Source of the DNA: Sarcophilus harrisii
Lineage: Eukaryota
DNA length: 64,000 bases
Assembly: GCA_048593225.1 (NCBI GenBank)
Contig: CM109176.1
Coordinates: 477,499,429-477,563,428 of the forward strand
Direction: 5' to 3'
Under the pieces are notes generated by a model that ran no database searches, was not told the origin of the DNA, and saw only the letters and a program-made list of their open reading frames with translations. Positions 1 to 64,000 of this stretch are shown here, one piece after another. Positions within the stretch are counted from its first letter, which is position 1; every line of letters begins with the position of its first letter. Made by a program: the position numbers and the translations under genes.

Positions 1-1323
1 TTGTTCTAGTTGTGAAGCCTGATGAAAATATATTCCTGCTGTCCAATAACATTAATCTTTCTTTTCCTCTGGATAAAGATTCACCTCCCCCAAATTGTAT
101 TGCAGTTGAGAACTCTGCTCAGGAAGTAAAAATTTATTGAATTTCATTCTTTGTAGCCACGGATTATAATTATTTTGTGCTTCCAGTTACCATGTCTTTT
201 GCCATCTCAGAATAATTAACTACCCCAAAATATGGCAGTTTGGGACAACAATTATAAAGATTCTGATTCCCTCACAATCTCTCTAACAATCTTGTTTGGC
301 TTTATCATCATCTGTTTATCAGAGACTCTTGGTCCAGACTAGTGATTTCACTGGGCAATTTAAAGTATTCCATAGTAGACCTTAAGAGAGGGAAATGGAA
401 AACTCATCTGCCAACCATTGTCTTTGTGGCTCAACATAGAGTGCTGAGAGGTGAAGACCTTTTCCATGGGCTCCTAGAAGAAATGTGTGTCAGAAGTGGC
501 TTCTGAACACAGGTCTTTCTGACTACAATGTCAATCCTCTTTCCATTATTTACTATCTTTCAGAAACTTGACTATAAAAAAATTACTTTTTCTGAACTCA
601 AATTTTCTGTTTTTTTTTCATCCATTCATTCACAAAGTCACATCAGTGGACATAAGGATGGAGTTGTCATATTGATTTCAATCAACACTAGAAACTTAGT
701 TATTAAGTAACATTGTCTATATCCTAACATCTTAAACTATGATTTAAGACCCCATATGGGAACTTATAACTGAATGTGGGGGTTGTGAAATTGTGGTTAT
801 TAGTAAATTTTGATCTGTATTTATCTGTATTTAAAATATATTTTATATATTTATATAACCAGGGTCACATAACAATTTCTAGGACGAAAAGGGGTCACAA
901 GTGGGAAAAGTTAAAAAAAGTCCTGGTCTATGTAACAAAAACACATTTCTCTTATTTTTAATTTAGTATTCCAAAAACAACAATTTGATAGATATTATCT
1001 TATAACTCCCTTCTCATTCTTTTGGAAAGTTGATGGGGTTTAAACCCAAAATAATATTAAATCATGTAAGATAAGAAGGAATTCATTATAGTCACAGACT
1101 ACATTTGTTATTTAGTACAGAGCTGCAGATAACATGACAAAAGGGCACTGGAAATGCTAAATTCTTAGGCGAAGTTTCTCTCTGATAACAGAAAATAAGA
1201 GTTTTTCAATCTAAATATTTTAAATTTTTACTTTATAGTAGGTATTATATATTTTAAAGGATTTAATTTTTTTTTGCATTTTTGATTAACATGGCAACCT
1301 AACAAATTAATAGCATGCCATAC

Positions 1324-1410
1324 AGGACTATCTTGATCCATCAAGTAAGCTCCATGGCCTTGACTGATGGCTTCTCTGTACTCCTGATGGGCTTCTTCCT
1401 TTTCCTTGAC
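1324..1410 (-). CDS. PARP4: PARP4 coding exon (VIT domain). The gene continues below the window start.
   Basis: Translation VKEKEEAHQEYREAISQGHGAYLMDQDSP aligns with human IKEKEEAQQEYLEAVTQGHGAYLMSQDAP. Acceptor attatttttttcttag. Donor CCT|gtatgg. Confidence 0.85.
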
Positions 1411-1665
1411 CTAAGAAAAAAATAATTTTAAAAAGTTATGACAAATATGGTAACTTCCTTATTTCATGTAGAAGAATTAATTGTTCAAACTCAAATATTA
1501 GAAATGTTTATTTCAGAAATGAATAGAATCTGAAATGAATGTAAATTTGAAAAGCAAGCCAATATGTATAAAATCACTACTCAGAAACCCATTACACTGC
1601 ATAAATAAAAAAAGGTGTGTCTGCAGAGAAAGCAAAACAAGTGAGTGTAATTCATTATTCTTTAC

Positions 1666-1797
1666 CTCTGCTATTATATGCTTGCCATTGATGAAAGCTT
1701 CAAACCCACACACTGCTGCTTTGTCATCCAAGGGAAAGACATATTTTGTTTCAATAGGCAGATCACTCTTATTGTTATATGCTTGAAAAACAATTAT
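1666..1797 (-). CDS. PARP4: PARP4 coding exon (VIT domain)
   Basis: Translation IIVFQAYNNKSDLPIETKYVFPLDDKAAVCGFEAFINGKHIIAE aligns with human VIVFQTYTNKSHVPIEAKYIFPLDDKAAVCGFEAFINGKHIVGE. Acceptor ttctatttctag. Donor GAG|gtaaag. Confidence 0.9.
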
Positions 1798-2329
1798 CTA
1801 GAAATAGAACAAGAGCCATTTTGTTAATGAAGTGCTTTTAAAATTTATTTTTTTGAAAAGTGGCCAACACAAACTGTGCATATTTGGGGGGTTAAATTGT
1901 GCAGGTGTTAGTTCTAATAAGTGCCTTAGTTTTCTCATAAGTGCCTACAGTCATAATGCAGAACCCAAACCACATACAAAAATGCAGTCTGTTTTAACTT
2001 TAAGGAGTTGGTGCTTACCTGACAAAAGCATGGTTTATTCTCATAAAGCTAATACAATGTTAAAAAAAAAACAAAAAACCTTTGCTAGAACTTTATAGTT
2101 GCTGCAAGTGCAGTGTTCTCTGATCATCCTGACCCCACTGCTGATTAACAGGGAAGATTTGCCCTGCTTTCTTTCTGACTTGAGCTAGTTTCACTCTTTC
2201 ATGGTAGGTCAGTACTCTATCACCACCATATTGATGTCGGACTTAATACAAACACATAATTGACTTTAGCTCTATTACAACTAAAAACTCCTTCATTATA
2301 CATGGAAAAAACAAGACTATACAATGATC

Positions 2330-2553
2330 AATTCTGATGGCCGTGACTATCTTCAACAATGAGAGAATTCAAACCAGTTCTACTTGTTCAGTGATGATGA
2401 GAGCCATCTACACCCAGGGAGAAAACTGTGGGAGCTGACCACAACATAGCATTCTCACTCTTTCTGTTGTGGTTTGCTTGCATTTTGTTTTCTTTCTCAG
2501 GTTTTTTTTCCTTCTTGATCTGATTTTTCTTGTGCAGCAAAATAATTGTATAA

Positions 2554-2585
<32 letters not shown>

Positions 2586-2760
2586 GATTTAATGTATGTT
2601 AACATTTAATATGTACTGGACTATCTACTATCTAGGGAAGAGGGTAGGAGGAAGGAGGGGAAAATTTGGAACAGAAGGTTTCACAAGGGTAAATGTTGAA
2701 AAATTATCCATGCATATGTTTTGTAAATAAAAAGCTTTAGCTAAAAAACAAAAACAAAAA
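2330..2760 (+). mobile_element. L1 3'UTR fragment, plus orientation
   Basis: ...acccagggagaaaactgtgggagctgaccacaacatagcattctcactc...ccatgcatatgttttgtaaataaaaagctttag. Confidence 0.8.
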
Positions 2761-3899
2761 ACAACTAAGAACTCCTGAACTCAAGTGATTTCCTAGGCTT
2801 AGTAGCAGGAATTAGAGGTGTGTTACTGCCATGCTTAGCTTGATTTTCTTTGTCACAAGGGGGAGTTAAATATAGAAGTGGTGGGAAAGATTTAAAAATG
2901 ACAGTGAAAATTAAAAACTAAAGTTTGACATTTTTTTTAACTTACAAAAAAGGATTATAAAGGAGACTGAGGATTCTGGGCCCAGTTCTGGCACTTGCTA
3001 GAATTGGTGTGAACTGGTTAAGTCAATTCATATATCTAAAAAATAATAGCCTTAGATTAGATGAGCTTTAAGGTTCTAACTTGAATTTCTACCATCCTAT
3101 ATATTTTTATGTTCACTTTTTACTTTTATATATCATATATATATTTTAAATCCTATACATGTTTTCATCTTAATTTGAAGTTCTATATAATGTTAATGAA
3201 TCTAGAACTGCTATCTATTTTTCAAGGCATTTTTTAAAGATTTAAGTCATAGAAATTATTTTTTTAAAGCAAGAAAACTTTAAACATTAAATTTGTAATT
3301 ACCAAATTTATATGTACATATATCAAATATATGACAAATGATGAGGAGGAAAATTTTATATTCTTTATAGTAAAATATCTCCATTAAGGGGAAGTAAAGC
3401 GTTAAAATATTAGTCATAACAAAAAAGGATAACACAAGTGAGCTTTTATAATAAACAAGTGCGGAATTGTAATAAAATTCTTATTTCATATTATTGTTGC
3501 TCATAATCTAGTTATTGTGGAAATAAACAGTATTTTTTTTATTGGATATGTAATTTCATTGAGGAAACCCAAAACCACATAGCAGTATAGTGAATTTTTT
3601 TTATATCCATAATTCTAACTCTATTAAGAAGTATTGTAAAATACCTCCTATGGAACTCTAAAAGATAGAATTATAGGATTCCTCATACTATGGTTTGAAA
3701 AATCCTGGACTAAAGCATCAAATATCAAAACATATGAGATGATAAGAGTACATCTGGGTTTCATTAATGAGTTCTAGTTACCAAGTCTGCACAAACTACA
3801 TTAAGAGTACAGAATGAACAGGTAGATGTCATGGCTGAACTGCCATGGTTCCTTGGAAACTTATAAAAGTCAAAGAATATGAGAGGGAAGTTTTTTCCC

Positions 3900-4500
3900 C
3901 CTCCTTTTTATCTTTTTTAATAGTATTTTATTTTTAAGAACATGTAAAGGCAAATTTTAACATCCATTTAAAAATTTTGAGTTCCAAATTTTCTCCCTTT
4001 CTTTCTCACTTCCCTCTCCCTAAGACAATAAGTAATTTGACACAGATTATATAAGTATAATCATGTGGACATGGCTCTTTTCAACAATGAGATGATTTTA
4101 AAAAATTAATTAAGTGAAACTAATAGGTTTTGATTGCATTTAGACTCTATCAGTTCTTTGGATGTGAAAAATAATTTTCCTAATAAGATCTTTGGAATTG
4201 TCCTAGATCCTTGCATTGCTGAGAATAGCAAAGGCATTCATAGTTGATCATCATACAACATAGCTGCTATCTTGTACAATTGTCTCCTAGTTTTGCTTAT
4301 TTCACTTTGCATCAGTTCATATAAGTCTTTCCAGGTTTTTCTGAAATCTGCCTGCTCATCATTTTTTCAGCACAATAATATTCCATTACATTTATATACC
4401 ACAACTTATTCAGTCATTTCTCAATTGATGAGTAACCTCTCAATTTCCAATTCTTTGCCACCAGTGGTATAGAGACACTATAAATAATTTTATATATTCT
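3900..4500 (-). mobile_element. L1 3' end of the second 3'UTR subtype, minus orientation
   Basis: Same family as 7500-8130, 13780-14100 and 19700-20060. It runs contiguously into ORF2-antisense sequence at 8290, which identifies it as an L1 3' region. Confidence 0.6.
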
Positions 4501-4503
4501 TTC

Positions 4504-4538
<35 letters not shown>

Positions 4539-4833
4539 CTGAAGCATTTGGGATTAAGTGACTTGCCCAGGGTCACAAAGCCAGGAAGTGTTAAGTGTCT
4601 GAGATCAGATTTGAACACAGGTCATCCTGATTCCAGGGCTGGTACTCTATCCACTGTGCCACCTAGCTGCCCCTCCTATTCCCTTTTATACCACATTTTA
4701 CATATGAAACTGAGGCAAACAGGGTTAAGTAACTTGCCTAGATTACATATAATAAGTGTCTGAAGTCAAATTTGAACTCCTGATTCCTGGCCCAGCATTC
4801 TATTCAGTATGCCACTTAGCTGCCTTGATACCA
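4500..4833 (-). mobile_element. Two adjacent marsupial SINEs, minus orientation
   Basis: A T-rich tail followed by the reverse complement of the SINE (…ccacctagctgcccc), then a second copy ending …ccacttagctgcc. Confidence 0.85.
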
Positions 4834-5036
4834 TCGGTTGGCATATATAAAACAAAAAACTCGAATATGAGGTGAGCCACATACATAAAAATATTTCTAG
4901 AAGAATTTTCTGTAGTAGCAAAGTACTGGAAGGAAAGCAGGAACTATCTTTTGACTTTTTCTGTATCTCTAACACTTAACTCATAATAGGTGCTAAGTAA
5001 ATATTTATTGACTGATGGATTAAAAAGATATGCCCA

Positions 5037-5200
5037 GGGGGGCAGCTGGGTGGTGCAGTGGATAAAGCACCAGCCCTGAAGTCAGTAGGACCTGAGTTCA
5101 AACCTGGCCTCAGACACTTAACACTTCCTGGCTATATGTGACCCTGAGCAAGTTACTTAACCCCAATTGCCTCAGGGAAAAAAAAGAAAGGATATGCCCA
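5037..5200 (+). mobile_element. Marsupial tRNA-derived SINE (SINE1_Mdo-like)
   Basis: ggggcagctgggtggtgcagtggataaagcaccagccctgaagtcagtaggacctgagttcaaacctggcctcagacacttaaca...aaccccaattgcctcaggg followed by an A-rich tail. Confidence 0.9.
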
Positions 5201-6589
5201 AATTCTGACTTGGAAATTGGTAAACAAATTATGGCAGATGAATGTAATATAATATTATTGTGCTATATGCTATGATTACCCAACTTCCAGATTACACTAC
5301 TTCCAGTAGTACTACTTCCTACATTTGGTACACTCATGTTGCTTTTCCTGATACTCATCTTTATATTGTATTCTTACAAAAAAGTACTTATCCTTGATTT
5401 GTATATAACACATCTGCTTTGCTAACCATTCACAAGTGGATTTGATATAGTTGTCTTATTTTGTGTATTTCTTTTACATATGTATTCATGTTACTATGTG
5501 CTTGATTATAACCTCAAAAAAAAGGGTCAAGAATTACAGCTGTGTGGTCCTCAATTTGTTACTTGATAATTTCGTTTTTTAATAATGATTGAAAAAGGTA
5601 CTTTTGCTAGGATAGAAATTGTATTAATATCCAATGAGTAGCAAGGCTACTTGAAAAAAAGTTTGGCATCTTAGTCCCTTTCATTTAAAAATAAGACTTA
5701 TATCCTTGGCAGAGGCCATGAAATTAATAAGATACAAATACTGATCTCATTCCAAGAAGAAATATTTCCAGCTCAGAGTAAAAATGCACAAGGAAATATC
5801 AAGTCAAAACTATGTAGACTTCTGTTTGTGGGTCAAGGACACTTTATGGGCTAGAAGCCCAGCCATAAATTCAACTAAAAGACTTTTTGTTTTGTTTTAA
5901 AGTATGAATAATTTTCTCTACTGAAGTTATTTTTACAATGCCTCATTATGACATGAAGGTGACCCTGGACTTTTAAAGGTGATAACAGCAGAGCACAAAT
6001 ACTCATAAGTCCTTCCATGCTGGAAAAACTTTTGAGTCTAGCAAGGGTCTAGATGTTTGACATCTGAAGTCAAGTGTAGCTGAGTTTAGAAAGATACATC
6101 ACCAGCCTGGTCACCAATTTTTCAGCATGGCAACTCTCAAAAGGTCACCTATTAGGCTATAGAGGTGCTGAATGTGTATCAATGGTGGGAGTACATATAA
6201 GAAAAACATAGCTATCTGAAATATTGAAATATGATTAATTTAGGACCAAATTTAGGAGCAGAAGTCTTATTAGATTACAACATAAAGTGAAAAATAACCA
6301 ACACCTCTCTGATGATAAAAGGTCATCGATCAGATGTTAAATAGTATGAATATCATAATCATTAGTTTGCTGCTTTTTGACCATACAAAACAAACTACGC
6401 CCATGTCCCCTGCCAAAATGTTATGGGTCAGAACTCTGTACTTAAAAACAAGCATTCTTACAAGGTGTTAAGTCAATGGAATTGATGAGACAATGGTTAT
6501 CTAGTTTAGCATGGTGATTAAGAGTTCTCTAGTTCAGTACATGTTCTTAGTACTTAATATAGTTCTACAAGATTCACACCTATGATAAT

Positions 6590-7050
6590 GTAATTATAAG
6601 AGAGCATATAAGCTGGGACAAACTCAGCCAGAGTCAGAACCAGAGAAGACAGAAGGCTGGAGGGTGGAGCACAAGCCCTCAGACTCAGAGAGACATTCCA
6701 TCTTTGATCAGGCTCCTGGTGGCTCTCCTTCTTCCTGCACTTTGGGAGAGACTGGTACAGACTCAGAGGGACTGAGAGACAGATTCATTCCGTCGTCCAC
6801 CTTTGTGGTGGCTGGAGGCTGAAGCACAAGCCAGGGGACTCAGAGCCAGATTTATCCATCCCATCTCACATCACCTTGGTGGCAGGGGTCTCCTCCTTAG
6901 CTTCTCCACTGAACCCCAGACTTGGGAAGGTCTTTAAGAAAGCTAGCCAGGCCCCAGGCAAGGAAACTAGATTGTGAAGGAGATAATAAAGGATTTGGAC
7001 TTTAACACCTGACTATTCTCCTGGTGAATACTGAACTGAACTGAAACAAA
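6590..7050 (+). repeat. Unclassified interspersed repeat with an internal ~80-bp duplication. An inverted second copy lies at 25800-26200.
   Basis: gacagattcattccgtcgtccacctttgtggtggctggaggctgaagcacaagcc at 6780-6835 matches the reverse complement of 26050-26110 (gacagattcattccatctttcacctttgtggtggctgcaggctgaagcacaaacc). Confidence 0.7.
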
Positions 7051-7059
7051 GGCTGCTCC

Positions 7060-7500
7060 AAGAACTCCAGAAAACCCACAAGAACATTACACCAAACAAT
7101 ACAAAATATAACAGTAATTTAAGTAGATATAATATACTTAGGTTTCAGTAAAGCACTCAAAAAGTTTCTCACACTAGTCTTATGGATAAGATGGGAAAAT
7201 GAGGACTAGGTGACAGTACTATTAGACTAAGAAATGGCTCAATAGCTGAATTAAAAGCTAGTCATAAATAGGTTGATGCCTACCTGGAGAGAGGTCTTTA
7301 GAATATGCTTGATCCTGGGAAGCTCAATATTTTTGCCAATAACTAGGATGAAGCAATAGAATGTATATTTGTAATATGTATGAGTGTCACAAAGCTAGTA
7401 AGGGTAGCTAATATGGTGGATGACAAGATTCAAAAAGCTCCTTAGAGGCTAGAATGATGGGCCAAAACAAATAAATAAAATTTAATAAGTATAACTGTGA
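7060..7500 (+). mobile_element. Non-LTR retrotransposon reverse-transcriptase fragment (RTE/L2/CR1-type)
   Basis: Translation contains ...ILGSSIFLPIT...NMVDDKIQKAP...WAKTNK..., resembling the SGVPQGSVLGPxLFNIFINDL ... FADDTKL ... W motifs of RTE/CR1-clade reverse transcriptases. Confidence 0.5.
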
Positions 7501-10500
7501 AGATCTACATTTTTATTTTTTAAAATATTTTTCCAATTATATGTAGAACAATTTTTTAAATTTTCTTTTAAAAAAATTTTTGAATTCCAAATCCTCTCTT
7601 TCTTCCTCTTTCATCTCTTCCCTCATTGGTCAACCAAGCAATTTAATATAGATTATACTGGTGAAGTCATGCAAAACATATTTCCATTAGTCATCTTGTG
7701 AAAAAAACAAAACAAAACAAAACAAACAAACCCCAAGAACAATAAAGAAAGTTTACAAAAAAGTGTGCTTCAATTTGCATTCAGACTTCATCAGTACTTT
7801 CTCTAGGGGTAAATAGCATTTTTCCGTATAAGTACTTTGGAATTGTCTTACAATGTATTGTTGTGAATGGCTAAGTCATTCGTAGTTGATCATTGTATAA
7901 TATTGCTGTTATTGTGTATACTGCTCTGGTTCTACTCACTTCACTTTGCATTAGTTCATATAAATCTTTCCAGATTTTTTTGAAAGCATCCTGCTCATCC
8001 TTTCTTATAGCATAATAGTATTCCAACACAATCATATACCACAATTGAAAAGCATCCCTTCAATTTCTAATTCTTTGCTACCACAAAAAGAGCTACTATA
8101 AATATTTTTGTACATATAAGTCATTTTCATTTTCCTTTTTTTTTCCTGAAGTGACTTGCCCAGGGTTACACAGCAAGGAAGTGTTAAGTGGCTGAAGCCA
8201 GATTTGAATTCAAGTCCTCCTGACTTCAGGGCTGGTATTCTATCTACTGTACCAACTAGCTGCCCCAGTCCTTTTCCTTTTTAAAACTCTCTTTGGGATA
8301 TAGATCTAATAGTATTGTTAATGGTACTGCTGGGTTAAAAAGTATGTATTTTTTGATTGCCCTTTGGATACAGTTCCAAATTGCTCTCCAGAATGGTTGG
8401 AGGAGTTCACAACTCCACCAATAGTGTATTACTGTCCCAATTTTCCCATATCCCTTCCAATATTTGTCATTTTCCTTTTTAAAATTATATTAGCCAATCT
8501 GATAAATGTGAGGTGGTTTTAACTTGCACTTCTCTGATCAATAATATTTGAGATAATTTTTCATAGAACTATTTTTAGTTTTGATTTCTTCATCTAAAAA
8601 CTGCCTGTTCATTTAATTTGACCATATATCAAATAGGGAATAGCTCTCATTTTTATTTATTTATTTATATTAATTTGACTCAGTTCTACAAATGTTTGAG
8701 AAATGAGGACTTGATCAGAGAAACTTTTTATCTCTCTTTTTTCTGTTTTCCTTCTAATCTTGGTTACAATGATTTGACTTTGCAAAACTTTTTAAATTTA
8801 ATGCAATCAAAATTCTTCATTTATATGCTGTAATGTTCTCTATCTCTTTTTTGATCATAAATTCTTCCTTTATCCATAGGTTGACAGGCAAAATATTGGC
8901 AAAATATTACATGGTTCCCTAATTTATTTATGGTATCACCCTTTATGACTAAATCATATAATCCACTTTGCTATCCACTTCCATTTTATGGATAAGTCTG
9001 TCCCACTCACATTCACAGTCAAATTTTCTTTCATCCAACTTTCCCTCATCCTTTGTCCTTTTTGTCCTTTCATTCTGTCCCTCCTCAAAAATGTTCTATT
9101 TCTGATTGCCTCCCTCAATCTGCCCTCATCTCTATTAGTACCTCCCCTGCTATTTCCCTGTAAGTTATATTTCTAAACCAAATGAATGTGTATGTTATTC
9201 TCTCTTTGAATCAATTCCAGTGAAAATAATATTCAAGCACTGAATCCCTTATCTTTCCCTCTACTGCAAAAGCTCTTTCACATCTTTTCTTTATGCAGAT
9301 TTCCCTCTTGTCCTAGGACATATCTCTTTCTAATTCCTTAATTTTACTTTTTGGGATATTATCCAATTATAGTCATCTATTTATATTCCTTCTTCTTTTG
9401 TTTTTTCTGAGGCAATTGGGGTTAAGTGACTTGCCCAGGGTCGCATAGCAAGGACATTATGTGTTTAAGACCAGGTGTGAATTCAGATTGTCCTGACTTC
9501 AGGGCTGGTGCTCTATCCACTGAGCCACTTAGCTGCCCCTATTTATATTCCTTCTAACTGCCCTAATAACAATAAAGTTCTTAGGAGTTACAAATAACAT
9601 CTTCCTATGTAGGGATGTCAATAATTTAATCCTATTGTATCCTTTCTTTTATGTTTATCTTTTTATATATCTCTTGAATCTTGCTTTTGACGATCAGATT
9701 TTCTATTCACTCTGTTTTTTTCATCAAGAATGTTCAAAAATCCTCTCTTTCACAGACTATCCATTTTCCCTCCGAATTATAATCAGTTTTGCTACATATG
9801 TCATTTTTGGTTGTACTGCTAGCTTTTTTGCCCTCTGGACTTTCACCTTCTAAGCCCTCTGATCTTTAATATAGAAACTGCTAAATCTTGTATTATCCTA
9901 ACTGTGGTTCCATGAGTCTTGATTTCTTTCTTTCGAGTTGCTTGCAATATTTTCTCCTTGATTTGGGAGCTCTGGAATTTGGTCTGAGAGTTTTCCCTTT
10001 AAAGGGTAATTGGTAGATTCTTTCAATTTCCATTTTATTATCTAGTCTAAAATATGAGGGCAGTTTTTCTTGATAATTTCTTGAAAGATGATTTCTAGGC
10101 TCTTTTTTTTTTCTTTTTTGGTCAAGACTTTCTGGTGGTCCGATAATTCTTAAATTATCTTTCCTAAATCCCTTTTTCACAGATTATTTTTTTTCCAATG
10201 AGATCTTTCATATTTTCTTATATTTTTCATTCTTTTGATTTTGTTTTATTATTTCTTTATGTCACAAGAAATCATTTCCAATTGCTCAATTCTGTTTTTT
10301 AAGGAATTATTTTTTTTTTTCAGTAAGCTTTTGAACCTCCTTAACAAAACTACTGGCTCTCTTTTCATGATTTTTAGTATCACTCTCATTTCTTTTCCCA
10401 ATTTTTCCTCTATTTCCTCTATTTTGATTTTTATAAATCTTTCTGGATCTCTCCCAAGAATTCCTTTTGGCCCTGAGACCAATTCACTTATTTTATTTTA

Positions 10501-11340
10501 TTTTTTTGACATTTTGCATGTAGCTGTTTTGACAGTGTTGTCCTTCTGAGTTTGTGCTTTAATCTTCCCAAAGTAACTTTCTTTGTTGTTTGCTCATTTT
10601 TTAAGCCTATTTCTTGACTTTTAGCTAAATTGAGATCTTATTTCAGGGTGGAAGGCCCACTATCCCAACCTTCAGATTTTACATAATGTTTTCAGATCTA
10701 GTTCTTATGATTTGCAAATTTTGAGTTCTTTCGAGGTGGTATGATCTAATAAGATATGTGGTCACTCCTCCCCTGGCCTATCTTCTAGTTACTCGCTAGA
10801 GAAAGAAAGTGTGTGAGTTTAGTGTGTGAGTAATCAAAAGAACTCTTTTCTGTCTTGGTATTGTATCCTGGCTCCTGCTAGTGCTCCTCTTTTCTCTGAC
10901 ACCATGATCTAGAATTACATATGGGCAATGCAACAGAGTCCTGATCCTAGTGCCAGGAAAGAGTTCCCTGTAATTTCCTTTTGACTAATTGTCCAAGCGC
11001 TTTACTATGTGTGGGCTGGGAGCATGAATTCAGCTGCCTCCAAAGTCTGCTGCTGGCTTGTGAGGAAGGAGCCTGCATTGTGTTCCACTTTCACTCTGCA
11101 GAGACAGATCTTTCCTACCAATCTTTTAAGGTGTCTTGGGCTGGAAAAATGATTTACTTTGTTTGTTTGTTGATTTTGTTACTTCGAAATTCATTTTGAG
11201 GCATTATTTTAATGTTTCTTGGAGGGTAATTTGCAAGAGCTCAGATGAGTCCTTGTCTTTCCTCTGCCATCTTGGCTCTGCCCCAATCTACATTTTTACT
11301 CAAAAGAATCATCTTCACAATTACAGGACTGGTGGTACTA
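7500..11340 (-). mobile_element. Degenerate L1 LINE in minus orientation, about 3.8 kb. It shows 3' end, ORF2 and ORF1 remnants and is interrupted by SINE insertions at about 8130-8277 and 9395-9540.
   Basis: Plus strand 8290-8560 is the antisense of the L1 ORF2 C-terminal region (ccagaatggttgga...ttccaaattgc is the complement of ccattctgg...caatttggaac). Minus-strand ORFs 9893..10180 and 10249..10482 look like L1 ORF1 (RIIGPPE motif, coiled-coil KNRIEQLE). Confidence 0.7.
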
Positions 11341-11449
11341 GATAGCATTCATATAAAAAGGATTTGTTGTTCACTTGTTTCAGCTTTGTTAGATTTTTTG
11401 TGACCCTTTTTGAAATTTTCTTGGCAAAGATACTGGAGTGGTTTGCTAT

Positions 11450-11612
11450 TTCTTTCTTTAGATGATTTGACAGATGAAGAAACTGAGGCAAACAGGATCA
11501 AGTGACTACCCAGAGTCACACAGCAAGTAAGTAAATGCCTGATGTCATATTTGAACTCAGAAAGATGAGTTTCTGATTCCAGGTCTGGAACTCTATCCAT
11601 TGTACCACTTAC
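11450..11612 (-). mobile_element. Marsupial SINE, minus orientation
   Basis: …gaaactgaggcaaacaggatcaagtgactacccagagtcacacagcaagtaag…ccacttacctgccc. Confidence 0.85.
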
Positions 11613-12048
11613 CTGCCCATGAAAAGGATTAGGGAATTTAAACAGATTGTAAATTAACCATGATTCAAATGGTTAATATGACAAGCAGAAAAAGTTAATA
11701 TGATTTTAGGTTTTGGGTTTTTTTGTTTGTTTTTGTCTTTTGTTTGTTTGTTTGTTTTAAGAAAGGCAGACTATGCAGGACTAGGTGATAATCCTACTAA
11801 ATTTCTGTTCTGATCAGACCCTATATAGAATATCATGCTCAGTTATAGAAACCATATTTTAGGAGGATGTAGACAAACCAGAATATGTTTAATAAAGAGC
11901 AAACAGGATTGTGATAGGATTGAAAAGACCACACTACTGAAGAACTTGTTGAAGGAAATTTGAAAATTTAGCTTGGAAAAGAGACTTAGGGGCTAATAAT
12001 AATAATAGACTTCAAGTCTCTGAAGGGCTTTCAAGTAGATGTTTAAAT

Positions 12049-12760
12049 TTGTTCTGCTGTGATGGGTGGAAGTTGCAGAGAGACAGATTAAGGCTTGATT
12101 TAAGAAAAACATTTCCTAAGATTATGGCAGCCCTTTTTGAAATGACAAGAAACTGGGAACTAAGTGGATGCCCATCAGTTGGAGAATGGCTGAATAAGTT
12201 ATGGTATATGCATGTTATGGAATGTTATTGTTCTATAAGAAATGATCAGCAGGATTATTTCAGAGAGACCTGGAGAGACTTACATGAACTGATGCTGAGG
12301 GAAATGAGCAGGACCAAGAAATCATCGTACATGGCAACAAGATTATATGATGGTCGATTATGATGGGCATGTTTTTTTCTATAATGATATGATTCAGGCC
12401 AGTTCCAATAGTCTTGTGATTATGAGAAACATCTACACCCAGAGAGAGAACTGTGGGAACTGAGTGTGTATCACAACATAGCATTTTCACTCTTTGTTGT
12501 TGTTTGCTTGCAGTTTGTTTTCTTTCTCATTTTTTCCCTTTTTGATCTGATTTTTCTTATGTAGCATGATAATTGTGGAAATATGTATAGAAGAATTGCA
12601 CATGCTTAACATATATTGAATTACTCTCTAAGGGAGGGCTGAGTGAAAGGGAGGGGAAAAATTCAGAACACAAGGTTTTGCAAGGGTAAATGTTGAAAAT
12701 TATCCATGTTTTGAAAATAAAAAGCTTTAATATAAAAAATTTCCTAAGATTAGAGATGCC
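12049..12760 (+). mobile_element. L1 3' end, plus orientation
   Basis: The same L1 ORF2 tail and 3'UTR consensus as the other copies. Ends ttttgaaaataaaaagctttaatataaaaaa. Confidence 0.8.
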
Positions 12761-13148
12761 AAATATTGAAATGGGATGCTTTGGGAAGTAAATGGGTATC
12801 CTCTTACTAGTGGTCTTCAAGTAAAAGCTGGATAATCACTTGTCATTGATGAAATAAAGGTGTTTTATGGTGAGGTATAAACTAGACTAGATTGCCTCTG
12901 AGGTTCCTTCTAATTCTGAGGTACTGTGACTATGATTATGTGATCCGAGGTCTCTTATTTTCCTAAGAGTTTTTTTTAAAGTTATAGGGGAATCAGGCAA
13001 TTAATGTCAGGACCCAACAATGTATGTAACTATAAAAATACTAAATTAGTTTTAGAAAACTATACATTTCAAAGAGCTCACCACAATATAATAAAATTCA
13101 GAAGATCTAGCTATTACAGTATTATTTATTAAATACAACACAACAATA

Positions 13149-13273
13149 CATGGCATACCTGGGCTATGAAGTCCATTATTCTTCCCTTGATATGAATCTC
13201 TTCAAGAGGGACTTGAATCCCAGAGAGATCTTGAAGGCCAGCTTTTATATTGATGAAAGGGTTGGTATCTGGT
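13149..13273 (-). CDS. PARP4: PARP4 coding exon (start of VIT domain)
   Basis: Translation (D)FALPDTNPFINIKAGLQDLSGIQVPLEEIHIKGRIMDFIAQ aligns with human YQLPDAKTSSSTKAGLQDASGNLVPLEDVHIKGRIIDTVAQ. Acceptor ctatttag. Donor CAG|gtatgc. Confidence 0.9.
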
Positions 13274-26606: not shown

Positions 26607-26750
26607 GATATATAAAGACCAGTTCGAGAGTCAGGAAGATCTGAATTCAAATCTTGTCTGACATTTAACACTACCTGTCTGTGTGACCCTGGGCAAGTCA
26701 TTTAACTCCAACTGCCTTGCCAAAAAAAAAAAAAAAAGAAAATTGTACTT
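26606..26750 (+). mobile_element. Marsupial SINE, 5'-truncated, with poly-A tail
   Basis: …ctgaattcaaatcttgtctgacatttaacactacctgtctgtgtgaccctgggcaagtcatttaactccaactgccttgccaaaaaaaa. Confidence 0.85.
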
Positions 26751-27623
26751 CATAGACAAACAATTAAAAAAAAACAAACCAAACAAATCTTGATATAGTT
26801 CAAGTTAATTATGGGGGGAAAGAGATCAGGGTACAACTTAAACTAAAAAGTTGTTCACACAAGAGAATTAATATAATCATTCTATGTTTGGACTATAGAA
26901 ATGGTAACCTAACTAATCTCTCTGCCTGAAGGCTCTCCCTATTTCGTTTCCCATAACACTGAGGGCAGTTTTCTTCAATTAAAAAAAAAAATCCTTTTCT
27001 TTTATTATTTAATTTCTGTGTGGCTCAGAGAAAACCAATCAATTATTCACAAATTCTTCTAAATTTCTTCAAACTGTTTGTGATACAAATGAGAAGATTA
27101 TGTGTCCATAATGCAAAAAAGACAAGAATTTCAAATTGTTCAGTTGGTTGAAAAATAAAGACATTTCCATTTTCTAATAAAAATATTCTTATGGTTTAAA
27201 ATAAATGGGAATAGAATGGTTAATTTAAATGATCTCAAATACTCAAATAATCTCATTATATATATGTTATTTACACAAATATAATCATATATCAACATAT
27301 CAACAAATATATTTATATATCAACATATATCAACACTGATGTATCAATGGTGTAACTAAAATTCTTATTTTGTATTATTTTTAAACTTAAATTTTAAAAA
27401 ATCTATTTGAATAACAAAGATACTGAATTTTTCCTTGTTTGAAATGTTTTAAAGAAAAGATTGATTTTCCCATCAGACTTCCTATATATGTGATAATAAA
27501 ATCATTATAGAACTGAGATGAAAATAATTCTTAGGAACAAGTAAAGGGACTTTTTATTTAAGTATGAAAGACTTTAACATAAATTTAAAAATTTTGGATG
27601 AAATAAAGATAGACTATTATTAC

Positions 27624-27761
27624 CGGGAAAGAATTCCAACAATATTTCTCCCAGGTGTTCCATGTAATAAGGACTGAACATTGCCAAGCTTGCTCTGAAA
27701 TTCCACTGTTTCGTGAACTTTGCCAATTCGATATATGTTTAAGATGTCCACTAGATTCTTC
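27624..27761 (-). CDS. PARP4: PARP4 coding exon (PARP catalytic domain; contains the catalytic His)
   Basis: Translation (G)KNLVDILNIYRIGKVHETVEFQSKLGNVQSLLHGTPGRNIVGILS(R) aligns with human SPVDVLQIFRVGRVNETTEFLSKLGNVRPLLHGSPVQNIVGILCR. Acceptor aatttttgcag. Donor CG|gtaata. Phase 2/2. Confidence 0.9.
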
Positions 27762-27991
27762 CTGCAAAAATTATGAGAGGAACCTTCAGACTATATTAGT
27801 AACTCACAAAAAAGACTCAAAAAAGACTTGAAGGTCAACTCTACACAAAAGAGATTTTACAAAATAAAATAAAGTTAAGCAAATGACTACTTATGAACCT
27901 CTACAGGATGTGTTTATTTTTATTCTATTTAATATTGGTCCTTTGATCACACATAAATAACTATATTTATGGTAGATGAAGGTAGACGTAT

Positions 27992-28860
27992 TTGTTGAAA
28001 ATGGGCATCAAGCATTGTTGGTGGAGTTGTGAACGAATCCAACCATTCTGGAGAGCAATTTGGAACTATGCTCAAAAAGTTATCAAACTGTGCATACTCT
28101 TTGATCCAGCAGTGTTACTACTGGGCTTATATCCCAAAGAGATTATAAAGGGAAAGGGACCTGAATGTGCACGAATATTTGTGGCAGCCCTCTTTGTAAT
28201 GGCTAGAAACTGGAAACTGAATGGATGTCCATCAGTTGGAGAATGGCTGAATAAATTGTGGTATATGAATATTATGGAATATTATTGTTCTGTAAGAAAT
28301 GACCAACAGGATGATTTCAGAAAGGCCTGGAGAGACTTACATGAACTGATGCTGAGTGAAATGAGCAGGACCAGGAGATCATGATATACTTCAACAACAA
28401 TACTATATGATGACCAGTTCTGATGGACCTGGCCATCCTCAGCAACGAGATCAACCAAATCATCTCCAATGGAGCAGTAATGAACTGAACCAGCTACGCC
28501 CAGAGAAAGAACTCTGGGAGATGACTAAAAACCATTACATTGAATTCCCAATCCCTATATTTATGCACACCTGCATTTTTGATTTCCTTCACAAGCTAAT
28601 TGTACAATATTTCAGAGTATGATTCTTTTTGTGCAGCAAAATAACGGTTTGGTCATGTATACTTATTGCGTATCTAATTTATATTTTAATATATTTAACA
28701 TCTACTGGTCATCCTGCCATCTGGGGGAGGGGGTGGGGGGGTAAAAGGTGAAAAATTGGAACAAGAGGTTTGGCAATTGTTAATGCTGTAAAGTTACTCA
28801 TACATATAACCTGTAAATAAAAGGCTATTAAGTCTCAAAAAACAAACAAATAAATAAATA
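27992..28860 (+). mobile_element. L1 3' end (ORF2 C-terminus plus 3'UTR), plus orientation
   Basis: ORF 27992..28384 is L1 ORF2 tail (IQPFWRAIWNYAQKVIKLCILFDPAVLLLGLYPKEI...NWKLNGCPSVGEWLNKLWYMNIMEYYCSVRNDQQD). Ends ...cctgtaaataaaaggctatt. Confidence 0.85.
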
Positions 28861-30331
28861 AATTTCTATGTTAAAAAAAAAAAAGAAAATGGGCATCAAA
28901 ATGTGGTGTATGTTGTTAAAATTATGAGTACTGATTCTAGCTTTTCATGAATATTTTGTATCCATGGGACAATATTCCAAGAATAATTCCCTTGAAAATT
29001 CATTTGCTCTCTTCAAATCATTTAAAATTAAATAAATTCTTGCCGTTTGAAGGCCATTAGCACCATAAACTAGTGCTGCATTACCAGATAATGTACTTTA
29101 CTCCATGTACTATGTAACCCAGAAAACTCAGTCAACTCACATTATTCATAATTGTAAAATTCATTTTTTTATTGATTACTAGGGATGACTGCCAGACACT
29201 TCCTGGCTTTTGACCCTTCCTTGGGATGAATTTCAAACTTCTGATTGTGCTGCCCCTAGAAAGGTCATATTATTTCTGAAACTTTGTGGGAATTTCAAAG
29301 ACCCACATTGTTGCTATGGTAGCCTCCTATTAATCTTTAGAAACTCTGGTAAGGGACTTTAGTAAAGAGCAAATGAAAAAATGAAGCTTAATTACACATC
29401 AAATCTGTTTAGGCCAAAAATTATCTGTGTTCCTAAAGAGTATTCTGAAGAACCAACAAAAAGTGATAGAAAAAAAAACACCCTTTACTGCAATATTATA
29501 TAAAATACTTGGGCATTAATTGATTATGGCATTTAGGAGGATTGTATCGAGAAACTGGATAAATAGAAGCATATCCTTTGCCTGTAGTTAGGTAGATTAT
29601 ATATAGCCAAAAAGGTCAATACTTTTCCAGAATCTACATTGTGGTCTCATGAATTAGAAGTTTCTTGCAAAGATAACTGTAAATAGCATCATAGGATGGA
29701 CTTTAGAGATTTTCCCAAAGTGTTGTAAATAGTAAGGTAAGCAGCAAAGCCAACATTGGCATCAAGCTCCTCTGACTGCAAAATCCGGCCCTCTTTTCAT
29801 TGTACCACAATGCATCATAAAACTAGAAAATGACAGGAGATAGAACAAAATACATAGGATAGAGAGTCAGTTTCCAAGTGTGCTTTTGCCACGTTTACAA
29901 TTCTAGTTTTTTCATGTCACGCTAAAATGAAAAAACAAAATCCAAATCCAAATTGCAGTCCCATCCTTTTCTCTTTGTTTTTAATCCTGATTTTTTTTTT
30001 AAAGGAAACTGCCTGTGTAATAATTAATTAGAGATTAATGAGTTATAACACATAAGGCTCAAATGTTCTGATTTTTTAAAATCTCAGGGATGTGAATGTG
30101 ACAAAAAAGAAAATGGGAGGTGTATTAATAAGGCAGGAAACCAAACACAGAAGATCAAAGGAACTGCTGATATCAGAAAAGAAAGAAATCTAATAGCAAC
30201 ACCAGGCTAACAATCAGGATTTTATTGAAATTACCTGTTACCAATTCTGGTAGTATGTATGGTACTCTTCAGATGCATCTGACATACTATCATGTAATTA
30301 TGTAATGCAAAAAACTAACTCTTTTCCTCAC

Positions 30332-30492
30332 CCAGAATTTTTTTGTAATACTTCTTCTTTAACTTTGAAAAATTCTCTAGTATTCTCATCAACGTGCTCA
30401 ATTTTGCATCTTAGAGCTCGGTATTTGGCAAGAGAAGGTGGGTTAGATCTTGAGAGATTTGCTTCACTGACATTAATCACATCTCTTATGAG
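30332..30492 (-). CDS. PARP4: PARP4 coding exon
   Basis: Translation LIRDVINVSEANLSRSNPPSLAKYRALRCKIEHVDENTREFFKVKEEVLQKNS(G) aligns with human LIRDMVNVCETNLSKPNPPSLAKYRALRCKIEHVEQNTEEFLRVRKEVLQNHHS. Acceptor ctttctacag. Donor GG|gtgagg. 2 nt carried out. Confidence 0.9.
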
Positions 30493-31975
30493 CTGTAGAA
30501 AGAAATAGTTATAAAGTACTAAAATTACCACATAGTGAGGGCATATTATATAAATGCATATATATATATATATGCTTTTAATTTTTAATAATTAAGAAGA
30601 AAAATACACACAAATTTTGTAAAGAAAATTTGCTTGATTAATCTGTCTTTCTTGCTATTGGCATATTGAGACCCAGTCATATAGGATCCTAGGATCATTG
30701 ATTTAGAGGGGGAAGAGACCTCAGAGACCATTAATTTCAACCTCTTCATTTTCTAGATGACCAAATTGAAAATCAAGGAGGATAAATGACTTGATCCATG
30801 GTTAGACATTTCTCTCTTTAAAACTTTCTCTACCATGGTGTAGAAACCTCTCTACCCCTTCACTACTTTTCTCACTGGAAAAACCTTCCGTCTTGGTCAA
30901 TTTCTTATAGGACCTCTACTTTCACAGGTCAAATGGGCCTTCATTCTTCTCCAGGCTACAATTAACTCTATACAGGCCTACAGGACCTTCTCTACCAAAC
31001 TGCTGGGTCCTTCTTTCCCCTCCCATCCTTTTTCTATTATCTGCCACTTAGCATCATTTAGCTGTTCCTTTTGTTCTTTTATATCTTGACATACATTTAC
31101 AACTTATCTATTCTATTTTACAACCTTTTGAGGGCAGAGATCATTTCTTACTCATCTTTATATCTACTTGCATACTCTGTGCCTTTAAAGCACTGTGCTT
31201 TCCATAAATATTTGTTGAATCAGTTGAATGAATATTTGAGAATAAAATGAGGATGAAAGAGAAAATTTAATACTCAGTTTCCTGAGCTGAATGCTTTGTA
31301 GATATGAAGACTCAAGGCAACAAGCCAGTCCCATTAGATAATTACCATTTTTAGTAATAGTGTATATAACCAGTGACTTAAAAATCTTCAGAATTGGCCT
31401 CAAACACAATGATAGGCCATGTAGAGAAGCTTCTATTTTTATGATATTCACTGAATCATAAAAATCTTATATCTGGATATTAGTAATTATATAGTTTAAT
31501 TCTTTGTTTGATAAATGAGGAAGCTGAACCTGACAAAGATCATGTAATTAGCAACTTATTTCAAGGAAATTATTACAAGAGAGTTAAGGACAGGGCCGGG
31601 CCTGCAATTTTATTGGTAAGAATATTCTCATGTGAGGAAATTCCTTCTACCAATGTAGGTTGGCACTCTTTAGTTTTAAAGTCTTGCTTAGAATTTGGAG
31701 AGATTAAGTCATGTAGTCAGCATGTTTCACACTATAACCAAGTTCTTTTTGATTATAAGACAAACTCTCTATTACACCACACTGCCTCTCCATTCTTTTT
31801 AATATGGAGCCTTTACAGACATATTTGAACTAGTATATCAACATATTTATGAAGATTTAAAAAAATCTCACTTAAAGAACTTAAGAATCCATTCATCAAA
31901 AAAATTTTTAAGTCTTCATAGAAGTCTTTTATGTTTTTTAATATCTAAATTTAGCTATAAATTTCAAAGTAGTAC

Positions 31976-32146
31976 CTGGCAGAGATCTTCTTTCTTAGAT
32001 AATAGTCTTTTGTTAACTTCATCTTCTGAATTTCTGTGAGGTATAAGTCGGTAGAATTCTGACATCATCTTTCTCAACTCTTCTGTGGTTTCACCCTTGT
32101 TTAATGCTGCCTTAACTTGAAGTAGAATACCCTCAGCTTTGCTTAC
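31976..32146 (-). CDS. PARP4: PARP4 coding exon
   Basis: Translation VSKAEGILLQVKAALNKGETTEELRKMMSEFYRLIPHRNSEDEVNKRLLSKKEDLCQ aligns with human VSKAEGILLLVKAALKNGETAEQLQKMMTEFYRLIPHKGTMPKEVNLGLLAKKADLCQ. Acceptor ttaaag. Donor CAG|gtactt. Confidence 0.9.
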
Positions 32147-33402
32147 CTTTAATATAAAATATTATAAAAATGAAACCTTGATAAATAGAGCAAAAAACAA
32201 CCAAATCTTTGGTAGCCACATTGTAACTATTCTTTCTGAAGATGAAAGCAACAAATTGGACTCAGTTTAGAGAGAAGAATTATGATACCAATTTTTCACA
32301 AATATTATATTTTTAGGAGACTTACTTTTCAAACAAATTCAGAAAGATGTCAGAATCAAATGCTTAAGAACAATAATAGAACTATTACAGAGTAGAATAT
32401 GAAGGATCCTATTAAAAATGTGGCACATAAAGTTATTTACACAAACACAAGTACAAAAACAATTTCAATACATCAAGGATAGGTGAGTCATCAGAAGAGG
32501 GGTTGAGAGCTATACCTCACTCTAAGAAACCTTAACTTATTTATGTCACAGACCTCTGAAGCCTTCTCCTTCTCAGAAAAATGCTTTTAAATGAATAAAA
32601 TAAAACACATAAGAATTACAAAGTAAAGTAAGAATAATGAAATACAATTGCCAGAATATTTTTTAAAAAGTTAGCAGAATCTATATAAGGAACCCTTGCC
32701 TCAGATTATTTTATGTATGTAACCAAAGTAAATCATCTGGAGGTCCGTCCATAGGTATGAACCATTTTGGCTAAGTTCATACTTGGGTGACAGTCATAGA
32801 AATCCATTTCCAAATATGTACTCAAAATCTTTCCACCTAAAACCTCAGTACTTATGCTTTGCTGTTAGGACCTTTGAGAACTTAAGATATATCAAATTTA
32901 TTTTCAAAAAGCTAAGATATAATAATTATCACCAAGGGTTTTCTACTGGTAAGAAATAGTTAGAAATTACTAAATTAGCTTTATTGTACAAATCAGTCTC
33001 TTATGAATCTAAGCAGAATAAGTCAGTTTCTCCAAAGTATCCTTCCCACTAAATAAGCTGGCCAGTGAAATTTTATATCTATTAAATTAGCAGCCATAGA
33101 ATTGCTCAGAAATTTTTTTCTTTTCGTTTTCATGGTATATGGTGCTTACTAATACACTATGCTATGCTATTAAAATACATCTTTGTTTCCATTTTATTAA
33201 CTATCATGTTATTAAGAAATATTGTTCAACCAGGGAACCTCACCATGATTTTAACTTAATAACTATTTTTCTACACCACAGGCAGAATTTTACTTCAGTC
33301 AGCATATACTACAAATGGATCTAATTATTATGTTTTAAGTTGCCATTATGAAAACAAAATATTTTTAAAGTAGAACATATTTTCCCAAAATCACTGACTT
33401 AC

Positions 33403-33540
33403 ATCATTTAGGCTGATGCTATTTGCTGTCTTGAGAAGAATGTTTTCCAGGTGACCAAGAGCTTCTACCCAAATCAACTCCACTAAATTACTCACTTCTT
33501 CACTTATAGTATCTCCATTTAACACATCCTCCAACATCAA
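33403..33540 (-). CDS. PARP4: PARP4 coding exon
   Basis: Translation LMLEDVLNGDTISEEVSNLVELIWVEALGHLENILLKTANSISLND aligns with human LLLEEVMNSSTLSQEVSDLVEMIWAEALGHLEHMLLKPVNRISLND. Acceptor ttttggttctag. Donor GAT|gtaagt. Confidence 0.9.
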
Positions 33541-34146
33541 CTAGAACCAAAAAAAAAAAACAAAAAACCCTTCAAATTACAAAAGTGCACACGTTTAAAA
33601 CCAACTTGAGAATGAGAAGGGGATAAAAAAAAATCATAATTATGGCCTCGAGTAGGAGAACTAACATAGACATTTGTGGCATTCTACAGCTCCTCATCCT
33701 GATGCTTTTTTATTTTCTCATGCTTTCCTTCTTTCCTCATCTTTTTTCTAGTTCTTTCTTTTCCCTTCTATTTTCCTTAGATTTGTTGGCTTTAGGTCCT
33801 CCCTTTACACTTATGGGTATTTCTTACTCATATTAATGGTGTTTTGGTTAAAAAAGACATATACTTACATATCTTATAGAATTATTGAAACCAAGTAGAG
33901 TTTGCTATATATATATACATTACCAATAAGTTAAGGTTGTTGCAGATTATCCCCTTTGGCTATTATGACTTTTTTCATGATGCTAAGATAAATAAGTTCT
34001 TGTTTCTATAAGCTTTCCCCCTACCTTTAAAATTATTTTCTATTTTGTCAATTTTTCACTTAAATATCTTTTATCTTAAATATATTAAAATAAGTTATTT
34101 AAATAATTTGTGATCAGACCAAAAAAAAAAAATAAATCAATTTAAC

Positions 34147-34296
34147 TGCTTGTAACTTCTCAGATGCCAGTAGGTTTGCTTCAGGTGGAAAACTTTCTGA
34201 TGCCAGAAATCCTTGTTTCTTCAATTCTTCAACATAACTTTCATAGTATTCACTTGCATCTTCAGATGTGTTCTTTCTAGATAAATGTCTCCTAGT
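34147..34296 (-). CDS. PARP4: PARP4 coding exon (weak GT-TAAA donor)
   Basis: Translation TRRHLSRKNTSEDASEYYESYVEELKKQGFLASESFPPEANLLASEKLQA aligns with human TRRQFAIKKTSEDASEYFENYIEELKKQGFLLREHFTPEATQLASEQLQA. Acceptor ttcacag. The only donor compatible with frame and protein is GCA|gttaaa. 150 nt, phase 0/0. Confidence 0.75.
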
Positions 34297-34769
34297 CTGT
34301 GAATTATAGTATATATCAAAGTGTTAGAATAAAAGCTCTTTATTTACCTAGTAGTCACTTATTCAGGAATCTCAACTATCTGGAACACATCCAAAAATTG
34401 TCAGATAAACAAAAAATGTTTTTAAGCCCCCAAAATAGATTTCAAAGTCTACATATCAGAGCTCATGCCTATTTACATTTTTTAACATACAAGTCTAATA
34501 AATTCAGCTATATGGTTTCCCAATTCTGGGCAGATTAAAATAACAATTGCAAGAGAAGAAGGAAGGGAAAAAAGAACTTCCTCAAACAGGAATACCAATA
34601 AAGAGCAAGAAATGACAACTGACAGCAAATAAACGATAGAAAAACTATAAAAAAAATAAAAAGGAATTAAAGCAAAGTAACCTAGGATCTGTTGGTTTAG
34701 GATTTTGTAGGGGCAAACATCTTTATAGTTAATTTATAATTTAATAGTTCCAAATGTAGGACTAGCTAG

Positions 34770-34950
34770 GTGGCAGGGGGCAGCTAGGTGGTGCAGTGGA
34801 TAGAAAACCAGCCCTAAAGTCAAGAGGACCCGAGTTCAAATATGATCTCAGACACTTAACACTGCCTAACTGTGTGACCCTGAGCATGTCACGTAACCCC
34901 AATTGCCTCAGCAAAAAAAAAAAAAAAAAAAAAAGAAAAAGAAAAAAGTC
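34770..34950 (+). mobile_element. Marsupial tRNA-derived SINE with poly-A tail
   Basis: gggggcagctaggtggtgcagtggatagaaaaccagccctaaagtcaagaggacccgagttcaaata...aaccccaattgcctcagcaaaaaaaa. Confidence 0.9.
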
Positions 34951-36581
34951 CCAAATGTATCACTATATCATAACAGCATATTAGTTGACACTATATCATA
35001 ACAGCATATTAGTTGATATTCATAATAATGATCTTGAGAAAGTGTTAAATTATATTTTAAGTACATTGCTTATTAAGCCAGACAAATACTTAATGTATTT
35101 CATAAGGAAATCCATTAAATATCCAAAATTAAAAATTTCCAGTTCTTAAGGGGGCAAGTTTCAGGTGTCTAGAAAATTTACTTAAGCGGAATATCTCATT
35201 CTGTAATAATGTTAATTATATAGGACACATCTTTATTGCCACAAAATTGATTTATGATGATTCTAGTTCAATCCGACAAGTACGCAGCTACAGATTGAGA
35301 AAGGGGAAATAAACCAATGAGAAGAAAATAAAAAGCTTCAGAAGATGACAGCAAAGTCCTTGGGTTCTTGGCCATCACATTTTCTTGCTTACATAAAAAA
35401 ATTCCCCATTGCCCCAGTGGCAGAGTACAGTAATGATTTCTCCTTTCCCCTTTTCTGGAAGTCCCAATAGACGGAGCACTGGAAGAGTCATAAAACATAC
35501 AAATGAGGCTGGTTCTTCCCGACAATTTTTTTAGCCCACTAAGTGAGTGGAATCTCTTGACTCTGTAGCAAATCATCTTCAATATATCTCATGTTACTAG
35601 TGAGTAATCAGGAGCTTGTGTATCATCTCAATAAGGAACAGCATGGGGTGAGAGCATATGTCCCATAAAAGAGACCAGTGCTCATGCCTAGCTCCATAGA
35701 GGATACCCTCAGGAGGCTCCTCAATCACTACAAGACTGTAATTTACATTAGAACATTGCAGAGCCTCTTAAATGAAAACAATAATCATTCTAAAGACCCA
35801 AGTCTAATTATCTAGAACAGAAAAATCTAGTGGATGCAGGATGATCATTGTTGAGACTAATATAAAGTTGCACATGTGACAATTAGAGCTGTCAGTACTT
35901 AGTCAGTACATATATCTCAGAAAGCTACTGAGATGGATAATAAATAAATGCCCACCAAGAGGTGAAAAGAAAGTTGCATTTGAGGAATTATATAACACTT
36001 TCAACAAATCCAAATTTCTATCTGAAACAAACAAAAAGTACTATTTTCATGCAAGTTTCTTCTAGTGATATTTTATAGCTCCAGATTATCATGTTCAGAG
36101 AAGGTGTTTTCTTACATTGTCAGGGGAGTTATCTCTGGTGATGAAATCATAGGCCCATCCCTTATTCTAATCCTAACCATTATAAACAAGCCTGCAAATA
36201 ATTTGCAATATTCAAAATACTGCTATCTTCTCTAAGTAATTTTCTACTGTTCCACAATCCTCCCATCTAATAAGTTATGGTTATCATTGATGATAACCTC
36301 ATACTATCTTTCCTAATTGTTCAGGGGCAGTCAAAGATTGCACTACTGTATATGAAATGAGTAGGGACAGAGACAGGAAATTCCCCCACAATTTTTGAAT
36401 GTGTGGTAAATTCTAACAAAAATAAAGAATCTGAATTCCATAATAATTGTATTATACAATTCTTTTGTATCAAACTGTTGATTAGTAAAGCTCTAAGAAG
36501 CTAATAGGGTGATTTGTTGACAAAACATGTCTAGGATATGGACTCTAGCAAATGATGAGCACCTATAAAGTAGACAAATAC

Positions 36582-36695
36582 CTTAATACCACCTTCCAGC
36601 AAAAGATTGGAAGATACAAGAAAAGAAAATTCAGGATGCTCCTGGAAGCACTGCAATTCCACCACCACCACTTCTTTCTCTCCCTCTGATTTAAT
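36582..36695 (-). CDS. PARP4: PARP4 coding exon
   Basis: Translation IKSEGEKEVVVVELQCFQEHPEFSFLVSSNLLLEGGIK aligns with human VGMEGGQEAVVVELQCSRDSRDCPFLISSHFLLDDGME. Acceptor ccttttccag. Donor AAG|gtattt. 114 nt, phase 0/0. Confidence 0.85.
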
Positions 36696-37453
36696 CTGGA
36701 AAAGGCACAGTATGGTATTTTAAATCATGTCACATTTTATGTTTTTATATATGTATAAGCATATACATATATATACACACATAGACACAAAATGCATATA
36801 TACATACATATGAAGAGGTTTACTTTCTTGTTTTTTAAAGAATGTTATTGGATTTACAATATCTGAGGTTTGTAAATTTCTGTGAAACAATTTTCAGATG
36901 CAAATAAGATTAAACAGAAGGGAGGTCTAGCAACTCCAAGGAATGAGTACTGGTGCTGACCTGGAATAATCCCCTCCTCCCCCTTGTTCTTAAGAACTGT
37001 TTTTGAAATATATTAGTAGTGAGCCATGGGGAAAGTCAATGAACCTTTCCATGTTTCAGCTTTCCCAGATTAGAGTTACAGAGAAAGTTCCAATGGGCAT
37101 CGATAAAGGAAGTTCCTACCTGGGAGTTCCCTTCACTGATAAAATCACAATTCTAGTTTAATTAAAACAACAACAACAACAAACCCAACCATGAGGTGGT
37201 ATCAAGCTCCCAGTAGGGGCCTGAGCCTTCCATAAAGCAGCAGTGTTTTGATGTCTGTTTTTCTTCGTTTGAGGAATCCTGGATTTTGAAAAAACAAAAC
37301 TGTTTTCCTAAATGCAAATGTGGTCAAAATTTTATATGGCTTTATAAAATCTATCCTTTGAGCTGAGGATATTGAAGCTTTCAAAATGAGTTGGAAAATT
37401 ATTAAACAAAATATATTAAAACAATTATACATATTGGAAATTAAAGTTCTCAC

Positions 37454-37529
37454 TTTTTCTAGGATGCTGTACTTTGCAACTTCAAAATCTTGAGGAATAT
37501 ATGTGATGTCGTCATCTTCTGTACAAAAT
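37454..37529 (-). CDS. PARP4: PARP4 coding exon
   Basis: Translation FCTEDDDITYIPQDFEVAKYSILEK aligns with human IPHLPQDFEVAKYNTLEK. Acceptor tatatttcag. Donor AAA|gtgaga. Phase 2 in, 0 out. Confidence 0.85.
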
Positions 37530-39149
37530 CTGAAATATAAACAATAATTTCTTAAATATTAAAGTGTGTTTTTGAGCAGAAGTTTGCATTGGTATAAAAA
37601 TTTTTATGGCAGAATCCTTTTTCTGATATTTTTACTAACTTATAAATACACCGATCCATATCCCATTGAAGTGTAAAGAATCTTTAGAAATGAACCAGAC
37701 TAACCCCTAAGTGACATGTCTCTATTGTCCATTTATGCTTTATCACAACGGTTGAGACTGCCAAGTAATCCACATTTCTACCCTATATATATTAAAACAT
37801 CATGAATATGTATATTAGACAGAAGTAAGGGGGCAGAGATAAATTTTTCCCTAGAGAAGTTTATGTAAAAAAATGTCATACAATGTAAAGAAGAATGAGA
37901 ATTTGTAGAAACAGCCTGGTTTTAGTGACCCTGGACAGGTCACTTAAACTTCTCACTGCTCTAGGCAATTGTAAGACTCTAAATTATAGAGAAAGTGCTG
38001 TCTTGCTTTAGTAGACAGAATTTTCTCTCTCAGGAGGTTCCTGAAGCAATGAAATCATAGGTTTTATATCTATCTCTTCATTATAATCCTCTTTTCAATC
38101 TTTTTCCTCCTCTTATGGTTCAAAATAAATATAAGACTAAAATAAACAATTTTGATATATAAGTTATGTAAAAAGTTTAAAATAGGATTTGAGAAAACAC
38201 TGCACCTTAATTCTCACAAAATCCTTTGACAGGAGGATGACAATATTTACTTTAGTGGAATCTAAAGAGAGAGAATAAATAAATGCCTTGATCGAGGTAA
38301 TTTAGTCGTGGCAGAGAGACTGGTAGAGCTAGGATTAGAATCTAGATCTAGTGAATGCTATTTCAGTACTCTTTCCACCTACCTCCTGTAATGCTGGGAA
38401 ATAAATCAATAGTTCTTCAAGTAAAATACATTAAATAACAGAGAGCCAAATGAACACTGCATGTAGAACAAAATCTCTCAAAAGACTGATAACAGGATTT
38501 GGCACTGGCCCAAATTACTTAAAAAGGAGACGCTTACCTGAGAGATGCCAGGGTTTTGTTTCTGTGAGACAGAAGACCTGGTTCACGCATGGACCTTCTG
38601 CACTGGCTTACCACAGGAGTGGGAATAGCCTGTTTGCAATGGCTAGTAGTTGAACCTGTTTGGTAGCCAGAACTGTTTGTTTTTAACACTACCTGAGAGT
38701 ATCTCTCTTTCCAATGGTATCCAAGAGTAAATGATTCATTCACTCAGAGCACAGCCACCATGAAACAAGCTGAGGGCAGATTTGAAAACCACCTTTCTCT
38801 CTTTTTAAACCCTGCGGCCCCAACAGGCGGAACATTTTTAGTTGTTATTTGTTCTTTTCAGTTCTAAGTACAGAAAGTGGAGTCTTTAACTTAGTAGCCC
38901 AAGTCATGGGGACATGGTACCCTAGGCCCATCAAGGAGGAGCTGAGAGAAGAGGGTTCTGGACACAGGCTCGGGGGTGACTTGAGATTTGTATGGAACCG
39001 CGATTTTAGGTAGCTTGGGCATGTACCAAACTCTTGTTACAGACTGGAACAGTCTGCTATTGGATGGATGTTTAGTGAAGTAAGTAAAAGTTGCTGAAAA
39101 TTTTTTAAACTCTAGAGAAAGTCATGATGATTACAAATCAATTTATTGG

Positions 39150-39285
39150 AGCAGCTAGGTGGCGCAATGGATAGAGCATTAGCCCTAAAGTCAGGAGGAC
39201 TTTCAAATATGTTCAAATATAACCTCAGACACTTAATACTTCCTGGCTATTTGACCCTGGGGAAACACTTAACCCCAATTGTTTT

Positions 39286-39321
<36 letters not shown>

Positions 39322-39330
39322 GAAATGAGA
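39150..39330 (+). mobile_element. Marsupial tRNA-derived SINE with poly-A tail, lying in the PARP4 intron between exons 3 and 4
   Basis: ggagcagctaggtggcgcaatggatagagcattagccctaaagtcaggagg...aaccccaattgttttagcaaaaaaaa. Confidence 0.9.
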
Positions 39331-39336
39331 GTTTAC

Positions 39337-39400
39337 TTATTCTGCTCCATAATCTCTTCATTCTTCTCTGCAGTACTATGCAAGTCATCCTTGTCCACTC
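39337..39400 (-). CDS. PARP4: PARP4 coding exon (divergent BRCT-to-linker region)
   Basis: Translation (R)VDKDDLHSTAEKNEEIMEQN(K) gives only a weak match to human ...DSATEEEDTVELTEFGMQNVE. Reading-frame phase fits both neighbouring exons (1 nt in, 2 nt out). Acceptor tcttctcttccag. Donor AA|gtaaac. Confidence 0.65.
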
Positions 39401-39647
39401 CTGGAAGAGAAGATATGTATTTATTATTCAACATAATTTAATTGTGAATAGCTTGATAAGAATATCTATAGACAAATAAATAAGGGCCCATAAAATTTGG
39501 ATCATCAAGACATAGGAGGCCTATAAGAATATATTTTATAATTCTATTTAAACAGTATACAGGCATAAATGTACCTACATTTTCTCTGTAGTACCTGAAG
39601 CATATTTTCTGATTTCTATGAAAATGGGTATTCATAACGACACTTAC

Positions 39648-39849
39648 TGGAACTGCTTGATCTTTCAAAAGGAAGTAGAGTGAGTCCTGATGATTCATTG
39701 CATTTGTAATTCTCAATACTTAAGAGTTCTCCTTGTTTGAGGCAGTCCCATAAAAAATCTATGTTTGCGATGGAGATGTGATACTCCTGGACAGCACTTA
39801 GCTCATCAGAACTCAGAGTAGCATCATTGTCTAAAATTATATGTGTACA
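39648..39849 (-). CDS. PARP4: PARP4 coding exon (BRCT domain)
   Basis: Translation CTHIILDNDATLSSDELSAVQEYHISIANIDFLWDCLKQGELLSIENYKCNESSGLTLLPFERSSSS aligns with human CTHIILDNADVLSQYQLNSIQKNHVHIANPDFIWKSIREKRLLDVKNYDPY. Acceptor is a T27 run followed by ag. Donor CCA|gtaagt. Phase 0 in, 1 nt carried out. Confidence 0.85.
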
Positions 39850-39850
39850 C

Positions 39851-39881
<31 letters not shown>

Positions 39882-40079
39882 AAGGAAAGGAAAATTTATT
39901 TTGTATTTGGGATACCTGACCTGTATGTTAACAATATCCCCCTTTAAAAGCCATATCCGACACTAATGATTGTTGATAAAAGTTGTGAAATGATTCATAT
40001 TAAAACAAACCCTGAGGTACCACTTCACACCTATCAGGTTGGTCAAGACAACAGGAAAAAATAAAGTTAAATATTGAAG

Positions 40080-40870
40080 GGATTGTGGGAAAACCGGTGG
40101 AGTTGTGAAGTTGATCCAAGCTATTCTGGAGAACAATTTGGAACTATGCCCAAAGGGCTTTAAAACTGCGCATACTCCTTGATCCAGCAGTGTCACTATT
40201 GGGTCTGTATCTCAAAAGCTCTTAAAAGAGGGAAAAGGACTCACATGTGCAAAAATGTTTGTAGTAATCTTTTTGTAGTGGCAAGGAACTGGAAATTGAG
40301 TGGAAGCCCATCTGTTGGGGAAATAGCTGAATAAGTTAGATATATGAATGTAATGAAATATTATTGTTCTAAAAGAAATGACCAGGCTGATTTCAAAAAA
40401 GCCTGGAAAATTTACATGAACTGATGCTGAGTAAAGTGAGCAGAACTAAAAGAACATTGTACATAGTAACAGCAAGATTATATGATGACTAACTATGATA
40501 GATTTGGCTCTTCTCAGCATGGCGATGATTCAAAGCAATTCCAAAAGACTTGGGATGGAAAATGCAAATGCATCCAGAGAGAGAACTATAGAGACTGAAT
40601 GTGGATCGAGGCATAGTATTTTCACTTTTTTTGTGTGTTTGCTATTATTTTTTTGTTTTTTTTCCTTTTGGTTTGATTTTTCTTATAGGGGACAAATATG
40701 AAAATATGTTTGAAAAGATTGGATATGTTTAACCTAACATATCAAATTGCTTGCTGGTAAGCGAGGGAGAAAAATTTGGAATACAAAATCTTACAAAAAT
40801 GAATGTTGAAAACTATCTTTAAGTATATTTAGAAAAATAAAATACAATTGAGAAAAAAATAAATAAAAGT
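40080..40870 (+). mobile_element. L1 3' end, plus orientation
   Basis: ggtggagttgtgaagttgatccaagctattctggagaacaatttggaactatgcccaaagggc...aaaaataaaatacaattg. Confidence 0.8.
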
Positions 40871-42419
40871 CACATTCAAAAGTAATTTTGCAATGAATTT
40901 CTCAGATTTAAAAGCTCTTAGAAAATAAAATAATCTTAGGGTACACAAAAATTACCTAAAAGAAAATGCTATCAATCACATTAGGGATTCGACCAGTATT
41001 AGAAAACAGCTCACAAAGTCAACTGAGTGTGGAGTGAATTAACTTCTTAGCTCCAAAAAAACAGGATTAGATGAGAAGTGAGAGAAGAGCTCACATTTCT
41101 GTCTCAACTACAGATAAACAGTAATATTGTTTTTTGTAGAACTTTAGTGTAAAAAAGACTTTTAGACATCATCTGATCTAAATGGTAAAGAATCTACTTG
41201 AAGTTTTAGATCCTTTCAATTAATTAATCAGCAAGGATTTATTAAGCACACATTACATTCTAGATACTGTGCTGTGCAAGTGGGAGAATATGAATAATGA
41301 ATAATCCCTATTTTAAAATATTTATTTAATATTTTTATTTTCCCCAGTTACATAAAAAACAATTTTTACATTTGTTTTTTAAAACTTTGAGTTCCAGATT
41401 CTCTCCCTCCCTCTCCACTTTTCCTGAGGAAAGGTGAGGCTGAAGTGCATTGTAGGCAGGAGGCTGAGAAAACAATATAGAGACACTGAGGTGAGAGATA
41501 GTCTTTTAAGTGTGAAAAAGAGAAAAGACCGGTTTGATTACATCAAAGAGTAAAGGAAGGTAATGGACAATGAAAGTGGAAAATTCATTGGGCCAGCTTG
41601 TAAAAGGCTTTAAAGCTAAACAGAAGAATTTCTACTTCATTTTAGAGGCAACAGGGAACCAGTGGAGCTGACTAAGCAGCAGAATAGTATGGTCAGACCT
41701 GCACATAAGGAAAATTTCATTGGCAGCAGGAATTAGGATGGGTTTGATTGGGAAGAGATTTGAGGCAGGTAGGGAGACTAGTTAGGAGGTAGTGAGGGTT
41801 TCAACTAATGTAAAGTGTAAATATCTGATTAGAAAGAGGATTCTAATGCTAGAGAATATAGCACATGTAGATACAGAAATGACATGTGTGAGAAAGTCGG
41901 GGGGTGAGGGAGAGGGAGGATAAGACCTGGGAGATGGGGAGGTTTGTTGTCTTTGACAGAGGGAAGCACTTGGGGAAAAGAAAATGAGTTCAATTTTAGA
42001 CATGTTGAAGTTAAGATGTCTCAAGAATATCCAGTGTGAAATGTCCAATTAAATGATTTGTGATTAGGGTCTGAAATTTAGAGGAGATACTGGAGCTGGA
42101 TATACAGATCTGTGAGTCACTTGCTTGGAATTATAATTTAAACCCATGGGAGCTAATGAGGTTATTGGGAGTGAGCATAAACATAGAAGAGGTCTACAAT
42201 AAAATTTTGGGGGATTACCACATAAGTAGGGAGCATGATGTGAACAATAAGCTAACCAGCAAAAGATTCCAAGTAGTGGTAGTAGTAGTAATTATAATAA
42301 TAATAATAACAGTTAACATTTACATAATGCTTACTATGTGCCAGGCATTGTGCTATGCATTTTATAGTTATCTTATTTGGTACTACAACAACCCTGGAAA
42401 GAAGGTGCTTTTATTATCC

Positions 42420-42565
42420 CCATATTACAGATGAAAAACTGAGGCAAACAGCAATTAATTGACTTGCCAAGCATCATATAGCTAGTAAATGTCTGATATC
42501 ACCTTTGAATTTAGGTCTTGCTGACTCCAGTCCAAGCACTCTATCCACTTGTGCCATCTGGCTAT
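42420..42565 (-). mobile_element. Marsupial SINE, minus orientation
   Basis: …aaactgaggcaaacagcaattaattgacttgccaagcatcatatagctagtaaatgtctga…ctatccacttgtgccatctggctatc. Confidence 0.8.
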
Positions 42566-44505
42566 CTAAGAATAGTTATTCTCTTGAACACCATTGATGA
42601 TGAGGAACTACTTTTCAGTCTCATTTTTGGACAGCTTTGATTGCTAGATGGCTTTTTAAAGTATTGAACTGAAACCTGCTAATCTGTAACAATACCATTT
42701 CTGATTATATTAATATTCCTTTTAATCTATAAAAAGAAATTTTAATATTACATGGAATATTACAGTCACATTTTTTCAAGCCCCAGTTTCCTACAAAATT
42801 ATACAGTTCTGTTGAGGGAACTGACAAATTCTTTCTTATCCTTCATATTCATAACTAAAAGTCATTCTTGACTATTTCTTCTTCCACAGATAATCCTCGT
42901 TACCTTTCCCATTACCTCTCTTCAAGACTCCTTCCTTTTCTCTCCATTCAAAGACTCTCTCCTAGCTTAACCCCTCATCACCTCTATAGTAAGATTCAGA
43001 AAGGCTTTGCATAGGAGATGAAATCTACACTGAAATTTGGAGGAAGCTAAGTAGCTTAATAAGTAGAAATGAGGAATAAATGCATTCAGACTATCATTTT
43101 ATTGTTGTACCCTCAACAGAAACTGGGAAGTTTGGAAGAGAGAAAGATTTTTTTGAGAAAGATTTTGTATTTATTAATATTTATTTTAATGTTCAATATA
43201 TCTAATATAATAAAATTTCATTTATTTAAATTAAATTACACATAAAAGATGATATGAGAACAGGATGACATGTTGCATTTCAATATAAAGGAGCAACCCA
43301 AAAGTAAAATTTGTTGGCTTGAAAACTAGTGAGTTCTTTATCACTACAGATCTTTAAACACCTTTAAATACTTGTAAACAATGTTAGACTTGGCAAATGA
43401 TTGAATATGGTAAGTGATCGTAAAAAGAAGAGTCAGGATAACTGTGAGATTTGGAACCTGGGTGACTAGAAGGATAGTAGTGCCCTTAACAAAAATAGGT
43501 AATTTTGGAGGAAGAGAAGATTCAATAGGAAAGATGTCTGTGCTTTGGCCATGATGAATATTAATGTACATAGGTAAAAAGATACAGTAGGCAATTAGTG
43601 ACATAGAACTAGACATTAGGAAAGATGTTAAGGCTACATTTAAATATTTTTGGAGTTAACTTTGTAGAGAGAAAAATATTTGTTTTGGGGAGACTATTTT
43701 CTAATACATTTGGTACAAATCACAGAATGATCTGTTGTCAATTCTGACTGAACATAATGAAGATGACTTTAACACCTTCTTTTCCCAACTTTATTACAGG
43801 GAAGTACATATTTTTGTCTGATAAATCAAGAGAGGACACTCTATAATTTATCTTTGCCCCTTATTCTGTATGTTCAATTTCTTGCTAAATCATGCTACTG
43901 TTTTCTACTCATTCAAAATTAAACTTTTTCTTCTATCCCATATTGCCATGGGTTTTGTTTAGTTCCTGGTCAAATGATCAAATGAGATAATTTATATAAA
44001 ACACTTTACAAACTTTAAGGCTCTATATGTATAAATTATTATCATGACTCCATCATATATGATTAGTGAGTTCCTCCTGCCCAGAACTTCTACCTGAAGA
44101 AGTGGCGAAGGCAGTTACTCTTTAACTCAGCTCCACTCTTTCTTCATCCCCATTTCTTTTTTTCAGTTCCCTTTTTTGTGCTATCTTTCATTGTTAAATA
44201 TGTAAGCTTAAGCTTGTAAGTCTGGAGGTTAGGAATTATCTTTTTGATTTGTATTCCCAGTGCTTAGCATAGTGCCTGACATATAATAGATATTTAATAA
44301 ATGTTTATTAACTGTTAGTGGCCTTATACATCTTTTCCCCCTAAATTATTCCACCTTTCTTCTTGATTCCCTTAATTTATGCTATTCCCGCCAGAATAGA
44401 ACGGAATTTTTAAATTCATCTCTCCAATCAAAAGATATGATTTCTTAATTTCTTGTGGTGGTTTTTCAATATTTTAAAGATCTTAAGATGGTCTAAAGTT
44501 GATAC

Positions 44506-44638
44506 CTTGTGGTTTAATGTAGAGGAGACAATTCCATTGTTTTTTTTAATATTGTTTCTTAGTAATTTCTTCTGCATGTATTGTAAACTGTCATCTTTCA
44601 AATAGAATCTGTAATTTGTAAATATTCCCATGGTTATC
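44506..44638 (-). CDS. PARP4: PARP4 first coding exon (BRCT N-terminus). CDS starts at the minus-strand ATG at 44631; the exon begins at 44638 after its own 3' splice site.
   Basis: Minus-strand translation MGIFTNYRFYLKDDSLQYMQKKLLRNNIKKNNGIVSSTLNHK aligns with my memory of the human PARP4 N-terminus (MVMGIFANCIFCLKVKYLPQQQKKKLQTDIKENGGKFSFSLNPQ). Kozak context aaccATGg. Acceptor ttttttttaaacag lies immediately upstream. Donor AAG|gtatca. Ends in phase 0. Confidence 0.8.
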
Positions 44639-47164
44639 CTGTTTAAAAAAAATGTAGAAAATGAAATGAAGAGAATTGGAAGAACATCATATACCATAGT
44701 AGCAATATTGTAACAATGACCAAGTGTGAAAGACATACTTATTCTGATTAATTCAATGATCCAAGATAATTCCAAATAATTTATAATGAAAAATGCTGTC
44801 CATCTCCAGAGATAAATTCTGAGTACATATATTCAAGCATATTTTTTACTTTATTTGTCTTTCCTTTGTCTATTTGTTTCTTTGTTTCTTTCTATGTATG
44901 TAAGGTGGCAAATCTAGAAATGTTTTGTACGCTTTCACATATATATGCATACCTTATTGCTTGCCCTCTCACTCAGTTCAGGTGGAGGGGCTGGAAGGAA
45001 GGAAAGAATATGGATTTTGAAATTTTAAAATTAATGTTAAAAAATCAATAAATGAATAAATATAAATAATATAGAAATATTTTATATACTAATATACATG
45101 ATTATTTTAATTAAAAAAATAAAGGCAAGTGCTAGTCTAATTCAACATTTATGTTTTTGTACAGTGAATTGTGTTTTGTTTTAGAAACTGAAAATGAACT
45201 TGCTCAGAGTTTATAAATTTACTTTGTTCATTTTTTATCTTCTGTATGAGAATTATTATACTAAATTTGGGTGAAGCCTATGTGCAAAACATATCCACAC
45301 TGAATCTCACATCCATTTTACCTTCACAAAAATTGCTATTTTACAATTATAAACTAACGTGTTGATTGTGGTATGATAGGACAATAAAGGTCATTCAGTC
45401 TAACCTTCTCATTTTATAAGTAAGAAAGCCAAGGCTCAGAGAGGGGAAGGGATTTGTCCAAAGTTCTGGTAGGGAACAGGTCCTTGGCCTTCACCAGCTT
45501 TACTCATCATCCTGTACTTTCTATTTACCTTTGGGATGTGGGTCAAATATACTATTGAATTAAAAATAACACATGAGTCTCTAATAAGATTATAATGAGG
45601 ACATGTAACAAATTTCAGCTAAAGGTCAGTGACATTATTCAAGATTATATATCTTTATTATTAAACAGTTAAAAAAAATCTAAATTGTAGAGGTTTTATA
45701 AGGAAGAAAGCGAGGTCTTTCCTTTCATTATACTCTATAAATTCAAATAACTTTTTATCTCCTTTTACTTAAGAAAACTTTAAAAAAAGTGATTAACTTA
45801 GAGAAATGTTTTTTAGCAATGAATGAGCCACAAAAATTCAAACATTAAAGGTGTTATTTGATGAGAAATGATCGAGATGCTTATGAAAATTTAAATTTAC
45901 TTTAATGTATCTCAGAGTCTTTTATATATGAATTGTTTCTCAGAAAACTAAATAATTTTAATGAAAATAGAGGGCACTTATCTAATTCAAGTTTAAATCT
46001 TTCTGTTAGTGGCTTACTTTGGCAGTTTTCAAAATGTGTTCCATAGGATCAAAATAATGCTAAGATCTTTTTAATTTCTAAATAATATCAATAAAGTGAC
46101 TTTCAAAAAAATTTAAAAATAAAAAAATAAAGTGACCTTCATAAGTAAGAATTTTTTAGGATTCTTATTCTTTTTTTAAAGAGTGAAAGGAGTTCTGAGA
46201 CCAAAAATTTGAGAATTGCTGTTTTTTTATCATCTCCTTTCCTCTTATAGTTATAATTTGGTTTCTCAAAAATCACTTAACAAAGATGGTTGATCTCAAC
46301 TGTCTTACAGCCTTATACATATTACTAATTACTCTTTTATATTTACATATATTTTAAAATACTGGTTAGTAGATGCTATAAAAATATTTATGATTAGACC
46401 TAAAAAATAAATACCAGGGTGAAGTTATTGACTTATAGGCAATAAATATTGACCCCCACAGTTACTTTTTGGCATTCTAGTCCTATGCCCACAGGACTAT
46501 TTTCATTTGTAAAATCATAGCTTTTTTTTTAAAAAAAACTTTCAATCTAAAAGCATTTATCAGTTATTCTGAGCCAGTTGCTATACGAAATGCTAGGATT
46601 ACAAAAAAAGGTCAACACAATTCAAACTTTCAAAGAGCTCACATTCTATGAAGGAGACAACAAAATATTTAGGAAGATAGAAGATATACAAAGAAAATGG
46701 GAGGTAAACTCAAAAGTAGGCTTTGGTGGGGAGGATATGTGGTGAGACAAGAAAAGACCTCCTACAGTGGGATTTGAGTTGATACTTGCTGGCAGTTAAG
46801 AGGTGAAATTGAGAAGAGATAGTGCATTTCATGCATGGGGAACAGTCAGTGAAAAGCATAGCAAAACATGGATTTTATTGCGTGAGGATGAACAAGTAAG
46901 CAAAAGCTGATGGCTCCCAAAGTGAGTGAAGGGAGAAAAGAGTAAGAAGATTGGAAAGGTGGAAATGTGAAAGGTTATGAAGGACTTCAGTGACAAAAAG
47001 AAGATTTTATGTTTGATTCTAGAAGTAATAAAGAGTTACTAGAATTTACTGAGCAGGAGGTTACATAGTGAGATCTGTGTTCTAGGAATGTCATTTTGGT
47101 AGCAAAGTGAAAGATAGATTAGCATATGGAGAGAAAATATTAGAGAAAAAAATTTAAATGCTAT

Positions 47165-47310
47165 TGCAGGAATAAGCTAAGTAGTGCAGTAGATAAAACG
47201 CCAGACCTGGAATCAGTAGGATCTGAGTTCATGTCTGGTCTCAGACACTTGCTAGCTATGTGACCTTGGGCAATTTAACCCTGGCTACCTCTAATTTAAA
47301 AAAAAATGCT
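47165..47310 (+). mobile_element. Marsupial SINE, plus orientation
   Basis: aagctaagtagtgcagtagataaaacgccagacctggaatcagtaggatctgagttcatgtctggtctcagacacttgctagctatgtgaccttgggcaa…aaaaaaa. Confidence 0.8.
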
Positions 47311-47559
47311 ACTGCAAAGATTTCAGATTTGGGGGCAATAATTTACCATTTGCGGAAAATTGCTGGGAAAACTGGAAAGCTATTTTGCAGAAGATGGACA
47401 TAGACCAACATCTCAAGACCAAGAGAAAGTCAAAAATGACACATGTTTTAGACATCAAGGATGACACAATAAGAAAATTAGGGGAGCATGGAAAATTTTA
47501 CATGTCAGATCTATGGATAAGAGCTCTTATGACCCAATAAGAGACACAGAGGATCACAG

Positions 47560-48130
47560 GATTACTTTCTGTGAATGTATAAAATGGATAATTTTGATTG
47601 CATTAAATTAAAAAGTTTTTTCACAAACAAAACCAATGCAACAAAGATAGAAGGAAAGCAGGAAACTAGGGAGAAATTTCCCCAAGTTTCTCTGATAAAG
47701 ATGTCATTTTTCATATATAGGGGAAAAGAGTCATTAAAAATAAGAGTCATTCCCTAACTGGTAAAAAATCAAATGAAATGAACAGGCCTTTTTCAAAAGA
47801 AGAAATCAGTGGTATATCAAATCAAAGTCATAAAAAAAGGTCTAAATCACTAGATTAGATTAGAGAAATATAATTTAAAACAACTCCAAGGTAATACCTT
47901 ATATCTATCAGATTAGCTAACATAATGAAAAAGGAAAATGACAAAAGTAAAAGGGGACGTGAAAGAACTGGAAAAATAATGCACAGTTGGTGGAATTATA
48001 AAGTGGTCAGGTCATTTTGGAGAACAATTTGGAACTATTACCAAAGGGCTATAAAAATGAGCATATATCCTTTGAATCAGCAATATTACTATTAACTCTA
48101 CGTCCCAAAAAGATCAAAGCAAAAGGAAAA
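47560..48130 (+). mobile_element. L1 ORF2 fragments, plus orientation
   Basis: ORF 47575..47757 (MDNFDCIKLKSFFTNKTNATKIEGKQ...) and ...ggtcattttggagaacaatttggaactattaccaaagggc. Confidence 0.75.
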
Positions 48131-48959
48131 TAATAATATTTTAATAGTAATAAATAATAAAATATATAATGATAAAATAATAATAACATTTATGATTGAA
48201 TCTAAATAGACATGTTGAATTGAGATGCTCCTGAGACATCAAGTTTAAGAAGTCTAAAAGTCAGTTAGTAATATAGTGCTGTTGATGAGGAGAGTAAGTA
48301 TGAGAAGATGTAAGAATCATCTACATAGAGAGAACATAAAGATGAAATCATCAAGAGAAATATATAAACAGGGAAAAGAGAAGAAAGTCTATCTACTAAA
48401 GTATTTTGGGGAGTGTTAGGGGAAAAGGGGAGGAAGAACACTACCCATAGTCAGAGGATTGAGAAATAAAAGTTTGAAAGAGGGGTCAGATCAGGAGAAA
48501 GTTCTATCATAATAATCTAGAGAGGAAAGAATATCTAAGAGAAAAAGATGAAGTTAAGAAGGAAGAAGATTGAAAAAATAACAAGGGATTTAACAATATG
48601 ATAATTGATAACTTTGAAAAGAGCAGTTTCAGTTGAATGATGAGGTCAAAAACCAGATAGCAGAGTGTTTAGAAGAATGAAAAGTTAGGAAGTAGAGTCA
48701 CCTAAAATATATAGATTTCACAAAGAGTTTCACCAAGAAAGAAAGGAAAATTATACAAGCCTAGCTTGTAGGAATAGTATAATCAAGTGAAGGATTTTAA
48801 AGCATTTACAAATAGTAATCAGCAATTTAGCCATGTTTGGTACTCCCAGAAACCCGCTATGTGTAATCTAATCTGACCATTAATAAAACTGTCACTCAAA
48901 TTATTGGAGTCAAGTCTTATTAGTCAGTTTCTAAAGTAGTCTATCTTTTTTTTTTAACT

Positions 48960-49300
48960 TTCTTTTTTTAATTATAGCTTTTTATTTACAAGTTATATGC
49001 ATGGGTAATTTTTCAGCATTGACAATTGCAAAATCTTTTGTTCCAATTTTTCCCCTCCTTCCCCCCACTCCCTCCCCCAGATGGCAGGTTGACCAATACA
49101 TGTTAAATATGTTAAAGTATAAGTTAAATACAATATATGTATACATGTCCATACAGTTATTTGATGTACAAAAAGAATCAGACTTTGAAATAATGTACAA
49201 TTAACCTGTAAAGGAAACAAAAAATGGAGGTGGACAAAACTAGAGGGATTGGGAATTCTATGTCATGGTTCATCATCATCTCCCAAATAGTCTATCTTCG
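48960..49300 (-). mobile_element. L1 3' end, minus orientation
   Basis: ttatagctttttatttacaagttatatgcatgggtaatttttcagcattgacaattgcaaaatc... is the complement of the L1 tail. Confidence 0.75.
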
Positions 49301-52300
49301 AGGTAGAATTATTCAGGACATCAGAACGAGACTTACTTGCCTCTCTTTAGAATCTGTAGTGTTAGTGGTAGGTTATCATGGAAGCAGTAAATTAATCTAT
49401 GTATTCTTTAACTTTGATTTCTGGCAAATTCTAGAATGAATTACTAAAGACATAGTTTACGAACATCTAAGAAGTAGTGCTAAGATGGCTGCCTAAATGG
49501 GAGGTAGATATACTAGCGCCCCTAAACCTATTCCACCAAAATACTGAATAATAATCAAGAAAGCTATAAGAAACTATAATAAATAATTTTTTCCATCCTA
49601 GAACTGGACAAAAAGTCTGGCAGAAGCCCAAGAGCAAGAGAAAAAATTCCATCAATAAAGCCAGTATTAGTAAAACGTGTCACTCCCAGAGTGACTAGAG
49701 ACAAAAGAGATGACACTTAAAAGGCTCTGTGTCTTGAGGCAGCAAGAGCCGAATACTTCCCTTAGAAAGGCCATGAATGGTCAGGAAGACCCTGGGTGGG
49801 GGTCTTGAAGTCTTGAGGTGCTGTAGTGGGTAACTACTAGTGATCAGAATGGTGTTGCAGCACTCAGAATGCTCAGATCCAGAGCCTAGAGTGCACCAAA
49901 TGTCTAAGATACTAGAAAGAGACTTGGAGAATCCAACACAGTTAACCTTAAATATCCAAGGAGGCCTAACCCTAGGAGCAATAAGTAGGTACTTAGAGTG
50001 GGATCACATCCTATAATATATAATAAACTCACTCAAAAGAATAAAAGATGAGTAACCTGAACTTGGCACAAAGGTCTAATTCAAGATCTAAAGCTGGAGA
50101 GATGAACAAATCACAGAATATACTGACAAGTAGCCAGAATTACTGCAAATCTAGAGATCCCTAACCAGGAGGCACTGACTTTGTAATAACTACAAGAGAC
50201 TTAAAGGAAAAAATGGATTTTTACAAAGACTATATGAATATTTATCTAGGAGAAATGAAGTAAGAAGCTTTAAAAAATAAAATAAAAGTTCTGGACCAAA
50301 GAATTAGAAGCAGAAGAATTAGCTGGGAAGAGAAAGTGACAAACTTTACACAGAAAGTAGACTTCCTGAAAACTAGTATAGACCAAACAGAAATCAATGA
50401 GTCCATGAATCAGCAAGAAATATTAAAACAAAATTTTTAAAATTAAAAAAAATAAAAGAAAAATCTGATATTAAAAACAACTGACTTGAAAAAGGTCAAG
50501 GAGAGATAATTTGAAGATCATTGGACTCTGACAAGACCATTTTGTTTTGTTTTTTAAAAATAAAGAAAAGTGTTCTGATGAGGGCAAAGGGCAACATAAA
50601 GACAGAAAGAATCCACTGATCATCTTCTGAAATGAACTTCAAAAGAAAAAATTCTAGAAATGTCATAGATAAAATCCAGAGCTCCCACATCAGTGGAAAA
50701 AATAGTGTAAGAAACTAAAAAGAAGCAATTTATCTGGATCATGTCTGGTAACTATGGGTGTCCTTCAGGGTTTTGTTCTGGTTCCTCTTTTCTTTTTCCT
50801 GTATACTCTTTCACTTGGTGATCTCACCAACTTTCTTGGATTCATTAATCACCTCTGTACAGGTAACTCTCAGATTTACTTATCCAGCCATAACCTCTCT
50901 CTTGAACACTAATCTCATATCTCTAATTGTCAGTTAGACATCTCATACTAGACATCCTAAAAATATATTAAATTTAATGTTGTGGCAGGCGCAACATTAA
51001 ATGAGTGAGGAAATTAAATTTTTGAGCTTCTTAACATTTTGATTAATCAATGCATACCAATTGTTTAACAAACTGGGACCAACCTTCTTCTTCAGTTTAG
51101 GACTGTACCCAAATATAGAAGAAGACATATTTTTATATGCTAAAAATAATTAATCAAATAAGGGCAATTAATTAAAAGGAAAGAATTAAGCTGGATACAA
51201 CATTAGATAGTCTAATTTCTAACTGGATGAAAATTATAGACTTTTCAAGTTGGGAGAAGAGAAGAAGAATGAACAGGTGCAATTTCTTGACATTAGAAAA
51301 AGAAATGTCCCCCTCCCTTTAAGAATCTGTGAATAAACAAAAGAATATAGAAACAATAATTGATTGGGATCAATTTTCAGGTTAAGATATAAGGGCTGCT
51401 TAAGATGTGAGATGTGAGAAAACTTCTTATGTCACTCTTTAGATTTGACCAGATTTCTAGGCAGCATAATTTAGGTTCTTAGTTAAGGGTGTCTTATGCA
51501 AAAGATAGAAGTGGTTCAGCTTCTCAGTCACACAAGGCTAAGTTCAAACAATGAAATAAGATTTTTTCCCAATTTCCACAACTGAATGAAATATTCTCAT
51601 ACTCATAATTGGACTAGACCCATAACTGAATAGAAAGGGAACTGAGCTACCTCCAAAACTGAGGCCCAAGGTGGAATCAGTGTGGTTTACACAATTCCCA
51701 CCACTACTTTGTTCCAATTTACTCAATTCTCTCACAATGGACATCCTGCAGACATATTAAAATTAATATGCTCCAAATGGAATTCAATATTTTTCCTCTA
51801 AAACTGTCTCCTCTTCCTAGCTTTCCTATTAGTATGGAGAATACCACTCCATACTTTTCACTCATCCAGGGTTGAAAAGCAGGTGTCCTACTCAACTCCT
51901 CACTCTCACTTCCCATATCCAATTTATTGCCAAATCTTGTCAATTTTACTTTTATAAAATTTCTCAAACATGCCTCCTTCTTTTCTCTGACACTGTCATC
52001 ACTCTGGTGTAGGTCTTTAATCTCCTCATGGCTGTTGTTATTCAGTTGTATCTGACTTTTTGCAGATCCCTGGACCATATCACACCAATACTGTCTATCA
52101 GGGTTTTTCTGGGAAAGGATACAGGTGTGGTTCTTCATTCCTTTTTCCATATGCAAACATAAGTTGAATATATTGCCCATGATCATAGAGCAAGCCTAAA
52201 TCTGAACTCAGGTCTTCCTGACTTCAGGCCTAGCATTCTATCCATTGAATCATCTAGCTATCTTATACCTAGACTATTGCAATATGTTGCTGTTTAGCAT

Positions 52301-52336
52301 CTATATTAAAAGATTCTCACCATTAGGAAGGAATTT

Positions 52337-53583
52337 GTGACCAAAGAAGAACTAGAGATCATTATTGATCACAAAATAGAAAATTTTTATTATATCAAGT
52401 TAAAAAGCTTTTGTACAAACAAAACTAATGCAAACAAGATTAGAAGGAAAGCAATAAACTGGGAAAACATTTTTGCAATTAAAGGCTCTGATAAAGGCCT
52501 CATTTCCAAAATATATAGAGAATTGACTCTAATTTATAAGAAATCAAGCCATTCTCCAATTGATAAATGGTCAAAGGATATGAACAGACAATTTTCAGAT
52601 GAAGAAATTAAACCTATTTCTACTCATATGAAAAGGTGCTCCAAGTCATTATTAATCAGAGAAATGCAAATTAAGACAACTCTGAAATATCACTATACAC
52701 CTGTCAGATTGGCTAAGAGGGCAGGAAAAGAGAGTGATGAATGTTGGAGGAGATGCAGGAAAACTGGGTCACTGATGCCTTGTTGGTAGAGACAACTCTA
52801 CCAATTGATCCAGCCATTCTGGAGAACAATTCGGAACTATGCTCAAAAAATTATCAAACTGTGCATACCCTTTGATGCAGCAGTGTTATTACTGGGCTTA
52901 TATCCCAAAGAGATACTAAAGAAGGGAAAGGTACCTGTATATGCAAAAATGTTTGTGGCAGCCCTGTTTGTAGTGGCTAGAAACTGGAAACTGAATGGAT
53001 GCCCATCAATTGGAGCATGGCTGAATAAATTGTGGTATATGAATGTTATGGAATATTATTGTTCTATAAGAAATGACCAGCAGGATGAATACAGAGAGGC
53101 TTGGAGAGACTTACATGAACTGATGGTAAGTGAAATGAGCAGAAACAGGAGATCATTATACATTTCAACAACAATAGTGTATGAGGATGTATTCTGATGG
53201 AAGTGGATATCTTCGACAAAGAGAAGATCCAATTCAATTCCAATTGATCAATGATGGACAGAATCAGCTACACCCAGAGAAGGAACACTGGGAAATGAAT
53301 GTGGACTATTTGCATTTTTATTTTTCTTCCCAGGTTATTTTTACCTTCTGAATTCAATTTTTCTTGTGCAACAAGAGAACTGTACGGATCTACACACATA
53401 TATTATACTTAAGATATACTTTAACATGTTCAACATGTATGAGACTGTCTGCCATCTAGGGGAGAAGGTGGAAGGAGGGAAGGGAAAAGTTGGAACAGAA
53501 GTGAGTCCAAGGGACAATGCTGTAAAAATTACCCATGCATATGTTCTGTCAATAAAAAGCTATAATTAAAAAAAAAAAAAAAG
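52337..53583 (+). mobile_element. L1 3' portion (ORF2 C-terminus plus 3'UTR plus poly-A), plus orientation
   Basis: ORFs 52337..52789 and 52805..53197 encode L1 ORF2 C-terminal sequence (KLKSFCTNKTNA...WENIFA...SDKGLISKIYREL...REMQIKTTLKYHYTPVRLA...IQPFWRTIRNYAQK...). The 3' end ...ctgtcaataaaaagctataattaaaaaaaaaaaaaa is the typical opossum L1 tail. Confidence 0.85.
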
Positions 53584-55989
53584 ATTCTCTCCACTTTAGA
53601 CCATTTTCCACTCAGATGCCAAAATGATTTTCCTAAAGTACAAATCTGATCATCTGATAAGATGATCACCTTCTTCTACTTAATAAACTCCAGTGCTTCC
53701 CTATCACTTTCGAAATCAAATATAATATCCTCTGGCACTCAAAAGCCTTTCATAATCTGCCTTCTCCAACTTTCTAGTCTTCTTATACTTCCCTCAGTTC
53801 CTTCAATACACAATTAAAATGCTATCTTCAATAAGAAGCTTTCCACAATTTCCCTTAATACAACCATCTTCTTCTATTAATTATCTTTACTTTGCATGTA
53901 TCTTGTTTGTACATAGTTAATTTCATATTGTCTTGCTGATAGTCTTTGAGCTCTTTGAGATCAAGAACTGTGTACTTTGCATAATACCAGTGTTTAGCAG
54001 AAAGTAGGTACTTAACAAATGTTTTTTGACAGATTGTGAGCTTTTGAATTACAATCAGGATCACACAAGATCTGAAAACTACTAAAAATCTAAGAAGATG
54101 TTGTAATACTGGTACAATGTTCCAAAAGTTAAAAAAAAAGTTTTACACTCAACTTACCTTACAAAGCTGAGCATAATCCTACAAGAGGAAAAAGGGATCT
54201 TTAATGGAATAAAGAACTTTCTAGCACTTATGATGAAGGGACCAGACCTGAATAGAAATTGAACTTCAAATACAAGAGCCCAGTTAAAGTTAGAAAGGTA
54301 AATTGATTGGAGCAGATGGAAACAGTAGGATAATATTGATGATGATGATGATGATGATATAATAATACCTTTTAATATATGAAGAAAAATCAGTGTTCCT
54401 TAATACAAAGAGCATCAAGGAGATAAATAAGAAAAGAGAGGTCTTGGAAGTAGATTAATTATGAGTACAGGAAAAGGCGGATGGCAAAAGGAATATACAG
54501 TAGTGTAAAAAGGAAGAAAAGAGGGTAAAAGTGTTATTTTTTCATCACTGTGGTTTGTCAAAAATCAGTGTATTGGAAAGGGTGAGGCATATGGCTATCT
54601 AGTGAATCATACTCTAAATTGAAAGTGAACAGAAGACGGTTTAACACATACACAAATTTAAATTAAAAGGTAGAAAGACCTACAAATTAAGAGACCTACA
54701 AAAAATAAGTGCAATATGAGAGAGTGGTGAAGAGGGAAGAGTAATACTAGAAATGGAAGAATCAAGAGAAAAACATTTGTAATCTCCTATCAGTCATAAG
54801 GATAAGGTCAAATTTCATTTCCTACTTCTTATTCAACATGACACTCCCTTGGTTCCCCTCCCATAATCAAAACTTTCCCTGATATTTAACAGTCAGAGTA
54901 GTGAAGAAACTAATGGCTATCTCAACCTCCATTTTAGTTTCACAACTGCTTCTAAAAGAGGCAACTAATAATGAAAAAACCAAACAAAACTCAAACCCAT
55001 ACTACTTTAAAGCTGGAGGAACTGTATGGAATAGAGAGAAAAGGTGAAGAACTTACAGGAGTGTATGGATTCTTTTTCTGTATTTTATTTTCATTATTTC
55101 TGTATTTCCCCTATGACCTGTATAATATGTACAGGCCCATATTTACTTGAGTCTTGGCCAGTTATAAACATATTTACTTAACCTGAGCTGATGATATGTA
55201 TCAGTATTTGACATTTATTGATATTTAGTCTATTAGCTGGACCCACTACCTGCTTGATTAAGGCTGAAGGCCTGATTTTCTGTTTCCTAGAAATCAGGAG
55301 ATTTTGGGGAAACGGAAACCTTCCATCTGAATCTCTCCGAATAGCAGCAATTAGATGCCTCCCCCTCCCCTTCTCAATGCTCTCTTACTTGTGATGTAAT
55401 CTCTTGTATAAAAGCTATGTATCTTTACTATTTCTTTAGCCCTCCTACCAGGAGCTTTCTCTTTCTTATCTCATGATAGGATGGCTCATCCACTGGAGGT
55501 TTTTAATAAACAACTTTTCTGCCTTCTACTGAGTGATCTCGAAGTAATCATTTTGGATAATGGTCTTCTACATCCCTCACAGGAACCTTCTAATCCAATT
55601 CCTCTCCTGTTTATATGGGCATATATAGATTTCTATAGAAAGAGATATACATATATACATACACATATATAAGATTATACTGGACAGACAGTTTACATTA
55701 TATTCCCACAATGGGTACTCAACAAACAGTAAAATTAAATATCTTACTTCAGGTCTCCTCAAACTTCAAAACCGAAATGTCTTACAGAGCAACAAAATGG
55801 CATGTGAAATGTGCAATTTGATTATTTTCATATTACTCTATTGACTCCAAACTTTTCCTTTCCTTTTTCCTCACTTCCTCTTAACACTTGAAAATAAAAT
55901 AAACAAGTATATCACTAAGCAGATTACAGTAATTTAAGAAATCTTCTTAAAGAGAAAGTATTTATTTTTTTTATTATTTTTTTCTTTCT

Positions 55990-56330
55990 TTCTTTCTTTT
56001 TTTTAATTTAATAGCCTTTTATTTACAGGATATATGCATGGGTAACTTTACAGCATTAACAATTGCCAAACCTCTTGTTCCAATTTTTCACCTCTTACCC
56101 CCCACCCCCTCCCCTAGATGGCAGGATGACCAGTAGATGTTAAGTACATTAAAATATAAATTAGATACACAATAAGTATACATGACCAAACTGTTATTTT
56201 GCTGTACAAAAAGAATCAGACTCTGAAATATTGTACAATTAGCTTGTGAAGGAAATCAAAAATGCAGGTGGGCATAAATAAAGGGATTGGGAATTCAATG
56301 TAATGGTTTTTAGTCATCTCCCAGAGTTCT
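55990..56330 (-). mobile_element. L1 3' end, minus orientation
   Basis: The same reverse-complemented L1 tail consensus as at 48960. Confidence 0.75.
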
Positions 56331-58779
56331 TTCAAAGAGAAAGTATTTAAGAGCCTAGTGACCTCAAACATAGGATGTTTTAAAAAGATAATAATAACCT
56401 ATCACCTGAACTTAAAGAGGAATCAATCAGAGGAGAAGGTGATAGTTTAAAGCCAACTGTCACAGCCTAAATAGAAGCAAACGCAGCCTGGGAAAGGAGA
56501 GCAGAACAGCACCAGCTGCAAGGAGTGAGACCAGGCTGGACGTTTAACTAGGAAAAAATAGATGGAATGAAGATAAAAGATAGGCTCATACACACCTGGC
56601 AGAGGGGTTTCTGCCCCTAGATCCGAGAGTTTTCTGGTTCCAAGTTCAAGATTGATCTACAGAACAAGAAAAAGACAAAAAACTCTAGTCAAAACCGAAA
56701 GTAAACACTCCTTTTCACTTCCCAGAAAACTGCCTGTCAGCTTGCTTTTAGAAAACGGAAAGGGACAGGGCTTGGGAGCAGACTCCACCCCTCCATCTCC
56801 CTAAGCTGAGAAGAGATGGCAGAGGTGGGGCAACAGATGACCCCAGTAAATTAACTCCTCCAGATGGAACCTGAAAAACATAGGCCCAAGAGTTTTGATT
56901 CTTCAGACAGATGTCCTTCTTTGTTGAGGTTGAAATGTTTATATATCAGTGATCACTGATTTAGAGCTGGAAGGGGTCAGGGTCTGTCAAATCCAACCTC
57001 CTCATTTTAAAGAAGAGGAAACCGAGCTCCGGGTAGTCACTTGCCGATGGTTGCACAGGTAGAAAGTGTCAGAAGTGGGATACAAATTCAGTCTCTGGGA
57101 GGGAGTTCTAGGTAAGGAGGTCAGTCAGTGAAAATCCTCAGAGTTAGGAGATGGAGAGTCTTGTTTAAAGACCAGTGTAAGCAAGGAGGTCATAGTCACT
57201 GGTTGCACAGTCCCTAAGAGGATACATAAGGAGAGGAGTGAGTAAACTGGAAAGGCAGAATGGGTCCTGGTTATGGAGGGCTTAAGAAGCCAGAAACTCT
57301 AAATAGAGAGTCATTGGCTTAATAATGCGTTGACATTGGTCAGACTCCTGATTTAGGAAGATCACTTTGGGAACTGAATGGAGAGTGGACTGAAGTGGGG
57401 AGAAATTCAAGGCAGGCACACCAGCCTCCTGCAATGGTCTGAGTATTGGGTGATAAAGGCTTGTACCAGAGTGGTTCTTTCAGAGGAAAGAAAACAGCAT
57501 GCTTGCCATCTAGGGGAGAGGGTGGAGGGTGGGAGGGAAAAATCGGAACAGAAGTGAGTGCAAGGGATAATGTAAAAAAAATTACCCTGGCATGGGGTTC
57601 TGTCAATAAAAAGTTACTATAATAAAAAAAAAAAGAAAGAAAACAGCATTATAAATACAGGACTAGGAAAATGATTGGATAAGAGAGTGAGGAGTTGAAG
57701 AGAACCCTTGAGTTGTAGGTGACTGGATGGTAACGGGAAGAGAGGTACCTCCATAGCAATAGGGAAGTTAGGAAGAGGAGAAGTTTTAGGGTTTAAGAAT
57801 AAGTTCCGTTTTGGCTAAGTTGAGGCTGTGCTGTCTACAGGACATCCGGTTCGAAATGTCCAGTGGGCAGTTGGAAATGTGAGAGCCGAGGTCAGGAGAG
57901 AAGTCCTGGGCTGGGCAAAACTGGAAATCATCTGCGTGGAAACTGATAGTTGAAATTTTGGGAGCTGCTGAGATAACCTAAGAACCGGGTGGCCAGGGCT
58001 AACTTTACCTACTTGTCAAACAGATAATTGGGATGATTTTTTTTTTTTTGGGGGGGGGAGAAAAAAGGGGGATGAATTTTTATACACACAGCTACCCCCG
58101 TGGGAAGTCTTAAAAGCGTGCTCAGCCCTAAAGGAACAAAGCCCAAACAAACCAAACAAAAAGGGATCCTTCACAAATCAGCAACAAAAAGCCACACAGA
58201 CATCCGTAAGCAAAAAAATTTACCAATAAAACAACAAAACCCTGGAAAGGAGAGTTTTGCTCCTCCCCATTTAGAATGTGAGCTCCTTTGAGGGTAAGGA
58301 GTATATTTTGTAAATGTATCTCCCGAACTTAACCCATTGCCTGGCACATTAAAAGCGCTTGTTTTCAGAAGAGGAAAACACAGCCTTCAAACCTCTAATA
58401 ACATGGACAGGTCTCTTCATGATGCTTCGGGCGTCAGTTTGCTAATCTCTAAAATGGGGACGGTACCCTCGGGTTTACCTCGGAGTCTCGTTAAGGGGCT
58501 TTAATGAGTAAATGACATACATAGACCGTGCTTTGGAGACTTTAAAATAGCGTAGAAATATCAGTTAATTATCCTACGGATAGTCAGCTCCTGGAAGGTC
58601 GATAACTTTAATCTAGATAAGCAAAAACATCCAGCCCCATAGCTTCAGGTTCAGTTGCTTCCCAGTCCTTTGGATTACGTTTGGCTCTTATGCATCTGCT
58701 TAAAGCAAATTTCTACTACGAAACTTTCTGAAAAACAACTGTTTCTGAAAACTCCGGCAAAGAGAAGGGACCCTTATTG

Positions 58780-58920
58780 AAGTCAACCTCTCCGTTCCTC
58801 TCCCCACCCCCATCTCTTTTCCCCACCCCCATCTCTTTTCCCCACCCCCATCTCCTCTCCCCACCCCCATCTCCTCTCCCCACCCCCATCTCCTCTCCCC
58901 ACCCCCACCTCCCCAAACGG
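58780..58920. repeat. Minisatellite with a ~19-20 bp unit (CTCTCCCCACCCCCATCTC), about 6-7 copies
   Basis: Direct tandem copies of ccccacccccatctcttttc / ccccacccccatctcctctc are visible. Confidence 0.85.
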
Positions 58921-58964
58921 TAGCAGCGGAAGAAGCTCCTCAACTCAGGCAAGGACCAGTAACG

Positions 58965-59096
<132 letters not shown>

Positions 59097-59110
59097 GGGT
59101 GTCTCCTGGG

Positions 59111-59130
59111 GATTGTAGTTCAATAGTCGG
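59111..59130 (-). promoter_or_regulatory. ZNF143 (SBS-like) motif, minus orientation
   Basis: Minus strand reads ACTACAATCCCCAGGAGACA. It is oriented outward, opposite to the plus-strand motif about 45 bp away. This divergent pair is typical of bidirectional promoters. Confidence 0.5.
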
Positions 59131-59171
59131 CCAGAGGAGCCCTGTGCTGAGGACACCAAAGGCACAGTTGG

Positions 59172-59190
59172 ACTACATTTCCCAGATTCC
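59172..59190 (+). promoter_or_regulatory. ZNF143 (SBS / ACTACAATTCCCAGCA-like) motif, plus orientation
   Basis: ACTACATTTCCCAGATTCC closely resembles the ZNF143/THAP11 composite motif common at CpG-island promoters. Confidence 0.5.
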
Positions 59191-59461
59191 TCGGAGTCCC
59201 GGTAGGTGGGGCTCCCGGAGGAGTTGGAGGTAGGGCTCCGGCGGAGGCCGTGGCTCGTTTGTAAATGGAGAGGGAGGCGCTAGAAGTGGCGGTGGCTGTG
59301 GCGCGATTTGGAAAAGGGATTGAACAGCTAGAGCGCCGGACGCCGGTAACTTGGGGCTGCAGGTGGGGGATCCGGGGGAGCCGGAGGCAGAAACAGTTCT
59401 GTCCTCGGGAACCTGAACCCGGCGACGTTTTGCTGCCGCGGAGCCCCGCTCTGCGGGAGGG

Positions 59462-59580
59462 TTAGGGGCTGGGGGGGTGGGGGTGGGAGTGGGGGTGGGG
59501 GTGGGGGTGGGAGTGGGGGTGGGGGTGGGGGTGGGGGTGGGGGTGGGGGTGGGAGTGGGGGTGGGGGTGGTGGAGAAGAT
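59462..59580. repeat. (GGGGGT/GGGAGT)n G-rich hexamer array, about 19 units, with G-quadruplex potential
   Basis: gggggtgggggtgggagtgggggtggg... The 'HPHPHP' minus-strand ORF is an artefact of this array. Confidence 0.9.
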
Positions 59581-60316
59581 CTCTCGCTCCGTGGCTGTCG
59601 GCTTCGGGGCCTAAGGATGTTGGGGGCACTCTTCCCGCCGACCCCCCTCCCCCCATTTGTTTCAACTATCTTTGAATACTTTTAGCTCTTATTTGAGGGT
59701 TTGGCTAATGGGAGTTTAGAAAGAGTTTCTGCTTTTAAGTCTCCTCAGGGACCTTGTTCCCTTAAAAGTGACTCTGGGTCATTTTCTGTCCTTTGATGCC
59801 GATGGTCGTGGAACTGTTGTGATCGGTTTCAAGGCGTTTAAATCGTTAAGAAAGAAAAGAAAAAAAATAATTACTATTTTTCTAAACCAGCAACTTAATT
59901 TCTCTTAGATTTGGAAGATGTGATGTTGACAGCAGTTTGCCAGACTGGCGAGGGGATACTACAATCACTGACTTTTTTTTTTAAAGGTTGCTTTCTCCCC
60001 CAGGGCTATGTATATATAAATAGTCAGCCGTGTCTGTATCTATACTGAGAACGTCATGATGTATTTGTGACATGCATGTATTTAAAAGTTCATTTTAACT
60101 GGGGCATCTGTGAGCTATGTGATAGTTTATTATTCCTGGTGCCAGATACAGACCTTAATTTTAGTTGGTTGGGGCTTTCGTGCCGTCCTTTTTTTTGGGA
60201 TGGTGATGGTAATAATGCTCCTTTGTCTTTTGTAAACTTATTTCCAGTCCCTGAATCCTGAATCTTCACAATGCCAAATTGGTCATTTTTTCAGGTAAAA
60301 TAGAAAGTTGCTCCAT

Positions 60317-60362
60317 TCCCCCCCCCCCCCGCCCCCCTCACCCCCCCCCTCACCCCCCCCTT
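60317..60362. repeat. Poly-C / (C8-13 N) homopolymer tract
   Basis: cccccccccccccgcccccctcacccccccctcacccccccc. Confidence 0.9.
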
Positions 60363-62870
60363 CAGGAGATAACTAAGACAAGTGAATGCAACTATTTTAA
60401 CATGATTGCATGAAGTAATTAACTTTTTAGGATTCAGATCGTGGAACAGTGAAATGGACAGAAACACAGTTTTAGAACAAAACAATGATAACATTAAATC
60501 TTAGCAAATAATTTGTTTAGCATTCTCCGTGTGGTAGGCACTGGAGGTACAGAGACAAATAAAAATCCCTGTCCTTAGGGAACTTACGTTTTGTTATTAG
60601 GGGAGACAATATTAGGATATCAAAAAACAAATACATAATTTTCCCAGGGAGGAATGAGGAAGGATCAGGAAAGGCTTCACTTTGGAGGAGGTGACAAAGA
60701 TGGAAAATAGCATCCTGCTCTGGAACTTGTGTTAATTTAGAATTCAGTGTCCCAAAATAATTTTGTAATTTGTTTCTCATTCTCACTTTTTGCTTTTAAA
60801 ACTTGTTTTCATGTGACCGTCTCAATGCCATTTTAAGATTTACTTTTACTGGAAAATCATTTCTTTTTTAAATTAATGACATATTAAAGATGAATTATAC
60901 ATATTAAAGGTCAGTTTTTGAGTGTGTATGAATGGTAAAAGGATGCAGATTTTAATACAGTAAATGTTGGTACATAGTAGAACAGTACTTCCCTACATGC
61001 TTTTAAAGCAATTGTATTTGTTTTAAATGGCATGACATATATGTATTTTAAATTCATCTAAAGGGCATCTCTCAAGGAATGTTAAACATAAGTAATAATA
61101 ATTTATTATTCTTGGTACTAAATGTGTGCTTTAATATCAGTTGCTTATTTGGGAATGATTCCCACTTCAGTAAAAAGTTGTTTCTTATCTTTAAAACAAC
61201 AATTATATTTTTGATTTAAATATTGTTTTTTTCAGCACTTCACATGTCCATTGTTTCCAGTTCTTTTCTCAAAGTATTTATGATGTATAGATATGAGGCT
61301 TGTAGTCTACAAGTGTTTGATCTATTTCTTGCTCTTGAACTGTATTTTTTCAACATTTTCTTTGCTTCTCCAGTACTTACCTTTGTATCAGTTACCTGAG
61401 ATATATTGAATTAACTTGGAAGTTCTGAATGAATTCTTCATAAAATGGCTCTAGTATTTTATTCTCTAATGAAGAAGTTGGTATATAAGCTAGTTATTTT
61501 TATGACAGGTTTTTTTTTTTTTAAATGAAATGACCTAAAGCCCCAAGAAATGAAATTTCTTTCAGCGTTTAGGTACACAAAAAAACTAATCCTGCAGAAG
61601 CCTTTGTCTCTTCAACCCTGTGAGCTACCTTTTGTTTAGCTACAACTAAAGTTTCTAAAGGAGAATGTCAAATTGATACAGTTCAGTTTCTCTTGTAAAA
61701 TATTCAATCTTTGGTCATCAAACATAAATGATCAGTTTTAATATTTGGAAGTTAGCTAAGTTAATTTTCACAAATAGGCTAAGCATTGTTTGATTTGTAG
61801 CATCAACTGCTTCTGTTTTCAGTATTCTTCTATTGTTACAGCAAAATCAGGAGGGAGCCATATAGAATTTAAGGTCATTTTGTATTTTTCTTTGTTTTGT
61901 GGACTGCCGTGGCAAAAAAATTTTTCATCAAGTCTTAAGTAGACATTAAACATCAATTCTAAGCAGACATTGCTAGAACCATGCTTGAAGCCTTTTCATT
62001 GTGGTAGAACTTGCAAGGTTTTTCACTCTGCTGAAAGTCTCCAGGAGCCTAGGGTTGTTATAATGAAGCTTCGGAATAAGACTTTGTGGAAATATGTATG
62101 AAAATATATATGTGTGTGTATATACATATGTACACACACATACATAGACATATAACTAAATATCTTCAAGTAAATCTATATATATAATGAATATGTATAT
62201 ATAAATACACACATATTATGCCCTATGTCTGTGTACTATACCCAGATCATTTTTGTATAATAATATACACACATATATATAATCTGTAATATATATGTAC
62301 ATGCATACATACTATTGTTTTGTAATATATACTTTAGTCTTTCATAATGGTTTGCAGATACCAAAAGAATATCTGTATGTGTGTATACATACTCAGTATA
62401 TATAGATATAAATACAGATATAGATATGTATGTATATACATATGCATACATACTGTTGGTTTATAGTGTTGTCTTTCATAATGGATTGCAGTTTCAGGAG
62501 TATATTTAATTTATTGGAGCTTCTTATAGACTCAATTATGCAAACATTATTAAGTGAATGTTATCTATAAGGCACTGAAGATAGATGGATGGAAAAACAT
62601 CCCTAGTTCAAGGAATTCATAGTTAGAAGCAGGGAAAAATAACTTGTACCCAGGAAACTGTTCTACAAATAAGAAAGGGAAATATTAATAGGAGTGCTTA
62701 AGCAAAAGAGAAGCTATTTCAGAAAGCTATTGACAGTTGAGAGTTCAGAGGAAGACTTTGTGAAAGGGGATAGCATCAAAAACTTGTTTTGAAGATTAGG
62801 ATTTAAACAAGCATATGATGGCGCTGGATGTATTCTATTGTAACCTTTAATTGATGTTTTTCTCTCTGCA

Positions 62871-63394
62871 GGTATTGAATATCAACAGACAGATGTAACA
62901 GCTGTATGCTACACAAGCTTTGGCACTATTTTAACTTATTAGTGCTTCAGACTACAATTATCCTGATGCCCACTTCTTCAGAATTAAATAGCGGGCAGAA
63001 TTTTGTAGCTCAGTGGATGTCTAACCCTTCCCGTGCTGGTGTGATATTGAATCGTGGATTTTCTAGTTTGGAAATGGGGAGAGAGAATCAGTTAAAAGCA
63101 AATACTTCCAACAGTTTTACTCTTAAAAGCACAGATTTTTCAGACAGCTGTAGTTTTCTAAGTGATGACTCACTTCATGAAGAAGAGATCTTGGATTCTA
63201 AAAGCCCTGATAGAGTGCAGTCAGCTACAAATGAAACAAATGCAGTCTTTTCTTACCCTAAAAAGACACAACAATTACTGATCTGCAAAGATGCTCTGGG
63301 TCACTGGGAAAATACCAAAATTGATGCTGAATCTGATGTAGGTATCACCAAAGAAGGAGTTTATAGAGATCCACTTTTCAAGAAACTTGAACAG
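62871..63394 (+). CDS. CENPJ: CENPJ/CPAP first coding exon. It includes a 5'UTR segment. The ATG most likely lies at 62966; an in-frame upstream ATG at 62906 is also possible.
   Basis: Translation ...[39 protein letters not shown]...VYRDPLFKKLEQ matches the human CENPJ N-terminus ([35 protein letters not shown]...AYKDPLFKKLEQ). Acceptor ttttctctctgcag|GT at 62870/62871. Donor CAG|gtaaaa at 63395. Confidence 0.8.
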
Positions 63395-64000
63395 GTAAAA
63401 ATTAGAAGTTTTGTGTACATAGTTTATAAATGAAATTTCCCTCTACAATTTAAGTCTTTTTTTTTTTTTTTTTAACTACAGAGTATTAAATTTATAGGGT
63501 TGCTGTTTACTTATTTTTCTTTTTTTTTCTAAAATTCATTTTTATTTTATTTTCAATTCTAAATTCTCTCCCTTTCCCCTCCTTTCCACATTGGGAAAGA
63601 AAGAAAAACAAATATGTATCAAGCAAAAGAAATTCCTACATTATCTAAGTCTAAAAAAAACAAGCTTCAATTTGTTCTTAGTCTGGAGGACCTCCTTTTT
63701 AGTTGGAGGAGGCTAGTCAATGAGAGTCAGATTGATACAAGTTTAAGACATGATGCAGGCCCATGAATCCCAAGATAATCTTGTGAGATATCATTTATCA
63801 GATTTTTTTTTTTAAGTAAAAGAGGCCACTTTCTGCCTCCTTTCTTAGTTATAAGGATAGAAAAACCTTAATCCCTGAATTAGGTATTGTCTGTCAAAAT
63901 AAAACCTGCTGAATATCTTAACTTAAAAACACCTTGGTGTCCCACTGCATCCAGGACCATCTCTAGTTGTCCTGATTATATCTTGCCACTGGACCCAGTT

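Follow-up and report, generated by a model that had tools for sequence, protein, structure and literature searches.

The 64-kb window analysed here, a stretch of 64,000 nucleotides from Sarcophilus harrisii, raises the question of which PARP gene it carries, which exons make up the part it covers, and whether the encoded enzyme has kept its catalytic residues. Sequence comparison leaves us nearly certain that it holds the 5' part of the PARP4 orthologue (vault PARP, ARTD4), read from the minus strand. PARP4 itself is a known gene, well described in vertebrates and with solved structures. Our conclusions are drawn from database and PDB sequences; an initial tblastn search with a human PARP4 sequence served as a lead only.

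Splicing of 16 exons distributed across 43.3 kb gives an open reading frame of 2127 nt that encodes 709 residues without a stop codon, corresponding to the N-terminal ~40% of the whole PARP4 protein. Over its entire length the product aligns with human PARP4 residues 3-711 (PDB 11jf_P; E = 1.9e-284, 948 bits), a match far beyond chance, with 61.4% identity and three indels of one residue each. The human HD-ART structure 8sx1 matches product residues 239-570 (E = 4e-150), and for the human BRCT structures 9dfr and 9dev E is ~1e-20 (3e-20 for 9dfr). The best database relatives carry the name PARP4 and come from birds, lizards, frogs and mammals. The top full-length representatives share 62% identity across all 709 residues and the next ones ~54%, the latter value fitting the 45-60% of bird and reptile PARP4; this spacing, with eutherian sequences the closer ones, suggests a non-eutherian mammal as the source. 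A word-index protein search with exons 11-13 returned three matches, none above 67% identity. When the full-length database PARP4 P0145 was compared with the window by tblastn, 14 of the exons were found in collinear order. Identity to the human protein is highest in the folded domains (70% in the helical domain, HD; 68% in the ADP-ribosyltransferase fold, ART; 76% in VIT) and drops to 26-50% in the linkers, a distribution expected under purifying selection.

All exons lie on the minus strand. Exon 1 (44506-44638) contains 7 nt of 5' UTR and codons 1-42, with which the BRCT domain begins; it is flanked by the acceptor ..ttttttaaacAG and the donor gtatca, and was recovered by tblastn with P0145, P0007 and P0021. 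The remainder of the BRCT domain and a linker are encoded by exon 2 (39648-39849, 202 nt, residues 43-109), where 20 of 20 bases ahead of the acceptor AG are pyrimidines and the donor is gtaagt. Exon 3 (39337-39400, 64 nt, residues 110-130) encodes the acidic linker VDKDDLHSTAEKNEEIMEQNK and is the weakest of the set, matching human at 24% identity. Its acceptor is a tandem CAGGAG (39400 or 39397), its donor gtaaac. The exon was placed by the phase requirement (1 into 2) together with a candidate search; it lies within the end-to-end human alignment and resembles the P0021 linker ..DSDAEKENIVELSK. Exon 4 (37454-37529, 76 nt, residues 131-156) encodes FCTEDDDITYIPQDFEVAKYSILEK. Exon 5 (36582-36695, 114 nt, residues 157-194; IKSEGEKEVVVVELQCFQ...) contributes to the WGR-like region; tblastn searches using database proteins missed it at E<=1, and its position follows from phase and the full alignment. 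Exon 6 (34147-34296, 150 nt, residues 195-244) ends in the weak donor gttaaa.

The helical domain is encoded by exon 7 (33403-33540, 138 nt, residues 245-290), exon 8 (31976-32146, 171 nt, residues 291-347) and exon 9 (30332-30492, 161 nt, residues 348-401), the last of which also opens the ART fold. The donor of exon 8, after ..EDLCQ, coincides with the point where the partial model P0021 runs into intron. Exon 10 (27624-27761, 138 nt, residues 401-447) contains His434 and Gly435 in SLLHGTP, and exon 11 (25169-25267, 99 nt, residues 447-480) contains Tyr474 in GIYFSDSL. In exon 12 (23605-23788, 184 nt, residues 480-541) we find T481, G482 and Y485, along with the motifs RFLVVCDVALG and PPGYDSVHG; its donor follows ..DFE, where P0002, P0004 and P0142 run into intron. 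Glu544 in DDEFVIY belongs to exon 13 (22002-22161, 160 nt, residues 542-595), which is followed by an intron of 8.7 kb. Exon 14 (13159-13283, 125 nt, residues 595-636) comprises a linker and the start of VIT, its donor after ..FIAQ being the point where P0001 runs into intron, and the next intron measures 11.4 kb. The VIT domain continues in exon 15 (1666-1797, 132 nt, residues 637-680; KAAVCGFEAFINGKHI) and in exon 16 (1324-1410, 87 nt, residues 681-709; ..GHGAYLMDQDSP), the last in the window, with the donor gtatgg.

The first-pass annotation had counted 17 exons between 44638 and 1324, and in this it was one too high. Because the 709 residues match human residues 3-711 end to end, with one-residue indels only, no coding sequence is left for a 17th exon, and tblastn with full-length PARP4 across the window yielded no further minus-strand exon. 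The outer coordinates proved exact: position 44638 directly follows an acceptor AG in the direction of transcription, and a GT donor comes right after 1324. Each of the 16 exons is flanked by an AG acceptor and a GT donor, as described, and the polypyrimidine character attributed to the acceptors holds in general but is loose for exons 6 and 8 (~11-12 of 20 pyrimidines). The phases do chain: the exons join into 709 codons with neither a frame break nor a stop. The remark that the open-reading-frame track missed exons or fused them to introns is borne out as well, since the bacterial-style lists at >=85 aa hold just exons 1 and 12, each fused to intron sequence. Five of the seven quoted motifs sit on the minus strand where they had been placed (SLLHGTP, 27653-27673; GIYFSDSL, 25171-25194; PPGYDSVHG, 23641-23667; DDEFVIY, 22141-22161; KAAVCGFEAFINGKHI, 1675-1722). 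The other two, MVMGIF and LLLICDVALG, are human sequence and absent from the window, where their equivalents read ..ITMGIF.. and RFLVVCDVALG. A transcript skipping exon 3, from an exon 2 donor at 39644 to 37529, would stay in frame; we rejected it as the main form, as it would use the poor donor TAA/gtgtcg beside the perfect CCA/gtaagt and would remove a linker found in all relatives. It is possible as a minor isoform.

Pfam searches of the product confirm the reported succession of BRCT, catalytic and VIT-start regions. BRCT covers residues 2-79 (E = 6.3e-12), the PARP catalytic domain (PF00644) residues 386-562 (E = 4.5e-33) and VIT (PF08487) residues 621-708 (E = 8e-27); PARP_reg matches residues 285-351 with 23.7 bits, slightly below the 26.8-bit cut-off. 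The VIT match ends at the window edge after profile positions 1-88 of 111, in agreement with the earlier statement that the gene extends beyond coordinate 1. Beyond the equivalent of human residue 711, tblastn yields no match in the window, and no credible match to the next exon (..DVFTVSVGNLPP..) is present on the minus strand of 1-1323. Scanned against Rfam, the complete window gave 0 matches at the gathering score, and Pfam searches of intronic and intergenic open reading frames, intended to identify a dispersed repeat as LINE-1, gave nothing significant.

Translation of PARP4 starts at the ATG at 44631-44629, which sits within ACCATGG. The position of the ancestral start codon reads ATA, and the ATG lies two codons further downstream, so that the I and T of ..ITMGIF.. 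precede it. The first coding exon of CENPJ (database matches at <=60% identity) lies upstream in head-to-head orientation, and this arrangement adjoins a GC-rich island. The promoter and the exact 5' UTR of PARP4 are putative: we predict a non-coding first exon whose start site would lie in the GC-rich block at 59.1-59.4 kb, divergent from CENPJ.

Could the locus belong to another family member, similar to PARP1, PARP2 or PARP3? Structures of these proteins do match the ART and helical domains (E ~1e-15), and the weak PARP_reg match points the same way. However, PARP1, PARP2 and PARP3 reach at most 59 bits against the spliced product, compared with 948 bits for human PARP4, and Pfam detects neither a WGR nor a zinc-finger match in the 709 residues. 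An N-terminal BRCT domain together with a VIT domain straight after the ART fold is the architecture of PARP4 (PMC10711553). Assignment to PARP1-3 is refuted by the difference in score and by the order of domains; we see practically no chance for it, and the identity and strand proposed in the first-pass annotation stand.

A second alternative would replace the functional orthologue by an unprocessed (duplicated) pseudogene of PARP4 or by a 'PARP4-like' paralogue that is truncated; the introns show that the locus is not a processed pseudogene. Database entries that are 'PARP4-like' or partial (turkey, Sceloporus, Pan paniscus) indicate extra copies or fragments in some genomes, our inspection covers the N-terminal 709 residues only, and both the ATA at the ancestral initiator and the glycine at a usually conserved serine count in its favour. 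Against this, 16 exons are free of stops and frameshifts, all splice sites are canonical, and conservation is weighted towards the domains as under purifying selection. The lost start is also backed by an ATG with a good Kozak context two codons downstream, and the gene stands head to head with single-copy CENPJ next to the GC-rich island. We therefore regard a pseudogene or truncated paralogue as very improbable, and favour the functional PARP4 orthologue.

The catalytic triad noted earlier is present in this orthologue: H434, Y474 and E544 align with H438, Y477 and E547 of human PARP4, a triad that has been defined crystallographically (PMC10711553). The codons lie at 27664-27662 (His434), 25188-25186 (Tyr474) and 22155-22153 (Glu544) on the minus strand. 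Among homologues, the residues are conserved in 253 of 254 (His), 254 of 258 (Tyr) and 244 of 249 (Glu) sequences. From the triad, the protein had been described as an enzymatically competent mono-ADP-ribosyltransferase, which is a reasonable reading of the sequence. H-Y-E alone predicts poly- rather than mono-ADP-ribosylation; the mono assignment rests on the biochemistry of human PARP4 and on residues of the acceptor site, T484 among them. The devil counterpart of human T484 is T481, in place of K903 of PARP1; T484 is an acceptor-site residue tied to mono- rather than poly-ADP-ribosylation, and K903 is an acceptor-site determinant of chain elongation.

A mild caveat to enzymatic competence may come from the nicotinamide pocket. 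Of the human set G439, S485 and Y488, the glycine and tyrosine are kept (G435, Y485), and the serine is replaced by Gly482 (codon GGC, 23784-23782, minus strand). The pocket serine normally hydrogen-bonds the nicotinamide carboxamide. In an early sample of ~40 homologues Ser appeared nearly everywhere; an exhaustive search superseded this result, and across 256 homologues the position is Ser in 74%, Ala in 12%, Cys in 5%, Thr in 5% and Gly in <1% (2/256). Since Ala, Cys or Thr occupies the position in ~22% of these 256 H-Y-E homologues, the serine hydroxyl is not obligatory, and we reduced the argument that Gly482 marks a dead enzyme to this caveat; glycine is still rare. A literature search on PARP1 Ser904 mutants gave unrelated proteins alone. 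We speculate, while thinking it unlikely, that the vault PARP of this lineage has an altered NAD+ pocket through Gly482 with the H-Y-E triad intact. If so, the substitution could weaken NAD+ binding or shift the sensitivity to nicotinamide-mimic PARP inhibitors.

We propose that the 16 coding exons are spliced into an mRNA, the first 709 codons of which specify four parts in order: BRCT, a PARP1-homology region, a short linker and finally the first portion of VIT. The PARP1-homology region consists of a WGR-like segment, the helical domain and the ADP-ribosyltransferase fold with the H-Y-E triad. The gene is presumably expressed. By homology to human PARP4, its product would bind NAD+ in the ART fold, transfer single ADP-ribose units, and be tethered inside the vault cage via C-terminal parts encoded beyond the window. 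The practical value of the analysis is a checked exon set (16 exons with coordinates, phases and start codon), with the exon count and two motifs corrected. Past correct annotation its importance is small, the shifted start codon and Gly482 being minor lineage-specific points for vault PARP studies in this clade.

Human PARP4 (11jf_P, 9bw6 and 9bw7; 8sx1 and 8swy for HD-ART; 9dfr for BRCT) is collinear with the devil protein over residues 3-711, and shares the order BRCT, WGR-like, HD, ART and VIT as well as the H-Y-E triad and T484. It differs in an N-terminus two residues longer, in S485 where the devil has Gly, and in an exon-3 linker of low similarity. Human exon 30 is large and rapidly evolving (PMC4038475); its counterpart would lie beyond the window, as would the vWA and MVP-binding parts. 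PARP1 (1a26, 4dqy) shares the fold family, the H-Y-E triad and a helical domain ahead of ART (PMC10711553). In contrast to PARP1, which has only ~59 bits of similarity and K903 where the devil protein has Thr, devil PARP4 has no zinc fingers and carries VIT after its ART fold. The PARP4 proteins of birds and reptiles (P0001 from turkey, P0003 from Atlantisia, P0004 from Sceloporus) show the same domain order with 45-60% identity, and their genes, like that of the devil, have exons ending after ..DFE and ..AQ, visible as intron read-through in partial models. Over the 709 residues they are more distant from the devil protein than the eutherian sequences are (54% versus 62% identity).

We located the PARP4 exons by tblastn, with a human PARP4 query that served as a lead only, and again with database proteins from the homology search and the full-length representative P0145. 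All queries gave collinear minus-strand matches that start at 44.6 kb and end at 1.3 kb. For each match, all flanking AG acceptors and GT donors were tabulated with their phase; the acceptor of exon 6 was located, and a small exon required by phase was sought in the 39.6-37.5 kb interval. The model comprises 16 exons, with GT-AG at all introns and phases that chain. Splice sites and phase define exons 1 (44638-44506), 2 (39849-39648), 4 (37529-37454), 5 (36695-36582), 6 (34296-34147), 7 (33540-33403), 8 (32146-31976), 9 (30492-30332), 10 (27761-27624), 11 (25267-25169), 12 (23788-23605), 13 (22161-22002), 14 (13283-13159), 15 (1797-1666) and 16 (1410-1324), all on the minus strand, as is exon 3 (39400-39337), placed by phase, a strong acceptor and likeness to the linker of the partial database model P0021. 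The joined exons hold 7 nt of 5' UTR, an ATG at 44631 (ACCATGG) and 709 stop-free codons. The first-pass annotation set the outer coordinates at 1324 and 44638, which coincide exactly with the last donor and the first acceptor. Its count of 17 exons is one too many, because the 709 residues are collinear with human residues 3-711, with three one-residue indels, and no coding sequence is left over in that range.

Several exon boundaries are independently supported by the models of other species, in which partial proteins run into intron sequence exactly at the rebuilt donors: P0021 after ..EDLCQ, P0002, P0004 (Sceloporus) and P0142 after ..DFE, and P0001 (turkey) after ..AQ. The evidence is weaker for exon 3, an acidic linker of 21 residues with 24% identity to human, and for exon 5 (45%) than for the other exons. 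An alternative that skips exon 3 keeps the frame and uses a poor donor at 39644; such skipping may occur as a minor isoform. The acceptor of exon 3 is a tandem CAG|GAG of the NAGNAG type (39397-39402, minus) and could give isoforms one codon apart. Exon 6 has a weak donor, GTTAAA (34141-34146, minus).

Judged by its sequence, the locus is the 5' part of a PARP4 orthologue. The human PARP4 chain in the PDB has 1724 residues; the product aligns end to end with its residues 3-711 (E = 1.9e-284; 61.4% identity), and Pfam finds BRCT (residues 2-79, E = 6e-12), PARP_reg (285-351, sub-threshold, E = 5.4e-05), the PARP catalytic domain (386-562, E = 4.5e-33) and VIT (621-708, E = 8e-27). PDB fragments of human PARP4 match strongly (HD-ART, the helical and ADP-ribosyltransferase domains, 8sx1, E = 4e-150; BRCT, 9dfr, E = 3e-20); matches to PARP1, PARP2 and PARP3 reach ~1e-15 at best. 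Among the database relatives, those that carry a name are PARP4 from birds, lizards, frogs and mammals. Identity to human is higher in the folded domains (VIT 76%, HD 70%, ART 68%) than in the linkers (26-50%), the pattern expected under purifying selection. The PARP4 identity and intact triad proposed earlier are supported. The gene does run past coordinate 1, as had been suggested: the match to VIT spans positions 1-88 of its 111-position profile and is truncated by the window edge; tblastn found no PARP4 sequence past human residue 711 anywhere in the window, and the next exon was not detectable within 1-1323.

Five of the seven peptide motifs quoted in the first-pass annotation were recovered by motif search on the minus strand where it had placed them: SLLHGTP (27653-27673), GIYFSDSL (25171-25194), PPGYDSVHG (23641-23667), DDEFVIY (22141-22161) and KAAVCGFEAFINGKHI (1675-1722). 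The other two, MVMGIF and LLLICDVALG, are human PARP4 sequence and absent; their equivalents here are MGIF... and RFLVVCDVALG. At 44629-44637 (minus), the position of the initiator methionine of other PARP4s reads ATA (Ile). Relatives begin M-[TV]-[VM]-G-I-F, and the third position here is an ATG in a strong Kozak context, ACCATGG. The start codon has apparently shifted two codons downstream, and the protein probably begins MGIF, not M-x-x-GIF.

Crystallography defines the human PARP4 triad as H438, Y477 and E547 (PMC10711553), with which H434, Y474 and E544, the residues named earlier, align; homologues retain them in 253/254, 254/258 and 244/249 cases, respectively. H-Y-E usually accompanies poly-ADP-ribosylation, and acceptor-site changes limit PARP4 to mono-ADP-ribosylation, for example T484 versus PARP1 K903 (PMC10711553); T484 is conserved as T481. 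The competent mono-ADP-ribosyltransferase proposed earlier thus agrees with what is known of the human enzyme but does not follow from the triad alone; such activity is predicted from homology. The nicotinamide pocket is described as combining two tyrosines with a serine and a glycine that provide essential hydrogen bonds (PMC9189837). Its serine, human S485 (PARP1 S904), directly follows T484, and the window has Gly482 there (GGC, 23784-23782, minus). Since this position was almost invariant in a first sample of ~40 homologues, an exhaustive representative search was run. Among 256 homologues it is Ser in 74%, Ala in 12%, Cys in 5%, Thr in 5% and Gly in <1% (2/256). With Ala, Cys or Thr together in ~22%, many H-Y-E relatives can evidently do without the hydroxyl, so Gly482, though rare, is poor evidence against activity. 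It may be a lineage-specific state, a polymorphism or an assembly error.

CENPJ (centromere protein J) has its first coding exon at 62966-63394 on the plus strand (143 codons, ATG at 62966, donor CAG|gtaaaa); the best named match of this exon is Molossus CENPJ, with 57% identity across the full query (E = 7e-42), and the next CENPJ exon falls outside the window. CENPJ and the minus-strand PARP4 are therefore head to head, with first coding exons 18.3 kb apart. Between them lies the sole GC-rich, CpG-containing block of the window (~59.1-59.65 kb; GC 0.62 and CpG o/e 0.56 at 59001-59500), flanked by a 19-bp tandem repeat in six copies (58796-58912), (TC)65 (58965-59094) and (GGGGGT)16 (59473-59570). 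By inference, this block is the prime candidate for a bidirectional promoter that PARP4 and CENPJ share and for the non-coding first exons. Within the block, two ACTACA..TCCC boxes (59108-59119, minus; 59172-59183, plus) lie in divergent orientation, separated by about 50 bp; across the window, ACTACA-type motifs are not more numerous than expected by chance.

Copies of one dispersed repeat crowd the two long PARP4 introns (8.7 and 11.4 kb) as well as the intergenic region; 12 segments, including the query copy, match on both strands at 70-90% identity: 27992-28384 (plus), 52808-53156, 40096-40457, 12122-12325, 4283-4460, 7926-8046, 8270-8421, 15171-15265, 15783-15849, 20862-20992, 25336-25438 and 48013-48114. 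Its ORF-like translation, ..WLNKLWYM.MEYYC.IRND.., presumably resembles the 3' end of LINE-1 ORF2 (the ORF2 C-terminus); a Pfam search gave no significant match in support of this. ORF1-like fragments occur at ~9.9-10.5 kb (minus). An Rfam scan of the whole window gave no match. The window is AT-rich (G+C ~34%) and has no long bacterial-type ORFs, as expected of vertebrate genomic DNA.

Neither protein collection searched yielded a protein >70% identical. Eutherian PARP4 shares 62% identity over 709 residues, and the next representatives share ~54%, which fits the 45-60% range of named bird and reptile PARP4. These values are compatible with the marsupial origin implied in the first-pass annotation. 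The one evolutionary point of interest in PARP4, a large exon under positive selection (PMC4038475), falls outside the window. The PARP4 described here is an already known gene in its expected form.

What the first reader, a model, noticed from the sequence alone, without database searches (positions are those of the whole stretch)
44506..63394. PARP4 and CENPJ lie head to head about 18 kb apart, which differs from the eutherian gene order
The PARP4 ATG exon (minus strand, ends at 44638) and the CENPJ first coding exon (plus strand, 62871) point away from each other with a single CpG island between them. As I recall the human and mouse arrangement, it is PARP4 ... ATP12A – RNF17 – CENPJ. There CENPJ is convergent with RNF17, and its 5' end is not adjacent to PARP4. 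The layout seen here fits an inversion of the ATP12A–RNF17–CENPJ block relative to eutherians. It may instead be the ancestral state that was rearranged later; in human the 5' flanks of both genes carry TPTE2 pseudogene duplications.
Basis: inference. Interest (0 to 1): 0.6.

Follow-up and report, generated by a model that had tools for sequence, protein, structure and literature searches.

The report
Ancestral PARP4–CENPJ head-to-head gene pair
PARP4 and CENPJ do sit back to back around one small CpG island here, but this is the old amniote layout that rodents, ruminants, birds and lizards also keep, and it is the primate order that changed, as already published.

Summary
A multi-exon PARP4 lies on the minus strand, with its ATG exon at 44506-44638. 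The first coding exon of CENPJ lies on the plus strand at 62872-63394, with its ATG at 62966. The two ATGs are 18.3 kb apart and point away from each other. The only CpG island between them is at about 59100-59650.

The interpretation, that this differs from the eutherian order, is wrong as a generalisation. The same head-to-head pair with a CpG island between is present in grey squirrel, emu and a skink. Published goat and chicken gene lists give RNF17, CENPJ, PARP4, MPHOSPH8 as neighbours, in opposite listing directions. Human does differ: CNV intervals hold PARP4, a TPTE2 pseudogene and ATP12A without RNF17 or CENPJ. Zhao & Schranz (PNAS 2019) already reported that CENPJ, RNF17 and ATP12A were relocated together in primates.

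One small extra result emerged. The island core holds two back-to-back ACTACAnnYCCCA motifs of the ZNF143/THAP11 type. Their 5' ends are 51-53 bp apart in the window, squirrel and emu; skink has one exact copy and one degenerate copy. This suggests an ancient shared bidirectional promoter that the primate rearrangement must have split. The finding is ordinary and already known.

The parts
1303..39849 (-). PARP4 coding exons 3 onward, covering about aa 45-718 of the human numbering. They encode the rest of BRCT, the WGR-like/regulatory region, the PARP catalytic domain and the start of VIT.
   Evidence: tblastn HSPs at 39849-39649, 37528-37451, 36662-36567, 34323-34138, 33531-33394, 32146-31973, 30495-30337, 27844-27623, 25275-25150, 23814-23605, 22161-22021, 13284-13156, 1797-1651 and 1410-1303 (the query was human PARP4 recalled from memory). 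The joined window-derived protein matches PDB PARP4 at E=1.4e-259. Pfam finds BRCT, PARP_reg, PARP and VIT. The best database hits are named PARP4.
44506..44638 (-). PARP4 ATG exon, with the ATG at 44631. It has a splice acceptor in front of it, so it is probably exon 2.
   Evidence: Sequence read: ttttttttaaacag|GATAACCATGG ... CACAAG|gtatca. The orthologous exon is found in Nannospalax, squirrel, emu, skink and camel.
44639..59105 (-). Putative PARP4 intron 1, about 14.5 kb. It contains LINE-1 remnants and no other gene.
   Evidence: No ORF with a non-repeat character. No Rfam family. No DNA conservation with squirrel, emu or skink apart from an L1 fragment. The equivalent interval is 23.6 kb in squirrel and 3.15 kb in emu. 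Calling it an intron is inference; there are no transcript data.
58796..59094 (.). Low-complexity arrays on the PARP4 side of the promoter core: a C-rich 19-mer repeated 6 times (58796-58912) and (TC)65 (58965-59094).
   Evidence: Tandem Repeats Finder. GC skew here is -0.46 to -1.0.
59101..59650 (.). The only CpG island between the two genes, and the inferred shared bidirectional promoter.
   Evidence: 200-bp windows with GC 0.60-0.74, CpG o/e 0.6-0.9 and 10-16 CpGs. The GC skew changes sign at 59100-59200.
59106..59119 (-). ACTACAATCCCCAG, an SBS2/TBS-type motif (ZNF143/THAP11) that points towards PARP4.
   Evidence: This is one of only two matches to ACTACANNYCCCAG in 64 kb, with 0 expected from 100 shuffles. 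It is conserved in squirrel, emu and skink.
59172..59185 (+). ACTACATTTCCCAG, an SBS2/TBS-type motif that points towards CENPJ.
   Evidence: Its 5' end lies 53 bp from the 5' end of the other motif. The same spacing is 51 bp in squirrel and 52 bp in emu. Alignment A1 shows both motif blocks invariant or nearly so.
59473..59570 (+). (GGGGGT)16 array on the CENPJ side of the island.
   Evidence: Tandem Repeats Finder. GC skew here is +0.4 to +0.78.
59651..62871 (+). Putative CENPJ intron 1, about 3.2 kb.
   Evidence: The coding exon is preceded by ttctctctgcag, a splice acceptor. The equivalent distance from the CENPJ ATG to the motif pair is 4.9 kb in squirrel, 1.9 kb in emu and 1.1 kb in skink. 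This is inference; there are no transcript data.
62872..63394 (+). CENPJ first coding exon, with the ATG at 62966 and 143 codons, ending in ...DPLFKKLEQ|gt.
   Evidence: Hits are named centromere protein J. The orthologous exon is found by tblastn next to PARP4 in squirrel (E=2.4e-44), skink (E=8.7e-22) and emu (E=2.9e-13). DNA identity to the squirrel exon is 70% over 496 bp.

Best explanation
The window comes from a non-eutherian mammal, most likely a marsupial. It shows the ancestral amniote arrangement of PARP4 and CENPJ as divergent neighbours. Both genes most likely start at one small CpG island at about 59.1-59.65 kb, which would act as a shared bidirectional promoter. Each gene would have a short non-coding first exon there, spliced over a first intron to its ATG exon: about 14.5 kb for PARP4 and about 3.2 kb for CENPJ. 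The core of the island carries two outward-facing ACTACAnnYCCCA motifs about 52 bp apart. This is the motif class bound by THAP11 and ZNF143 that is over-represented in, and sufficient for, bidirectional promoters. The human order, PARP4 ... ATP12A-RNF17-CENPJ, is a derived primate rearrangement that separated the pair. It is not a general eutherian feature.

Shown here: gene identities, orientation, the single island, the motif pair and its conservation, and the same arrangement in squirrel, emu and skink. Taken from papers: goat, sheep, chicken and duck gene lists, the human CNV contents and the primate-specific relocation. Inferred: positions of the transcription starts, the non-coding first exons, factor binding, and the mechanism of the primate rearrangement.
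For: Identity. PARP4 matches at E=1.4e-259 and has BRCT, PARP and VIT domains. The CENPJ exon matches named CENPJ proteins.

Same arrangement elsewhere, from DNA fetched here with PARP4 oriented on the plus strand.
- Squirrel L004: CENPJ ATG exon on the minus strand at 5381-4947, CpG island at 9501-10500, PARP4 ATG exon at 33992.
- Emu L002: CENPJ exon on the minus strand at 4856-4470, island at 6001-7500, PARP4 ATG at 10001.
- Skink L005: an annotated minus-strand gene of 1238 aa with Tubulin-bind_CPAP and Tcp10_C domains ends at 6573, 3.4 kb from the PARP4 gene model.

From papers. Goat coordinates and order. Chicken list MPHOSPH8, PARP4, CENPJ, RNF17. Sheep and duck loci hold the same genes together. 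The camel locus has a Chromo+Ank (MPHOSPH8-like) gene model just downstream of PARP4 on the same strand, which matches goat and chicken.

Human differs, and the primate-specific relocation is published.

Promoter. There is a single CpG island. The two inverted ACTACA motifs are unique in 64 kb, with 0 expected by chance. The pair recurs at the same spacing in squirrel and emu, and in degenerate form in skink. The GC skew flips sign at the motif pair. ACTACANNTCCC is documented as a THAP11/ZNF143 SBS2 site, over-represented in bidirectional promoters and sufficient for bidirectional activity (PMC3082894; PMC3627581).

Taxon. PARP4 identity is 58-60% between the window and eutherians, 74-79% among eutherian orders, and 47-49% between the window and sauropsids or frog. 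The window has 34% GC and CpG o/e 0.13.
Against: No transcript, CAGE or ChIP data are available, so the transcription starts and the non-coding first exons are not located. PARP4 could use another promoter within the 14.5 kb. In Nannospalax, a CpG island 5.5 kb upstream of the PARP4 ATG exon lacks the motif pair, and no CENPJ exon lies within 10 kb. The camel locus (9.1 kb upstream, with gaps) was also uninformative about CENPJ. Outside the two motifs, the promoter shows no DNA similarity detectable by blastn between species. No primate or mouse locus could be fetched. The human order therefore rests on CNV gene contents and one synteny paper, and the mouse order rests only on my memory. The two teleost loci show no CENPJ upstream of PARP4, so the pairing is documented only for amniotes.
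Confidence: 0.85

Rival explanations
1. One reading: the ATP12A-RNF17-CENPJ block was inverted in the marsupial lineage, and the eutherian order (PARP4 ... ATP12A-RNF17-CENPJ) is the reference state.
For: The human order does differ from the window in the way described.
Against: Squirrel (eutherian), emu and skink DNA show the same head-to-head pair. Goat, sheep and chicken gene lists agree. The relocation of the block is reported as primate-specific.
Confidence: 0.02
2. The genes are neighbours but do not share a promoter. The CpG island serves CENPJ only, and PARP4 starts at a CpG-poor promoter nearer its ATG exon.
For: The island is 14.5 kb from the PARP4 ATG exon and only 3.3-3.8 kb from the CENPJ ATG. 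There are no transcript data. Nannospalax has a separate CpG island 5.5 kb upstream of the PARP4 ATG exon without the motif pair.
Against: The PARP4 ATG exon is preceded by a polypyrimidine tract and AG, so an upstream exon is expected. There is no other CpG island in the interval. One of the two conserved motifs points towards PARP4 in every species where the pair is present. The squirrel PARP4 gene model begins inside the island. The GC skew is symmetrical about the core.
Confidence: 0.12
3. The exon at 62.9 kb is a CENPJ pseudogene or paralogue fragment, so the adjacency means nothing.
For: Only one CENPJ exon lies inside the window, and no Pfam or PDB match exists for it.
Against: The 143-codon frame is intact with canonical AG and GT boundaries, and homology ends exactly at the donor. 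The orthologous exon sits in the same place next to PARP4 in three other amniotes. In skink it belongs to a full 1238-aa gene model with CPAP tubulin-binding and Tcp10_C domains.
Confidence: 0.02

Closest known systems
Primate-specific synteny cluster of CENPJ, with RNF17 and ATP12A co-transposed (Zhao & Schranz, PNAS 2019, PMC6369804)
   Different: That paper does not mention PARP4 (0 occurrences), the head-to-head promoter or non-mammalian outgroups. Here the non-primate state is shown to be a divergent PARP4-CENPJ pair that dates back at least to the amniote ancestor.
ZNF143/THAP11 (SBS2, ACTACAnnTCCCA) bidirectional promoters, such as the BUB1B fragment and TMEM186-PMM2 (PMC3082894, PMC3627581)
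   Same: A CpG-island promoter sits between divergent genes. It holds two ACTACA-extended sites. The motif class is known to be over-represented in bidirectional promoters and sufficient for bidirectional activity.
   Different: No binding or reporter data exist for this locus. PARP4 and CENPJ do not occur in the main text of PMC3082894. By my reading, the 3' halves of the 18-bp SBS match the consensus at only about 10-12 of 18 positions. The strict back-to-back geometry with about 52 bp between 5' ends, conserved from mammal to bird, is specific to this locus.
TPTE2 segmental-duplication block at human 13q12.1 (PMC7419210)
   Same: It is a primate-specific, recurrently rearranged duplication block in the same chromosome band. 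TPTE2P6 lies next to ATP12A in human.
   Different: Nothing in the window relates to TPTE2. A causal role of these duplications in separating PARP4 from CENPJ is inference and was not tested here.

Membership tests
PARP4 (vault poly(ADP-ribose) polymerase) gene | N-terminal BRCT domain followed by a PARP catalytic domain and a VIT domain | tested here: met
   Pfam: BRCT 6e-12, PARP 1e-31, VIT 1.7e-25, in that order.
PARP4 (vault poly(ADP-ribose) polymerase) gene | Closer to PARP4 than to any other PARP | tested here: met
   PDB PARP4 E=1.4e-259 over aa 1-674, against PARP1/2/3 at about 1e-15. All top database hits are named PARP4.
PARP4 (vault poly(ADP-ribose) polymerase) gene | C-terminal VWA domain and MVP-interaction domain | not testable with these tools
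   These exons lie beyond the low-coordinate end of the window. The window ends at about aa 718.
CENPJ / CPAP gene | N-terminal coding exon homologous to CENPJ, with true exon boundaries | tested here: met
   Named CENPJ hits at 46-60% identity. AG and GT boundaries are present and homology ends at the donor. DNA identity to the squirrel exon is 70%.
CENPJ / CPAP gene | Tubulin-binding CPAP domain and C-terminal TCP10/G-box domain | not testable with these tools
   These lie beyond position 64000. At the orthologous position in skink the gene model carries PF25779 and PF07202.
Head-to-head gene pair with a shared bidirectional CpG-island promoter | Two genes on opposite strands pointing away from each other with a CpG island between them | tested here: met
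Head-to-head gene pair with a shared bidirectional CpG-island promoter | Transcription start sites less than 1 kb apart (the definition used in PMC3082894) | not testable with these tools
   No transcript or CAGE data. The ATG exons are 18.3 kb apart. That both starts lie in the 550-bp island is inferred from the acceptor sites in front of both ATG exons.
Head-to-head gene pair with a shared bidirectional CpG-island promoter | The pairing is conserved across species | tested here: met
   Squirrel, emu and skink loci. Goat and chicken lists.
ZNF143/THAP11 SBS2-type promoter | ACTACAnnTCCCA (TBS / 5' part of SBS2) in the promoter | tested here: met
   Two sites, at 59106-59119 (-) and 59172-59185 (+), with 0 expected by chance. 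They are conserved in three other amniotes.
ZNF143/THAP11 SBS2-type promoter | Good match to the remaining 3' part of the 18-bp SBS | tested here: inconclusive
   Read by eye against TTCCCAGAATGCATTGCG: about 12/18 for the plus-strand site and about 10/18 for the minus-strand site. No scoring matrix was available.
ZNF143/THAP11 SBS2-type promoter | Occupancy by ZNF143 or THAP11 and dependence of transcription on the sites | not testable with these tools
   This needs ChIP and reporter or mutation assays.
   They are adjacent and divergent in squirrel, emu and skink. They are adjacent in the goat and chicken lists. Sheep and duck loci hold both genes together.

The most novel reading that the evidence does not exclude
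PARP4 and CENPJ shared one bidirectional promoter with a fixed back-to-back ZNF143/THAP11 motif pair for more than 300 million years. The primate rearrangement that moved CENPJ-RNF17-ATP12A therefore had to cut either between the two transcription starts or through a first intron. In that case at least one of the two genes runs on a rebuilt or halved promoter in primates. One of them, CENPJ, is a primary-microcephaly gene. If so, the regulatory change would be datable and testable.
Probability: 0.35. Interest if true: 0.45.

Novelty: already known. Interest (0 to 1): 0.2.

Why it matters
It matters little for the species in the window, which simply keeps the ancestral gene order. The useful corrections are two. 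First, the human PARP4/CENPJ neighbourhood should not be used as the eutherian reference. Second, the rearranged state is the primate one, which is already in the literature. The modest added value is the conserved two-motif core of the presumed shared promoter. It gives a precise landmark for asking where the primate breakpoint fell and which gene kept the old promoter.

Tried and rejected
- PARP4 proteins of lemur, sloth and dromedary (isoform X2 or partial models) are not on record as gene products, so no primate locus could be fetched.
- Nannospalax has no CENPJ exon within 10 kb upstream of the PARP4 ATG exon, and its upstream CpG island lacks the motif pair. I judged this uninformative because PARP4 intron 1 is 23.6 kb in squirrel.
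- Camel offers only 9.1 kb upstream, with gaps. It has no CENPJ exon, but an MPHOSPH8-like gene lies downstream.
- In Xenopus only 3.9 kb upstream is visible, and PARP4 is tandemly duplicated. Uninformative.
- The two teleosts show no CENPJ upstream of PARP4. The N-terminal CENPJ exon may be too diverged to detect, so this is a weak negative.
- CENPJ-exon hits from the protein search lie on contigs of 4.5 kb or less, too short for synteny.
- The CENPJ exon has no PDB or Pfam match.
- Rfam finds nothing in the window.
- blastn between the window and the other loci finds only the coding exons and L1 pieces, so the non-coding first exons could not be located by conservation.
- No paper held in the library gives the mouse order. 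My recollection that mouse chr14 reads Atp12a-Rnf17-Cenpj-Parp4-Mphosph8 is unverified here.
- I considered a candidate CENPJ exon-1 donor (GTTTGTAA, shared by the window, emu and skink) but did not claim it.

Full report
**What is in the window**

The minus-strand exon at 44506-44638 reads ttttttttaaacag|GATAACC ATG GGA ... CAC AAG|gtatca. It encodes MGIFTNYRFYLKDDSLQYMQKKLLRNNIKKNNGIVSSTLNHK. A tblastn search with human PARP4, recalled from memory and used only to find exons, located 14 further exon matches on the same strand, from 39849 down to 1303.

The 674 residues joined from those window exons match solved PARP4 chains at E=1.4e-259, aligning residues 1-674 to 3-711. PARP1, PARP2 and PARP3 reach only about 1e-15. 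Pfam finds BRCT, PARP_reg, PARP and VIT in the PARP4 order. Every strong hit in the large protein database is named PARP4.

On the plus strand the acceptor ttctctctgcAG ends at 62871. The exon therefore runs from 62872 to 63394, with the ATG at 62966 and the donor CAG|gtaaaa. It encodes 143 residues, [13 protein letters not shown]...DPLFKKLEQ. The best hits, at 46-60% identity, include proteins named centromere protein J. Homology ends exactly at the donor, so it is a real exon and not a processed copy.

The two ATGs are 18.3 kb apart and the genes point away from each other. The only CpG island between them is at about 59100-59650, with GC 0.60-0.74 and CpG o/e 0.6-0.9. The window as a whole has o/e 0.13.

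**What else lies between the genes**

The interval holds LINE-1 ORF2 remnants at about 52.3-53.2 kb, simple repeats and no Rfam family. Against squirrel, emu and skink it shows no conservation outside the coding exons and L1. No third gene is apparent.

**Is this order unusual?**

It is not. I fetched genomic loci around PARP4 from other vertebrates and oriented PARP4 on the plus strand.

| Species (locus) | CENPJ first coding exon (minus strand) | CpG island | PARP4 ATG exon | ATG to ATG |
|---|---|---|---|---|
| Grey squirrel (L004), a eutherian rodent | 5381-4947, tblastn E=2.4e-44, 55% identity | 9501-10500 | 33992 | 28.6 kb |
| Emu (L002) | 4856-4470 | 6001-7500 | 10001 | 5.1 kb |
| Skink, Lerista (L005) | 6573-6175 | CpG-rich windows at 7501-8000 and 10001-10500 | 14623 | 8.05 kb |

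In the skink, the annotated minus-strand gene that ends at 6573 encodes 1238 aa with the CPAP tubulin-binding and Tcp10_C domains, so it is CENPJ. The PARP4 gene model starts at 10001.

Papers give the same picture:
- Goat chr12 reads ATP12A (50.08-50.11 Mb), RNF17, CENPJ (50.23-50.27), PARP4 (50.29-50.35), MPHOSPH8 (50.36-50.41) (PMC7810337; PMC11874128).
- Sheep OAR10 holds the same genes in one 580-kb window.
- The chicken chr1 list reads ...MPHOSPH8, PARP4, CENPJ, RNF17... (PMC10976558).
- Duck associates RNF17, PARP4 and CENPJ at one locus.
- In camel, a Chromo+ankyrin (MPHOSPH8-like) gene model follows PARP4 on the same strand.

The head-to-head pair is therefore at least as old as the amniote ancestor and persists in eutherian rodents and ruminants.

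**Human**

- A contiguous duplication at chr13:22,153,141-24,201,255 (hg18) contains SGCG, SACS, TNFRSF19, MIPEP, C1QTNF9B, SPATA13, C1QTNF9, PARP4, LOC374491 and ATP12A. It does not contain RNF17 or CENPJ (PMC3279563).
- A 162-kb duplication contains only TPTE2P6 and ATP12A (PMC10000288).
- A 0.5-Mb gain lists only ATP12A and PARP4 (PMC2966422).

CENPJ therefore cannot lie between PARP4 and ATP12A in human, whereas it does in goat.

Zhao & Schranz (PNAS 2019, PMC6369804) already reported that CENPJ forms a primate-specific synteny cluster. [quoted passage not shown] The TPTE2 duplication block at 13q12.1 is described as primate-specific and recurrently rearranged (PMC7419210).

The headline interpretation of a departure from the eutherian order is therefore wrong. 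I recall that mouse chr14 also reads Atp12a-Rnf17-Cenpj-Parp4-Mphosph8, but I could not document this with the tools.

**Which animal is this?**

PARP4 identity is 58-60% between the window and lemur, sloth, mole rat or pig. It is 74-79% among those eutherians, and 47-49% between the window and emu, skink or frog. With 34% GC and very low CpG content, this fits a non-eutherian mammal, most likely a marsupial. No closer relative was in the databases, so the species is not identified.

**How it probably works**

Both ATG exons are preceded by good splice acceptors, so each gene should have an upstream non-coding exon. The one CpG island is the obvious place for both.

Its core holds two matches to ACTACANNYCCCAG, at 59106-59119 on the minus strand and 59172-59185 on the plus strand. 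These are the only two in 64 kb, with none expected in 100 shuffles. They face outward, one towards each gene, with 53 bp between their 5' ends.

The same outward-facing pair is found in the squirrel island (10303 minus and 10354 plus, 51 bp apart) and the emu island (6786 minus and 6838 plus, 52 bp apart). In skink one copy is exact and the other degenerate (AACCACAATGCCCAG). In the four-species alignment the two motif blocks are the conserved columns.

The motif ACTACANNTCCCA is the THAP11 site and the 5' part of the ZNF143 SBS2 site. It was first noticed as over-represented in human bidirectional promoters, and an SBS alone suffices for bidirectional reporter activity (PMC3082894; PMC3627581).

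The GC skew changes sign exactly at the pair. It is -0.46 to -1.0 on the PARP4 side and +0.35 to +0.78 on the CENPJ side, though this is driven largely by the flanking repeats.

I therefore infer a shared bidirectional promoter. The transcription starts, the first exons and factor binding are not shown. The rival that PARP4 uses another, CpG-poor promoter within the 14.5 kb keeps about 12% of my belief.

**Limits**

Nannospalax, camel, Xenopus and two teleost loci were uninformative or negative within the 10-kb flanks available. The Nannospalax island without the motif pair is unexplained. No primate or mouse sequence could be examined.

**Verdict**

The conserved two-motif promoter core is a small new detail. 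It makes one question testable: which gene kept the ancestral promoter when primates split the pair. I score interest at 0.2.

Noticed in passing
window 58796-59094 and 59473-59570: The promoter core is boxed in by low-complexity arrays. A C-rich 19-mer repeated 6 times and (TC)65 lie on the PARP4 side, and (GGGGGT)16 lies on the CENPJ side. Each gene's sense strand is therefore G-rich just downstream of the core, which could favour G-quadruplexes or R-loops.
   Followed up: partly
window 52337-53197 (+): Two adjacent ORFs (150 and 130 aa) look like the C-terminal part of LINE-1 ORF2. A 188-bp stretch matches squirrel PARP4 intron 1 at 68%, which I take to be repeat similarity rather than orthology.
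   Followed up: partly
L004 (Sciurus carolinensis) 10001-36523; protein P0049: The deposited squirrel PARP4 model has a spurious N-terminus of about 345 aa that begins in the CpG island. It skips the true ATG exon at 33992.
   Followed up: partly
L003 (Xenopus tropicalis) 3919-102159 and 109697 onward: Two PARP4 genes lie in tandem on the same strand in the frog.
   Followed up: no
L001 (Nannospalax galili) 4100-4550: A strong CpG island lies 5.5 kb upstream of the PARP4 ATG exon. It has no ACTACA motif pair, and no CENPJ exon lies within 10 kb. It may be an additional promoter, or the shared one may lie further upstream.
   Followed up: partly
L008 (Camelus ferus) 40578-46830: One deposited gene model fuses the PARP4 MVP-interaction domain with Chromo and ankyrin domains. 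This looks like a PARP4 3' end merged with MPHOSPH8, and it shows that the two genes lie tail to head in camel.
   Followed up: no
L006 (Megalops atlanticus) and L007 (Nematolebias whitei), 1-10000: No CENPJ exon and no ACTACA motif lie upstream of PARP4 in either teleost. In L007 a UPF0220-domain gene sits there instead. The head-to-head pairing may not extend to ray-finned fishes.
   Followed up: partly
window 59250-59300; L002 6700-6760; L005 7600-7660: On the CENPJ side of the core, the window, emu and skink share short words (GTTTGTAA, GGCGCTAG, GTGGCG/GCCGCCATC). These could be a YY1-like site or the donor of the non-coding CENPJ exon 1. They are not resolved.
   Followed up: no
window 60318-60364: A 47-bp C-rich run (consensus unit CCCCCCCCTCAC) lies in the putative CENPJ intron 1.
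   Followed up: no
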